Virus record (IMG/VR): IMGVR_UViG_3300025030_000039
Coordinates: 316,878-380,877 of that record
Direction: 5' to 3' (one strand)
DNA from: a virus
DNA length: 64,000 nucleotides
The notes below the pieces were generated by a model, which was given only the letters and a program-made list of their open reading frames with translations, made no database searches and was not told where the DNA came from. Below, piece after piece: positions 1-64,000 of this stretch. The position numbers and the translations under genes are program-made. Positions within the stretch are counted from its first letter, which is position 1. Each line of letters opens with the position of its first letter.

Positions 1-2223
1 TTATTAATATTTTTAATCTTATCGATAGATATTTCAATATTTTTATCGAATTTATAAGATAAATTTGATATAAAATAATTAACAACATATTTATTTAGAG
101 AATTATAAATTTTAGAATTAGATTTTTTTAATGCTAAAATTTTAGTTGTAATGTCGGTAATAACTTTTCCAATTTCTGTATCTCCAAAATTTAATTTATC
201 ATAATGTTGACTTACTATTAAATCCTCATATAACTCAAATAAATAAGAATTTTCTAAATATTCATTTATTAAATCGACATTTTTTTTATCTTTAATTAAT
301 TCTTCAGCTGAAGTTATAATTGAATTCCCTATTTTTTTATTTTCTATTTTTGTTATATTTTTTTTATTTATAGCTAATAAATTAAACTGCTTATAATTAT
401 GCAATATTTTTAATTTTAAATGTAATTCTGCATTTAATTTAAAATCTGATAATTTATCTACAGCTACATAATAAGTATCTTTATCTGCTAAAAATTGGTA
501 ATTCCATTTTGCATCAAATAAATTAGTTGTTTTGTTATATGTAAAATCTATGCTTTTCCATTTATCATCAGTATCACATCTATATTTAGAAAAATCAAAA
601 ACAACATACTTAGCTGGAAAATGAGTAATTATAGGAAGTTTTATTCCATTCTCATCTTTTGCTAGAGTTATTTTTAATGGAATAACGTCTTTATAATTAA
701 TTACATTAAATATTTTTTTAATATTATTTAATTCTATAAGTTTTTCATTTTCAAATTCAATAGTTTTAGCTTTAATTGCTATTTCATCTTTAATCATCCA
801 TTTAGGTGGCTTATAAAATAATTCCTTAATTAATATAAATCCATTTTCATTATTTTTTATAATAGATAAATCTCTTTTAATATTTCTTTTTGATGAATCT
901 AATAAATAACATGGTAAAGAATTCCATATTCTTGCATCATAAAATCCAACTTCATTTAATGAATTTTTATTTTCAATATTTTCAACTTTAATATTTTTAT
1001 CTTTTCTAAATATTTGTGTAGATGTAAATTTATTGTATTTAAAACTTACTTCTAATTTTTGATTATTATAGAAAAAATCTGTAAACAATTTATTTTGTTG
1101 TAACCAAGTTTTCATATAATGTAAAAAATTAGAATCTTTATTTTCACTAAATAAATCTACTCCTTGACCATTAATAATTGAACTATAAATTGCACATGCA
1201 TGAATATAATTAGTAGCTTTTTTAATTTCTGTATTAAATTCCTCTTTAAAAATATTTTTAATATATGTAAATCTATCTCTTAAAATTTTATTAGTTTTAT
1301 CAGTATATTGCAAATTTTCTCTGTTAACTGAAATGTCTAATACACCATTATCAAAATATAATATTAAAGTATTTTGAATATTATTATTATAGTGTTCTGG
1401 TATATTTTTATATTCAGCTAATTCATTATCATAAGGGTATGGTATACCGTCTATTGATATGATAGTAGTTTTTTCAAAAGTTTGTTTATTATTTCCAATA
1501 GCATTTGAATTTGAATTAACTTGAGCAATATTGTATTTATTACTTTTGGAAATATCATTATAATATGACAATTTTGGAATTATTATGTTAAATCCTGAAT
1601 ATTTAGGCTGACATTCCCATAATGATGTATATTCAATACATTTTTTTTCGAAGGTATTTCTATCATTTGGATTTATAGGAATAATAATAGATGTACCATT
1701 TAATTCTTGGGTTTCTTCTTGATTTAAGAGAATTATTTTTCCTCTTTTAGATTCATCTATATATGCAGTATAATAATATTTAATTTTATCTACTACGGTT
1801 ATTACATTAAAAATATCTGTATATGAAAACGGAGTTTTAGCACCTAAACCAAATCCTCCTGTCATATAATTTGAATATCTTTTTGTTGATGCTGCATATT
1901 TACAAAATACGTTTCCCATTCTATCTGGGGAGATACCGGGTCCATTATCTTTGAACTCAATAGATAATGATGAATTATTTATTAATTCTTGTCCTTTATT
2001 ATCTCTAATAATTATTTCAATTGGAATATCATTGTGTCCAACTTCTCTATTTGCATCTCTAGCATTTGATGCTATTTCTCTACAAATAGAATCTATTGGT
2101 TTTTTATAAATTTTTGATCGTAACATATCAAAAATTATACCTGTATCTTCTACATTTACTGAAAAATCATATTCTTTAATTTGCCCTTCTGCTTCTGTAT
2201 GAATTGTTGATTGTGGTAATTTC
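1..2223 (-). CDS. GHKL-superfamily ATPase domain protein (HSP90/MORC-like Bergerat fold); extends past the window start
   Basis: Minus-strand ATG at 2223 (MKLPQSTIHTEAEG...) opens a frame that runs to position 1 with no stop. It was not in the ORF track because it is truncated. N-box-like REIASNARDA, G1-like DNGPGIS and G2-like GGFGLGAK are present. Confidence 0.45.
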
Positions 2224-2287
2224 ATATTGCCTATTTATTTATATTTGTTGCCTTTTAAATTAATTATATGGAAAATATTAATTTTGT

Positions 2288-2719
2288 TTACATTTCCGTA
2301 AAACATTTTTTTCTTAATTCTGTAATAGTATAACCTTCTGGTATATCTAATCTTTTTTCATATAAACCTCGTTTAATTCTTCTTATAAATCCTGTTGCTG
2401 TTAGCATATTTAAATATGTGTCCTGTGTAGAATTATTTCTTTCCATATGCTTTAATATTTCATTTCTACATATCTTTTCACCAACAGTTTTAGAATTAAA
2501 TAATATTTTGATATCTTTCCAAACATGTAATTTTTTATTTCTAATATAAGAAATTATATTACTACCACTTATAGTATAATCATTTTGTGTTATTAACGAT
2601 CCAGTAACATAATTTCCAAGGCATATAGGAGTTGTAGTATTATTAATTGTAACGCTAGCCGAGCTAATACCAGTTGTACCTGTTGTAATAAAAGGAATAT
2701 TTGTATTTACAAAATTCAT
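2288..2719 (-). CDS. hypothetical protein
   Basis: ORF in the minus-strand array; no recognisable motif. Confidence 0.35.
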   Translation of the reverse strand: MNFVNTNIPFITTGTTGISSASVTINNTTTPICLGNYVTGSLITQNDYTISGSNIISYIRNKKLHVWKDIKILFNSKTVGEKICRNEILKHMERNNSTQDTYLNMLTATGFIRRIKRGLYEKRLDIPEGYTITELRKKCFTEM

Positions 2720-2724
2720 ATGAA

Positions 2725-2982
2725 TTAATGTAATGGATGAGATTTAGCATATCTATAATTCCAACGTTTTTTTAAGTCTTCAGAATATTCTGAATCATTT
2801 TGATACTTATTTACTACTTCATATAAAGCAGGATAAGCGGATTCTAATAAATTTCTATTTATTGAATCTGCAACAGTCATTGCTTCTATTAAATGAGTGT
2901 AAAATCTTCCCGTTAATTTTAATTGCCACATGCAGAATTTTTCTTCTTCTTCTGTTATAATAGCATCTACAAAATCTTTCAT
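2725..2982 (-). CDS. hypothetical protein
   Basis: Small ORF in the array; stop/start overlap with IF-3. Confidence 0.35.
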   Translation of the reverse strand: MKDFVDAIITEEEEKFCMWQLKLTGRFYTHLIEAMTVADSINRNLLESAYPALYEVVNKYQNDSEYSEDLKKRWNYRYAKSHPLH

Positions 2983-3509
2983 TATTTATTTATTTTAATT
3001 GATTTAAAAAAAAGTAACATTTTATTACCTTCCATCTTTGGACTTCCTTCTGGTTCACCAAGACCATTTAAGTCTTGTATTAATTTAGTTAATAATTTAG
3101 TTCCTAATTCTTTATGAGTAATCATTCTTCCTTTAAAAAAAACAAAGGTTTTTATTCTATTACCTTCGTTTAAAAACTTTTTAGCATGATTTAATTTAAA
3201 ATTATAATCATGCTCATCAGTCATAGGAGTATATCTTATTTCTTTTGTTTTTACTTGAGTTTGATTTTTTTCTTGATCTTTTTTCTTTTTCTTTTGTAAA
3301 TATAAAAACTTTTTATAATCTATTACTTTAACAACTGGAGGATTAGTATTAGGTGAAATTTCAACTAAATCTAAATCTAAATCATCAGCTTCTTGTAATG
3401 CTTCTTCTATGCTACATACTCTTGATTCTATTTCATCTCCAACAATTCTTACTGTTTTTGCTTTTATTTGATTATTTATACGAAAATTTAAATTATCATT
3501 CTTAGACAT
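2982..3509 (-). CDS. infC: translation initiation factor IF-3
   Basis: N-terminal INNQIKAKTVRIVGDE..IEEALQEA..DLDLVEISPN..PPVVKVIDYKKFLY, a KKKKK linker, and a C-terminal domain with KEIR..KL..AKKFL..G.RIK..V.F.GR..H.ELG match the IF-3 family pattern. Confidence 0.7.
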   Translation of the reverse strand: MSKNDNLNFRINNQIKAKTVRIVGDEIESRVCSIEEALQEADDLDLDLVEISPNTNPPVVKVIDYKKFLYLQKKKKKDQEKNQTQVKTKEIRYTPMTDEHDYNFKLNHAKKFLNEGNRIKTFVFFKGRMITHKELGTKLLTKLIQDLNGLGEPEGSPKMEGNKMLLFFKSIKINK

Positions 3510-4140
3510 GGTTCTCTTTTAATTTTTTTATTATATTTTTTATTTGTTCATCAGTTAAATGCGATGGTATTATTTTAAAAAATTTAAACATCTCATAATA
3601 ATTTGGATGCGATTCAGATATTCCTATAAATTTAATTAATTCTTCAATATTAGAAGAATCTTTCAATATTATTGGAATATTATCAACTAATATAATATCT
3701 TTACGTTTAAATTCAATGTTAGCTTCTGGAAATTTTAAAACTGTATTATAAACACCTTCCCACATTTCCTCTGGATCAAAACCTGCTTTATCTTCAAATA
3801 AAATATTGAAATACCATTTATCATTATAATATCCAAAATGTTTTTCATTTATTTCTAAATTTTCATTTTCATATCCAAATACAATATTATTTTCAGCAAA
3901 AACTTTTCTGTATATTTTTAATTCTTCAGGATATGATGAAGTTGACATAATTAATCTAACATCATCTCTATTTGATAAAAATTGTAAAGATTCTTTAGCA
4001 TAAGGATAAAATTCTATTCTAGAATCTCCTTTTTTATAATTAGGTTTAATAACTGTTCCATGTAAATCGAATGCCCAATATGTTTCATACCAATTATATT
4101 TGTCTCTTATCTTTGGTAAATTTTCAATAACTTTTATCAT
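3502..4140 (-). CDS. HAD-like hydrolase (possible nucleotidase/phosphatase)
   Basis: N-terminal FDLHGTV resembles HAD motif I, but the second Asp is not conserved. Weak call. Confidence 0.3.
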   Translation of the reverse strand: MIKVIENLPKIRDKYNWYETYWAFDLHGTVIKPNYKKGDSRIEFYPYAKESLQFLSNRDDVRLIMSTSSYPEELKIYRKVFAENNIVFGYENENLEINEKHFGYYNDKWYFNILFEDKAGFDPEEMWEGVYNTVLKFPEANIEFKRKDIILVDNIPIILKDSSNIEELIKFIGISESHPNYYEMFKFFKIIPSHLTDEQIKNIIKKLKENHV

Positions 4141-4141
4141 A

Positions 4142-4720
4142 TTATTTATTAAAACAACTACAATTTTTAAAATTATTTAATTCATCTAATTCATTCCACA
4201 TATTTGAATATAAGTTTTTTATTTTTAAAGCATATCTAAATATTGGATATTCTTCAACATATAATTTATACATTCTTTTTCCTTTTTCATCGTCACTATT
4301 TTTACTATTAAATGTATTGGAAATCCTATCACATAATTTAATAAATATTGCTAAATCTGATTGCCATATTTTAGGATATGTTTTAAAGTTTTTTTCTTTT
4401 CTACTCCATCCTCTTTCATTAGAAACTCTTAATACTAAATCAGCTATTCTATTATTAAAAGTAGTTGATAATTTTGCAGGACTTGTATCAGTATCTTCTA
4501 TTGTATCATGGAGAGCACATGCAGAAAGTACATCTTCTTTATCATTTTCATTAATATAATAGATATACTCGGTAGCTTTGTTTAGAACGTCATTTATATG
4601 TTTAGAGTATGGAGCATTTCCATAACGTTGAGATTCTGAAGGTAAATCATGTTTATTAAAAGCGTATTCTTTAGCTTTTTCTAATAAATTATTTTTTGTC
4701 ATATTTAATTCTATATGCAA
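4142..4720 (-). CDS. HD-domain phosphohydrolase, SpoT/Mesh1-like small alarmone ((p)ppGpp) hydrolase family
   Basis: H...(ND)V then LSACALHDTIEDTDTSPAKL...F..RIADLVLRVS is the RelA/SpoT HD-hydrolase signature (HD..LHDvvEDT..Va.lV). Confidence 0.55.
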   Translation of the reverse strand: MHIELNMTKNNLLEKAKEYAFNKHDLPSESQRYGNAPYSKHINDVLNKATEYIYYINENDKEDVLSACALHDTIEDTDTSPAKLSTTFNNRIADLVLRVSNERGWSRKEKNFKTYPKIWQSDLAIFIKLCDRISNTFNSKNSDDEKGKRMYKLYVEEYPIFRYALKIKNLYSNMWNELDELNNFKNCSCFNK

Positions 4721-4909
4721 ATATAATAATATAGTTTAAAATTTAAAAATAAATAACTCATTATTTGTTTAATAAAAGTTTAACTTTTAAATAAAAATTA
4801 TAAATTTCTTTAATTTCTATTTCATTGTAATCTTCAGGAACTGAATTTTTACCCATAGCATAATTTGCTAAAAAAATTTTAAATCCAGTTTTTTGGTATT
4901 CAATATTCA

Positions 4910-5122
4910 TTATTTATTATCTAATTTTTTATTTGCAATTGCTTTTTTAATTAACACAGCGCCTTCATAGTTTTCATGAGCAATATTTATTTCAAGTAAT
5001 TCTTCTAATTGTTCTAAATCAAATAACATAATGTCATCATCAGTAAATTCCATTTCAAAATATTTTCCACCATCATTTCCTAAAAAGCCATGTTCTTCCA
5101 TAAAATTTTCTAGTGCATTCAT
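4910..5122 (-). CDS. hypothetical acidic small protein
   Basis: ORF only. Confidence 0.35.
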   Translation of the reverse strand: MNALENFMEEHGFLGNDGGKYFEMEFTDDDIMLFDLEQLEELLEINIAHENYEGAVLIKKAIANKKLDNK

Positions 5123-5173
5123 ATAAGATATTTTTATTTATATATCACCGCGACTAATTAAAATGCAAAATTA

Positions 5174-5500
5174 TTACTCTTCGTTATCGATATCTTTTTG
5201 AGTTTTTGTTTCAAATTTAACTCTTAATCCTTTAAGGTGAGCAAACATATCAACAAAAATTACATCTTTAAGTTTACTTATAATATTATTTGCTTCTTTT
5301 TTATCTATATTATAAATTGATAATCTTTTAACTTTACCAATATATTTAAAATCAGAATTTTGTTTATGATATATTATTAAATGCTTAGTGTCACTATCAT
5401 AAACAAACATAGCATCTTTATTTTCATAAGATGAAATAGATCCATAAGTTGGTCCAAATTCTTCAAATATTTCGTAAGGTAATAATTTATTAGTTAACAT
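5174..5500 (-). CDS. hypothetical protein
   Basis: ORF only. Confidence 0.35.
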   Translation of the reverse strand: MLTNKLLPYEIFEEFGPTYGSISSYENKDAMFVYDSDTKHLIIYHKQNSDFKYIGKVKRLSIYNIDKKEANNIISKLKDVIFVDMFAHLKGLRVKFETKTQKDIDNEE

Positions 5501-5510
5501 ACTTTTTATT

Positions 5511-5714
5511 TTATTTATCCCTTAAAGAAATATTTTCTAATTTAACATGTTGAATAGGAAATCTATCAACAATAGCACATAATCCCCAGCTCGGAAAAAA
5601 TTTATTATAACCTAAAAAATCTAAAGTTCCCCCTATGGTTTGATTTTTGTCTGTAGTATTTTTTATTAAAACTTTCTTATTAAGAAATTTATTCTGGGCT
5701 TCCTGTAATGTCAT
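5511..5714 (-). CDS. hypothetical protein
   Basis: ORF only; overlaps the next ORF by 26 nt. Confidence 0.3.
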   Translation of the reverse strand: MTLQEAQNKFLNKKVLIKNTTDKNQTIGGTLDFLGYNKFFPSWGLCAIVDRFPIQHVKLENISLRDK

Positions 5715-6192
5715 TTGCTTCTTTTATTATTCGTTCTCTTTCTAATCTAGCTGCTTTTAATTCTTCATTTGATTTCCATTCATAATTAGCATCTATATCT
5801 TTAGAACATTTTTCGCATTTTACCATATACCATCTTGATGTGGTTCTACCTATATTTTCTTTAGATCCGCAATCTTCACATGTTTCAAAAGATTCATTTT
5901 CAGCTGCATTTATTAATTCATAAATATAATCATCTCCATGATCTATATAAAATCTTAAGCCTCCAAATTTTTCTTTTATTTGATGAAGTGTAACCATAAA
6001 TTTTTCATCTTCAGGTTTATTATCTAAATATGTTTTTATATTTAACATTAATTTATCTAATATATCATACCAACCATCATTACATTCCATACCAAATAAT
6101 TTAATAGAATGCATAGGGCCTTCTTCTCTTTTTAATTCACCAAAAAATTCTGGATATTTTTCTATAAGTTTTAATTCTAATTCTTCTTTCAT
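5689..6192 (-). CDS. hypothetical zinc-ribbon protein
   Basis: CEDCGS...CEKCS Cys pairs. Confidence 0.35.
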   Translation of the reverse strand: MKEELELKLIEKYPEFFGELKREEGPMHSIKLFGMECNDGWYDILDKLMLNIKTYLDNKPEDEKFMVTLHQIKEKFGGLRFYIDHGDDYIYELINAAENESFETCEDCGSKENIGRTTSRWYMVKCEKCSKDIDANYEWKSNEELKAARLERERIIKEANDITGSPE

Positions 6193-6193
6193 T

Positions 6194-6520
6194 TTAAAAT
6201 AATGGATTAAGTGGATAATATTTTTGTATATATTTTAATAAAATTTGTCCATGACATATTAATTTATCATCATCTTTATATTCGATACATTCAGTACAAT
6301 AACATCCTAATGTTTTATTTTTTAAACTTTCTAATTTATTAAATAATATTTGATTATTTAATAAATATTTTTCATATTCTATAATGGCTTCTTTAACTGA
6401 ATCTACTTTATATTTAGCAAGTGTTCCTTCTTTATGACTGAACGGATTACCCCATATCGAGGGTCTTCCTATATAAACATCGTAATTAGATTTTTTAATA
6501 TTTACTAATTTAGCCATCAA
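6194..6520 (-). CDS. DUF4326-like protein
   Basis: YDVYIGRPSIWGNPF is the hallmark of the DUF4326 family common in phages and giant viruses. Confidence 0.45.
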   Translation of the reverse strand: MMAKLVNIKKSNYDVYIGRPSIWGNPFSHKEGTLAKYKVDSVKEAIIEYEKYLLNNQILFNKLESLKNKTLGCYCTECIEYKDDDKLICHGQILLKYIQKYYPLNPLF

Positions 6521-6920
6521 AATATGTTTTTTCTATATCATTACAATTAATCAAATGTAACATGTCGTAAAGTTGCATATCTACTAATAAAGCTTTTCCA
6601 CCATTTCTATTAATCATTTCTACTTCATCCCACATATCATCAAAGTGTAAATCAAAACCTCCTCTAGCATATTCACCTTGTTTAAATGCTCCATTAGTAT
6701 ATATAACTTTATTCTTTGGAATTTCAAGATATTTAATTACTTGATATAAATCACTATTTTGACTTGACGTTCCTAGTATAGCACCGTTTTCATCTCTTAT
6801 ATAATCATCTTGTCTACTAGTTAACACCCAAACATCAGCTCCAGCTTTAATTAAAAGCTTAGCTAACTCTCTAATATGAGGTTCTGATAATGTCATATCG
6901 TAATCAAATGATATTTTCAT
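6510..6920 (-). CDS. HAD-superfamily phosphatase-like protein
   Basis: N-terminal FDYDMTL resembles the DxDx(T/V) motif I. Confidence 0.35.
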   Translation of the reverse strand: MKISFDYDMTLSEPHIRELAKLLIKAGADVWVLTSRQDDYIRDENGAILGTSSQNSDLYQVIKYLEIPKNKVIYTNGAFKQGEYARGGFDLHFDDMWDEVEMINRNGGKALLVDMQLYDMLHLINCNDIEKTYFDG

Positions 6921-6948
6921 AATATTATATGAATATTGGAAATTTTGT

Positions 6949-7212
6949 TTAAAAATATTTAAAAAAATTATACAACTTTCTAGATTTAAGATAATTTAAA
7001 TTTGTATCATTTAAATATGCTTCCTTTTCAAACGATATATTATAATATCCTTTAGTATAAAATTCTATTAAATAGATAATATAAAAGGGAATTACTAATA
7101 ATTCTAATTGTTGAGTTAAATGTATACGTTCGTGATTAATTAATTCCTTTGTTATTTTTGTATTCTTAGATAAAAATATAAATGGCCATATTGTAATTGC
7201 ATCTGCATCCAT
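6949..7212 (-). CDS. small membrane protein with HExxH metallopeptidase-like motif
   Basis: The ORF-track ORF 6949..7326 overlaps tRNA-Gly (7280..7351); the plausible start is the internal Met near 7212. Contains HERIH plus hydrophobic segments. Confidence 0.3.
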   Translation of the reverse strand: MDADAITIWPFIFLSKNTKITKELINHERIHLTQQLELLVIPFYIIYLIEFYTKGYYNISFEKEAYLNDTNLNYLKSRKLYNFFKYF

Positions 7213-7279
7213 ATTACCTACAAAGAAGCAAAAAAACTTTAACCACTTGTCACTAATTATTATCATATGTTTATATTTG

Positions 7280-7351
7280 AGCGAGATATCAGGATTGAAC
7301 TGACGGCCCTTGGTTTGGAAAACCAATGCTCTACCACTGAGCTAATCTCGC
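7280..7351 (-). tRNA. tRNA-Gly (anticodon UCC)
   Basis: Minus-strand RNA GCGAGAT TA GCTCAGTGGTAGAGC A TTGGT TTTCCAA ACCAA GGGCC GTCAG TTCAATC CTGAT ATCTCGC; all four stems pair. Confidence 0.8.
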
Positions 7352-7358
7352 ATTTTAA

Positions 7359-7942
7359 TTAACTAATTAAAACATCATATAATAAATTAATTTGATATTC
7401 TAAATCTTCTTTTAATCCATTATTATAAATAACATAATCAGAATTTTTAACTCTATAAATATCTGTAATTTGTTGTTTATTAATTCTTTTAATAACATCT
7501 TCTCTTGTACAATTATTTCTCTTTATTACTCTTTCTATTCTTTTTTCTATTGGTGAAACAACAGATATCATTTTATTATAAGAATCTTCATCATTTTTTT
7601 CGAATATAATTGCATTTTCGATAATTACAAATGGCTTTTTTTGTATTTTACACCAATAATCTATTTCTAATTCTACATAAGGATGAATTATTCTTTCAAT
7701 TTTATAAAGTTTATCGTTATCATTAAAAATAATAGAAGCTACTTTTTCTCTATTTAAACTTTTATCTGGGAAATAAACATCACCTAATAAATCAATAACT
7801 TTTTCTTTAATAGCATCATTTAAATATGCATCTCTTGCAATTTGATCTGCATTTAATACTGGAACACCTAATTTTGAAAATAAAAAAGCTACAGTACTTT
7901 TACCTGCACCTATACCACCTGTTAAACCTATTTTTGCCATAT
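7359..7942 (-). CDS. coaE: dephospho-CoA kinase
   Basis: MAKIGLTGGIGAGKST P-loop at the N-terminus and CoaE-like length. The ORF-track 5' extension to 8078 runs through tRNA-Thr and is rejected. Confidence 0.65.
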
Positions 7943-7962
7943 TAAATCTATTTAAAAATTTG

Positions 7963-8036
7963 AGCCTCCAGTAGGATTCGAACCCACGGCCCTCTCGGTA
8001 CAAACGAGATGCTCCGACCAACTGAGCTATAGAGGC
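7963..8036 (-). tRNA. tRNA-Thr (anticodon UGU)
   Basis: GCCTCTA TA GCTCAGTTGGTCGGAGC A TCTCG TTTGTAC CGAGA GGGCC GTGGG TTCGAAT CCTAC TGGAGGC. Confidence 0.75.
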
Positions 8037-8088
8037 ATTGGAGCGGGCTCGGCGATTCAACCGAGGATCATCCCGCATATTTTATTAG

Positions 8089-8160
8089 AGCGAGATATCA
8101 GAATTAAACTGACGACCTGAACATTGGCAATGTTCCGCTCTATCACTGAGCTAATCTCGC
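8089..8160 (-). tRNA. tRNA-Gly (anticodon GCC)
   Basis: GCGAGAT TA GCTCAGTGATAGAGC G GAACA TTGCCAA TGTTC AGGTC GTCAG TTTAATT CTGAT ATCTCGC. Confidence 0.8.
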
Positions 8161-8524
8161 ATTGTGTAGTTTTTGTAATATCCCCTGAACTACTAACAGT
8201 GCTAACCTATGATTTAGAGAACAGTTGCGCATTATTAAGAGGCAGTTCATATCTTCGATCCATTATAGTGCACCATAAGAGGGCTAATTTCTAAATTGTT
8301 GTCTCTCACTGAGTCGAACAGTGATTTTTAGATCCAAATTCTAATATAATAACCATTATATCAAGAGACAATTTAAAATGCGTAATAAAATAAAACAACG
8401 TTTCAACATGTTTCAATTTTATTTTATTACGACTATATAACAATAAGCAGCTGACTACTAATTTCAGCATGTCTCCGTTTAAATTATCACTAACCCTAGG
8501 TGTAGAGAACTTATTATTACATTG

Positions 8525-8604
8525 TGGAATCGGAGGGATTCGAACCCCCAAGTCTTTCGAGCCTGATCTACAGTCAGGTAGGCCACCAATTGCCCAACAA
8601 TTCC
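8525..8604 (-). tRNA. tRNA-Tyr (anticodon GUA), class II with long variable arm
   Basis: GGAATTG ... CCTGA CTGTAGA TCAGG CTCGAAAGACTTG GGGGG TTCGAAT CCCTC CGATTCC A. Confidence 0.75.
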
Positions 8605-8607
8605 AAT

Positions 8608-8880
8608 TTATACTAATTCACTTAAAATTTGCCATTTAAATTTATCTTCTTCTAAATCAATTCTTTGCATTACTAATGCTCTCAATATTCCGTAACTATT
8701 AACTGAAATATTTTCTTTAAATTTATCCATTGCATCATTAATAGATAAAAAACTTATCTTAGGTTCTTTTCCTTCATTACGTTCTATCTTTGTTAAATTT
8801 TCAATTATTTTACATACATTATATTCATTTAATTCATAAGAAACTGATACATAATTTGATATTAAATATAATTTTTTCAT
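8608..8880 (-). CDS. hypothetical protein
   Basis: ORF only. Confidence 0.35.
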   Translation of the reverse strand: MKKLYLISNYVSVSYELNEYNVCKIIENLTKIERNEGKEPKISFLSINDAMDKFKENISVNSYGILRALVMQRIDLEEDKFKWQILSELV

Positions 8881-9179
8881 TTAGATAACTCTTTAAAATA
8901 ATTATAAACTTTTTTAAATATATTAATTTTTTCTTTGATATCTTCTTTAATATTAACTTGGCTATAGCCTATTCCAATTTGATTATTAGCAGTTTGAATT
9001 GTTTCAGTAATTATAACTTCTTCATTTTCATTTTCATCTAAAGAGTTAATTTTTAATCTACCTTCCTCGTAATATGAATAATAATTTGATTTAATTTTTT
9101 CTATAATAAAATTTGAAGGTATTTTACTTTCATTTTCATAAAATATTTTATTGCCTGTTTCAATATGTTCTAATATCAT
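8877..9179 (-). CDS. hypothetical protein (possibly continuous with 9183..9512 through an in-frame TAG)
   Basis: Its ATG is separated from the TAG stop of the upstream ORF by a single GCT codon in the same frame. Confidence 0.35.
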   Translation of the reverse strand: MILEHIETGNKIFYENESKIPSNFIIEKIKSNYYSYYEEGRLKINSLDENENEEVIITETIQTANNQIGIGYSQVNIKEDIKEKINIFKKVYNYFKELSK

Positions 9180-9182
9180 AGC

Positions 9183-9512
9183 CTATTTATTTTGATTATT
9201 AATTTTTAATTTTTCTAATAAATCTTCTGTATCTTTAAGAGTTTTAGCAAAATGTTTTTCTTTGTTTAAAACTCCTTGCCTATTAGCTTCATGCTTATCT
9301 AAATTTAAATTATTCAATAAGTCAGATGCTATTGATTTAGCATTTAAAAGATCATTTGCTTTATAAGTCTTTGAAGGAATATAGGTATCACTTTTATGAG
9401 ATTCTCTTAAATCTATTAGATGACCACAATTATAACTAAAAGATATTTCTTTATTAATGGTTCCTTCTACATAACCATACCTTTTTGTCCATTTTATTCT
9501 AGGCTTTCTCAT
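9183..9512 (-). CDS. hypothetical protein ending in TAG
   Basis: Stop codon is TAG (plus strand CTA at 9183-9185), which is rare in this window. Confidence 0.35.
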   Translation of the reverse strand: MRKPRIKWTKRYGYVEGTINKEISFSYNCGHLIDLRESHKSDTYIPSKTYKANDLLNAKSIASDLLNNLNLDKHEANRQGVLNKEKHFAKTLKDTEDLLEKLKINNQNK

Positions 9513-9804
9513 CTTTAACTATTTTAATTAATTCTCTTAAACTTTCTAATTCAGCCTCTTCATAAGAAGATAAATTTTTCCAAGGAGTACCTTTTATTGT
9601 CCAACTAGTAATTTCACTTTCAGTTCCTCTATTACCGACAACTTTTCTAATAGGAATATGTAAATTATATTTTTCTCTAAACCATCTAAAAGCTTGTTGA
9701 TATAATGGTGCTTTAATGTAAACTCCATTATAAAATGCTAATTTATAATCTTTTATATAAATAGATTTATCATCTAAAAAAAACTGCAAAACATTCTTCA
9801 TCAA
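9499..9804 (-). CDS. hypothetical protein; possible 5' part in another frame (9777..9863)
   Basis: An upstream minus-strand ATG at about 9863 opens MNKEFVPYEETLTLKELGFDEECFAVFF, which hits a T8 tract (9773-9780). The listed ORF continues in the +1 frame. Confidence 0.35.
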   Translation of the reverse strand: MMKNVLQFFLDDKSIYIKDYKLAFYNGVYIKAPLYQQAFRWFREKYNLHIPIRKVVGNRGTESEITSWTIKGTPWKNLSSYEEAELESLRELIKIVKDEKA

Positions 9805-9874
9805 ATCCTAATTCTTTAAGAGTTAACGTTTCTTCATAAGGTACAAATTCTTTATTCATAATTTTTAAGATTTG

Positions 9875-9957
9875 TCGAGTTACAAGGATTCGAACCTAAA
9901 ACTAGATTAATTACTTCTAGTACCACCCTTAATCGTTTTTGGATAAAGGTTAACTCG
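9875..9957 (-). tRNA. tRNA-like gene, anticodon uncertain (atypical: CTAGA/TCTAG stem with 9-nt loop AGTAATTAA)
   Basis: Acceptor CGAGTTA/TAACTCG pairs perfectly and a T-arm TTAGG TTCGAAT CCTTG is present. The D region and anticodon arm do not fold canonically. Confidence 0.4.
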
Positions 9958-9961
9958 TTTG

Positions 9962-10034
9962 TCGGAGTAGCTGGCCACGACCCAACGATCTCCACATCCC
10001 AAATGTGGCGCGATACCAACTTCGCTATACTCCG
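9962..10034 (-). tRNA. tRNA-Pro (anticodon UGG)
   Basis: CGGAGTA TA GCGAAGTTGGTATCGC G CCACA TTTGGGA TGTGG AGATC GTTGG GTCGTGG CCAGC TACTCCG A. The T-loop GTCGTGG is unusual. Confidence 0.65.
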
Positions 10035-10054
10035 ATATTTTTTTATTTAAATTG

Positions 10055-10137
10055 TACCGAAAGTGGGAGTCGAACCCACACGCCTTATAGGCAAATCCTC
10101 TTAAAAGATTCATGTATAACCATTTCATCACTTCGGC
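10055..10137 (-). tRNA. tRNA-Leu (anticodon UAA), class II
   Basis: GCCGAAG TG ... AATCT TTTAAGA GGATT TGCCTATAAGGCGT GTGGG TTCGACT CCCAC TTTCGGT A. Confidence 0.75.
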
Positions 10138-10253
10138 ATCTTCAAGAAGAACCCTATTAACATTTAAATTATCTAATTAATATTCGTCTTCCATCTAATA
10201 ATTTTTTATTTCCAATACGTCAAAGACCTTTGAATCATTTATAGATTCAGCTG

Positions 10254-10402
10254 TGAGAGAGGATGGATTTGAACCACCAAAGACTTTCGTCCGCTGATTT
10301 ACTGTCAGTTGAGTTTACCAATACTCAGTTTTTCTGTAATAGCTTTAAGTTCTATTTTCATAGATATTGTAAAAGTTATAAATTGAATTTATTAACTCTC
10401 TC
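10254..10402 (-). pseudogene. degenerate tRNA-Tyr-like gene with about 75-nt 5'-half insertion carrying the conserved insert core
   Basis: The 3' part CTGA CAGTAAA TCAG CGGACGAAAGTCTTT GGTGG TTCAAAT CCATC CTCTCTC A parallels the bona fide tRNA-Tyr but lacks U33. Its complementary 5' strand GAGAGAG lies about 140 nt upstream. In between is TTAAAGCTATTACAGAAAAAC. Confidence 0.4.
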
Positions 10403-10489
10403 ATTATTTCAAATAACTTCGGCTGAGTGTTATGGATATCTTTCAATCCTTTGTTCCTCATTTAATCTTCTAAGTTGCCATTTAGAACC

Positions 10490-10525
10490 GTTGTGGAATC
10501 TAAGGGGTTCGAATCCCTTTTTTAA
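10490..10525 (-). pseudogene. tRNA 3' fragment (T-arm plus acceptor 3' strand, Tyr-like)
   Basis: The minus-strand RNA AGGGA TTCGAAC CCCTT AGATTCC A CAACGG closely matches the tRNA-Tyr 3' end, but there is no 5' half. Confidence 0.35.
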
Positions 10526-10528
10526 ACT

Positions 10529-10777
10529 TTATTTTAATGAATTTAAATTTATATATGTTTCTAATTTATTTTTATAATAAGAACCATATTTTAATTCCCA
10601 TTCATTAATTTTTTCTTTTAATTCTTCAATATTAATACTGCATTTAAATCCTTTTGATATATTATCATTATGTCTTAATAATTTACAATTTGCTGGATGA
10701 GCTAATAACAAAGGATTAATTTTTTGTTTATATCCTTCTGATACTGATAGCATATGATCTCTACTTATGCCATTCAT
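10529..10777 (-). CDS. small HNH-like nuclease fragment or domain
   Basis: AHPANCKLLRHNDNISKG resembles an HNH core; weak. Confidence 0.3.
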   Translation of the reverse strand: MNGISRDHMLSVSEGYKQKINPLLLAHPANCKLLRHNDNISKGFKCSINIEELKEKINEWELKYGSYYKNKLETYINLNSLK

Positions 10778-11358
10778 ATTATTTCCCCTATTTTTAGCTT
10801 TATACCATCCGTATTTTTTATTAAAGTAAAATCAAATTCTTCATTATAACTATTTAAAGAAAATTTAAATAGTGCATTATTATAATATTTTTTATAATTA
10901 TCTAAATGTTTTCTTTTATATGCTCTTACACATTCATCAGAACAGTATTTTCTCATTAAAAAGTGCTCTTTTTCACAATAAGGACATTTTTTAATTCTAG
11001 GAGTTTTTAAAAATTTATCGTTCCATTTTTTATAAGAACCTTTTGATGCCAAACCGCTAACAGCTCTAGCACAAAATATACAACAATAATATTTTTCTTT
11101 AAATTCTCTTTTATTATTTGATTTAACTTCAAATTCTGTATTACATCTTAAATAATTATTACACTTAACAATTTTTGTAATAATATTTTTATCTAATTCT
11201 TTTTTTCTTTTCTTTAATGATTTAGAAATTTTTTCTGATTGGTTTTTATAATCTTTATTTTTATTAATCATTATATTTCTACATGCATAAGAACAATATT
11301 TATTAGTTAATTTATATTTTTCTTTACCACATACAGGACAATTTTTTTCGAGTTCCAT
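10774..11358 (-). CDS. multi-zinc-finger protein (probable homing-endonuclease DNA-binding module)
   Basis: Several CxxC...C/H pairs (CPVCG, CSYAC, CCIFC, CPYCE). Adjacent to the HNH-like ORF and a tRNA cluster. Confidence 0.35.
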   Translation of the reverse strand: MELEKNCPVCGKEKYKLTNKYCSYACRNIMINKNKDYKNQSEKISKSLKKRKKELDKNIITKIVKCNNYLRCNTEFEVKSNNKREFKEKYYCCIFCARAVSGLASKGSYKKWNDKFLKTPRIKKCPYCEKEHFLMRKYCSDECVRAYKRKHLDNYKKYYNNALFKFSLNSYNEEFDFTLIKNTDGIKLKIGEII

Positions 11359-11409
11359 AAATATTTTATTTTATATATTAGTGGAGCTATCAGAATTTGA
11401 ACTTATTAT

Positions 11410-11490
11410 TGGTGGAGGAAATGGGGTTCGAATCCCATGAAACCTCTTGATTGCAAATCAAGTACTCTAGCCAGACTGAGCTATACCCCC
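11410..11490 (-). tRNA. tRNA-Ala (anticodon UGC) with encoded CCA
   Basis: GGGGGTA TA GCTCAGTCTGGCTAGAGT A CTTGA TTTGCAA TCAAG ... ATGGG ATTCGAAC CCCAT TTCCTCC A CCA. The T-loop is 8 nt and the acceptor has one U-U mismatch. Confidence 0.6.
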
Positions 11491-11532
11491 CCTAATAAAA
11501 ATTTAATTCACAGTATTCCAAAGAACATTTTT

Positions 11533-11568
11533 AAAACAAAAAAAATCCGATTTGATTAGAACCGGATT
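11533..11568 (-). terminator. rho-independent terminator (minus strand)
   Basis: Hairpin AATCCG...CGGATT followed on the minus strand by a T8 run. Confidence 0.55.
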
Positions 11569-11802
11569 TAATATTTTAGTTTATATTTATACAAACATAT
11601 CTCATCCGGTAATAGGTGGTGTTCCTAAAGTTTGTGCTTGACCTAATGGATATGTAGATAATGTTTTCATTTTTTTATATATAAAACCTTTTTTGTGTAA
11701 TTTGATTATTATATGCATTTTTTCTAAAATGTTTCGAATAATTATTATTATATGTAAATATAATTAAAAAGAAATTAAAATAAAAATTTTTATAAAAATT
11801 AG

Positions 11803-12096
11803 TTAATTATATTCGATAATTGTTCTTGTTGTTGGTTTAACTTCATGCCATATTTGTTTTGCATTTACCATATCTTGTTTAATCCATGGAGAATCTCCTA
11901 ATACGGCTTTAAAATATTTACCGCTAGATATTTCTTTAATAACATATTCATGTTGAGTTGAATTTTTTGATTGATCGCTATCTATTATTTTTTCGCTTAC
12001 TATTGTATAAAGTTTAATTTCATTTTTTGTATCATAAATACCTTCCTCATACATTATAGATCGTATTTGTTCTTCCGTAAATGTTCTAGTTTCCAT
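11803..12096 (-). CDS. hypothetical protein
   Basis: ORF only. Confidence 0.35.
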   Translation of the reverse strand: METRTFTEEQIRSIMYEEGIYDTKNEIKLYTIVSEKIIDSDQSKNSTQHEYVIKEISSGKYFKAVLGDSPWIKQDMVNAKQIWHEVKPTTRTIIEYN

Positions 12097-12107
12097 ATTT
12101 AATTAAT

Positions 12108-12353
12108 TTATGTTATACTTAATAGATTATGTAATTCCATTTGTAATTCTCGTCTACCCATTTGTTTTAAATAATAACCCATTTTTTCATATATTTCAAT
12201 ATCTGATAGATTTTGACCGTCTATAGCAAATCTTTGATTATTAATACCATCAAATACTACATAATCTTTATCTAATAAATCTTTAAATGAAGTTTTAGCA
12301 TTAAAATTTAGACCAAGACTTACTCCTAATTTTATTATTTCGTTTGTTTTCAT
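12108..12353 (-). CDS. hypothetical protein
   Basis: ORF only. Confidence 0.35.
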   Translation of the reverse strand: MKTNEIIKLGVSLGLNFNAKTSFKDLLDKDYVVFDGINNQRFAIDGQNLSDIEIYEKMGYYLKQMGRRELQMELHNLLSIT

Positions 12354-13126
12354 TCGTACAATATTATTCCTTTATTTGAATCTAATATGGGATGATTTTC
12401 ATTATCAAAAGCCCAGAAAGGAGCATGACTTAATAATTTACCATTTTCTTCTCCTGTAAAATTATGATTACAATTATGTAATAATCGTATTCTTTTTTCA
12501 CTTGCATTTTTACACTGTTGTAAATATACATGAGAAATATATGTACCAACTACTTCATCATTTTCTCCAATAATAATACTTAATTCGCCTTTAAAATCTT
12601 TATATGTTTCCATTATTTGTTTCATTTCAATATTACCAGATGGAGCACATAATAATATTTTTTTAATTTCTTTATATCTATTAGCCATATAAGCAGCTAC
12701 TGCTCCACCTGCAGAAGTACCAATTAAATAAATATTTGGATCTTTTTCTCCACATATTTCAATAGAATTGTTTATACAATATTCAATAACTTCATGAGTT
12801 TTTGAAATTATATGAGAAGGATATAAATTTCTATTTAATGTATTATACATAGATCTCGGAACACTATTATTCATTCTAACAAATGAACCTAATTCTTTTG
12901 ATACTATATAATCACCTAGTTTAATATATTTATTTTCATAACCTTCAGCAGTGCCACCGTAGCCTGGAATATTAATTATTATATTCTTTGAATTACATTC
13001 ATGAATAAATATTTCAGAATTATTTAATTTTATCTGCATTTTCTTTAGAATATAAATATATTTGTTTATGTTCAAACCAAAATTGAGCCCATTGTTCTTT
13101 AGCTTCTTTTTTATTAAGTCCTTCAA
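12350..13126 (-). CDS. alpha/beta-hydrolase (esterase/lipase-like)
   Basis: GTSAGG nucleophile elbow (GxSxG), a later Asp, and an HNCNH His. Confidence 0.5.
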   Translation of the reverse strand: MKDLIKKKLKNNGLNFGLNINKYIYILKKMQIKLNNSEIFIHECNSKNIIINIPGYGGTAEGYENKYIKLGDYIVSKELGSFVRMNNSVPRSMYNTLNRNLYPSHIISKTHEVIEYCINNSIEICGEKDPNIYLIGTSAGGAVAAYMANRYKEIKKILLCAPSGNIEMKQIMETYKDFKGELSIIIGENDEVVGTYISHVYLQQCKNASEKRIRLLHNCNHNFTGEENGKLLSHAPFWAFDNENHPILDSNKGIILYE

Positions 13127-13170
13127 TTAAAAATTTTTTAAGTCTTTTTTTCCATTTGCGAGGTTTTATT

Positions 13171-13452
13171 TTAAAAGTTTTCATTTAATAATAAAATTGC
13201 AGAATTATTATAATAGCCATCTCCTGTAAGTTTATAATTTTTATTATTGTAAGTAAATATTATCCAATAATCCCATTGATATCCATTACTATCAAAATTA
13301 ATTAATATCTTGTCTAATGTATTAATGTAAGATATAATATCATTAGGTCTAACATATAATAATTCTATTGTTTTTACTTTGCCTGATAAAACAGATTGAA
13401 TATCTTCTTCCATCCATTTTATTACCTGTTTTTCAACATCTTTTTTATTCAT
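13171..13452 (-). CDS. hypothetical protein
   Basis: ORF only. Confidence 0.35.
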   Translation of the reverse strand: MNKKDVEKQVIKWMEEDIQSVLSGKVKTIELLYVRPNDIISYINTLDKILINFDSNGYQWDYWIIFTYNNKNYKLTGDGYYNNSAILLLNENF

Positions 13453-13685
13453 TATTTATTATTAAATAGTTCAATATCTTCATATCTAAAAGATTGACCA
13501 CACAATGTACATCTATCTTGATCTATAATTTTAAATGTATTTACATCTCTTTGCATAAATAATATTCCCTCTTCACATTCTGGGCAAATAGATTTATAAA
13601 TAGATTCATTACTATATCTTTTTAAATTCATGTATTTAATAATCTTTATAGGATTATTGATATTTATTGCAATTAAATTATTCAT
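13452..13685 (-). CDS. zinc-ribbon protein
   Basis: CPECEEG...CTLCGQ. Confidence 0.35.
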   Translation of the reverse strand: MNNLIAININNPIKIIKYMNLKRYSNESIYKSICPECEEGILFMQRDVNTFKIIDQDRCTLCGQSFRYEDIELFNNK

Positions 13686-14766
13686 ATTTTAAAGATTTAA
13701 TAAGTTTAGGATTTAATAAAATATATTGTAATAATTTTATTAAATCATCAACATCATTTTTATGAACAGTTTCAACTGTAGTGTGCATATATCTCATCGC
13801 TAATTTTAATAAAGCAGTCGGTATTCCATGTGGATAAGCATATGAATCTGCATTTGTTCCAGATCCTCTACCACTCGCAGTTAATTGATAAGGTATTTTA
13901 TTTTCCTTTGCTGTATCAATTATTAATTTTAATAAATTCTTTTGAATTGATGGAGCATTCATAATAACTAAACCTTTGCCCGCTGATACTGTACCTTGTT
14001 TACTTTTATTATATGCTGGGCTTTCAGTATCATGAGTTACATCTATGACTATAGCTATATCAGGTTTAATTTTTTCAACAACCATTTGAGCGCCATGTAA
14101 TCCTACTTCTTCCTGTACAGCATTAACTATAATTAATTCAAAAGGTAATTGAATTTTATTTTCATATAATTTTTTAATTAATTGTGAATTAACAAATCCT
14201 CCTATTTTATCATCTAGAGATCTACCACAATAATAATCTCCTAAATCCATATAGCCATCAGACATTGTAATAGGAGTTCCAATTGTTATTCCTAATTTTT
14301 CAACATCTTCTTTTTTAGAAACTCCTATGTCTATAAAAATATTTTCTATTTTTAATTCGAATTTATCTTCTTGAACATGAATAGCAGGGTGACCAAAAAC
14401 ACCTTTAACTTTTCCATTGTCTCCCCATATATCAACTCTGGCTGATGGTGTAATTGTGATGTCAGAACCACCTAAACGTCCAACTTTTATAAATCCTTCA
14501 TTTGTAATATCAAATACAAAAAAACCTATTTCATCACAATGAGCATCTAATAAAACAGTTTTTATTTCTGATGTTTCTTTTAATGTTTTTAATGCTAAAT
14601 TAGAAATATAATAAGCATATGCATTACCATAATTATCTATTTCAACTTTGTCAGCATATTTTTTAACATAATCTATCCATACTTTTTGACCTCCTAATAA
14701 TAATTCGTATCCACTAGGAGATGGTGTATTAATATATTTTTTAAGAAATTCTTTTCTGTTTTTCAT
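13678..14766 (-). CDS. M42-family aminopeptidase (FrvX/YsdC-like)
   Basis: TPSPSGYE...VEIDNYGN...LDAHCDEIGFFVFDI...GFIKVGRLGG pattern and about 360 aa. Confidence 0.6.
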   Translation of the reverse strand: MKNRKEFLKKYINTPSPSGYELLLGGQKVWIDYVKKYADKVEIDNYGNAYAYYISNLALKTLKETSEIKTVLLDAHCDEIGFFVFDITNEGFIKVGRLGGSDITITPSARVDIWGDNGKVKGVFGHPAIHVQEDKFELKIENIFIDIGVSKKEDVEKLGITIGTPITMSDGYMDLGDYYCGRSLDDKIGGFVNSQLIKKLYENKIQLPFELIIVNAVQEEVGLHGAQMVVEKIKPDIAIVIDVTHDTESPAYNKSKQGTVSAGKGLVIMNAPSIQKNLLKLIIDTAKENKIPYQLTASGRGSGTNADSYAYPHGIPTALLKLAMRYMHTTVETVHKNDVDDLIKLLQYILLNPKLIKSLKYE

Positions 14767-14892
14767 ATTTTAATCGTTTAGCTTCATATTGTAATTTTTT
14801 AATACAACTATATTCATGCTTTAATATTTTTATTTCATTAAGCATAACTTTATCGCAATATGAACATTTATAGGCTTTAACTATTATCATTT

Positions 14893-15429
14893 TTATATTA
14901 AAGCATTTAAAATTGTTAATTTATTATTAATTGTAAAATTTATCATTAAAAAGGAATTATTTTTAATTTTATTAATATCAATAATTTTTTCTATATAAGT
15001 AAAATTTTCATTTAATAAAACTTTTTCATTATTAAAAATATCAATATAACTAATATTTATATTTTTAATTCCATATATTTTTACTTTTATTTTTTTATTA
15101 TATAAATTAATAACTTCTAAATATGTTTCTATGTTTATTAATTCATTTTTATTTAAATCAATATTAAAAACATATGTTCTATAAATACCATTTTTATCTA
15201 ATGTATTTAATATGATCTCAGTATTAGTTGTATCATTAAAAACATGAGTTACTTTTGAATCATAATAAATAGATGATTCAAGTATCCAACGACAATATTC
15301 AAAATCATGATTTAAATTAATTTCAGTTATAATTAATTCATTTTTGTTAATTTGATATTTAATAGATATATTTGCTAATAATGTAAAATTTATAACAAAT
15401 AATAAGAATAGTAGAAAAATATTTTTCAT
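14893..15429 (-). CDS. secreted protein with signal peptide
   Basis: N-terminal hydrophobic MKNIFLLFLLFVINFTLLA. Confidence 0.4.
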   Translation of the reverse strand: MKNIFLLFLLFVINFTLLANISIKYQINKNELIITEINLNHDFEYCRWILESSIYYDSKVTHVFNDTTNTEIILNTLDKNGIYRTYVFNIDLNKNELINIETYLEVINLYNKKIKVKIYGIKNINISYIDIFNNEKVLLNENFTYIEKIIDINKIKNNSFLMINFTINNKLTILNALI

Positions 15430-15474
15430 ATTAATTTTTTATAAATATAATAAAAAAGTTAATAAAAAAAAAAT

Positions 15475-15648
15475 TAAATCCACTTAATTGCTTTTTGAAG
15501 AAAATTTGGTTTTTCTTTTATTTTTCTAGCCAATTTTAATTGTTTGTCCAATGGGATATTATTAATTATAGAAAGGATTAATTCTTGTATTTCTATAATT
15601 TCTTTTTTAGAATTACCATTAATTTCAATTTCAATTTTTTGAATCATA
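15475..15648 (-). CDS. small hypothetical protein (57 aa, not in ORF track)
   Basis: ATG ... MIQKIEIEINGNSKKEIIEIQELILSIINNIPLDKQLKLARKIKEKPNFLQKAIKWI. It fills an otherwise empty 230-nt gap. Coordinates are approximate. Confidence 0.3.
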
Positions 15649-15657
15649 ATTTAAATA

Positions 15658-16263
15658 TTAAATTGATTTAACTTCTTGTTTAAGTTTATTAATTTTATCT
15701 TTATTAATAGCTCCTTTTTTATTTATAGCAGGAGTTATATTTCCTTTTTTTGCTAATAAATCAGCTTGTACTTTAGCTAAATCTTCTTGCTTTTTATAAT
15801 CTCTTAATTTATTTAATTCACTATTTTTAAGTGCACTTAATTCTTTTCTTAAAGATTCTTTTCTATTTAAATCTGTCTCATCTCTTAATAGAAATTCAAT
15901 TTTTTTCTTTCTTTTTCTTATTGTTAAAAGTGTAGCTAATCCTCCAATTAAGGCTGCACCTGCAATTGCATAAGGTATATTGCTTTTTTTAAATATTACA
16001 TCTGCTACTTTTCCTGCATCAATACCTTTTTTATGCAATGCTGCAGCTCCTACAACTCCTGCTCCTGCTCCTAATGCCCATCCTGCTCCTGAAGCTGCTC
16101 CTTTTCCATATTCTTGACTAGTTGTAGTTTCATCAATGCCATCATCAATATTTATCACTAAATTATATAATGTTTCATAATCTAAATTATTACATTCCTG
16201 ATTAATACGTTCTTGTTCATTCCAATATTGTTGCCATTCATTGTAAGTATCGCAATATTTCAT
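15658..16263 (-). CDS. Gly/Ala-rich membrane protein with coiled-coil tail
   Basis: GAASGAGWALGAGAGVVGAA stretch, one TM segment, and a lysine-rich coiled coil. Confidence 0.4.
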   Translation of the reverse strand: MKYCDTYNEWQQYWNEQERINQECNNLDYETLYNLVINIDDGIDETTTSQEYGKGAASGAGWALGAGAGVVGAAALHKKGIDAGKVADVIFKKSNIPYAIAGAALIGGLATLLTIRKRKKKIEFLLRDETDLNRKESLRKELSALKNSELNKLRDYKKQEDLAKVQADLLAKKGNITPAINKKGAINKDKINKLKQEVKSI

Positions 16264-16393
16264 AAGTTTAATTTATTTTTTTATATATTTTAAATCTTAT
16301 TGCTTAATTTATTTTAATACATTTCACCGGCCCTTTAACTGTAAATTTTATATTGGGTTTATATAATAAAGTTTCGAATGCTTACTGTTATTT

Positions 16394-18079
16394 TTATTTT
16401 TTATTAATTAAAAAAACTTGTGTTCCATTATTAACAACAATTCCAGCATTAGAATTGAAAACTTGTGACATTTCATCTACTAAATCACATTCATATTTTG
16501 CAATAGGATAAAAATCTTTTGCTCTTAAAAAGGTTAAATTATCATCTTCTGGTAAAATAATATAGCCATTATCTTTATTATAACCGAAATTTCTAAGATT
16601 ATCATATGAATCATCAGATAATATTGCATCAAGTCCGTTTATAACAAATAATGAAAACCTTTCTTTATCATCCTCGATAAAATGTGCTATACCAACATTA
16701 CCTTTTTGATAAATATCTTTAAGAGGCAATGGAAAACTAACAGTATTTAAAATATCATGCGATTGATAATAAATAAAATTTTTGCCATTTATTCTTTGGA
16801 TTAATCCATTTAAATTTGAATATCCTTTTCCATATGTTGGAATAAGAGTTGTTTGAATATAATTATTTAAAATACCATCTAAATTTATTTGATATCTATT
16901 ATCATTTGTTATTACTATCAAAGTATTATCTATTTGATAGTGAGTAATTATTTCAGTTGGTTGAAATCCTTGTATAAGAATATTTTGTTTACGATTTAAA
17001 TCAATTTTATAAAGTAATTTATCAATAAATATTATCACATTTTTATCTGTGGGAAATATTCCTCTAAAACCCGAGGGCTTACTTAGTGTATAAACCGGTT
17101 TAGCATGTCCCTTATATGTAAGGTCATATATATGGATATTTGCATCCTCTAAGATGCATCCGAATACATTACTACATGCCATATATTCTATATTTCCTTT
17201 AAAAATTTCTTTCATGACAAGTTCGCCTTTTGTAATACTAGTAGGCTTATGTGTTTTAATTTTTGTAATTATTTTAGTAGTAGGATTTAAATTTAATAAA
17301 AAGCGTTCTCCTTCATTAAATATTCTTTCAAATTGATTTAATAAGTTTTGATCTGTTATAGGTTCATAACATTTAGGTATTTTTAAATTTGGATCATTTT
17401 TAAGTATGCTTAATTTATAAATCATTCTATCTTGAATATCTTTATATTTTTGATGTATACCTTTATATGGATGTACAGTTGTAATTAAATTAAATATTAC
17501 AACTGCTAATGAAAAATAATCAGCATTTTTAGAAATTTCTCCATTATGATAAAAATCTCTAATATCATGTAAAAGTCTTCCCGAGTGTTTATTACCAGGT
17601 GTTTCATAGCTATCAACGTCTATAAATGCTATATCGCCATTTTTATGAGCTAATATATTAAATCCACTAAAATCACCAATCACGATGTTTAAAGAATGAA
17701 TATAATTTAAACATGTAATTAATTTTTGAGACACAGATAATTTCCAAGATTCTGTTAAATTATTTCTTTGACAATAATTACTATTAAATGCTGAATGTAA
17801 AGGAAAAAAATCTGATGGAACCATATCCATTATAAATCCAATAATATCTTTACTTGCTTGATGCGATATTAATAAAGCTTTAGGTTTTATAAATTCTTTT
17901 GCATTAATAGCATTAAGACTATTAAATTTTTGATCAGTAATCGGTTCAATTCCTTGAAGATATAATTTTGCAACTAAACCATGTCCAATTTCAATAATGC
18001 GGCCTTCACCACCTCTAGATAATTCTTTCTTTTCATCTATAGTAATTTTTTTACTAGATGCTTTATCATATACTATCAT
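16394..18079 (-). CDS. Ser/Thr protein kinase-like protein (atypical) with C-terminal repeat domain
   Basis: Gly-loop LSRGGEGRIIE followed by VAKLY Lys. The catalytic-loop region IVIGDFSGFNIL and a DVDS DFG-like motif are present. Confidence 0.5.
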   Translation of the reverse strand: MIVYDKASSKKITIDEKKELSRGGEGRIIEIGHGLVAKLYLQGIEPITDQKFNSLNAINAKEFIKPKALLISHQASKDIIGFIMDMVPSDFFPLHSAFNSNYCQRNNLTESWKLSVSQKLITCLNYIHSLNIVIGDFSGFNILAHKNGDIAFIDVDSYETPGNKHSGRLLHDIRDFYHNGEISKNADYFSLAVVIFNLITTVHPYKGIHQKYKDIQDRMIYKLSILKNDPNLKIPKCYEPITDQNLLNQFERIFNEGERFLLNLNPTTKIITKIKTHKPTSITKGELVMKEIFKGNIEYMACSNVFGCILEDANIHIYDLTYKGHAKPVYTLSKPSGFRGIFPTDKNVIIFIDKLLYKIDLNRKQNILIQGFQPTEIITHYQIDNTLIVITNDNRYQINLDGILNNYIQTTLIPTYGKGYSNLNGLIQRINGKNFIYYQSHDILNTVSFPLPLKDIYQKGNVGIAHFIEDDKERFSLFVINGLDAILSDDSYDNLRNFGYNKDNGYIILPEDDNLTFLRAKDFYPIAKYECDLVDEMSQVFNSNAGIVVNNGTQVFLINKK

Positions 18080-18831
18080 AATTCAATAATTGATTGTGAT
18101 ACATCATTTTGTAATATTAATCTAACAATAGATAAATCATCACTGGGATAAATATTTTCTTTATTTTCTAAAATATTAAATTTTCTGGATAACATTACAT
18201 CTAAATTTTCAAATTTTCTATCTATTAATAAAAAATCTAATATTTTTTTCTTATCTTCATCACTTAAAAAATGTCCATTTCTTTTTAATTGATCAATTCC
18301 ATCTGATGTTATTGATATATCATTATAATTTGAAAATTTAATTTCATGTTTTATTTTGAAGAAATTATTTTGTAAATGATATGAAATATAATCAGGCGCA
18401 TTATCTATTGGATCAACTCTTAATATTTCTGTACCATTATGAAATATTGATCCATCCCCAATAATTATTCCATGAGCATCATTTCTTTTAATATCAGCTA
18501 CAACCAATACAATAGTTGATAATATTTCATTTTCATTTAAATGTAAAAATTGACAAGTTTCTTTTAATTTAAGTTTAAAAGATTCTATTAATGAATTAGC
18601 AATAGATGAAGTGGTATTATAATCATATAAAAATTTTGTATAAGCTTGAAATTCAGTCAACATTAATTTTGTAAATAAGGTTGATGCAAAATATGATTTT
18701 GTTCCTCCTGAACATCCATCGAATACTGCAATAAATACCCAATCTTTATATTCAAAATATGTAAAATCATCTTCACAATGTAATGAATGAGACTCGCCTT
18801 TTCTTAAAAGAGTTTTAATACTATAATCCAT
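18076..18831 (-). CDS. PP2C-family Ser/Thr protein phosphatase
   Basis: VFIAVFDGCSGG (the DGHGG metal motif), IIIGDGSIF, and ITSDGIDQL (SDGlwd). Confidence 0.6.
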   Translation of the reverse strand: MDYSIKTLLRKGESHSLHCEDDFTYFEYKDWVFIAVFDGCSGGTKSYFASTLFTKLMLTEFQAYTKFLYDYNTTSSIANSLIESFKLKLKETCQFLHLNENEILSTIVLVVADIKRNDAHGIIIGDGSIFHNGTEILRVDPIDNAPDYISYHLQNNFFKIKHEIKFSNYNDISITSDGIDQLKRNGHFLSDEDKKKILDFLLIDRKFENLDVMLSRKFNILENKENIYPSDDLSIVRLILQNDVSQSIIEL

Positions 18832-18864
18832 TTGTTTAAAAAATAAAAGGGGCTTTAAGCCCCT
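18832..18864 (-). terminator. hairpin plus T-run between the vWA gene and the PP2C gene (intra-operon attenuator or terminator)
   Basis: AAGGGGC TTTAA GCCCCTT followed on the minus strand by TTTTATTTTTT. Confidence 0.45.
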
Positions 18865-18869
18865 TATTA

Positions 18870-19565
18870 TTAAAAGTTTGGTACAGAAATTGCTCCACTA
18901 GATGAAGCACTTGATACTGAAGAACTGATCCAGTTAATCATTTTACGTATATCCTTAGCAGTTTGACCTACTCTTGCTACAAATTCTTTAGGAATTCCCA
19001 TATTAGCAGCAGCTGATTCAAAATTTACTGAATCATTAATACCAAATAATACAGTTGTAAAATTTCTATTAGTCTTTTCTTCTGCTGCTAATTTAGCATG
19101 TATTGCTTTAACTTTAGCAGCATCACCGGTAAGTGATGAATTATCTTCACCATCTGTTAAAATAAATACTAAAGTTTTGCAATTAACACCGGAATTTTCA
19201 AGTTGATTTCTATAATTTAATGCATTTGTTAATCCTTTTTCTACTGCAGTATAAAGTGCAGTTCCATAACCACTACCTTTAAATGTATCTAATTTTACAT
19301 TTGCAATAGGTTGAAATCCAGATTTAACATTTACACTATCATTAAATTCAACAATAGATACTAATAAACTATCTGCTATATGAGATTTTTGCATTTCTTC
19401 GGTAAAATCTTTAAGAGCAGAATTTAAATCATTTTCATAATCTGATATTGAAGGTGATATATCAACAATAAATACTGCATTTATTGTTTCATCAGCATCA
19501 ATTGCATCAGGATTAAAATTTCCAAATTGATTACCAAATTGTACGTCATTATAAAGTTCGTCCAT
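18870..19565 (-). CDS. von Willebrand factor A domain protein (TerY-like)
   Basis: MIDAS motif FIVDISPSIS (DxSxS), later LTDGEDN, about 230 aa. Confidence 0.6.
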   Translation of the reverse strand: MDELYNDVQFGNQFGNFNPDAIDADETINAVFIVDISPSISDYENDLNSALKDFTEEMQKSHIADSLLVSIVEFNDSVNVKSGFQPIANVKLDTFKGSGYGTALYTAVEKGLTNALNYRNQLENSGVNCKTLVFILTDGEDNSSLTGDAAKVKAIHAKLAAEEKTNRNFTTVLFGINDSVNFESAAANMGIPKEFVARVGQTAKDIRKMINWISSSVSSASSSGAISVPNF

Positions 19566-19576
19566 TGTTATAATTA

Positions 19577-20410
19577 TTAAAGGTTAATATCTGTTAATTT
19601 AGCAAATCTTATACCCATTTGTCTAGCTTGAGCATAAATTGGATCTGCAAGTGTTTCAAATCCTGGTACTGGAGACATTCCATCTTCAAGAATAATAAAC
19701 TTTGAAGCTAATTGAGGGAATTCCATTGCTTGTTTAAGAGTATTTGCTACACAATGACTAGAAGCTTCTCCTGCAAAATAAATTTCATTATATTTTTCTA
19801 ATGTGTTAATTAGATATTGATTAAGTTGAGTAGCAGGAGCATTTTGAACTGGAATATTTGCTCTAAATGCACCAAAATGTTCACTTAATGGGTGTTCACC
19901 TTTTTGAATAACTTGAAAAAATCTTCCTTGTCTTGCCCAATTTTTAACAGCTGTCATTAATTCATCTACTATAGCAGCTCCTGTTGATCCAACTATACAA
20001 TGTTCAGGCCAAATACAATGTGGAAATTCTTTTTGTCTTTCTAATTCTTCAACATATTTTAAAGATTCATGAGGCATATATCTTGGAGTCCATTCTCCAG
20101 AACGTATTTGTGAAGAACTAATACTTGTAAAATGACCTGGATTATTTCCATCTTTATCTTGCCAATATGATGGATGAGATATATCAATTACTTGATGTGT
20201 ATCTTGAGTTAATCCTATATAATTAATTTGTGATTTATTTCTATCAATAAAATCAACAATTCTTTTTACATCATTTTCGGCACCTTTAACATAAAGAGCA
20301 CCTTGTGGAAAAACAATATCATCTTTTGGATCATTTGTTACTTTAATTCTTCTTTCTGGTAAACAAAAATCATTTTGTATATCAATAAGTAATAATGCAG
20401 ATTTTTTCAT
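19577..20410 (-). CDS. pncA: isochorismatase-family hydrolase, nicotinamidase/pyrazinamidase-like
   Basis: LLLIDIQNDF N-terminal motif, catalytic Cys in HCIVGSTGAAIV, and a second SHCV. GC content is noticeably higher than its neighbours. Confidence 0.55.
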   Translation of the reverse strand: MKKSALLLIDIQNDFCLPERRIKVTNDPKDDIVFPQGALYVKGAENDVKRIVDFIDRNKSQINYIGLTQDTHQVIDISHPSYWQDKDGNNPGHFTSISSSQIRSGEWTPRYMPHESLKYVEELERQKEFPHCIWPEHCIVGSTGAAIVDELMTAVKNWARQGRFFQVIQKGEHPLSEHFGAFRANIPVQNAPATQLNQYLINTLEKYNEIYFAGEASSHCVANTLKQAMEFPQLASKFIILEDGMSPVPGFETLADPIYAQARQMGIRFAKLTDINL

Positions 20411-20445
20411 ATTTAAAAATATTTTAGTTAATATTAATTTTAATG

Positions 20446-20459
20446 TGTAAATATAATAA
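20446..20459 (-). promoter_or_regulatory. recurrent promoter-like motif (plus-strand TGTAAATATAATAA)
   Basis: Copy of the 14-mer about 36 nt upstream (gene sense) of the ATG at 20410. Confidence 0.45.
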
Positions 20460-20479
20460 AAAAGTTATTAATAAAAAAA

Positions 20480-20932
20480 TTATTCAATCCAATAATCATA
20501 TACTTCTTTAGTTACTCTTGCATAAAAACTGGGACGATACCATGTATCATTATTTTTATGCCAAGATGCTATAGTTTCTCCAGCATGTAATGGATCAAAT
20601 ATAATTCCATTTTGTTTATAAATAGTTTGCATAATATTTCCATCTGCATCTAAATATGAAACATACCAATAACTATATTCAGATTTATTATTTTCAAAAT
20701 TATCATTTTGAGTTTTAAGTATAATTAATTCTTCTTTTAATAATTTTAATTCATTTATAACAGATTCTAATTGTTCATATGATACAGCAGATTTATTAGT
20801 GTTATTTTCATCTGCCCAATTACACTCATCTTTTGTAATATTTTGAAATTTTTCATTTTTAACTTTATCATTACAACTTATTAAAAATAAAAAAGGACTT
20901 ATTATAAGTCCTTTTATAAAATACTTTATCAT
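20480..20932 (-). CDS. lipoprotein
   Basis: Signal peptide with lipobox LISC. Confidence 0.45.
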   Translation of the reverse strand: MIKYFIKGLIISPFLFLISCNDKVKNEKFQNITKDECNWADENNTNKSAVSYEQLESVINELKLLKEELIILKTQNDNFENNKSEYSYWYVSYLDADGNIMQTIYKQNGIIFDPLHAGETIASWHKNNDTWYRPSFYARVTKEVYDYWIE

Positions 20933-21384
20933 TTTAATTTATTTATTAAACTTTTAGATTGATTATCGATGTATTTAGTTTTTTGTTTCCAAATATCTAT
21001 ATTTTCATTTAATTTATTTCTTTCTTCTTCGGTAAAATTAATTTGATTATAATCTTTACTTGCTTTAATATAATATTGTACAGGACCATCTTTTATCCAA
21101 ATTTGAACTCCATTTTTATTTATAAAATCATATTGTGTCATTTTCCAATCATCTGTATGTGTTAAAATATCTATACACAAAATATCAATAACTTTTTCAG
21201 GATCAAAATTATTAGTTTTTTCTTTATTAAAAATAAGTCCATCTTTATAATTATCTTGTGTAATATATTCGCCAGGTTTATTATAATCATCTGTTGGTCT
21301 TATATAAAAATCACCTTTCGATGATTCATATCCACATGAAAATAATGTAAATATTATAAATGTAAATAAAATTAGTTTTTTCAT
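20929..21384 (-). CDS. lipoprotein
   Basis: Signal peptide with lipobox LFSCG. Confidence 0.45.
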   Translation of the reverse strand: MKKLILFTFIIFTLFSCGYESSKGDFYIRPTDDYNKPGEYITQDNYKDGLIFNKEKTNNFDPEKVIDILCIDILTHTDDWKMTQYDFINKNGVQIWIKDGPVQYYIKASKDYNQINFTEEERNKLNENIDIWKQKTKYIDNQSKSLINKLK

Positions 21385-21394
21385 ATTTTAAATT

Positions 21395-22234
21395 TTAATT
21401 GTTTGTAAAATCTGTTATTTTTATAGAATTAACTTTAAATCTATATTTTAATTTTCTTAATATATTATTCAAAGTTATTCTAATAGTTTCGCCTGAAACA
21501 TCCAATAATTTTCCTATTTCCCAATATGTTTTGCCTTCTTTACCATTTAATCCATAATAATTAATTATTATAATTTTTTCACGTTCTGATAAAGCATTAA
21601 TAACATTTAATAATAATAATTTGTTATCATTTAATATTAAATTATTATCTACTGGAATATAATTAGTATCAATCAAAGTATCTAATACACATAAATTATC
21701 ACTTGATGTTTCGTCATATAAATATGATGTATGCATAAAATTATATTGATAAAATTTAATATAATCATTTCTATCAATATTTAATAAATCTTCATCAGTT
21801 TTAATAGTTTCTTCAAGTTTTCTAATTTTTAAATAGATACTTGAAGGTATTCTAATATGATTAGAATGATTATGTAATGCGACGTGAATAGTATTTTTAA
21901 TCCACCATACTGCATATGAAATAAATTTAAATCCTCTTGTTGGATCAAACTTTTTAGCAGCAATTATAAGTCCTAAATTACCTTCATTTATTAAATCTTC
22001 TAATGGCATTAAACCTTGATACATTTTTGCTACACTTATAACAAACCTTAAATTATTTAATATTAATTGATCTATAGCATTTTGATCATTTTCCTTTTGA
22101 TATTTTATAACTAAATCAGTTTCATCTTCTATAGATAATGATTTAAATTTTTTAATGTCATTAAAATATCTATTAATATTATCGTTTCTGTCTGTTATAA
22201 CTGATTCTTTGCTTACCTTAAAAACTTTCATCAA
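21395..22234 (-). CDS. RNA polymerase sigma factor (sigma-70 family)
   Basis: Region 2 DLINEGNLGLIIAAKKFDPTRGFKFISYAVWWIKN and a region 4 HTH near the C-terminus (TYWEIGKLLDVSGETIRI). Confidence 0.6.
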   Translation of the reverse strand: MMKVFKVSKESVITDRNDNINRYFNDIKKFKSLSIEDETDLVIKYQKENDQNAIDQLILNNLRFVISVAKMYQGLMPLEDLINEGNLGLIIAAKKFDPTRGFKFISYAVWWIKNTIHVALHNHSNHIRIPSSIYLKIRKLEETIKTDEDLLNIDRNDYIKFYQYNFMHTSYLYDETSSDNLCVLDTLIDTNYIPVDNNLILNDNKLLLLNVINALSEREKIIIINYYGLNGKEGKTYWEIGKLLDVSGETIRITLNNILRKLKYRFKVNSIKITDFTNN

Positions 22235-22557
22235 ATTAAAATTTTACATAATGGAACTTCAACAAATCCTATTTTAACATACTTTATAGGTTTACTTATT
22301 ACATTAGCTTCTAATAAAGCTTCAAGCATGCCTTCATTTTCAGAATAATTTTTTATGAATATTTCATCATCAGCAATATCCTCGTTAGGTAAATTTATAG
22401 TTACAGTTGCTATACATTCTGTACCTAGTTGCATACTATAATTAGGTTCTTTTAATGATTTAGCATTCATTAATTGTAATGCTAATCTTCCATTACTATA
22501 TGATTTTTTAACGATATGACATTCATATTCATTAAAAGTTATAATATCATTTAACAT
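22231..22557 (-). CDS. hypothetical protein
   Basis: ORF only. Confidence 0.35.
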   Translation of the reverse strand: MLNDIITFNEYECHIVKKSYSNGRLALQLMNAKSLKEPNYSMQLGTECIATVTINLPNEDIADDEIFIKNYSENEGMLEALLEANVISKPIKYVKIGFVEVPLCKILI

Positions 22558-22561
22558 TATT

Positions 22562-23662
22562 CTATTTTGTTAAAACATTAATTAAATTTTCTATTTTATT
22601 ATGATACAATTTGTTGTAAAATAAATTACTATCAACAATATTTTTATCAACAATAATAAAAAAAGAATTATTAAATATTACAATTAATTTATAATCTAAA
22701 TTATTTAAAACGGCTTTAAATTTTAAAATATTTTTATTTCTTAATTCTTCATTTTCTGCACCATAAGACCAAGATGATTTTATCTCTATTATATATTTAT
22801 TAACTTTATAATCAGATCTATATTGTTTATTAATATTATAATTAAATCTTGGTCCTCTTTCAACAATGCTAATTAAATTATTATTATACATTAAATCTAA
22901 AAAATATTTTTCATAACTACCTTGATAATATAATAAATCATTAAAATATTTAATAGATGAATTTTTACCAGCTCCATTTTTAAATCCCCGTTCCCATGAA
23001 TCTAATCCATCTAATCCAATTGTACTTTTCGTTTTAATCATTTTTTTTATTCTTAATGATTGAATACTTTCATTATTTATAAATCTATTTTTCATTGTAT
23101 TATTGGATTTTCTAGCATATATAGTAGAAAGTTTTTCATTATTAATAAATGTTGTCATTTTAGTTTTAGCCGATTTTTCAGCTATAATATTATTTAAAGT
23201 TTTACCGTTTTCTAAAATTTTATTTCTTTTAATTTGATTAAAATTATATATATTTACTGCTAAAGATTTACCATTTTCTTGAATAGTATTCATTGCAATA
23301 CTTATTCCTTTTCCAGATAATTGATTAGGAGTTAATCCATCTTTTATTATAAAAGTAGATTTATATTTTTTAATACAGTTTTTTGATCCACAATGTTTTT
23401 TATATCCCCCCTCGAAATTTACATATTTACAGTATTCATTACAATATAGACATAATTTATGTTCTTTAATATTGTTAATTATACAATATATTCTTTCAGA
23501 TAAAGTACAATCTAAAAATAAAAAATTTGTACATATTAAAATATTTTTATATTCAAGTAAATATTTATTATTTATAAACCATGATTTTTTAAGTCTTGAT
23601 CCATTTAAACCTATTTTATTCTTATATAAAATAAAAAGATTATCTTTAATAAATTGTTTCAT
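22562..23662 (-). CDS. homing-endonuclease-like protein (zinc finger, NUMOD-like ENGK repeats, C-terminal PD-(D/E)xK-like domain)
   Basis: ENGKSL/ENGKTL repeats. The C-terminal YKVNKYIIEIKSSWSYG block is paralogous to 32302..33000 and 62131..62949. Confidence 0.45.
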   Translation of the reverse strand: MKQFIKDNLFILYKNKIGLNGSRLKKSWFINNKYLLEYKNILICTNFLFLDCTLSERIYCIINNIKEHKLCLYCNEYCKYVNFEGGYKKHCGSKNCIKKYKSTFIIKDGLTPNQLSGKGISIAMNTIQENGKSLAVNIYNFNQIKRNKILENGKTLNNIIAEKSAKTKMTTFINNEKLSTIYARKSNNTMKNRFINNESIQSLRIKKMIKTKSTIGLDGLDSWERGFKNGAGKNSSIKYFNDLLYYQGSYEKYFLDLMYNNNLISIVERGPRFNYNINKQYRSDYKVNKYIIEIKSSWSYGAENEELRNKNILKFKAVLNNLDYKLIVIFNNSFFIIVDKNIVDSNLFYNKLYHNKIENLINVLTK

Positions 23663-23704
23663 ATTGGAGATGTTTTAATATATATTAAAACATCTCCATG
23701 TAAT

Positions 23705-24565
23705 TTACAAATTCCTAAATAATACTGGACGTTCTATAATTATAGGTATATGCCGTTTAAATTCAGATTTAATATGTCTATTAATAACTAAATGATCTTT
23801 ATAAATAGATTTTTCTTTATTTACAATATAATCGTAAAGTATTTTATCAGCTTCTTGATAACTAGATGCACCTATTTGTTCTAAATCACTGTTACTAATT
23901 CCTAGCCCATCAGTTGGAACAGCATTAATACATTCTTGAAGAGCTAATTTAACTTTACCTTCTAATTCATTATCAACTATATATTGTGATAATTTATAAA
24001 CTTCAGTTTTCCAAAGCATTTGTATTTGTGCATAATCTCCTTGGTCGCCACAGATCGTCCAAAACCCTAATAAATATTCAGTGTAATTATCAGTTGACAT
24101 TACCATACCTTTATTCTTAGATGCTAAATTATAAAGATAAATCATTCTTAATCTAGCTTTAATATTTCCTAATCTTATTTTTTTACCATTTAATGTATTA
24201 TCAACAATTGGATCAACAATGTCATCAAAGTATTCTATATCATCATAATCTTCAGATAAATCTAAATGGTTAAAATCAGTACAGAAATTTTTACCAATAT
24301 TCATAGATCTATTTATTTCATCTACTTTATTAGTTTTAATTGTTAAACTTCGTCCTATAATAGGAATATTTAATTCATCACATATAGGTTTAGATATTGC
24401 TGCAATTAATGCACTATCAATTCCACCTGAAATTCCTAATACAATTGATTTTAAATTATTGTTTAATAAATATTGTTTTAATTCATTTCTTAAATTTGTA
24501 ATTACTAAATTGCATTCCTCTTTAGTATTAAGTAATGATACTGGATCGTTAGAAATATATTTCAT
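23705..24565 (-). CDS. nadE: NH3-dependent NAD+ synthetase
   Basis: PP-loop IVLGISGGIDSAL (SGGxDS) and NadE-like length. Confidence 0.6.
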   Translation of the reverse strand: MKYISNDPVSLLNTKEECNLVITNLRNELKQYLLNNNLKSIVLGISGGIDSALIAAISKPICDELNIPIIGRSLTIKTNKVDEINRSMNIGKNFCTDFNHLDLSEDYDDIEYFDDIVDPIVDNTLNGKKIRLGNIKARLRMIYLYNLASKNKGMVMSTDNYTEYLLGFWTICGDQGDYAQIQMLWKTEVYKLSQYIVDNELEGKVKLALQECINAVPTDGLGISNSDLEQIGASSYQEADKILYDYIVNKEKSIYKDHLVINRHIKSEFKRHIPIIIERPVLFRNL

Positions 24566-24583
24566 ATAATAAAGTATTAATTA

Positions 24584-24597
24584 TGTAAATATAATAA
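24584..24597 (-). promoter_or_regulatory. recurrent promoter-like motif
   Basis: TGTAAATATAATAA about 20 nt upstream (gene sense) of the nadE ATG. Confidence 0.45.
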
Positions 24598-24622
24598 TAA
24601 AGTTTGATAAATAAAAAAAATG

Positions 24623-24693
24623 TAGCCCTAATAGGAATCGAACCCATATCTTATCGTCCGTGGCGATATGTTCTATCTTTGAACTATAGAGCC
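24623..24693 (-). tRNA. tRNA-Arg (anticodon ACG)
   Basis: GGCTCTA TA GTTCAAAGATAGAAC A TATCG CCACGGA CGATA AGAT ATGGG TTCGATT CCTAT TAGGGCT A. Position 33 is C rather than U. Confidence 0.6.
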
Positions 24694-24707
24694 ATAAAAA
24701 GCAAGAA

Positions 24708-25055
24708 TTAATTCTTGCTTTTATTATATTTTTCTTTTCTTTTAGCTAAAATTTTTTCCCTATTTTTTATATAATAATTTGCATTATATTCTTTTAATAA
24801 TATTTTAAGTTTCTTTTCTTTTTTATTAAAAATTATTTTTAAATCTTTTGGATTAAAAATATATGCAAATCCTTCTAACATAATACCTTTTTTTCCTTTT
24901 GTTGTAGACCAATTAGCATCTACTATTTTTTCAACTTTACGAGTAATTCCTATTAATGATATATCATCATGACCTAATGTTTTAATTGTTGATTTTATTA
25001 CTACACTTTTTCCTTTTTTAAATTTTTTCATTTTTATTTTATTAAAAATTAACAT
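24708..25055 (-). CDS. hypothetical basic protein
   Basis: ORF only. Confidence 0.35.
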   Translation of the reverse strand: MLIFNKIKMKKFKKGKSVVIKSTIKTLGHDDISLIGITRKVEKIVDANWSTTKGKKGIMLEGFAYIFNPKDLKIIFNKKEKKLKILLKEYNANYYIKNREKILAKRKEKYNKSKN

Positions 25056-25504
25056 TAAAATATTTCAAATTTTATTCCAGATATTTTTAAAAGTTCATCT
25101 GTTTCTTTTGTATATCCTGATTTATCATACGGACGTTCATATATAACTCTAGTAATACCAGCAGCTATTAAATGTTTTAAACAATTATGACAAGGTTGAT
25201 GAGTACAATATAAAGTAGTATTTGATGTTTCTTTTCCTTCTTTAGAAGCAAATAAAATACTATTCATTTCAGCATGAACCTCAAATAAATTGGACCATTC
25301 ATGATGATCTTCTCTGTTAAATTCACCTATAAACTTTTCATTACAATTAATAAATCCAGGAGGTGAACCATTATATCCAGTTGATATTATTCTATTACTT
25401 TTAACTAAAACTGCACCTACATGATAACTTACACAATTAGACTGTTCTGATATTCTTTGAGCTATATCTAAGAACATCTTATCTATTTTTTTATGTTTAT
25501 CCAT
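25055..25504 (-). CDS. dCMP/cytidine deaminase
   Basis: HAEMNSI...C..PCHNC zinc-binding deaminase signature. Confidence 0.65.
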   Translation of the reverse strand: MDKHKKIDKMFLDIAQRISEQSNCVSYHVGAVLVKSNRIISTGYNGSPPGFINCNEKFIGEFNREDHHEWSNLFEVHAEMNSILFASKEGKETSNTTLYCTHQPCHNCLKHLIAAGITRVIYERPYDKSGYTKETDELLKISGIKFEIF

Positions 25505-25509
25505 TTAAA

Positions 25510-25863
25510 TTATATAAAAAAATTAATTAAACTTTTTAAATTATTTATGTTGTCATTTTTATTAAAAAATGCGTCAAATGGATCATAATTTAAATGCTTG
25601 TATTTTTTACTTATTTTACTTGTTGTACTTGAACCTATTATAGATGTCGCAGGTCGATGTGTTTTAATTATTGTTGCTGCATCATATCCACTCATATTTG
25701 TAGTTTGAATATTCATTAAAATTACATCATATTTATTTTCAGCTGCTTTCATTATAGCTTCAGAATTACTTTCAACATAATCTATAGAATATTTTTTATC
25801 TTTTAAAATTAATTCTATTAAAGTAGAAAAATTTTTATCTTCATCAGATACCAGTATATTCAT
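25510..25863 (-). CDS. stand-alone receiver (REC)-like domain protein, probable pseudo-receiver
   Basis: ILVSDED acidic pocket, but the phospho-acceptor position reads DVILMNIQ (Asn where Asp is expected). Confidence 0.35.
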   Translation of the reverse strand: MNILVSDEDKNFSTLIELILKDKKYSIDYVESNSEAIMKAAENKYDVILMNIQTTNMSGYDAATIIKTHRPATSIIGSSTTSKISKKYKHLNYDPFDAFFNKNDNINNLKSLINFFI

Positions 25864-25921
25864 GTCAATAATTTTTTATTTAATTATATATCATGCAATT
25901 AAATATACTAATATATCTTAA

Positions 25922-26335
25922 CTAATGTTTAACATAATATTTTCCATTTTCACAATTTATACATAAATCAGGTTGTAATTTAAAACCAATATTTAAATGT
26001 ATTTTTATTGATGGAATGTTATCATTATCAATATAAACCAAACCTTTTTTATCTTTATAAAATTCTTTAACAGCTAAACCTCCATATCCTTTATTTTGAT
26101 ATTCTTTTGAAATTTTTAATGGAACTAATTTCCAATAATCAGAATATCCAGTTATACAACATAACTGTGGATTTAAAAATCCTATAATAATATCATCTAA
26201 AAAAATTATTTTAAGAGATCTTTTTAAATTAATATCAAGTTTCCAATGATTTAAAAATATTGTATGTTCTTTTAATATTAAAGTAACTTTTTTTCGTTGA
26301 TCTATATTTAAATCATAATAAGGTTTTAAAATCAT
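25922..26335 (-). CDS. GNAT-family acetyltransferase-like protein
   Basis: QNKGYGGLAV resembles the CoA-binding motif A; weak. Confidence 0.3.
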   Translation of the reverse strand: MILKPYYDLNIDQRKKVTLILKEHTIFLNHWKLDINLKRSLKIIFLDDIIIGFLNPQLCCITGYSDYWKLVPLKISKEYQNKGYGGLAVKEFYKDKKGLVYIDNDNIPSIKIHLNIGFKLQPDLCINCENGKYYVKH

Positions 26336-26754
26336 AAATCTAAATCTAAATCGGAATTAATAAAATTATTAAAGTCTAAATTATCTTCAATATCTATAAA
26401 TAAACTTAATAATTTAAATATTATAAATATAGAAAAATAAGCTATTATTGGTAATACTAAAAAAATAAATGTTCCAAAAATCCAAACTATAAATGAAATT
26501 ATTCCCCAATAAATTACAGTGGATCCTTCTAGCATATTTTTAGACGGATTTTGTCTATTTTCTATCGAACAATATTTTCCATAAATTAAATCAAATTTAG
26601 CATGAATTTCTTCACCTTTATAATTAAAGGGTAAATTAACGTTATAATTAGTCGGTAAACCAAAATATTTTCTTCTTAAATACATTAATACTTGGGTTAA
26701 TGCTCCTAACATAAAATAAAAAAATACACAAAATAAAATATAGATAATTATCAT
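26332..26754 (-). CDS. membrane protein
   Basis: Multiple hydrophobic helices. Confidence 0.35.
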   Translation of the reverse strand: MIIIYILFCVFFYFMLGALTQVLMYLRRKYFGLPTNYNVNLPFNYKGEEIHAKFDLIYGKYCSIENRQNPSKNMLEGSTVIYWGIISFIVWIFGTFIFLVLPIIAYFSIFIIFKLLSLFIDIEDNLDFNNFINSDLDLDL

Positions 26755-27077
26755 AATTTAAAATATTTAATTAAAAATTCGTTTATATCAATTATAGGTT
26801 CATTTTTCTCTATTTTTAATTTAGCAGAATCATAGAAATTTTTATATGCATAGTCTGATAACATACAGTTATCATCAAATAATATTATAGCTAAGCTTAT
26901 CATTAATATTAATAATATTAATGAAATATTACTTATTATAAATGGTAAAAAAAGATGAGATGCTCCACAAGCAAAAAGAATTAAAAATACTACAATTAAC
27001 ATTGATTCGCATATTAATAATGCACCAACTATATTTTTGTATATTTGTCCTTCTATTCTAGATAAAAAATGTTTCAT
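26751..27077 (-). CDS. membrane protein
   Basis: Multiple hydrophobic helices. Confidence 0.35.
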   Translation of the reverse strand: MKHFLSRIEGQIYKNIVGALLICESMLIVVFLILFACGASHLFLPFIISNISLILLILMISLAIILFDDNCMLSDYAYKNFYDSAKLKIEKNEPIIDINEFLIKYFKL

Positions 27078-27093
27078 ATATTTAAATTTAATT

Positions 27094-27107
27094 TGTAAAT
27101 ATAATAA
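27094..27107 (-). promoter_or_regulatory. recurrent promoter-like motif
   Basis: TGTAAATATAATAA directly upstream (gene sense) of the ATG at 27077. A second copy GATAAATATAATAA lies at 27158-27171 in the same plus orientation, ahead of the divergent plus-strand gene. Confidence 0.45.
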
Positions 27108-27186
27108 TTAAGTTAATTAAAAAAAACATTAAATGCATATTTAGACCAAAAAATTGTGATAAATATAATAAAATAAAATTATTTAT

Positions 27187-27525
27187 ATGGAACATTTAAT
27201 TAGATATGAAGATTTCATGGTTGAAAAAATTATGAATGAAGAAGAATTAGTAAAAGCTGATCAATCTCAAATTATGAAAAAGATTGCTAGAAGTTTTGAT
27301 AATGATGATTTAAAATTATATTTACAAGGTATGATGTTAGATCTAGATATTACAACTAGAAAAAAATATAAAAAACTTTTAGATGACGGTAAATATAGAG
27401 AATTAATTACTTTTTTAATTAAAGGAACTTCTGATCCATTAACAAGTAATAAACTATTAGCAATTAAAAAGGAATTTCTTACAAGTAAAGGTGAAAGTAC
27501 AACTACTGAAGAACCTGAATTGTAA
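27187..27525 (+). CDS. hypothetical acidic protein (only plus-strand gene in the window)
   Basis: ORF with a motif copy upstream and a clean plus-strand terminator downstream. Confidence 0.4.
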   Translation: MEHLIRYEDFMVEKIMNEEELVKADQSQIMKKIARSFDNDDLKLYLQGMMLDLDITTRKKYKKLLDDGKYRELITFLIKGTSDPLTSNKLLAIKKEFLTSKGESTTTEEPEL

Positions 27526-27647
27526 GATAATTGAGCTTAATTGGACTTCTGCTTTATGATGTCATTTATCTAAGCCTCAACCTTATCCTATCAAGAGAAA
27601 CGACTAGATTATTACGAGTTACACATTGTATACAGTATTAACGACAA

Positions 27648-27677
27648 AAGCTTAATTTAACATTAAGCTTTTTTTAT
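27648..27677 (+). terminator. rho-independent terminator (plus strand)
   Basis: AAGCTTAAT TTAAC ATTAAGCTT followed by TTTTTTA. Confidence 0.55.
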
Positions 27678-27747
27678 CTCCTGTTTTCTCTTTATGTGGT
27701 ACCAATTTTCTCTATATAAAAATATAGCGACATCTTCTCTGATTATC

Positions 27748-28308
27748 TTACATTAATTGGGTAATATATTTAGATGGAACATTATCAGTTAAATAAACAT
27801 CATTTAAAGTTTTATAAAAAACAATATTATCTTTAACCATTGATTTACAATCAATTAATAAAATTACTCCACCATTTTTTTTATCATGTCTAGCTCCGGT
27901 TTCTAAAGCCTTTTGTATGTGTTCTTCTCCATATAAATGAACATGATGTCTTGTCATTTTATTAAGACCTTCTTTTTTAATTTGTGATAATAAACGAAAT
28001 CCTGTTCCATGATACAATTTTGTAGGAGGTATAACCTTTTCAAAATCATTTTTAATATTAATAGAATGACCTTGATTAGCTTTAATCATAGTTTTATTTT
28101 CATTAAAACGAAATCTTTGTTTAGGACATGTTTCTACTATATTAATAATATCATCTACGGTAAAATCTTCTCGCTCACTTGCCTTAGATATAATTTCATC
28201 AACGTTAGCCCATCCATATTCATCTAATTTAAGATCAATAGTTTCAGGTCTATGCCTTAAAACATAAGTTAAAAATTTACTTATTTTATTTTTTTTGTTT
28301 GAATCCAT
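27748..28308 (-). CDS. kptA: RNA 2'-phosphotransferase (Tpt1/KptA family)
   Basis: ISKFLTYVLRHRPE...LDEYGWA, KQRF, IKANQGHSI, KLYHGT, MTRHHVHL: the conserved Tpt1 blocks in order. Confidence 0.65.
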   Translation of the reverse strand: MDSNKKNKISKFLTYVLRHRPETIDLKLDEYGWANVDEIISKASEREDFTVDDIINIVETCPKQRFRFNENKTMIKANQGHSINIKNDFEKVIPPTKLYHGTGFRLLSQIKKEGLNKMTRHHVHLYGEEHIQKALETGARHDKKNGGVILLIDCKSMVKDNIVFYKTLNDVYLTDNVPSKYITQLM

Positions 28309-28550
28309 TATTCCTTTAGTTCTACATAATCTTCAATCGTAACGAATGACCAACTATCTTTACCCCATAAATGAAACTTTTCTAAAGTTTCTAATATACC
28401 TTCAGCTTTTTCTATTGACGTAAATATTCTAGCAGAAGTCATATTTAATTTGTTATTTATTCCATATCTAGTAACAGTATCACTTATTGAAACATGTCTA
28501 AATAATTGTCTATCTGTATCATAACCGATTATAATAAATTTTTTTTCCAT
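28308..28550 (-). CDS. hypothetical protein
   Basis: ORF only. Confidence 0.35.
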   Translation of the reverse strand: MEKKFIIIGYDTDRQLFRHVSISDTVTRYGINNKLNMTSARIFTSIEKAEGILETLEKFHLWGKDSWSFVTIEDYVELKE

Positions 28551-28593
28551 ATAATGAAATATTTTTTATTATATATCGATACACTAAATAGTT

Positions 28594-28791
28594 TCATTTA
28601 TGTAACACAAATACTATATTACCTTTTAGCTCAATCTTTGAATCTTTACTTGCATATGTTGTTGAAACATTAGTAGATCCTGATACATGTTGTGCAATAC
28701 AATGTTTAACATTATATCCTGATTCTAATAATTTATTTAAATCCATAACATCTGTATTTGATTCTGGATTTAAAATATATACTTTTTCCAT
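28594..28791 (-). CDS. hypothetical protein
   Basis: ORF only. Confidence 0.3.
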   Translation of the reverse strand: MEKVYILNPESNTDVMDLNKLLESGYNVKHCIAQHVSGSTNVSTTYASKDSKIELKGNIVFVLHK

Positions 28792-28805
28792 ATTTAAAAT
28801 TTTAG

Positions 28806-28879
28806 TGGACCCTATAGGACTTGAACCTATAACCTCATCGTTATGAGCGATTTGCGCTCACCAATTGCGCCAAAGGTCC
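28806..28879 (-). tRNA. tRNA-Met or tRNA-Ile2 (anticodon CAU)
   Basis: GGACCTT TG GCGCAATTGGTGAGCGC A AATCG CTCATAA CGATG AGGTT ATAGG TTCAAGT CCTAT AGGGTCC A. Confidence 0.75.
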
Positions 28880-28886
28880 GTTTTTA

Positions 28887-29327
28887 TTATTTGTAAAGTT
28901 TTAATTTTCCTGTTATATTATTAATTTCTTCTTCATCAGCTGGTCCTATTGCTACACATGTTTTAGTAGGAACTCCATTAAATATAGTATCACCAGCATC
29001 TGTAATAAGTACTGTAGGAAGTTTAGCATCTTTAGCTTTATAATAAATTAATTCTAATTCTTCTTCAGAATTACATTCTAAAACAATTTTAGTAAATTTT
29101 TCTTCCAACCATTTATCTAATGAAGAATTAATTGCATATGGAATAGTTATAATTTTTTCATTATAAATAAAAGTTGAACCATCCTTAACTTCTTTTCTAA
29201 TTCTAATATCTTTTTCACTTAAAGATAATACAGCACCTAAAGAAGCATGAGATACTTGAGCAGCTAATTTACCAGCCGGCATATTTAAATCTTTTCTTGC
29301 TACTATTACTTGTTTTGCTTTTGACAT
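28887..29327 (-). CDS. pth2: peptidyl-tRNA hydrolase, PTH2 family
   Basis: VIVARKDLNMPAGKLAAQVSHAS N-terminal signature and a C-terminal TCVAIGP block. Confidence 0.65.
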   Translation of the reverse strand: MSKAKQVIVARKDLNMPAGKLAAQVSHASLGAVLSLSEKDIRIRKEVKDGSTFIYNEKIITIPYAINSSLDKWLEEKFTKIVLECNSEEELELIYYKAKDAKLPTVLITDAGDTIFNGVPTKTCVAIGPADEEEINNITGKLKLYK

Positions 29328-29376
29328 TTTTATTTACTTTATTTGTGAACCAGAGAGGATTCCCTATCTTTATTAG

Positions 29377-29448
29377 TACTCCTACTGGGAATCGAACCCA
29401 GATTTAAAGATTAGAAATCTTTTATTGTATCCATTCAATTATAGGAGC
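29377..29448 (-). tRNA. tRNA-Arg (anticodon UCU)
   Basis: GCTCCTA TA ATTGAATGGATACAAT A AAAGA TTTCTAA TCTTT AAATC TGGG TTCGATT CCCA GTAGGAGT. Confidence 0.7.
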
Positions 29449-29519
29449 ATTTTAATAATTTATATTTGTGAAAAATAAGTTAATTACTCTATCAATAAAT
29501 TAAATAACTTATAATACCT

Positions 29520-29940
29520 AGAAATTGAAACCGTTCAAAAATTGAATACTCAAAAGTATTCTACCGTTTATTTGAATAAAAATTCGGCAAAAAAGGTCAT
29601 GATTCCGAGATTAAAGTGCAGAAATACATCCGAATTAGCACTTAACTTGATGAGGTACAAGTTAAACCCATGTGATATAGCTCATTTGCAAAGCTGTACT
29701 GACGTCTTTTCATATGGAAAACCCGTATGAAATACATAGTAACTGACATCTTAAATATTTTATAATCTATATAATTCATAATATCAAAGAACGGTTTCAA
29801 CTTCATCATCGGTATCCCACTAAGTAGGGAAACTTTTTAACTTTTCGACAGTTAACATCGTTTACATGTTTCGCTAGTAACCTACGACACACTGATGCGT
29901 TCAGTAGAGACGCCATTAATTAACCTTAATGGGAAGGTTA
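29520..29940 (-). ncRNA. candidate structured non-coding RNA (about 420 nt, GC-enriched island)
   Basis: Non-coding and clearly more GC-rich than flanks. It is preceded (gene sense) by a promoter motif copy at 29959-29972 and followed by tRNA-Arg. Many complementary segments, for example GAAACCGTTC...GAACGGTTTC. Family not recognised. Confidence 0.35.
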
Positions 29941-29958
29941 TAATAAATTAATATTATG

Positions 29959-29972
29959 TGTAAATATAATAA
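29959..29972 (-). promoter_or_regulatory. recurrent promoter-like motif
   Basis: TGTAAATATAATAA. Confidence 0.45.
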
Positions 29973-30043
29973 TTAAGTTTTACAAATTAAAATATTTATG
30001 ATCTTTTTTCAAAATAATTTTAAATGAAAATTTAATTAAATAT

Positions 30044-30394
30044 TTATAAAAAATGAAAAGGGTTATTATCATTTAAATCATCAGTATAAAGATTTTTATC
30101 ATCAACTTTAACATTTTCTTCAATATTTAAATCCTCTTCTGAAAATTCATCTTCTTTTATATTTTCATCAATATGATATAAACCGATAATACAATCTTCT
30201 CTCTTTCTTCTATATGATTCAAAATAATCAGAATCTACAGGTATACATTTATGAATTATATCTTCAGTTATAAGTGTATAACTTGATTCATCATAAACTA
30301 CACCAGGATCTCCAAAATAATAACCTACTTTACCTTTTTCTTTATATTGCAAAACTCTGGGACCTGTTCTTCCCATTCCATCTGCATCATACAC
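30044..30394 (-). CDS. hypothetical acidic protein; frame stays open about 130 nt upstream to an A7 tract
   Basis: See the frameshift finding. Confidence 0.35.
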   Translation of the reverse strand: MYDADGMGRTGPRVLQYKEKGKVGYYFGDPGVVYDESSYTLITEDIIHKCIPVDSDYFESYRRKREDCIIGLYHIDENIKEDEFSEEDLNIEENVKVDDKNLYTDDLNDNNPFHFL

Positions 30395-30526
30395 ATATAA
30401 AGCATCTTTTATTAAAATATATTCTGCACTTACGAATTTAAATTGAATTTCATTATAAACTTCAGGATAAAATTTCTTTAAATATTCAGATTGAAATTTT
30501 AATTTTTTTCTAATATTTCAGTATGA

Positions 30527-31054
30527 CTACTCATTATATTTTTTATTAAAAAGTTTTGTTGCTATTTTTAAACCTTCATTTTTATAATCAATATCTTTTC
30601 CTGATTTATAAACTCCAAATAGTCTCCATCTTTCATAATTAATCATATAATTTAATCTTTTTTTACTTAGATATTTATATAAAGTATTTAAATTTAAAAT
30701 GTTATTTCTTTTAAAGATTTTAATACATTCTATTTCATTAAAAGTAAATTCAAAATGATCATATATCTTTTTAATAGATTTAACATTAATATTAAAAAAA
30801 TTATTATAAGGTTTTTTATCTTTATTTAATTGAGTTTCCTGATAAATTTTTATTTTTTCTTTATTTTTATCTCTCCATTTCTCTTGATAATTTAAATCAT
30901 GTTCACGTTTATCTTTAATTGTATATCTTAAAGCTCTTTGTTCATGACCACATTTTATACATTTACATTGTATACTTGATTTATATTTATACATTGAAAA
31001 AGTAGTAAAACCATGCACTTTACATTCTTTTTGTATTTCTCCTATTTTCATCAT
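30527..31054 (-). CDS. zinc-finger protein (homing-endonuclease-associated?)
   Basis: Start placed at MMKIGEIQ because the ORF-track start at 31144 overlaps tRNA-Asp. Contains CKCIKCGH. Confidence 0.35.
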   Translation of the reverse strand: MMKIGEIQKECKVHGFTTFSMYKYKSSIQCKCIKCGHEQRALRYTIKDKREHDLNYQEKWRDKNKEKIKIYQETQLNKDKKPYNNFFNINVKSIKKIYDHFEFTFNEIECIKIFKRNNILNLNTLYKYLSKKRLNYMINYERWRLFGVYKSGKDIDYKNEGLKIATKLFNKKYNE

Positions 31055-31065
31055 TAAAAAATTTG

Positions 31066-31142
31066 CGGACTTAATCAGATTCGAACTGACCTGTTTTTCC
31101 TGAGTGACAGTCAGGTGGCCACACCAAGCAACCCCTAAGTCC
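31066..31142 (-). tRNA. tRNA-Asp (anticodon GUC)
   Basis: GGACTTA ... CCTGA CTGTCAC TCAGG ... GTCAG TTCGAAT CTGAT TAAGTCC G. The D region is atypical. Confidence 0.6.
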
Positions 31143-31143
31143 A

Positions 31144-32067
31144 TTATGCTATAAATACCTTTTCATTATTTTTAAATACTAATTTTCTTCCTTTAATCCA
31201 ACCTTTATTTATCCATTCATAAACTTCTTCTTTTTTTACTCTTATAGATTTCTTCTCTTCTAAATTATGTATCCAACACTTTCCATACTGACTATTTCTT
31301 GAACCTAATTGAGATATTTTATTTGCTTTACTTATTTTTTCTCGATGCTCTTTAGCTAATTTACGTCCTATTTGAATTCCAACTAATTCACCTGATAAAT
31401 ATCTTGGATCATCTACATTTACCCAAAATTTATTTCCGTCTTTATCTTTTACACTTGTTTTATGTTTCATTATTCCAACTAATTCACTACTTAAAACTCT
31501 AGAATCATTTAAACGACATCTAATAATATTATTATTTTTATCTTTATATAAAGAAAAATATTTACTTTGATATTGATATTCACCTGATTTTAATTTTATA
31601 TTATTTACATCACATTTAAAAGAATTTCCTTCTTTATCTATAACATTGACTTTTCCTATACTTATAGGGAAATATTCATTATTATATCTTGAATCACTTT
31701 TTAACATTAATGTTTTATTATTTTTTTTATCTTTAACTAATACCAATCCTTTAGTATTCCAACCATAACCACCTAACATAATATTATAAACATCTTTTCT
31801 TTTAACAAACTCTTCATTTACTAACTCAGCCTCTTTAGCAAACATCTCTTCAAATGTATCAAAATTATAAAGAACTATACGTTCAAAATTGTCTATTCCA
31901 TACTTCTTAAATGCCTTATGCAAATAAGTACCTGATCCCATATAACCATCTTCCAACTTATCCGTCTGATGACAGCCTATATAAATTTTATTGTTAATTT
32001 TATTAATAATTTCATAAACTATATTATACTTACTCATACCAATGATATATTTTATTTTATATATCAT
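31144..32067 (-). CDS. GIY-YIG homing endonuclease (Seg/I-TevI-like) with NUMOD-like C-terminus
   Basis: YNIVYEIINKINNKIYIGCHQTD...G(x)GTYLHKAF...NFERIVLY is the GIY-YIG module. C-terminal KISKANKISQLG-type repeats. Confidence 0.6.
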   Translation of the reverse strand: MIYKIKYIIGMSKYNIVYEIINKINNKIYIGCHQTDKLEDGYMGSGTYLHKAFKKYGIDNFERIVLYNFDTFEEMFAKEAELVNEEFVKRKDVYNIMLGGYGWNTKGLVLVKDKKNNKTLMLKSDSRYNNEYFPISIGKVNVIDKEGNSFKCDVNNIKLKSGEYQYQSKYFSLYKDKNNNIIRCRLNDSRVLSSELVGIMKHKTSVKDKDGNKFWVNVDDPRYLSGELVGIQIGRKLAKEHREKISKANKISQLGSRNSQYGKCWIHNLEEKKSIRVKKEEVYEWINKGWIKGRKLVFKNNEKVFIA

Positions 32068-32094
32068 TAATAGTTCGAGTAAATTATTCGAGGA

Positions 32095-32231
32095 TGGCCG
32101 AGAGGGGATTCGAACCCCTGATGTTATCGTGACAAGATAAGACTTTATCCATTTATTCTGTAATAACTTTGAGTCCTATTGAGTAGGTAATTTATAAGTT
32201 ATCTGTGAACTTATTACTAAGCTACTCGGCC
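32095..32231 (-). tRNA. atypical 137-nt tRNA-like gene (Asp-like 3' half, anticodon GUC) with 68-nt insertion after the D arm
   Basis: 5' GGCCGAG TA GCTT AGTAAT AAGT pairs perfectly with the 3' CTCGGCC. The 3' half TTATC TTGTCAC GATAA CATC AGGGG TTCGAAT CCCCT is canonical. The insert contains ACTCAAAGTTATTACAGAATAAA. Confidence 0.45.
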
Positions 32232-32301
32232 ATTTTATCGTCTTTCCGATTGTCATTACATTTTTCCATCTTACGACTTACAGTATAATACTGGTACCAT
32301 T

Positions 32302-33000
32302 TTAAATATTATATTCCTTTTTAAATTCTATTTTTTGTTTTCTATTTTGAAAATCTTTTAATATATTTAAATTTATTAAATCTTCATCTATTAAAATTTT
32401 TAATTTACAGGGAAAATTATTCCATTTTGCTAAATCTTTTAATGTAACGTATCCTTTAATTTCAATATAAATTTTTTCATCTAATAAAAAGAAATCAGGT
32501 CTATATCTTCGAGTTTTTCCTTCATATTCATATTCAAATGTAATATAAGGCCTTTCCCATTTAATATTATTTTCATCTAAATATTTAGCATAAAGATATT
32601 CCCATTTTACTTGTAATTTTATTCCATTATATTCATAATAATTTTTTTTAGAAAAAGATGTATGCCATTCTCCATTTTTTATTCTTTCATTTATTTTATC
32701 AGATATTTTTTGTTTATGTTCTTTTGTTAATTCTGTATTTTTAGAATGATGTTTAAATAATCCTTCTTTTAAATGTTTCGTTAATGTTTCACCACATCTT
32801 TTAACTCTTTCATCAGTATCTTTAGTTAAACCTTTATTCCAAATTATTCTACCTTTTTTATATCCGGCATTAGGATCATGATTTCTACCTTCTCCATGCA
32901 TTTTCCAAATATGTGATCCTATTCCATAAATTGAATATTCTTTATTACATATTAAACATTTACATTTTCCGTTATCTAATTTTACATATTGTTTATCCAT
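32302..33000 (-). CDS. homing-endonuclease-like protein: C2H2 zinc finger plus PD-(D/E)xK-like C-terminal domain
   Basis: CKCLICNKEYSIYGIGSHIWKMH, then WEYLYAKYLDENNIKWER...YRPDFFLLDEKIYIEIKGY (D...E.K). Confidence 0.45.
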   Translation of the reverse strand: MDKQYVKLDNGKCKCLICNKEYSIYGIGSHIWKMHGEGRNHDPNAGYKKGRIIWNKGLTKDTDERVKRCGETLTKHLKEGLFKHHSKNTELTKEHKQKISDKINERIKNGEWHTSFSKKNYYEYNGIKLQVKWEYLYAKYLDENNIKWERPYITFEYEYEGKTRRYRPDFFLLDEKIYIEIKGYVTLKDLAKWNNFPCKLKILIDEDLINLNILKDFQNRKQKIEFKKEYNI

Positions 33001-33064
33001 GATATATTTATTTTATATATCATGTTAACTCTTGTGCTCTAGCAAATGTAATTTATTAAAATTG

Positions 33065-33136
33065 CTGGGATGAAGGGAATCGAACCCCTATCGATGCGTT
33101 AACAGCGCACAGCTCGGACCATTGAGCTACATCCCA
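33065..33136 (-). tRNA. tRNA-Asn (anticodon GUU)
   Basis: TGGGATG TA GCTCAATGGTCCGAGC T GTGCG CTGTTAA CGCAT CGAT AGGGG TTCGATT CCCTT CATCCCA G. Confidence 0.75.
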
Positions 33137-33170
33137 ATATTTATTTTCAATGAACTAATATGTAAATATA

Positions 33171-33184
33171 ATAAAAAAGTAATT
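33171..33184 (-). promoter_or_regulatory. recurrent promoter-like motif upstream of tRNA-Asn
   Basis: TGTAAATATAATAA about 35 nt upstream (gene sense) of the tRNA 5' end. Confidence 0.45.
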
Positions 33185-33230
33185 AATAAAAAAATCCAGC
33201 ATGTCAAAGAACCATTTAAACGAAAAAATC

Positions 33231-33259
33231 CAACTTGTTAGGTTGGATTCTTTAATATT
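33231..33259 (-). terminator. rho-independent terminator (minus strand)
   Basis: AATCCAAC TTGTTAG GTTGGATT followed on the minus strand by TTTTTTCG. Confidence 0.55.
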
Positions 33260-33368
33260 ATTTATATTGTTAACATTAAGCCCAACTCGATTGGATGATA
33301 TTATTATCATCTCTTCTATTGTCTATTATGTTAACTAAATTAATCATGTTCAAAAATTTATTATTATA

Positions 33369-33382
33369 TGCAAATATAATAA
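33369..33382 (-). promoter_or_regulatory. recurrent promoter-like motif (TGCAAATATAATAA variant; gene-sense TATATTTG)
   Basis: Followed (gene sense) by about 100 nt containing only a 23-codon ORF, then the terminator at 33231-33259. This looks like a tiny independent transcription unit. Confidence 0.4.
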
Positions 33383-33411
33383 AATGTTTCGCTTTGGTAA
33401 TAAATTTATTT

Positions 33412-33630
33412 TTAGATATCATTTAAATTAGATTTACCTTCGCAGTTATCAGATTTAGCAACCATATTATCTCTTTTATCAATTATAGATTTAATTGATT
33501 CTTCTAATTTAAGACATTCAAATCCTTTTGATCCGCAACCTACATATTTACAACAATTTTTACCTTGTCCTATTTTACAAACCTCTTTTATATGATTATT
33601 CATTTTTAATAATTTTAAGTTGTTGTTCAA
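33412..33630 (-). CDS. small Cys-rich protein
   Basis: CKIGQGKNCCKYVGCGSKGFEC. Confidence 0.35.
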   Translation of the reverse strand: MNNNLKLLKMNNHIKEVCKIGQGKNCCKYVGCGSKGFECLKLEESIKSIIDKRDNMVAKSDNCEGKSNLNDI

Positions 33631-34144
33631 TATAATTAGCTATTTCAATACATTCTTCATCTTGTATCCAATAAAAATCTATTCCATTAATAGTTACTGA
33701 AAAATCAGAATCAGTTGGATCAAGAACTACATTTGTTAAACTTACAACTGGATTGTGTCTTTCTTTATCTTGCTTTTCCCATCGTTCTTCAAATTTACTA
33801 ATAACAGAAGGAACTTTGCTTATTTTATTTAATTTTTTTAATGCCTCTGATTGATTTTCTTTTGGTTTTATAGGCCAATGATTATCATAATTAAAAAATT
33901 CGGTTGATTTTCTAGTAAGTCCATGAGTTATTTTTAATTCTAAACCACTCCAATCTGTAATTTTATTATAATTTTTTAAAATAAAAATTTTAGCACTATT
34001 AGCAACTATAACTAATGCACTAGTATATTTACTATATGTTTCATAAAAATCTTTATCAGTCCAAAATTCTGTAGATTTATAAGCATTCTCAAAATCTTCT
34101 TCTGATGTAAAACACGGAACAAATGAAGGTGAAAAATTACTCAT
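33596..34144 (-). CDS. hypothetical protein
   Basis: ORF only. Confidence 0.35.
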   Translation of the reverse strand: MSNFSPSFVPCFTSEEDFENAYKSTEFWTDKDFYETYSKYTSALVIVANSAKIFILKNYNKITDWSGLELKITHGLTRKSTEFFNYDNHWPIKPKENQSEALKKLNKISKVPSVISKFEERWEKQDKERHNPVVSLTNVVLDPTDSDFSVTINGIDFYWIQDEECIEIANYIEQQLKIIKNE

Positions 34145-34649
34145 TAATTTTATTCGCTAAATTAGTCATTAAATTATTCATTTCATTTGTTGGTTCTTTA
34201 CTACCATTTTTAAGTGCTTCTAATTCTTCATCAAATATAATAAATGGATCTTTTGTTATAGATGGAAATCCATTTGCTATTCCTTCTGCATCGAGTTCAT
34301 TTATATTTAATAAAAAATCTTCAATAATTAATGGACATCCTTCATACTGTAAAATAGGATAAAAAGAAGCTTCTATATAAACAGTATCTCTACGTAAAAC
34401 TTTTAAATCTTTAAAAGATTCATGATTATTTATTTGTTTAGTTATTTCTTCTTGTTGATCAGACCATGATGTAGGACCATCTTTTAATAAAAGTTTAATA
34501 ACTTTATATTCTTCATCCATCCATACATATCTAAGTCTTCCTAACAATGGATATTTTTTTTCAGGATCATGAGGTTGAGCCCAATTTATACAGGCTAATA
34601 AATATTTTCCTAGAGGATGTGGTTTAACAACCATATTAAACATTGACAT
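34137..34649 (-). CDS. hypothetical protein
   Basis: ORF only. Confidence 0.35.
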   Translation of the reverse strand: MSMFNMVVKPHPLGKYLLACINWAQPHDPEKKYPLLGRLRYVWMDEEYKVIKLLLKDGPTSWSDQQEEITKQINNHESFKDLKVLRRDTVYIEASFYPILQYEGCPLIIEDFLLNINELDAEGIANGFPSITKDPFIIFDEELEALKNGSKEPTNEMNNLMTNLANKINE

Positions 34650-34655
34650 AATAAT

Positions 34656-35012
34656 TTATTTTAAATTTATTAAACTGTATGTAGTATTATCAGAATTTAA
34701 AAAATATCCACTATTAAAAAGTTTAAGAATATTTTCTTTTTTAATATCTATTATAATATTATGATCATTATATTTATACATTTTATAATAAATAGAATCT
34801 ATATCATATATTAAAAATAGCTGTCTATCATTTTTAATTAAACATAAAAATGTTCCAACTGGAATATTATACTGTGTATAAGTTACTAGTTCATTATTTT
34901 CATTAAACGATTCACCTAAAAATCTTATATTAGATTTATGTAATTCTTTAGCAGTTGGACCGCAAGATATAAATAAAACACCAACTAAAAGTATTAAAAT
35001 ATATTTATTCAT
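34656..35012 (-). CDS. lipoprotein
   Basis: Likely start at MNKYILILLVGVLFISCGPT (lipobox). The ORF-track N-terminal extension to 35120 overlaps 35005..35271. Confidence 0.4.
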   Translation of the reverse strand: MNKYILILLVGVLFISCGPTAKELHKSNIRFLGESFNENNELVTYTQYNIPVGTFLCLIKNDRQLFLIYDIDSIYYKMYKYNDHNIIIDIKKENILKLFNSGYFLNSDNTTYSLINLK

Positions 35013-35267
35013 AATTAAAATATCTAATGTTTCGTTTATAATGAATTTTTTTAACCATTTTTGATAATAAAAGATATTGTATAATATTTTTATAATTTTT
35101 ATAATGAGCATTACCATCAAACATATAATGACTATTATTTAAGCATTTTTTATTTTTGTCTATAATTCGTTTTACATCTCTCTGTATTATACCTTCAGGA
35201 TTTTTTTTAATCTCCTCATACACAATCATAGCTGCTTCAAAATTTTCTTTTCTTAATTTTGGTATCA

Positions 35268-35624
35268 TCAATTAAGTTTTTCTATTTCTCGATTAATCAT
35301 CATTCTTGATACTGGTTCATATGCTCTTAATAAAACATAATGAAATATTCCAGATATACAAATTATAGCAAAACATACTATTATATAATCAATTATACTA
35401 ATAAATGTAATTGGTAAAATATTAACCTTATCATAAATAAATATTGATGAAATAATTAATATCCAATGACTTAAACACCATGGACAGTGAATTAATTCTT
35501 CTATTTTAGGATGTATTTTAGACAATAATTCTCTTAACCATTTAAAAATACTAGTAAAAGTAATTGTAAAAGATATTGCTGATAAACAACATGCAATAAT
35601 AAAAATATTTGATAATGTATCCAT
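35268..35624 (-). CDS. membrane protein
   Basis: Four hydrophobic helices. Confidence 0.35.
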   Translation of the reverse strand: MDTLSNIFIIACCLSAISFTITFTSIFKWLRELLSKIHPKIEELIHCPWCLSHWILIISSIFIYDKVNILPITFISIIDYIIVCFAIICISGIFHYVLLRAYEPVSRMMINREIEKLN

Positions 35625-35625
35625 A

Positions 35626-35865
35626 TTAACGTAAAGTTTTATCTCCTCTTTCTATACTTTTTATATAATCTCCGCTTTGTAATAAAGAATCATAAGGAAC
35701 AATTCTTTCAACTTTAGTTTCATAACAGCCACAACCACAACAAGATTTATATAAAAGAACTACAGTACGATGTGTTTTTTGTTCTTTAATTTTATCATAT
35801 TCATCAAGAACAGATGATGAATTGTTTTTACCCTTTTGATCTTTTTTTACTTGTAATTGTTCCAT
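35626..35865 (-). CDS. small Cys-rich protein
   Basis: CCGCGCY. Confidence 0.3.
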   Translation of the reverse strand: MEQLQVKKDQKGKNNSSSVLDEYDKIKEQKTHRTVVLLYKSCCGCGCYETKVERIVPYDSLLQSGDYIKSIERGDKTLR

Positions 35866-35866
35866 A

Positions 35867-36997
35867 TTAAAAATTATGTTGATTTATTAATGTATTTACA
35901 GCTTCTTTTATATCACTAAGTATTATTCCTTTAGTTGTAGTATCGTCTTTAATATATCTAGATAATGAATTTTTAGTTGCAAATTTTACAATTGATTGAG
36001 CCATAGCACCATCTATTTTATCTTTTAATTTAGATTCAAAAATAAGTTTACTACCAGTAGTAGATAATTTATTAATTGTATCTATACATAAAACTTTATT
36101 TAAATGAATATTTAAAATATCGGAAAAATCACTTTCAATTGGTCGTTTTATATTTAATCTTAAATCTATTCTACCATCTCTTAATATTGCGGGATCAAGT
36201 GATCTTTCTAAATTAGTTGATAAAACAATTAACGGTTTTATTTTATTTAATCCATCCATTTCAGCTAAAAATGAAGGAACAACAGAAAAACTTTTATATA
36301 AACTATCACTTCTATGACTTAATAAAGCTTCAGCTTCATCTATAAAAATTACACCTTGTTTACCGGTTTTTTCTGTATATTTTCTAGATCTTTTAAAAAT
36401 ATTAGATACAATTTTTTCAGATTCACCTACATATTTATCTAAAATATCTCCACCTTTAATTGATATAAATGCATCTTTATTAACGTTTTTTTCTTTTAAA
36501 ATTGTATATCCTATAGCTTTTGCTATTAATGTTTTTCCGCAGCCTGAAGGTCCATATAATAAAATACCATTAAGTGGTTCTAATCCAAACTTTTTAACTA
36601 AATCAGGATGTTTTAATGGAATTTCAATTGCATCTCTAACAAGTTGTATTTGATCTTTTAATCCACCTATTTCTTCCCATTTAATAAGAGAAATATTTTC
36701 TTCTGGAATAAATTTATTAAGAGATTCTGGAATAACTTCAACAATAGTATCTTTAAGTATCATTACTTCGGTACCTTCTTTAATAGATAATTTTTGTTTA
36801 GAATCTATAGATTCTAAAATTGCTGGAATAATACTTTCGCCTGATCCAGTATCTACCCTATAAAAATTTATACCTCCTACTATATAAGATTTAGAAGTTA
36901 TAGTTCCAATACTTCTCGATTCTTTTTTTAAAGTATCAAGTATTTCTTCATACTTTTTAATTTTTTCTTCTAATTTCTTTATAACTTCAACACTCAT
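35867..36997 (-). CDS. classic AAA ATPase, proteasomal-ATPase (PAN/ARC/Mpa)-like with N-terminal coiled coil
   Basis: WEEIGGL, Walker A LLYGPSGCGKT, Walker B VIFIDEAEAL, SRH with LDPAILRDGRID. N-terminal heptad coiled coil. Confidence 0.55.
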   Translation of the reverse strand: MSVEVIKKLEEKIKKYEEILDTLKKESRSIGTITSKSYIVGGINFYRVDTGSGESIIPAILESIDSKQKLSIKEGTEVMILKDTIVEVIPESLNKFIPEENISLIKWEEIGGLKDQIQLVRDAIEIPLKHPDLVKKFGLEPLNGILLYGPSGCGKTLIAKAIGYTILKEKNVNKDAFISIKGGDILDKYVGESEKIVSNIFKRSRKYTEKTGKQGVIFIDEAEALLSHRSDSLYKSFSVVPSFLAEMDGLNKIKPLIVLSTNLERSLDPAILRDGRIDLRLNIKRPIESDFSDILNIHLNKVLCIDTINKLSTTGSKLIFESKLKDKIDGAMAQSIVKFATKNSLSRYIKDDTTTKGIILSDIKEAVNTLINQHNF

Positions 36998-37010
36998 ATA
37001 AATTTATTTT

Positions 37011-37024
37011 TGTAAATATAATAA
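37011..37024 (-). promoter_or_regulatory. recurrent promoter-like motif
   Basis: TGTAAATATAATAA just upstream (gene sense) of the AAA ATPase ATG. Confidence 0.45.
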
Positions 37025-37034
37025 AAAAGAATTA

Positions 37035-37066
37035 AAATAAAAAAGGAATTAAAAATTTTAATTCCT
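37035..37066 (-). terminator. rho-independent terminator (minus strand) after tRNA(CAU)
   Basis: AAGGAATTAAAAATTTTAATTCCTT followed by TTTTTTATTTT on the minus strand. Confidence 0.5.
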
Positions 37067-37071
37067 TTTTG

Positions 37072-37144
37072 TAGCGAGAGAAGGATTCGAACCTTCGACC
37101 TTATGGGTATGATTCATATGCTCTGCCAACTAAGCTACCTCGCC
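37072..37144 (-). tRNA. tRNA with CAU anticodon (Met/Ile2), copy 2
   Basis: GGCGAGG TA GCTTAGTTGGCAGAGC A TATGA ATCATAC CCATA AGGTC GAAGG TTCGAAT CCTTC TCTCGCT A. The anticodon stem has one mismatch. Confidence 0.6.
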
Positions 37145-37178
37145 ATATTAAAAAAGAGTTATTACTAACTCTTTAATA

Positions 37179-37511
37179 TTATGATAACGCTGGATTTTCA
37201 TCAAATAATAATTTGTATAATTCAACACCTTCTTCATGTGCTAAAGTAGCTTCTTTTACTGCAAGACTTGCAGTAAGAATTTCGTTAAAATTTGTACCAT
37301 TTTTAGCATTTTCAATAGTTTTCTTGAAATTTGCATTTGTAGCTCTTACTACATTTTTTCTTTTAATAATTACGCTTTCGGCATCAATTCTTAATTCATC
37401 AAATGCGCCTTTTGCTGCCTCTTTTGCAATTGTGTCTTTGTCTTTACTCCATAAAGAAATTAAGTCAAATTTTTCTACTGTTTTTTCTACTGTTTTTTCC
37501 ATAATTTTCAA
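37179..37511 (-). CDS. hypothetical protein
   Basis: ORF only. Confidence 0.35.
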   Translation of the reverse strand: MKIMEKTVEKTVEKFDLISLWSKDKDTIAKEAAKGAFDELRIDAESVIIKRKNVVRATNANFKKTIENAKNGTNFNEILTASLAVKEATLAHEEGVELYKLLFDENPALS

Positions 37512-37531
37512 TTTTATTGTTAAACTTAAAT

Positions 37532-37864
37532 TTATAATTTATATCTTAATATCATTAATCTTCTATATATTGATTTTTGATTTGAAATTATTGTCCATTC
37601 TCTAAAAAACTTAGGATCAACTTCAATTTCATCACCAACATTTTTAATATCCTTTACAGAAAATCCACATAATGATGTTAAAGATCCATCTTCTTTTAAA
37701 CGTATAGGTACTTTAATATCAGTTAATTTAATTTTAATTAAATTATTTTTAATATTATCAACATCTATAACCTTTGCTATTATAATCTTTCCTAAATCTG
37801 TAAAATTATATTCTATAGAATTTTTATAAGGAATTATCATATCTCCTACTCCAAATTTTTCCAT
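37532..37864 (-). CDS. hypothetical protein
   Basis: ORF only. Confidence 0.35.
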   Translation of the reverse strand: MEKFGVGDMIIPYKNSIEYNFTDLGKIIIAKVIDVDNIKNNLIKIKLTDIKVPIRLKEDGSLTSLCGFSVKDIKNVGDEIEVDPKFFREWTIISNQKSIYRRLMILRYKL

Positions 37865-37946
37865 TTTTATTTCTATTATGTAAATATAATAATAAAGTTT
37901 TAATTATATTTTAAAATTATTATTCATCAGTTCCCATATTTTAATT

Positions 37947-56571: not shown

Positions 56572-56577
56572 CTTTGT

Positions 56578-56754
56578 GATTGTAGAAGGACTCGAACCAA
56601 CAACCCCTCACTTTCAAATTACTGACAAAAATACTATTAAGCGTCCCTAAATTCATTTTGTTTTTATTCTATTTATTATAAATATATCATCCACTTATGC
56701 GCTATAAGCTTATATACACCTACAATAAAAATAAGACTCTAACCATTGAGCTAT
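56578..56754 (-). tRNA. split-looking tRNA-like locus: 5' half (acceptor GGTTGTA, D arm GCTCAATGGTTAGAGT) and 3' half (TTCGAGT T-loop, acceptor TACAATC) separated by about 100 nt
   Basis: The 5' GGTTGTA at about 56748-56754 pairs 7/7 (one G-U) with TACAATC at about 56579-56585. The T-stem is poor (GTTGG/CCTTC). Possible intron-containing gene or pseudogene. Confidence 0.3.
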
Positions 56755-56782
56755 ACAACCATGTAAATATAATTAAAAAGAT

Positions 56783-56810
56783 CGAAATATAAAAGGCTTA
56801 TAAGCCTTTT
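56783..56810 (-). terminator. possible terminator overlapping the stop of 56798..57232
   Basis: AAAAGGCTTA TAAGCCTTTT with a moderate T-rich tail. Confidence 0.35.
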
Positions 56811-57232
56811 ATATTTTTATAGAATGTTCCTTTTTCATCTTTATAATCTTGTAATGCTAAATCTGCAGCATCTTTTAACTTTAGCCATTCTTTACGAAGC
56901 TTTTGAATTCTTTCATGCTGCTCAGATACTAATTTAACTCTTTCATCTGATTTTAAAATCTCTTTAGCAACAAAATGAAATAATCTATTTATACTACCTA
57001 AACTATTAACAAATCTACATTTATTTAAAAATCTTTTAAGCCTTTTTCTATCACATATTCCTAAATCAGTTATATGACTTTCTTTTACTTCTTGTAAAAG
57101 ATCTTGTTTACCTTTAAAGGTATATACCTTTTTATCATCAATAATTGTGTTATTTTGTAATTTTTCAATTTCATTTATTGTATTATAATATTCATTGAAC
57201 AAATTTGCGTTGTGATCTACTATTTTTTCCAT
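56798..57232 (-). CDS. hypothetical protein
   Basis: ORF only. Confidence 0.35.
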   Translation of the reverse strand: MEKIVDHNANLFNEYYNTINEIEKLQNNTIIDDKKVYTFKGKQDLLQEVKESHITDLGICDRKRLKRFLNKCRFVNSLGSINRLFHFVAKEILKSDERVKLVSEQHERIQKLRKEWLKLKDAADLALQDYKDEKGTFYKNIKGL

Positions 57233-57346
57233 TGTTTTAAATTTTTTATTTTAAGTTGTTTTATTTTTGTTGGGTTTGTAATTAATTTAAAACAAATACG
57301 TAGGACCTCTAATTGTAATTTTAATCTATTTCATAACTTTAATTTT

Positions 57347-57688
57347 TTAAATTTCACGAAGCATAAGTGGTAAACTTGAACATATTCTTTTAGACTCAAT
57401 TCCTGGCTCAACAGCAATTGCAGTAAGTTGATTGCCTATATCAGGTTCTCTAAATTCTGTATAAGCCAACTTAGAATGCATAAATTTAGAAATATACTTT
57501 TCTAATTCGCATTCATTTTTAACAGATAATAAACAAAGATAATTTGAATTTTTATTCCAACATTTAGAAATTTCTGGATATTGATGTTGAAAATCTATAG
57601 CAGCATGTGTAGCCTGAACTGCCTGATAACCAGGCTTTAAATCTTCCCTAGTAATAATAATTAGTTTATGATTATTAATCTACTTCAT
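57347..57688 (-). CDS. PTH2-family peptidyl-tRNA hydrolase paralog with in-frame TAG at codon 3 (requires amber readthrough or a non-ATG start)
   Basis: ATG AAG TAG ATT AAT... then ...LIIITREDLKPGYQAVQATHAAIDF...LTAIAVEPG..., which parallels the Pth2 signature of 28887..29327. A promoter motif copy lies 17 nt upstream of the ATG. Absent from the ORF track because of the TAG. Confidence 0.45.
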
Positions 57689-57722
57689 AACAAAATTTAT
57701 TTAATTATTATATGCAAATATA

Positions 57723-57736
57723 ATAAAAATGTTTCA
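57723..57736 (-). promoter_or_regulatory. recurrent promoter-like motif (TGCAAATATAATAA variant)
   Basis: About 17 nt upstream (gene sense) of the ATG AAG TAG start at 57688. Confidence 0.45.
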
Positions 57737-57744
57737 AATAAAAA

Positions 57745-58167
57745 TTATTTTTTTAATTTATTTTTAACTATTATTTTTAATAATTCATAATTTAAATCAT
57801 TTGGATGTAATTCCATACAATTTTTCATAAAAAAACCAAAATATGATTGTTCTCCATATATATGTTTATTAAATTCTTCATTATTATTTTTAATAACGTT
57901 ATTTACTAAATTAATAGTTTCTTCTTCTGATAAATATTTTGGAAGATATTTTTCAATTATACAAATTTCATTTATTGCTTGTATGGTTCCTATTGTTTCT
58001 AGATTACTTATTAATGTTCTTAGAATAAAGTTAACTTCATAATCTTTTAATATTTTATTAAATTGTCTATGAAACTCTCCAATAATTACTTTTAATATAC
58101 TAATATATTCCTTATCTTTATTTTTGATAGCTATTTTTAAGTCATTTTTAATTTTATTTTGAAGCAT
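57745..58167 (-). CDS. hypothetical protein
   Basis: ORF only. Confidence 0.35.
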   Translation of the reverse strand: MLQNKIKNDLKIAIKNKDKEYISILKVIIGEFHRQFNKILKDYEVNFILRTLISNLETIGTIQAINEICIIEKYLPKYLSEEETINLVNNVIKNNNEEFNKHIYGEQSYFGFFMKNCMELHPNDLNYELLKIIVKNKLKK

Positions 58168-58193
58168 AATGAATGATCTTATTTATTTATTTA

Positions 58194-58436
58194 TTAAAAA
58201 TAAAGTATCTGTCTTTTATTATTTTGTGGAAATATTTCCAATAATTTTTTTCTTTTATATTCTAATTCTAAAATATGATATCTTTCTAGTATTTTATCAT
58301 ATGCTTCTTTATCATTGTATTTTTTAAAAAATAATTCTAAATACTTTTTAGAATTATTTAATTGTGATAATGTTTTACAATTATTAACAGTACTAAAACA
58401 TTTTTCGTATAATTTTACACTAATTAACAATTTCAT
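58194..58436 (-). CDS. hypothetical protein
   Basis: ORF only. Confidence 0.35.
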   Translation of the reverse strand: MKLLISVKLYEKCFSTVNNCKTLSQLNNSKKYLELFFKKYNDKEAYDKILERYHILELEYKRKKLLEIFPQNNKRQILYF

Positions 58437-58644
58437 TATTTATTATTTTAATAATTTTAGAAGAAACTAATTTATATTTATTCATAATTTCTTTAATTCT
58501 TTTTTTGGAATATCATAATGATCTGAGTGAAACTAACATTTTTTTACATTTAATTTCATTGTCATTAAATGTAAATTAAGCACGGAATACGGAATACAAA
58601 TTAAATGCCTGCTATTATCACAGATAAATTCCATCTTTAATTAT

Positions 58645-59187
58645 TTAAGATATATCAATAATTAAATCTAATATTTCTTCTGCAGAATCTTCTATACTTA
58701 AAATATCAGTTCTTAATTCAAGATCTGGATCTTCTGGAGCTTCATATGGAGAATCTATTCCTGTAAAATCTTTTATTTTACCAGCTCTAACTTTTTTATA
58801 AAGTCCTTTAACATCTCTTCTTTCACATAATTCAATTGGAGCATTAACATAAATTTCTATAAAATTTTCTAAACCTATAATTTCTTTAGCTAAATCTCTA
58901 ATTTCCTTAGTAGGACTAATAAAAGAAACTATTACATTTCTATTATTTAATATAAATAATTTTGCAATTTCGGCAACTCTTCTAATATTTTCTTTTCTAT
59001 CATTATTAGTAAATCCTAAATCTTTATTTATACCAAGTCTTAAATCATCTCCATCAAGAATTATAATACCTGAATATTCTTTTTTTACCTGCTTTGCTAT
59101 TGTTGTTTTACCAGCTCCAGATAATCCAGTTAACCAATATACTTTTTTCATTGTTTTTAATTTATATATCGTATACTTCAGCGACAC
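58645..59187 (-). CDS. cysC: adenylylsulfate (APS) kinase
   Basis: YWLTGLSGAGKTTIA P-loop, LDGDDLR, DLGF..DR.ENIRRV.EIAKL, VIVSFISP: the CysC signature. Confidence 0.6.
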   Translation of the reverse strand: MSLKYTIYKLKTMKKVYWLTGLSGAGKTTIAKQVKKEYSGIIILDGDDLRLGINKDLGFTNNDRKENIRRVAEIAKLFILNNRNVIVSFISPTKEIRDLAKEIIGLENFIEIYVNAPIELCERRDVKGLYKKVRAGKIKDFTGIDSPYEAPEDPDLELRTDILSIEDSAEEILDLIIDIS

Positions 59188-59596
59188 CGTGATCTACTAT
59201 TACAACCATAGTTTCTGTTAAATTTTCTTTTAATTTTAAAGCAGCTTCTTTATCAATAATATCAAGAACTTTTTGCATGTATTCTCTTAATGCTAAACCT
59301 CTTGCAAATGGAATTTCACCTCTATCTCTAATATCTTGCCAATTAAAATTAGGCATTAATGCATTAGCTATATCTAATCCAAATGGAGCATCAACATTAA
59401 TAATAACTATAACTACATCATTATTTGTTAAATGTCTTTCATTAATTCTATTTCTAAAATGTACAATTCTATCTATATTGAGATGAAATGTATTTATACA
59501 ATTACTTTTTTCAACTGCTTTAATTACAGAAACTGCTTCAGGATCAATTAAAACAATTTCGCCATTAATATTTTCTATTCGTGGTAAATTTTCCAT
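59162..59596 (-). CDS. hypothetical protein
   Basis: ORF only; overlaps cysC by 26 nt. Confidence 0.35.
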   Translation of the reverse strand: MENLPRIENINGEIVLIDPEAVSVIKAVEKSNCINTFHLNIDRIVHFRNRINERHLTNNDVVIVIINVDAPFGLDIANALMPNFNWQDIRDRGEIPFARGLALREYMQKVLDIIDKEAALKLKENLTETMVVIVDHGVAEVYDI

Positions 59597-60072
59597 TATT
59601 TTATAAAATCATTACGTAATTGTGTTAATACTTTTCCTAATAAATTTTGACCTGGCCATTTATTTTCTGGAATATTTACAGCATCTTCTTCTAATAATCC
59701 AATACCCCATATTTTATCATAAGGACTTGCTTCTACTAAAGTTCTAGTTTCAGTAGCAATTAATTGTTTTAATAGGTTTGGATTTTGTTCAAATTTTTCT
59801 TTATTAACATCATACATAAAATTATATGATATTTTACTCCATTTATCAGTATCAAATCCTTTAACTTTTCTTCCTAATTTTTTATTTAAACTCGGATTAG
59901 GTTCATTTAAAATTTCATTTGCTGTTTTAGAATCATTAAAATAATTTGCTTTTTCCCACATAAAAGCTTGTTCACTATTTGAAAATTCTAAACTTTTATA
60001 ATTAAATTTAACAGAATACCAATTGGAATATATTCCATTCCAAAAAAATACATACTTATCAGTTGTTATCAT
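59596..60072 (-). CDS. NADAR (YbiA/DUF1768) domain protein
   Basis: FFWNGIYSNW...F.SEQAFMWEKA..F.D...LGRKVKGFD...W...KF.QN..L...LL.T....L.E.S..D.IWGIG follows the NADAR conserved blocks. Confidence 0.55.
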   Translation of the reverse strand: MITTDKYVFFWNGIYSNWYSVKFNYKSLEFSNSEQAFMWEKANYFNDSKTANEILNEPNPSLNKKLGRKVKGFDTDKWSKISYNFMYDVNKEKFEQNPNLLKQLIATETRTLVEASPYDKIWGIGLLEEDAVNIPENKWPGQNLLGKVLTQLRNDFIK

Positions 60073-60094
60073 TTCTAAAAATATTAAAAATTAG

Positions 60095-60165
60095 AGGGCC
60101 TAGAGGGATTCAAACCCCCGTAGTCAGCTTTGCAGGCTGCGACCTAATCACTCGGACATAGGCCC
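60095..60165 (-). tRNA. tRNA-Cys (anticodon GCA)
   Basis: GGGCCTA TG ... CAGC CTGCAAA GCTG ACTAC GGGGG TTTGAAT CCCTC TAGGCCC. The D region and anticodon stem (4 bp) are slightly irregular. Confidence 0.55.
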
Positions 60166-60172
60166 ATATCGT

Positions 60173-61129
60173 TTATCTATTAAAAAACTCTTTTTCGTTA
60201 TAATACAACATACTTAATCTAGTAGCAAATGTTTTATCAGATGTACTATCTCCTATCATTATACATTGTTTAGGATCTAACATATATTTATATATTAGAT
60301 CTATACCCATTCCACTTTGAGGTTTTCTACAATAACAAATTTCCTTAGGTATACTATGAGGACAATATTTATAATCATCAATAATATTATTCATTAAAGA
60401 ATTTGTTTCTTTAATTATATCTTCAACGTTATCTATAAAGTGACCTTTATTAACTCCTGATTGATTAGTTACTGCTAAAATTAAAAATCCTCTATTTTTA
60501 TATTTTTGTAAAATGCTTACGGTATTTTCTAAAATATATTGATCATTTAAGTTAATTGGATATTTTTCTCCACTAACTGTTTTTCTAACAGTACCATCTA
60601 AATCAATTAATAATGCTTTATTTTTTAAATTAGTATCCCAAATTCTTTCAAATTCTGTAATTACTAATTCATTATAATCTGTAACTTTAGGCTTTTTAAA
60701 TTCTTTTGAATACTTAAATATTGCTGGAAGAACCCAAACATTTGGATTATTTTTAAATATAATAGGAATAGTATCTGTATAATTATGAAAGCTTCCTGTA
60801 ATTTTTTTAATTCTAATATAAGAATTAATTAATGCATCTTCTTTAGAAGTATTCATTAAATGAAATCCTATTGTGTGTTTATGATATTTACAATTATCTA
60901 TAAATAAATATCTTGTATTTTCATTAGGAAGAGTTGCATCAATTACTATTTTCTTAACACCGTCTTTTATATGTTTTTCATGAAGTGCAGCTAAATCTAT
61001 CATAGAAATATTTAAGCTATCTCTATTTAAAATTAAATATCCTAATTTTTCGTATTCTTTTGAAATACTAGATTTTCCACTTGCTGGATATCCTCCAATT
61101 AAAACAGTATCAGTATTACAAAGTTTCAT
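60173..61129 (-). CDS. pnk: polynucleotide 5'-kinase/3'-phosphatase (T4 Pnk-like)
   Basis: N-terminal P-loop LIGGYPASGKSS. C-terminal HAD phosphatase LIDLDGTV (DxDGT), AVTNQSG, IGDSTSD. Confidence 0.6.
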   Translation of the reverse strand: MKLCNTDTVLIGGYPASGKSSISKEYEKLGYLILNRDSLNISMIDLAALHEKHIKDGVKKIVIDATLPNENTRYLFIDNCKYHKHTIGFHLMNTSKEDALINSYIRIKKITGSFHNYTDTIPIIFKNNPNVWVLPAIFKYSKEFKKPKVTDYNELVITEFERIWDTNLKNKALLIDLDGTVRKTVSGEKYPINLNDQYILENTVSILQKYKNRGFLILAVTNQSGVNKGHFIDNVEDIIKETNSLMNNIIDDYKYCPHSIPKEICYCRKPQSGMGIDLIYKYMLDPKQCIMIGDSTSDKTFATRLSMLYYNEKEFFNR

Positions 61130-61314
61130 ATTTCTTTATATTTTTTGAATAGTTCATCATATAATGCTTCATCTAACTTTTTCATTTTAGTAAACAATTT
61201 ACCAATTCCTGATTCAGCTTTTGTTTTAGTACCATTCTTAATAGCATTCATTAAGCCGATAATCTTTTGTTCAAGTTCTTTAATATGCTTCATATAATTC
61301 AACAATATGTCCAA
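61126..61314 (-). CDS. hypothetical protein
   Basis: ORF only. Confidence 0.3.
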   Translation of the reverse strand: MDILLNYMKHIKELEQKIIGLMNAIKNGTKTKAESGIGKLFTKMKKLDEALYDELFKKYKEI

Positions 61315-61531
61315 TTTCTTTAAATTGCTTAGCTATTTCATTAGCTTCATTTATATCTTTTCTAAAAGATACTGTAATAGGTTCATTAGTATAATAAAGC
61401 TCATCATATATTTTTTTACATTCATATAATGAAAAATCAGTATTATCTTTTATTAACCTAATTGTAAATAAAGGTCTTTTACCTTTTGTTAATAAGCTTA
61501 CATTATATTTAATTTCCTCGTCTTCTTTCAT
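61280..61531 (-). CDS. hypothetical protein
   Basis: ORF only. Confidence 0.3.
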   Translation of the reverse strand: MKEDEEIKYNVSLLTKGKRPLFTIRLIKDNTDFSLYECKKIYDELYYTNEPITVSFRKDINEANEIAKQFKEIGHIVELYEAY

Positions 61532-61736
61532 ATTCTATATATAAATAATATGATATTATCGTAAATAAAACCCAAAATAAAACATGATACAGATGTATCA
61601 TAGTAGGTAAAAACGGCAAAGAAAGTGTTTGTAAAATTACTTCACTTACACCAATTACTAACCACTTATTAAAAATACCTTTCTTCTTCCAAAAGTTTTT
61701 TAATTTATTCCAATAATAATTAAATTCTTTAATCAT
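61509..61736 (-). CDS. small membrane protein
   Basis: Two TM helices. Confidence 0.3.
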   Translation of the reverse strand: MIKEFNYYWNKLKNFWKKKGIFNKWLVIGVSEVILQTLSLPFLPTMIHLYHVLFWVLFTIISYYLYIEYERRRGN

Positions 61737-61738
61737 AT

Positions 61739-61752
61739 TGTAAATATAATAA
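61739..61752 (-). promoter_or_regulatory. recurrent promoter-like motif
   Basis: TGTAAATATAATAA right upstream (gene sense) of 61509..61736. Confidence 0.45.
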
Positions 61753-61877
61753 TAATGTTTAACAAATAAAAATGTAATACTTTAAAGAGTGTAGTGAAGC
61801 TGCAGCTTCTGTGGGTACTACACATTTTATCCACTTTTATTAAAATCTCATAGGTTAACAACCAATCATTTGAGAGT

Positions 61878-62105
61878 TTAATATGTTATTTGAATTCTTT
61901 TTTTCCCTTTACATGAATCAAGAGAGCACTGTAAATTATAATTTTCAGTTTTTAAATAAAAATTTTCTTTTTTAATTATTTCTAAATTTATTTCTTGTTC
62001 ATCATTAATTTCATTATTATTTTCATCTGGAATAAACCATATAATAATTATAATCATTATCATACCAATAAATGTAATATAGTCTTGTATTAAAATTTTA
62101 TTCAT
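61878..62105 (-). CDS. small membrane protein
   Basis: One TM helix. Confidence 0.3.
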   Translation of the reverse strand: MNKILIQDYITFIGMIMIIIIIWFIPDENNNEINDEQEINLEIIKKENFYLKTENYNLQCSLDSCKGKKRIQITY

Positions 62106-62130
62106 AATCTATTTATATATTGTAGCCGGG

Positions 62131-62949
62131 TTAATATCTTATTGTAAATAAAGAATAATCTATTTTATAATCTTTATAATATTCTTTAAATATTGGTAAA
62201 TTTTCTAATTTTAAATTATCTAAATTTTTAAATTCATTTTTTTCTATTAATCTTAAATCTATATTATTATATTCTAATACTTTATTCATTTTATAAATAT
62301 CTCTATCTTTCATCCAGCCTTTTACTTCGATATAAATGTTAAAGTCAGGTAAATAAAAATCTGATGTATAAAACCTATTATTTAAATATTTTAATCTTTT
62401 TCTTTCCCAATAGATATTATTACTAGTTAACCATTCTGCAACTTTCTTTTCCCAGGTCCCTTGTACTTTAATATTAAATTTACCATTAAATACTTCATAC
62501 CATAAAGTATGATGATCACCGTTATTTTCTAAAAATTTTATTCTACCTCTACTTATAGATTCTTTATGTTTTTCAGTTAATGATATACCTATTCTCCGTT
62601 TAGTTGCACCTATAGATAATTTATTTCTATATTCTTTAGCCTTTTCTTTTCCTAATGCTTCTTCTAAAGTTCTTCCCTTTCTCCAAATCCATCCGTTAGT
62701 TGTAATACATCTTTTAATAGGTTCTTTCCCATTTCTATGAATTAAACAAAATGAAAAATGTCCATTTAATGATTGTGCTTTTTCAAACTCTTTACCACAT
62801 TCACATATATAAATATTTTTATCAACTATAAAATACTTACTTTTTTTCTTAATAGCCTTTAAAATTATATCAAACTTATCACATTTAAATCCATATGTTG
62901 ATAATCCTCTTTGTGTTTTAAATTCTTTTCCACAATTACACTTAAACAT
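62131..62949 (-). CDS. homing-endonuclease-like protein: zinc fingers plus PD-(D/E)xK-like domain (paralog of 32302..33000)
   Basis: CNCGKEF / CECGKEF...H C2H2-type fingers. The C-terminal block KVQGTWEKKVAEWL...IYWER...YTSDFYLPDFNIYIEVKGW matches the 32302 paralog. Confidence 0.45.
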   Translation of the reverse strand: MFKCNCGKEFKTQRGLSTYGFKCDKFDIILKAIKKKSKYFIVDKNIYICECGKEFEKAQSLNGHFSFCLIHRNGKEPIKRCITTNGWIWRKGRTLEEALGKEKAKEYRNKLSIGATKRRIGISLTEKHKESISRGRIKFLENNGDHHTLWYEVFNGKFNIKVQGTWEKKVAEWLTSNNIYWERKRLKYLNNRFYTSDFYLPDFNIYIEVKGWMKDRDIYKMNKVLEYNNIDLRLIEKNEFKNLDNLKLENLPIFKEYYKDYKIDYSLFTIRY

Positions 62950-63011
62950 AATGATATTTTTATTTTATATATCATTATATCTAGTCTAAACCAATTACCA
63001 TTATGACCTTG

Positions 63012-63093
63012 TAACGAAGGAGAGATTCGAACTCTCACGCAATTAAGCATCAGTTCCTAAGACTGACGGGTCTTACCGTTCCCCCACTTCGTC
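63012..63093 (-). tRNA. tRNA-Leu (anticodon UAG), class II
   Basis: GACGAAG TG GGGG AACGGTAAGA CCC G TCAGT CTTAGGA ACTGA TGCTTAATTGCGT GAGAG TTCGAAT CTCTC CTTCGTT A. Confidence 0.7.
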
Positions 63094-63101
63094 ATTTATA
63101 T

Positions 63102-63335
63102 TTAAAACATTATACGGTCATCATCGGGTTCATATCGTGATTTATCAAATAATACATGTATTGGACTATTACCATCACTTTGTATTTTAACCGTATAACC
63201 GGTTTGCTCTTTAATTCTATTAAACATCTTTTCCATTGCAGCTGGCATATCTTTAGTTGCTATACCTTCTATTTGATCACCAAATGAAATAGGCTGAACA
63301 TTTCTAACTATTGGAAAACTCCATTCAAAATCCAT
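63102..63335 (-). CDS. hypothetical protein
   Basis: ORF only. Confidence 0.35.
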   Translation of the reverse strand: MDFEWSFPIVRNVQPISFGDQIEGIATKDMPAAMEKMFNRIKEQTGYTVKIQSDGNSPIHVLFDKSRYEPDDDRIMF

Positions 63336-63346
63336 AATTTTATTTT

Positions 63347-63712
63347 TTAAATTGTATCAATTTCTGGTGAACCATCATTCATTGTTATAAAATAATAATC
63401 TCTCGCAAACATTAATGTACTTGGATCTTCAACCATTTTATTTATCTTTCTTACTGCATCGAGAATAATCTTTGGTACATTTGAAATTCTTTTATCATTA
63501 AAATTAATTACACTTATATTTGGATAATTCTTTTTAATATAATGTTTGTGTATATCAGGATATGATAAACTTGAAAGATAATCTATATCCCATAGTTTAC
63601 CTTGATTTTTTTCAGATAGACCTATAAGCTTTCCTGATCTCCATATTCCAAATGCATTATTTCCTAAAATTAAAATACTTAAATAAACATTCTTTATATT
63701 ATTTGAACTCAT
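63347..63712 (-). CDS. hypothetical protein
   Basis: ORF only. Confidence 0.35.
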   Translation of the reverse strand: MSSNNIKNVYLSILILGNNAFGIWRSGKLIGLSEKNQGKLWDIDYLSSLSYPDIHKHYIKKNYPNISVINFNDKRISNVPKIILDAVRKINKMVEDPSTLMFARDYYFITMNDGSPEIDTI

Positions 63713-63716
63713 AATT

Positions 63717-63953
63717 TTATTTTTTAACTCTATAACATATTCCTTCTAAAATATATTTATCTTCTTTATCTATTCTAATTTTAGGAGCAGGAAGATCTTC
63801 ATATTTACTATAAATAGCTTCTAATACACCACCATCACATTTTTTATTTTTACATTTAGGACCATTATAATTTCTTTCGAATGATGTCCACATTTCACTT
63901 CCACATTTACTGCATATAGCAGATAGTCCTATATCATATATTCTTCCACTCAT
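63717..63953 (-). CDS. zinc-ribbon protein
   Basis: CSKCGS...CKNKKCDG. Confidence 0.35.
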   Translation of the reverse strand: MSGRIYDIGLSAICSKCGSEMWTSFERNYNGPKCKNKKCDGGVLEAIYSKYEDLPAPKIRIDKEDKYILEGICYRVKK

Positions 63954-64000
63954 GACTTACAAATACTTAGATTACTTTCAAATACAAATGAATTTTGTTC

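What the first reader, a model, noticed from the sequence alone, without database searches (positions are those of the whole stretch)
16394..20410. vWA, PP2C phosphatase and Ser/Thr kinase triad (TerY-P-like) followed by a nicotinamidase, inside a phage-like gene array
Three consecutive genes encode, in order, a stand-alone vWA/MIDAS protein, a PP2C-family phosphatase and an atypical Ser/Thr kinase with a large C-terminal domain. This is the gene order and domain set of the TerY-P phosphorylation triad, which has been described as a stress-response/anti-phage module in bacteria. A hairpin plus T-run sits between the vWA gene and the PP2C gene. The triad is immediately preceded (gene sense) by an isochorismatase-family nicotinamidase-like gene of distinctly higher GC content, suggesting separate acquisition. 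A defence-type signalling triad in a phage context could act in superinfection exclusion or host takeover.
Basis: partly seen in the sequence, partly recalled or inferred. Interest (0 to 1): 0.6.

Follow-up and report, generated by a model that had tools for sequence, protein, structure and literature searches.

The report
Nicotinamidase plus vWA–phosphatase–kinase cassette
A huge phage carries a conserved four-gene block, taken from Bacteroidota NAD-recycling operons, that couples a nicotinamide-recycling enzyme to a TerY-P-like metal-binding protein, phosphatase and kinase, which gives this poorly understood signalling trio a first candidate target.

Summary
The four ORFs, their domains and the hairpin are real, and the window is part of a 462 kb uncultured phage (LR756500.1). 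The triad matches TerY-P in architecture. The vWA protein is YegL/TerY-type with an intact MIDAS site, the PP2C looks active, and the kinase is YegI-like. It is a distinct variant because the kinase carries a family-specific seven-bladed β-propeller where known triads have a zinc ribbon or OB-fold. The nicotinamidase gene is the most tightly linked partner of the vWA gene, adjacent in 47/64 bacterial and 11/12 viral loci, and its extra GC is amino-acid driven (GC3 is below the genome mean). In Bacteroidota the block sits in nrtR–pncB–pncA–vWA–PP2C–kinase operons. The cassette has two sub-modules, [pncA–vWA] and [PP2C–kinase], and the terminator hairpin lies exactly between them. The phage also encodes PncB, a NadM-Nudix-like enzyme and NadE, a complete nicotinamide-to-NAD+ set. 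The best reading is a phospho-switch acting with the nicotinamidase in NAD+ salvage, not a stand-alone defence triad. That link is inferred from synteny only.

The parts
19577..20410 (-). Nicotinamidase (PncA/Pnc1-like, isochorismatase superfamily), 277 aa. First gene of the cassette and of the [pncA-vWA] sub-module.
   Evidence: Pfam Isochorismatase 28.7 bits against a cut-off of 27. NCBIfam nicotinamidase PRK11609 E 2.8e-13 but below its equivalog cut-off. The family profile hits yeast Pnc1 2H0R at E 5.8e-17, and all top PDB hits are nicotinamidases. Catalytic D10/K170/C220 and metal ligands D70/H72/H137 are conserved in 80/80 family members. Homologues are named nicotinamidase/pyrazinamidase by their sources.
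18870..19565 (-). Stand-alone TerY/YegL-type vWA protein with a complete MIDAS site, 231 aa. It has a disordered conserved N-terminal peptide (FGNFNP), a Ser-rich last helix (res 203-221) and an invariant C-terminal Phe.
   Evidence: MIDAS D35, S37, S39, T102 and D138 are conserved 58/58, as are S216 and F231. hhalign to E. coli YegL is 96.2% over 174 columns, including the Ser-rich tail.
18837..18865 (-). Intrinsic-terminator-like hairpin (AAGGGGCTTAAAGCCCCTT) plus T-run, between the vWA stop and the PP2C start. It marks the boundary between the two sub-modules.
   Evidence: (dG -13.8, z -3.14). Comparable strong hairpins follow the vWA gene in phage-like loci L005, L081 and L087, and at the operon end in several bacterial loci that have only pncA-vWA.
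18076..18831 (-). PP2C-family Ser/Thr phosphatase, 251 aa. Its stop codon overlaps the kinase start codon (ATGA).
   Evidence: PF13672 PP2C_2 E 1.5e-10, 41.5 bits. Acidic metal-binding motifs D21, D38-G39, D126, D177-G178 and D231-D232 are conserved 31/31. The overlap was read directly from the sequence.
17264..18079 (-). Kinase domain (res 1-272) of the 561-aa Ser/Thr kinase. Hanks-type and YegI-like.
   Evidence: Pkinase E 2.1e-7. BLASTP to E. coli YegI gives 25% identity over 211 aa, E 2e-11. The AF2 model matches ASK1, PKA and PhK kinase folds. G23, G24, G26, K38, D136, N141, D154 and D156 are conserved 27/27.
16394..17236 (-). C-terminal beta-propeller domain (res 282-561) of the kinase, with about 29 strands and seven-blade-like. 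Presumed input or docking domain.
   Evidence: AF2 pLDDT is above 90 over the domain. Foldseek hits WIPI2b, the Vps18 propeller, the clathrin N-terminal domain, Nup159 and Sec12. Only 98 clusters among 1.84 billion representatives match it, and all full-length hits are 550-597 aa with the match at about 280-560, so it exists only as this fusion.
23705..24565 (-). NAD synthetase (NadE). It is not part of the cassette but belongs to the same pathway, about 3.3 kb upstream in gene sense.
   Evidence: PF02540 NAD_synthase E 2.7e-33 (offsets); SGGIDS motif.

Best explanation
The region is one conserved four-gene cassette, not a triad plus a stray neighbour. It consists of a metal-dependent nicotinamidase (PncA-like), a TerY/YegL-type MIDAS vWA protein, a PP2C phosphatase, and a Hanks-type Ser/Thr kinase fused to a family-specific beta-propeller. 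It is built from two sub-modules, [pncA-vWA] and [PP2C-kinase]. Here they are separated by a terminator-like hairpin, and elsewhere they can be swapped in order or moved apart. In Bacteroidota the cassette sits in NAD-salvage operons (nrtR-pncB-pncA-vWA-PP2C-kinase), and huge phages acquired it as a unit. Proposed mechanism: PncA converts nicotinamide to nicotinate. Nicotinamide is released whenever NAD+ is cleaved, for example by host NADase defences or by the phage's own Tpt1. The phage's own PncB, NadM-Nudix-like enzyme and NadE can then rebuild NAD+ from the nicotinate. The vWA protein is the dedicated partner of this nicotinamidase subfamily. The kinase and PP2C form a reversible switch that sets the state of the vWA protein, most plausibly by phosphorylating the Ser-rich last helix that in I-domains couples to the MIDAS site. 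That would gate nicotinamidase activity or its assembly with partners. The beta-propeller would be the input or docking domain. Shown: gene and domain identities, intact active sites, fold models, synteny in both search directions, sub-module structure, and the complete enzyme set in the phage. Inferred: enzyme substrate, any physical PncA-vWA contact, the phospho-acceptor, the signal sensed, and the benefit to the phage.
For: Cassette conservation: homologues of all four genes lie in the same order in L001, L003 and L005. Anchored on the amidase, 17 of 40 bacterial loci with >=4.5 kb downstream have all four genes, 10 have pncA+vWA only and 11 have pncA only; 8 of 12 viral loci have all four. 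Anchored on the kinase, 33/47 metagenomic and 8/9 viral loci have pncA+vWA+PP2C. Sub-modules: the pncA-vWA gap is 11 nt here and the PP2C-kinase genes overlap by 4 nt, with the hairpin between them. The order is permuted to PP2C-kinase-pncA-vWA in L156, L193 and L194, and the two halves lie about 25 kb apart in one 380 kb viral genome. NAD link: NrtR lies upstream in 27/54 bacterial loci. The gene between nrtR and pncA is PncB (NAPRTase 4e-52). nrtR-pncA-pncB operons are the established salvage-I regulon, released by ADP-ribose (PMC2330246). Nicotinamidase identity. Phage pathway: PncB at record 44920-46068, 50% identical to the Bacteroidales PncB with E 7e-117; NadM-Nudix-like; NadE. Active sites are invariant in all four families. 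Unit inheritance: L001 is the nearest or joint-nearest relative for all four proteins, and the window falls in a phage clade in the concatenated tree. The Ser-rich helix is shared with E. coli YegL and is the last helix of the model.
Against: No experiment or structure links the vWA/PP2C/kinase proteins to the nicotinamidase; the link rests on gene neighbourhood alone. Eleven bacterial loci have this PncA subfamily with no vWA nearby, and 13 kinase-anchored metagenomic loci lack pncA-vWA within 7 kb, so the partnership is not obligate, or it acts at a distance. NrtR paralogues in Bacteroidetes are also known to regulate pentose use. The amidase scores far below the NCBIfam PncA equivalog cut-off (50 against 174 bits), so a different amide substrate is possible. 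NadM-type enzymes usually prefer NMN; the route may run through NaMN amidation, as I recall for Francisella, and this is untested. Related TerY-P modules do act as anti-phage systems.
Confidence: 0.55

Rival explanations
1. It is an autonomous TerY-P-type conflict module used by the phage for superinfection exclusion or host takeover. The nicotinamidase would be an unrelated metabolic neighbour.
For: The domain set and order equal TerY-P, and TerY-P-like modules protect against T7-like phages. The kinase gives weak hits to defence kinases PD-T4-6, MkoA and Mad6.
Against: The pncA-vWA linkage is tighter than the vWA-PP2C/kinase linkage. The kinase's C-terminal domain is a beta-propeller, not the OB-fold or Zn ribbon of defence-linked triads. 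The bacterial context is NrtR/PncB, not defence islands. The weak PADLOC kinase hits are generic, because E. coli YegI gives the same ones.
Confidence: 0.13
2. It is a conflict system in which the nicotinamidase is the effector. The kinase-propeller senses infection or a competitor and, through the vWA protein, switches on destruction of nicotinamide. That would starve a rival's nicotinamide-dependent NAD+ rebuilding (NARP1 and NARP2 both need nicotinamide), or remove nicotinamide as a product inhibitor of NADases.
For: NARP1 and NARP2 use nicotinamide. The cassette is mobile between bacteria and at least two phage clades. The window is rich in NAD/ADP-ribose conflict-type genes: Tpt1, Macro, NADAR and ARPP-1.
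Against: Co-location with pncB under NrtR, and the phage's own PncB, NadM and NadE, point to productive salvage rather than destruction. No toxin-like effector is present and no defence-island context was seen.
Confidence: 0.15
3. The amidase is not a nicotinamidase. It would hydrolyse another amide, for example on a nucleotide-like metabolite or a modified protein, and the triad would regulate that chemistry.
For: It scores below the PncA equivalog cut-off. The subfamily has a conserved, longer segment between metal ligands H72 and H137 (65-68 residues in all 80 members) and a variable loop after the DFC motif.
Against: The full nicotinamidase catalytic triad and metal site are invariant, and all the best PDB matches are nicotinamidases. 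It is directly adjacent to pncB and nrtR in bacteria.
Confidence: 0.1
4. It is non-functional passenger DNA recently picked up from a host.
For: The cassette has clear bacterial relatives.
Against: GC3 and overall composition are fully adapted to the phage. All active sites are intact. The cassette is kept in many huge-phage contigs that form their own clade.
Confidence: 0.04

Closest known systems
TerY-P (TerY-phosphorylation) triad: E. coli yegL-pphC-yegI, the CoCoNuT-associated triads, and the Gao 2020 anti-phage TerY-P-like systems
   Same: A stand-alone TerY/YegL-type MIDAS vWA protein, then a PP2C phosphatase, then a Hanks-type Ser/Thr kinase, in that order. The vWA is related to YegL (hhalign 96%, including the Ser-rich C-terminal helix). 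The kinase domain is related to YegI (E 2e-11). PP2C and kinase are translationally coupled by an ATGA overlap, as in E. coli REL606 and O157.
   Different: The kinase C-terminus is a family-specific beta-propeller, not a Zn ribbon (CoCoNuT type), an OB-fold (defence type) or the membrane-spanning region of YegI. The PP2C is not detectably closer to PphC than family level. The triad is coupled to a nicotinamidase and NAD-salvage genes, an association I did not find described. A terminator splits the vWA gene from PP2C-kinase.
Nicotinamidase PncA/Pnc1 and the NrtR-controlled salvage-I operon (nrtR-pncA-pncB)
   Same: Isochorismatase fold with the D-K-C catalytic triad and the D/H/H metal site. 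It is adjacent to pncB and nrtR in Bacteroidota.
   Different: It is a divergent subfamily (50 bits against the 174-bit equivalog cut-off). It has a longer conserved segment between the metal ligands, and it is almost always followed by a vWA gene, which is not part of the described NrtR regulons.
Phage NAD+ reconstitution pathways NARP1 (Adps+Namat), NARP2 (Nampt+Nmnat) and NARP3 (PnuC+NadR)
   Same: A phage-encoded enzyme set able to rebuild NAD+ from breakdown products or precursors, which suggests a way to counter NAD+-depleting immunity.
   Different: The route here would be Preiss-Handler type (PncA, PncB, NadM-Nudix-like, NadE). The genes are spread over about 30 kb rather than forming a two-gene operon, and one step is tied to a signalling triad. 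No activity or anti-defence effect has been tested.
Archaeal ArnA/ArnB module (a vWA protein controlled by Ser/Thr phosphorylation)
   Same: A stand-alone vWA protein whose function is set by eukaryote-like kinases and phosphatases (recalled from the literature, not tested). ArnB (8s05) is among the structural and sequence matches of the vWA protein.
   Different: ArnB works with an FHA protein to control archaellum expression. No FHA protein is present here, and the resemblance is only at fold level.

Membership tests
TerY-P triad | Stand-alone TerY-like vWA protein with a MIDAS site | tested here: met
   hhalign to E. coli YegL 96.2%, E 2.3e-9. MIDAS residues invariant 58/58. vWA fold confirmed. 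Homologues named YegL by JGI; that the YegL COG is 'TerY type' is from my own knowledge.
TerY-P triad | PP2C-like phosphatase encoded next to the vWA gene | tested here: met
   PF13672 E 1.5e-10. Metal-binding Asp motifs invariant 31/31. There is no specific similarity to E. coli PphC.
TerY-P triad | Ser/Thr kinase following the phosphatase, in the order vWA-PP2C-kinase | tested here: met
   Order read. Pkinase E 2.1e-7. YegI BLASTP E 2e-11. Kinase fold. Catalytic residues invariant 27/27.
TerY-P triad | Kinase fused at its C-terminus to a zinc ribbon (CoCoNuT type) or an OB-fold (Gao 2020 defence type) | tested here: not met
   The C-terminal 280 residues fold as a beta-propeller that is found only in this kinase family. 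The definition is from PMC11090510.
TerY-P triad | Recognition by defence-system profile HMMs | tested here: inconclusive
   PADLOC gave no hit for the vWA or PP2C even at E 10. The E. coli yegL and pphC control is equally negative, so the library appears unable to detect these components. DefenseFinder was not available.
TerY-P triad | Anti-phage or tellurite/stress phenotype | not testable with these tools
   This needs experiments.
Nicotinamidase (PncA/Pnc1) | Isochorismatase-like fold domain | tested here: met
   PF00857, 28.7 bits against a cut-off of 27.
Nicotinamidase (PncA/Pnc1) | Catalytic Asp-Lys-Cys triad and Asp/His/His metal site | tested here: met
   D10, K170, C220 and D70, H72, H137 align with Pnc1 D8, K122, C167 and D51, H53, H94 (the Pnc1 residue numbering is from my own knowledge). 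They are conserved 80/80.
Nicotinamidase (PncA/Pnc1) | Score above the NCBIfam equivalog cut-off for bifunctional nicotinamidase/pyrazinamidase | tested here: not met
   PRK11609 scores 50.1 bits against a cut-off of 174. It is a divergent subfamily, not an E. coli PncA equivalog.
Nicotinamidase (PncA/Pnc1) | Genomic coupling to pncB and an NAD regulator | tested here: met
   nrtR lies upstream in 27/54 bacterial loci. pncB lies between nrtR and pncA in L009 and L039. The phage has its own pncB.
Nicotinamidase (PncA/Pnc1) | Nicotinamide deamidase activity | not testable with these tools
   This needs an enzyme assay.
Preiss-Handler (salvage I) NAD+ pathway encoded by the phage | PncA, PncB and NAD synthetase all present in one genome | tested here: met
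   PncA at window 19577-20410; PncB at record 44920-46068; NadE at window 23705-24565.
Preiss-Handler (salvage I) NAD+ pathway encoded by the phage | A pyridine mononucleotide adenylyltransferase able to use the pathway intermediate | tested here: inconclusive
   A NadM-Nudix-like protein lies next to pncB: NUDIX E 4.8e-10, and the N-terminal domain matches 2QJT at 1.2e-5 and 2QJO at 8.9e-4. Its NaMN versus NMN preference is unknown. Only about 164 kb of the 462 kb genome was examined.
NARP1/NARP2/NARP3 | Adps+Namat, Nampt+Nmnat or PnuC+NadR gene pair | not tested
   I did not search for these genes in the phage genome. The cassette itself contains none of them.

The most novel reading that the evidence does not exclude
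The TerY-P-type triad finally has a client. In this family the vWA protein, PP2C and propeller-kinase form a phospho-switch dedicated to a nicotinamidase. In huge phages of Bacteroidota this regulated enzyme is the entry step of a fourth, Preiss-Handler-type phage NAD+ reconstitution pathway (PncA-PncB-NadM-NadE) that rebuilds NAD+ from the nicotinamide released by NAD+-depleting immunity.
Probability: 0.3. Interest if true: 0.75.

Novelty: new variant of a known kind. Interest (0 to 1): 0.6.

Why it matters
TerY-P triads are widespread. They occur in E. coli K-12, in CoCoNuT restriction systems and as stand-alone anti-phage modules. What the vWA protein binds and what the kinase and phosphatase act on is still unknown. 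This family offers a concrete, testable candidate target, because the vWA gene is almost welded to a nicotinamidase gene inside NAD-salvage operons. The enzyme has a simple assay, so phospho-regulation could be checked quickly. NAD+ depletion and reconstitution is also a central front in phage–bacteria conflict. A phage-encoded Preiss-Handler set with a signalling module attached would be a new kind of countermeasure, and the first in which a salvage step is regulated. If the link turns out to be mere operon neighbourhood, the finding reduces to a new TerY-P variant with a beta-propeller kinase in huge phages, which is modest.

Tried and rejected
PADLOC scans of the four proteins gave nothing for the vWA, PP2C or amidase. 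I reject this as evidence either way, because the E. coli yegL/pphC control was also negative. NCBIfam gave only sub-threshold hits. A single-sequence PDB search with the vWA protein and a kinase-family profile against PDB at 1e-5 were empty or insignificant; fold search was needed instead. A tblastn of the vWA protein against 72,556 plasmids, looking for annotated TerY genes, gave 6 weak hits, none annotated as TerY. PP2C against PphC showed no specific similarity by BLASTP or hhalign. Rfam scans for a riboswitch or leader RNA in the cassette found nothing above noise. The sigma-70 promoter scan found no more sites than in shuffled sequence (110 against 121 expected), so I call no promoter. 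I considered and rejected foreign origin of the amidase gene from its GC content. I considered that viral loci with only pncA-vWA lack the kinase altogether; I reject this for IMGVR_UViG_3300045988_175545 and _179933, where the kinase lies elsewhere on the same contig. Literature searches for nicotinamidase together with vWA/PP2C/kinase or TerY/NrtR found no description of this association. Anantharaman et al. 2012 is not in the searchable library, so prior mention there cannot be excluded.

Full report
**1. What is there**

The window is 100% identical to LR756500.1, an unannotated 'uncultured phage' record of 462,018 bp; window position = record position − 54,149. GC is 0.24 and nearly all genes lie on the − strand. 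The four ORFs in the finding exist at exactly the stated coordinates. In gene sense they run amidase 20410→19577, vWA 19565→18870, PP2C 18831→18076, kinase 18079→16394. Gaps are 11 nt and 38 nt, followed by a 4-nt ATGA overlap.

**2. Component identities**

*Amidase*
- Pfam Isochorismatase scores 28.7 bits, just above its cut-off. NCBIfam nicotinamidase PRK11609 gives E 2.8e-13 but lies far below the equivalog cut-off.
- A family profile hits yeast nicotinamidase Pnc1 (2H0R) at 5.8e-17, and every other top PDB match is a nicotinamidase.
- The catalytic triad (D10, K170, C220) and metal ligands (D70, H72, H137) are conserved in 80/80 collected members.
- Sources name the homologues nicotinamidase/pyrazinamidase.

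*vWA protein*
- It has no significant Pfam hit of its own. It does have 301 homologues at 50–60% identity, many with PF00092 and the JGI name YegL.
- The family matches E. coli YegL by hhalign at 96.2% over 174 columns.
- The AF2 model (pLDDT 85.8) matches vWA and integrin I-domains.
- The MIDAS residues D35, S37, S39, T102 and D138 are invariant in 58/58 members.
- Three further features are conserved: a disordered N-terminal peptide (…FGNFNP…), a Ser-rich last helix (res 203–221; S216 58/58, S214 57/58) that aligns with the same region of YegL, and an invariant C-terminal Phe.

*PP2C*
- PF13672 gives E 1.5e-10, and all acidic metal-binding motifs are invariant in 31/31 members.

*Kinase*
- Pkinase gives E 2.1e-7, at 31.1 bits against a 31.7-bit cut-off. 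The domain is 25% identical to the E. coli YegI kinase domain, E 2e-11.
- The P-loop glycines, K38, D136, N141, D154 and D156 are invariant in 27/27 members.
- The AF2 model is very confident (pLDDT 92.2, pTM 0.90). It shows a kinase at 1–272, a disordered linker at 273–280, and an all-β domain at 282–561.
- Foldseek matches the N-terminal half to canonical kinases and the C-terminal half to seven-bladed propellers: WIPI2b, Vps18, clathrin N-terminal domain, Nup159 and Sec12.
- Searched alone against 1.84 billion representatives, the propeller finds only 98 clusters. Every full-length hit is a 550–597 aa protein with the match at about 280–560, so the domain exists only as this fusion.

**3. 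The hairpin**

AAGGGGCTTAAAGCCCCTT followed by TTATTTTTT lies between the vWA stop and the PP2C start. It is the best terminator-like site in 12 kb. It folds at −13.8 kcal/mol with z −3.1. It is one of only two perfect GC-rich hairpin+T-run sites on the sense strand of the whole window.

**4. The GC argument fails**

The amidase gene has the highest GC of 45 ORFs (0.300), but the vWA gene is second (0.292). Their GC3 values, 0.058 and 0.069, are below the genome mean of 0.085. The excess is in codon positions 1 and 2, so it reflects amino-acid composition of conserved enzymes, not foreign DNA.

**5. Synteny**

- Three homologues of the vWA protein were traced to their contigs. All show the same four genes in the same order, including a Bacteroidales MAG where an NrtR-type regulator lies directly upstream.
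- A scan with the amidase family returned 70 bacterial loci, almost all Bacteroidota, and 12 IMG/VR contigs of 57–501 kb.
- Among bacterial loci with at least 4.5 kb downstream, 17 have all four genes, 10 have only the pair and 11 have the amidase alone. Among viral loci, 8 have all four.
- NrtR is upstream in 27/54 bacterial loci and in no viral locus. The gene between nrtR and the amidase is PncB (NAPRTase 4e-52).
- Searching the other way, with the kinase, 33/47 metagenomic and 8/9 viral loci carry amidase+vWA+PP2C.
- In L156, L193 and L194 the order is PP2C–kinase–amidase–vWA. In one 380 kb viral genome the two halves lie about 25 kb apart.
- The cassette therefore consists of two sub-modules, [pncA–vWA] and [PP2C–kinase], and the window's terminator sits exactly at their junction.
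- Similar hairpins follow the vWA gene in three other phage-like loci, and at the operon end of several bacterial pair-only loci.
- L001 is the nearest or joint-nearest relative for all four window proteins. In a concatenated tree the window falls in a phage-only clade, and a second phage clade sits nearer the bacterial ones.

**6. Wider NAD context in the phage**

- The window also encodes NadE (23705–24565), an NAD-consuming Tpt1/KptA, a Macro domain protein, a NADAR protein and an ARPP-1 protein.
- About 8 kb outside the window the same phage encodes PncB, 50% identical to the Bacteroidales enzyme at E 7e-117.
- Next to PncB is a NadM-Nudix-like protein: a C-terminal NUDIX domain, and an N-terminal domain matching Francisella and Synechocystis NMN adenylyltransferase/Nudix structures. 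An ADP-ribosylglycohydrolase lies nearby.
- PncA, PncB, an adenylyltransferase and NadE form a complete nicotinamide-to-NAD+ set. The adenylyltransferase's substrate preference is unknown.

**7. Comparison with known systems**

- The literature defines TerY-P as a TerY-like vWA, a PP2C and an STK fused to a zinc ribbon. Anti-phage TerY-P-like modules have an OB-fold in that position (PMC11090510; PMC7699616).
- E. coli yegL–pphC–yegI has the same order, and the literature reports the same ATGA coupling in REL606 and O157:H7 (bioRxiv 10.1101/819920). YegI's substrates are still unknown.
- The present triad shares the architecture, the vWA type and the kinase type. It differs in the kinase's C-terminal domain and in its coupling to a nicotinamidase.
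- Known phage NAD+ reconstitution pathways do not use PncA: NARP1, NARP2, and NARP3 = PnuC+NadR. Phage G's PncA-like gene is listed as of unknown function.
- nrtR–pncA–pncB operons are the classical salvage-I regulon, released by ADP-ribose (PMC2330246). No vWA or kinase partners are listed there.
- I found no paper linking a nicotinamidase with a vWA/PP2C/kinase set. Anantharaman et al. 2012 could not be searched.

**8. Mechanism**

I commit to the following model at about 0.55 confidence. The nicotinamidase performs the first step of nicotinamide salvage. The vWA protein is its dedicated partner. The kinase and PP2C reversibly phosphorylate the system, most plausibly on the Ser-rich last helix of the vWA domain. 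That position is the one that couples allosterically to the MIDAS site in integrin I-domains (established knowledge, not tested here). The propeller supplies the input or docks a conserved peptide. The terminator would let the enzyme–vWA pair be made in excess over the catalytic regulators.

For the phage, the pathway would recycle nicotinamide released by host NADase defences or by its own NAD-consuming enzymes. Everything beyond gene identity, intact active sites and neighbourhood is inference.

The rivals are listed with their tests: an autonomous defence or exclusion triad, nicotinamidase as a conflict effector, a different amide substrate, and passenger DNA.

**9. Verdict**

This is a new variant of a known kind: TerY-P-like, with a propeller-kinase and a nicotinamidase partner. 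It is of moderate-to-good interest, because it makes the long-open question of what a TerY-P triad acts on directly testable.

Noticed in passing
window 40360-40772 (-) and 23 sites across the window (e.g. 7280-7351, 7963-8036, 8089-8160, 28806-28879, 39837-39992): There is a tmRNA gene (95.5 bits, E 5.9e-36) and 23 tRNA genes, all on the - strand, within 64 kb. Some mechanically listed ORF starts overlap tRNAs. For example, the CoaE ORF 7359-8078 probably starts at an internal Met.
   Followed up: no
window 27748-28308, 44578-45156, 59596-60072, 48688-49725 (all -): The window is unusually rich in NAD/ADP-ribose-related genes beyond the cassette: Tpt1/KptA RNA 2'-phosphotransferase (4e-47), a Macro domain protein, a NADAR domain protein (4.5e-43) and an ARPP-1 domain protein (4e-23).
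   Followed up: partly
window 49734-51299 (-): The 521-aa ORF directly after the ARPP-1 gene has no Pfam hit at 1e-4 but shows vWA/MIDAS-like motifs by eye (ILVDGSNSSRGDS ... FIISDGYEN). This ORF and the ARPP-1 ORF have the 3rd and 4th highest GC in the window. It may be a second vWA-containing NAD/ADP-ribose system.
   Followed up: no
L089 (LR756500.1 record 4200-54149): 40697-41884, 43405-44316, 39216-40016, 40141-40692 (all -): Outside the window, the same phage encodes PncB, a NadM-Nudix-like bifunctional protein, an ADP-ribosylglycohydrolase (8e-35) and a ClpP protease (1e-30), clustered within about 5 kb.
   Followed up: yes
window 21395-22234 (-), 2982-3509 (-), 28887-29327 (-): The phage encodes a sigma-70 family factor (regions 2 and 4; PHROG 351 at 5e-49), a translation initiation factor IF3 and a peptidyl-tRNA hydrolase PTH2.
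   Followed up: no
window 25055-25504 and 25510-25863 (-): A dCMP/cytidine deaminase gene is followed by a stand-alone response-regulator receiver domain of 117 aa with no output domain.
   Followed up: no
window ~40862-40826 (-): This is the only other perfect GC-rich hairpin plus T-run on the sense strand (AAACCCAATTC...GAATTGGGTTT + T-run). It lies just upstream of the tmRNA gene.
   Followed up: no
window 20915-20891 (-): A terminator-like hairpin (11-bp stem, 3 G-C pairs, T-run) lies inside the first codons of the listed ORF 20480-20932, just after the stop of ORF 20929-21384. The true start of the 150-aa ORF may be further downstream.
   Followed up: no
window 20313-20363 (amidase residues 17-33): This phage's amidase has a 17-residue insertion right after the DFC motif. 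53 of 80 family members have no insertion there, 23 have 7 extra residues, and one other phage locus (L076) has 16. It is a variable loop near the active-site entrance.
   Followed up: partly
L006 1093-1488 and L064 8415-8645: In two bacterial loci the amidase gene is followed directly by a short fragment matching the kinase family (E 1e-33 and 9e-21), with no vWA or PP2C. These look like decayed cassettes.
   Followed up: no
L013 13903-16917, also L016, L031, L064, L006: In one Bacteroidales clade the cassette is followed by a conserved NUDIX protein (277 aa) and a 726-aa methyltransferase-domain protein. Neither is present in the phage.
   Followed up: partly
L077 12191-13646, L081 12481-13592, L087 13058-17661, L076 6291-6893: In several viral loci 0.6-4.6 kb of extra sequence is inserted between the PP2C and kinase genes. 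The content was not examined.
   Followed up: no
LR756501.1/LR756503.1 (735 kb), LR756511.1 (595 kb), LR745208.1 (485 kb): Other very large uncultured phage genomes also encode PncB (46-47% identity to the Bacteroidales enzyme) and/or a more distant PncA-like protein (about 37% identity).
   Followed up: no

What the first reader, a model, noticed from the sequence alone, without database searches (positions are those of the whole stretch)
19577..60072. Scattered NAD+ / ADP-ribose toolkit: nicotinamidase, NAD synthetase, Tpt1, macro domain, NADAR
The window encodes PncA-like nicotinamidase (19577..20410) and NadE NAD synthetase (23705..24565), two steps of the Preiss-Handler salvage route. It also encodes Tpt1/KptA (27748..28308), which uses NAD+ to remove RNA 2'-phosphates, and a macro domain protein (44578..45156). 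A NADAR domain protein (59596..60072) is present; this family is implicated in reversing ADP-ribosylation of nucleobases. Phage-encoded NAD+ replenishment and ADP-ribose-removing enzymes are known counter-measures to NAD-depleting and ADP-ribosylating immunity. Having five such functions in 40 kb is notable. PncB/NadD-type steps may lie outside the window.
Basis: partly seen in the sequence, partly recalled or inferred. Interest (0 to 1): 0.55.

Follow-up and report, generated by a model that had tools for sequence, protein, structure and literature searches.

The report
Huge phage rebuilds its own NAD+
This 462 kb uncultured phage encodes all four enzymes that turn nicotinamide back into NAD+, plus several enzymes that use NAD+ or clean up ADP-ribose; gene sets like this were already described by computer analysis in other giant phages, so this is a further, slightly unusual example.

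Summary
All five genes are real, intact, minus-strand ORFs at the stated coordinates, and every family call holds. The window is part of LR756500.1, an unannotated 462 kb uncultured phage. PncB lies 8 kb outside the window and a NadM-type NMN/NaMN adenylyltransferase fused to Nudix lies 5.6 kb outside it. PncA, PncB, NadM and NadE therefore form a complete nicotinamide-to-NAD+ route. NAMPT, NadD, NadR, PnuC and Prs homologs are absent. The same stretch also encodes a PARP-like transferase and an ADP-ribosylglycohydrolase, and a split NAD-dependent DNA ligase lies elsewhere.

The "toolkit" is not one system. One wing is NAD+ resynthesis, and its genes co-occur and cluster tightly in other viral contigs. 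Tpt1, a Macro-2 (YMR087W-like) macrodomain, a Pnkp-like kinase-phosphatase and a cREC domain fit an RNA end-healing wing, though no RNA ligase was found. The NADAR is YbiA-family type and its role is open.

Jumbo phages with complete salvage or Preiss-Handler pathways plus NAD consumers were described in 2024, and the viral NAD/ADP-ribose network was surveyed in 2022. This is a new member of a known kind. A counter-defence role is plausible but untested.

The parts
19577..20410 (-). Nicotinamidase (PncA function), long Bacteroidota-type, 277 aa. Step 1: nicotinamide to nicotinate.
   Evidence: Pfam PF00857 28.7 bits. Family invariants D10, K170, C220 and D70, H72, H137. Family profile hits PDB nicotinamidases first. 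AF2 pLDDT 95.6, with the ten best Foldseek hits all nicotinamidases. Syntenic homolog on a related 80.7 kb phage contig.
23705..24565 (-). NH3-dependent NAD synthetase (NadE), 286 aa, single synthetase domain. Amidates NaAD to NAD+ (or NaMN to NMN).
   Evidence: PF02540 121 bits and TIGR00552 119.6 bits against a cutoff of 63.65. PDB NadE hits such as 3p52 at 1.8e-18. PP-loop SGGIDS at 46-51. No glutaminase domain.
27748..28308 (-). RNA 2'-phosphotransferase Tpt1/KptA, 186 aa; consumes NAD+.
   Evidence: PF01885 161.9 bits. Best PDB hit is Runella slithyformis Tpt1 7kw8 at 8e-40. Catalytic tetrad R18, H19, R65, R120. Flanked by tRNA genes and PTH2.
44578..45156 (-). Macrodomain of the Macro-2 (YMR087W-like) clade, 192 aa; predicted ADP-ribose-1''-phosphate phosphatase.
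   Evidence: PF01661 29.8 bits and PF14519 24.4 bits. 6,246 homologs carrying PF14519+PF01661 labels. Family profile's best PDB hit is 1njr (YMR087W) at 1.7e-9 over the full length. Clade function from PMC6397177.
59596..60072 (-). NADAR domain protein, 158 aa, YbiA-family type (Glu114).
   Evidence: PF08719 153.4 bits and TIGR02464 150.3 bits against a cutoff of 73.7. PDB 8bau (Phytophthora NADAR) 68.6 bits versus E. coli YbiA 27 bits, with E34, E114, D119 and W122 conserved.
60173..61129 (-). Pnkp-like protein: N-terminal P-loop kinase plus C-terminal HAD/PNK 3'-phosphatase, 318 aa; candidate RNA end-healing enzyme.
   Evidence: PF08645 PNK3P 37.4 bits. TIGR01663 PNK-3'Pase 48 bits and HAD-IIIA 63.6 bits. 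T4 PseT phmmer E=0.0014. Same domain order as T4 Pnkp, read from the sequence.
60095..60165 (-). tRNA-like gene lying between the Pnkp-like gene and NADAR.
   Evidence: Rfam RF00005 46.6 bits. Not called by ARAGORN.
48688..49725 (-). ARPP-1 domain protein, 345 aa; a possible further member of the ADP-ribose theme. Function unknown.
   Evidence: PF20208 86.2 bits. The family is described as associated with ADP-ribosylglycohydrolase systems in PMC9503650.

Best explanation
The window belongs to a 462 kb phage, LR756500.1. Its closest bacterial gene relatives are from Bacteroidota, so its host is probably a member of that phylum. The phage carries two or three separate NAD-centred gene sets, not one system.

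(A) A complete four-enzyme route from nicotinamide to NAD+. The nicotinamidase (window 19577-20410) deamidates nicotinamide. PncB (record 44896-46083, outside the window) joins nicotinate to host-made PRPP to give NaMN. The NadM-type adenylyltransferase of the NadM-Nudix protein (record 47604-48515) adenylates it. NadE (window 23705-24565) amidates with ammonia. The last two steps could also run in the Francisella order, NaMN to NMN to NAD+. The fused Nudix domain probably splits ADP-ribose or NAD(H) into AMP and ribose-5-phosphate. Together these enzymes would keep NAD+ available in the infected cell. That serves the phage's own NAD consumers (split LigA, PARP-like ART, Tpt1) and would also refill NAD+ after host NADase defences.

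(B) An NAD-dependent RNA end-processing set embedded in the tRNA array. Tpt1 removes RNA 2'-phosphates onto NAD+. A cREC domain and the Macro-2 macrodomain then process the ADP-ribose cyclic phosphate and 1''-phosphate by-products. A Pnkp-like kinase-phosphatase heals RNA ends.

(C) ADP-ribosylation writer and erasers (PARP-like, ADP-ribosylglycohydrolase, NADAR) with unknown targets.

Shown here: gene presence, family membership, catalytic residues, pathway completeness, and clustering of the set (A) genes in other viruses. Inferred: substrate preferences, reaction order, timing, and the biological purpose.
For: Identity of the genome: (100% match to LR756500.1). In-window families. Nicotinamidase. 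PncB: phmmer against E. coli PncB 3e-76; PF04095 197 bits plus NAPRTase_N 113 bits; TIGR01514 420 bits against a cutoff of 270. NadM-Nudix: NCBIfam bifunctional NMNAT/Nudix 1.5e-8 and PDB 2qjt/2qjo; 1,345 homologs, many named bifunctional NMN adenylyltransferase/nudix hydrolase; the six best Foldseek matches are Francisella and Synechocystis NadM over both domains at 1e-16; motifs TEGH and ISATATRR. No alternative routes: no NAMPT, NadD, NadR, PnuC, Prs or NadA hit in the 462 kb. Module reality: 9 of 13 PncB phage records also have NadE; 12 of 21 IMG/VR PncB loci have NadE within 10 kb; compact Nudix-NadE-PncA-PncB blocks occur in L046 and L041-L043. NAD consumers and ADP-ribose enzymes: PARP 74 bits with H295/Y329/E406, ADP-ribosylglycohydrolase 119 bits, cREC_REC 83 bits; LigA domains. 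Macro-2 assignment. NadM can pair with either a conventional NAD synthetase or an NMN synthetase: PMC3376133. Precedents: NAD-jumbo phages PMC11662467; the KptA-2H/cREC-Macro-NADAR RNA-repair wing PMC9503650; NARP1-3.
Against: The four biosynthetic genes are spread over about 34 kb and interleaved with unrelated genes, so co-regulation is not shown. The NMNAT domain scores far below the equivalog cutoffs (34 bits against 409), and its first motif is atypical (TEGH with a two-residue insertion). The AF2 model has pTM 0.51. For set (B), no RNA ligase (T4 Rnl1/Rnl2, RtcB) and no 2H phosphoesterase was found, so the pathway that would generate 2'-phosphate junctions is missing or unrecognised. The macro gene's neighbours vary between phages. 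Only record 28-118 kb was scanned exhaustively with Pfam; the remaining 372 kb was searched only with specific probes. No expression or biochemical data exist. PRPP must come from the host.
Confidence: 0.72

Rival explanations
1. Dedicated counter-defence. The whole set exists to defeat NAD-depleting (SIR2, TIR, SEFIR) and ADP-ribosylating (DarT-type) immunity. The four-enzyme route rebuilds NAD+ from the nicotinamide released by NADases, Nudix removes ADP-ribose, and macro, NADAR and ARH strip ADP-ribose from phage DNA, RNA or proteins.
For: Three other phage NAD+ reconstitution pathways were shown experimentally to overcome NADase defences. Phage NADARs from several clades reverse DarT1. The closest solved NADAR (8bau) hydrolyses guanine-ADP-ribose, and its catalytic residues are conserved here. 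The route starts from nicotinamide, the NADase product, and includes a Nudix domain whose solved NadM relatives are ADP-ribose pyrophosphatases.
Against: Nothing in the sequence ties these genes to a defence system. The macrodomain is Macro-2 type, reported to lack de-MARylating activity, and is unlike DarG. The NADAR passes the YbiA/riboflavin-type model, a group regarded as housekeeping. The phage also encodes CoaD, CoaE, APS kinase, dCMP deaminase, IF3, PTH2, tRNAs and a tmRNA, which points to general metabolic autonomy. A four-step route costing several ATP is a slower answer to acute NAD+ collapse than NARP1 or NARP2.
Confidence: 0.4
2. Auxiliary metabolism only. NAD+ salvage simply sustains a long infection and feeds the phage's own NAD-dependent enzymes (LigA for replication, PARP-like ART, Tpt1), with no role in immunity evasion.
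For: The phage encodes a LigA-type NAD-dependent ligase and no ATP-dependent DNA ligase homolog, so replication would depend on NAD+. It carries other cofactor and translation genes. Li et al. propose this use for NAD-jumbo phages.
Against: It does not explain the ADP-ribose-removing enzymes. It is not exclusive of counter-defence. LigA is split by an inserted ORF and its activity is unverified.
Confidence: 0.35
3. Thematic coincidence. The five genes are unrelated accessory genes picked up independently in a gene-rich, tRNA-rich region of a huge genome, and grouping them as a toolkit is an artefact of shared keywords.
For: The genes are scattered over 40 kb with dozens of unrelated genes between them. 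Macro neighbourhoods differ between phages. Bacterial homologs of the nicotinamidase have no Pfam-identifiable NAD-pathway gene within the 6 kb flanks shown, where several neighbours lack any Pfam hit. Such domains are individually common in jumbo phages.
Against: The biosynthetic genes form a complete pathway with no gap and no redundancy. They co-occur far above chance in phage records. They are physically clustered in other viral contigs.
Confidence: 0.2

Closest known systems
NAD-jumbo phages (Li et al. 2024, Microbiome, PMC11662467)
   Same: These are jumbo phages, many predicted to infect Bacteroidota, that encode every gene of a salvage or Preiss-Handler NAD+ pathway together with NAD-consuming enzymes such as LigA and PARP. 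pncA, pncB and nadE are all mentioned there.
   Different: LR756500.1 is not discussed in the sections of that paper read here. The example cluster there is pncB-nadD-nadE, tightly linked and starting from nicotinate. Here the adenylyltransferase is NadM-Nudix, the route starts from nicotinamide through a long Bacteroidota-type nicotinamidase, and the genes are dispersed over about 34 kb.
NARP2 / Vibrio phage KVP40 NadV + NatV (NadM-Nudix) salvage
   Same: A phage-encoded NadM-type NMNAT fused to Nudix makes the dinucleotide, and nicotinamide is the starting point.
   Different: NARP2 has two steps through NMN, using NAMPT/NadV. This genome has no NAMPT homolog and instead uses nicotinamidase + PncB + NadE, the deamidated route. 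[quoted passage not shown]
Bacterial pyridine nucleotide cycle / Preiss-Handler pathway (PncA-PncB-NadD-NadE) and the Francisella variant (PncB-NadE*-NadM)
   Same: The chemistry is the same. PncB passes its equivalog cutoff and NadE passes TIGR00552. The NadM + NadE combination has bacterial precedents in Acinetobacter and Francisella.
   Different: Here the pathway is encoded by a virus, and NadD is replaced by NadM-Nudix. Whether NadE acts on NaAD or on NaMN cannot be read from the sequence.
KptA(Tpt1)-2H/cREC-Macro-NADAR RNA-repair wing of jumbo phages (Iyer et al. 2022, PMC9503650)
   Same: Tpt1 with an intact catalytic tetrad, a cREC_REC domain, an Appr-1''-p-type macrodomain, a NADAR and a Pnkp-like end-healing enzyme all occur in a tRNA-rich genome.
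   Different: No RNA ligase and no 2H phosphoesterase could be found, and the genes are not adjacent to one another.
AdfN phage NADARs and DarG antitoxins (anti-DarT)
   Same: NADAR fold with conserved catalytic residues; the closest solved relative removes ADP-ribose from guanine.
   Different: It has Glu at the diagnostic position, not the His of AdfN-T4 or the Asp of DarT1-linked NADARs. It lacks the N-terminal extension of DarT1-linked NADARs. It passes the YbiA/ribofla_fusion model. The macrodomain is not DarG-like.

Membership tests
Preiss-Handler / pyridine nucleotide cycle salvage (nicotinamide to NAD+) | Nicotinamidase with a Cys-Lys-Asp triad and a metal site | tested here: met
   D10/K170/C220 and D70/H72/H137 are invariant in the family. 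Profile and fold searches both put nicotinamidases first.
Preiss-Handler / pyridine nucleotide cycle salvage (nicotinamide to NAD+) | Nicotinate phosphoribosyltransferase (PncB) | tested here: met
   Record 44896-46083: TIGR01514 420 bits against a cutoff of 270; E. coli PncB 3e-76. It lies outside the window.
Preiss-Handler / pyridine nucleotide cycle salvage (nicotinamide to NAD+) | Adenylyltransferase that accepts NaMN | tested here: inconclusive
   A NadM-type NMNAT domain is present and no NadD exists. Some NadM enzymes use both NMN and NaMN, but substrate preference cannot be tested with these tools.
Preiss-Handler / pyridine nucleotide cycle salvage (nicotinamide to NAD+) | NAD synthetase with a PP-loop | tested here: met
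   PF02540 121 bits; TIGR00552 above its cutoff; SGGIDS motif.
NARP2 (NadV/NAMPT + NMNAT) | Nicotinamide phosphoribosyltransferase (NadV/NAMPT) | tested here: not met
   A NAMPT probe that hits 2,020 phage records finds nothing in the 462 kb by phmmer --max or tblastn.
NARP1 (Adps + Namat) | PRPS-like ADP-ribose pyrophosphokinase and NAMPT-like Namat | tested here: not met
   E. coli Prs and the NAMPT probe give no hit. A very divergent Adps could escape a single-sequence probe.
NARP3 (PnuC + NadR) | PnuC transporter and NadR-like kinase/adenylyltransferase | tested here: not met
   E. coli PnuC and NadR give no significant hit.
Tpt1-dependent RNA repair/splicing pathway | Tpt1 with the Arg-His-Arg-Arg tetrad | tested here: met
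   R18, H19, R65 and R120 align with Runella Tpt1.
Tpt1-dependent RNA repair/splicing pathway | An RNA ligase that leaves a 2'-phosphate junction, and a cyclic phosphodiesterase | tested here: inconclusive
   No homolog of T4 Rnl1/Rnl2, RtcB, RtcA or ThpR, and no 2H motif pair. A cREC_REC domain is present. Most of the genome was not profile-scanned.
Tpt1-dependent RNA repair/splicing pathway | ADP-ribose-1''-phosphate phosphatase macrodomain | tested here: met
   Membership of the Macro-2 clade rests on a profile match to YMR087W. The enzyme activity itself is not testable here.
DarG-type macrodomain antitoxin | Match to the DarG macrodomain family | tested here: not met
   NF048014 DarG scores 16.5 bits against a cutoff of 250. 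The closest clade is Macro-2.
Anti-DarT NADAR (AdfN / DarG1-like) | NADAR fold with catalytic Glu/Lys and an acidic or His residue at the E125-equivalent position | tested here: inconclusive
   The fold and E34, E114, D119 and W122 are conserved. The diagnostic residue is Glu (YbiA-family type), not His or Asp. Activity on ADP-ribosylated guanine is not testable here.
PARP-like ADP-ribosyltransferase | H-Y-E catalytic triad | tested here: met
   Record 29597-30871: PF00644 74 bits; H295, Y329 and E406 present.

The most novel reading that the evidence does not exclude
This phage runs a deamidated, four-enzyme NAD+ reconstitution pathway (nicotinamidase, PncB, NadM, NadE) that acts as a fourth kind of phage counter-measure to NADase immunity. 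It may run in the Francisella order, with NadE making NMN. By destroying nicotinamide it may also relieve product inhibition of the phage's own PARP-like and Tpt1 enzymes. No such route has been demonstrated experimentally for a virus; NARP1-3 use different chemistry.
Probability: 0.3. Interest if true: 0.6.

Novelty: new member of a known kind. Interest (0 to 1): 0.33.

Why it matters
The finding shows that a huge environmental phage carries a gap-free nicotinamide-to-NAD+ route built from parts of different origin: a Bacteroidota-type nicotinamidase, PncB, NadM-Nudix without its usual NadV partner, and NadE. It also separates the gene set into distinct functional groups. The deamidated route is rare among deposited phages (13 PncB and 27 NadE records against 2,020 with NAMPT) and has never been tested experimentally in a virus. 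If it restores NAD+ during infection, it would add a fourth chemistry to the known phage NAD+ reconstitution pathways. The practical value is a defined four-gene set, plus a Macro-2 and a YbiA-type NADAR, that can be cloned and assayed.

Tried and rejected
1. CoaD as the missing adenylyltransferase. Record 34850-36010 hit NadD and NadR weakly, but it passes the CoaD equivalog (TIGR01510 128.7 bits against 103.3). Rejected.

2. A functional link between the DenV-like glycosylase (45153-45515) and the macro gene, whose ORFs overlap by 4 nt. The adjacency is not conserved in other huge phages. Treated as incidental.

3. NadV/NAMPT, NadD, NadR, PnuC, Prs and NadA elsewhere in the genome. None was found.

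4. Paralogs of macro, NADAR, Tpt1, PARP, ARH, nicotinamidase or Nudix. None was found, using single sequences and family HMMs.

5. An RNA ligase or 2H partner for Tpt1. E. coli RtcB, RtcA and ThpR, T4 Rnl1, Rnl2 and gp30, and motif scans gave only a marginal 14-bit hit of Rnl2 to a 108-aa ORF (window 22231-22557). Unresolved.

6. NAD riboswitches or introns near the genes. Rfam gathering-threshold hits are only tRNAs and the tmRNA.

7. Stop-codon recoding, suggested by the tRNA(CUA). Reading TAG or TGA as sense gives no gain in ORF coverage.

8. Neighbourhood support for the nicotinamidase function in bacteria. The neighbours shown include no Pfam-identifiable NAD-pathway gene, and several have no Pfam hit at all.

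9. Deciding the NadE substrate (NaAD or NaMN) from similarity. The PDB ranking is uninformative. Not decidable here.

10. The depositing paper (Al-Shayeb 2020) has no mention of NAD or ADP-ribose in its main text.

Only record 28-118 kb was scanned ORF by ORF.

Full report
**What the window is.** The 64 kb window is a 100% match to LR756500.1, an unannotated 462,018 bp "uncultured phage" record. Window position 1 corresponds to record position 54150. GC content is about 24% and almost every gene is on the minus strand. The window holds 22 tRNA genes and a tmRNA by ARAGORN, and Rfam confirms these and adds two more tRNA-like hits.

**Observation.** All five ORFs exist at the stated coordinates and every family call holds. 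NadE scores 121 bits, Tpt1 162 bits and NADAR 153 bits, all strong. The nicotinamidase (28.7 bits, cutoff 27) and the macrodomain (29.8 bits, cutoff 22) were borderline, so I tested them further.

The nicotinamidase belongs to a tight family of 484 proteins of about 262 aa at 52-63% identity. Where a source names them they come from Bacteroidota, and several are called nicotinamidase. In this family the catalytic triad (D10, K170, C220) and the metal ligands (D70, H72, H137) are invariant. The family profile hits only nicotinamidases at the top of PDB, with yeast Pnc1 at 3e-18. A high-confidence model (pLDDT 95.6) has nicotinamidases as its ten best structural matches.

The macrodomain family has 6,246 members carrying PF14519 and PF01661 labels. 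Its best PDB match is yeast YMR087W over the full length, at 1.7e-9. YMR087W is the only studied member of the Macro-2 clade. That clade is described as an ADP-ribose-1''-phosphate phosphatase of the tRNA-splicing pathway with no de-MARylating activity (PMC6397177).

Catalytic motifs are intact in NadE (SGGIDS), in Tpt1 (R18-H19-R65-R120, aligned to Runella Tpt1) and in NADAR (E34, E114, D119, W122).

**The pathway is complete, but only with genes outside the window.** Using E. coli PncB, NadD and NadR as probes against all ORFs of the genome, I found PncB at record 44896-46083 (3e-76). It passes its equivalog cutoff (TIGR01514, 420 bits against 270).

A weak NadD/NadR hit at record 34850-36010 turned out to be CoaD (TIGR01510 above its cutoff). 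Together with the window's CoaE it covers the last two steps of CoA synthesis, so it is unrelated to NAD.

The real adenylyltransferase is at record 47604-48515, a 303-aa protein. Its N-terminus matches the bifunctional NMNAT/Nudix models (1.5e-8) and the NadM proteins of Francisella and Synechocystis in PDB. It keeps a T-x-G-H motif and an ISxTxxR motif. It has 1,345 relatives, many named bifunctional NMN adenylyltransferase/nudix hydrolase. Its model's six best structural matches are those same NadM proteins, aligned over both domains at about 1e-16.

A NAMPT probe that hits 2,020 phage records finds nothing in this genome. Prs, PnuC, NadA, NadD and NadR also find nothing. So the only route encoded is the following:
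- nicotinamide to nicotinate (nicotinamidase);
- nicotinate to NaMN (PncB);
- NaMN to NaAD (NadM);
- NaAD to NAD+ (NadE).

The last two steps could equally run in the Francisella order, NaMN to NMN to NAD+. Both NadM/NadE arrangements exist in bacteria (PMC3376133), and sequence cannot decide between them.

**Is the biosynthetic set a real module?** Yes. In 50,697 phage records PncB occurs in 13 and NadE in 27. Nine of the 13 PncB records also carry NadE, where about 0.007 would be expected by chance. LR756511 (595 kb) carries the same nicotinamidase, PncB and NadE trio.

Among 21 IMG/VR viral loci with a PncB relative, 12 have NadE within 10 kb and four have a PncA. Loci L046 and L041-L043 hold compact Nudix-NadE-PncA-PncB blocks. 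The PncA in those blocks is the canonical 208-aa type and is only 21-23% identical to the protein here. This phage therefore appears to have filled that step independently with a Bacteroidota-type enzyme.

A related phage contig of 80.7 kb keeps the nicotinamidase in the same gene order as the window.

**The rest of the "toolkit".** The 26 kb just upstream of the window also encodes:
- a PARP catalytic-domain protein (74 bits, H-Y-E triad intact);
- an ADP-ribosylglycohydrolase (119 bits);
- a cREC_REC "cyclic-phosphate processing" domain.

Inside the window, a Pnkp-like kinase-phosphatase sits next to NADAR with a tRNA-like gene between them, and there is an ARPP-1 protein. Elsewhere in the genome an NAD-dependent DNA ligase is present but split by a 337-aa ORF. 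No ATP-dependent DNA ligase homolog was found.

Tpt1, a Macro-2 macrodomain, cREC, Pnkp and NADAR are exactly the parts that Iyer et al. 2022 assign to an NAD-dependent RNA-repair wing in jumbo phages. Tpt1 and Pnkp lie among tRNA genes and PTH2. However, I found no RNA ligase and no 2H enzyme with E. coli and T4 probes or with motif scans, so this wing is incomplete or partly unrecognised.

The overlap of the macro gene with a DenV-like glycosylase gene is not conserved in other huge phages.

The NADAR is closer to the Phytophthora enzyme that removes ADP-ribose from guanine (68.6 bits) than to E. coli YbiA (27 bits). But it has the YbiA-family Glu at the diagnostic position, not the His of T4-type anti-DarT NADARs, and it passes the riboflavin-type model. 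Its substrate is open.

**Interpretation.** The evidence supports separate gene sets, not a single system:
- (A) a complete NAD+ resynthesis route;
- (B) NAD-dependent RNA end-processing with clearance of its by-products;
- (C) an ADP-ribosylation writer and erasers with unknown targets.

Set (A) would keep NAD+ available for the phage's own consumers (LigA, PARP, Tpt1). By analogy with NARP1-3, it could also refill NAD+ after host NADase defences. Which purpose dominates is inference. The phage's many other self-sufficiency genes (CoaD, CoaE, APS kinase, dCMP deaminase, IF3, PTH2, tRNAs, tmRNA) make plain metabolic autonomy a serious alternative.

**Comparison with what is known.** Li et al. 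2024 reported that 174 of 668 gut jumbo phages encode complete salvage or Preiss-Handler pathways plus at least 15 kinds of NAD consumers, including PARP and LigA. Predicted hosts of the clade richest in these phages were Bacteroidota. Iyer et al. 2022 surveyed the whole NAD/ADP-ribose network in viruses. Neither that survey, the depositing paper (searched for the accession), nor the sections of Li et al. read here mention LR756500.1. The NARP papers do not cover the PncA/PncB/NadE chemistry.

Three details differ from the published picture:
- NadM occurs here without NadV, contrary to the 2022 statement that every NadM phage has NadV.
- NadM replaces NadD in a Preiss-Handler context.
- The genes are dispersed, not clustered.

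These are variations within a described class, so I rate the finding as a new member of a known kind, of modest interest. The deamidated route has still not been tested experimentally in any virus.

**Limits.** Only record 28-118 kb was scanned ORF by ORF against Pfam. The other 372 kb was searched only with specific probes. No expression or biochemical data exist for this uncultured phage.

Noticed in passing
window 7279-63093 (array); tmRNA 40360-40772: A dense translation-related region: 22 tRNAs and a tmRNA (tag GNNAEMRMAA) by ARAGORN, two more tRNA-like Rfam hits (60095-60165 and 54230-54290), plus IF3 (2982-3509) and PTH2 peptidyl-tRNA hydrolase (28887-29327).
   Followed up: partly
window 56503-56571: A tRNA with a CUA (amber-reading) anticodon. 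Reading TAG or TGA as sense does not increase ORF coverage anywhere in the 462 kb, so there is no sign of bulk stop-codon recoding.
   Followed up: yes
window 16394-19565: Directly downstream of the nicotinamidase lie a 231-aa protein (vWA-like MIDAS motif by eye, no Pfam hit), a PP2C phosphatase and a Ser/Thr kinase. The same order occurs on a related 80.7 kb phage contig (locus L021). It resembles a vWA-phosphatase-kinase signalling triad.
   Followed up: partly
window 7359-8078 and 58645-59187; LR756500.1 record 34850-36010: Other cofactor genes: CoaE (dephospho-CoA kinase) and CoaD (PPAT, fused to an uncharacterised C-terminal domain) cover the last two steps of CoA synthesis. An APS kinase lies near NADAR.
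   Followed up: partly
window 48688-51299: An ARPP-1 domain protein next to a 521-aa protein that has no Pfam or NCBIfam hit (vWA-like C-terminus by eye). The ARPP family was described mainly in host ADP-ribosylglycohydrolase-centred systems, so its presence in a phage is curious.
   Followed up: no
LR756500.1 record 356125-359237 (locus L008 13125-16237): The NAD-dependent DNA ligase is split. The adenylation domain and the OB-fold/zinc-finger part are separate ORFs with a 337-aa ORF between them (mobile element, or a genuinely split gene?). No ATP-dependent DNA ligase homolog was found.
   Followed up: partly
LR756500.1 record 38866-39939: A PhoH-like ATPase with a weak intein-splicing-domain hit and a long insertion before the PhoH domain.
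   Followed up: no
window 45153-45515: A T4 DenV-like pyrimidine-dimer DNA glycosylase whose stop codon overlaps the macro gene's start by 4 nt. The pairing is not conserved in other huge phages.
   Followed up: yes
window 22562-23662, 32302-33000, 62131-62949: Several ORFs share Cys-rich N-termini and a C-terminal 'D...YIEIKG'-type motif (PD-(D/E)XK-like by eye). They may be a family of homing-endonuclease-like genes scattered through the region.
   Followed up: no
LR756501.1 / LR756503.1 record 428734-431429: The 735 kb phage carries a PncB (54% identical) next to a NadE-like gene, although Li et al. 2024 credit that phage only with nadD.
   Followed up: partly
window 52214-53736; LR756500.1 record 28194-29090: A CYTH domain protein next to an R2K-clade ATP-grasp gene. 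A second R2K ATP-grasp gene lies next to the PARP-like gene.
   Followed up: no
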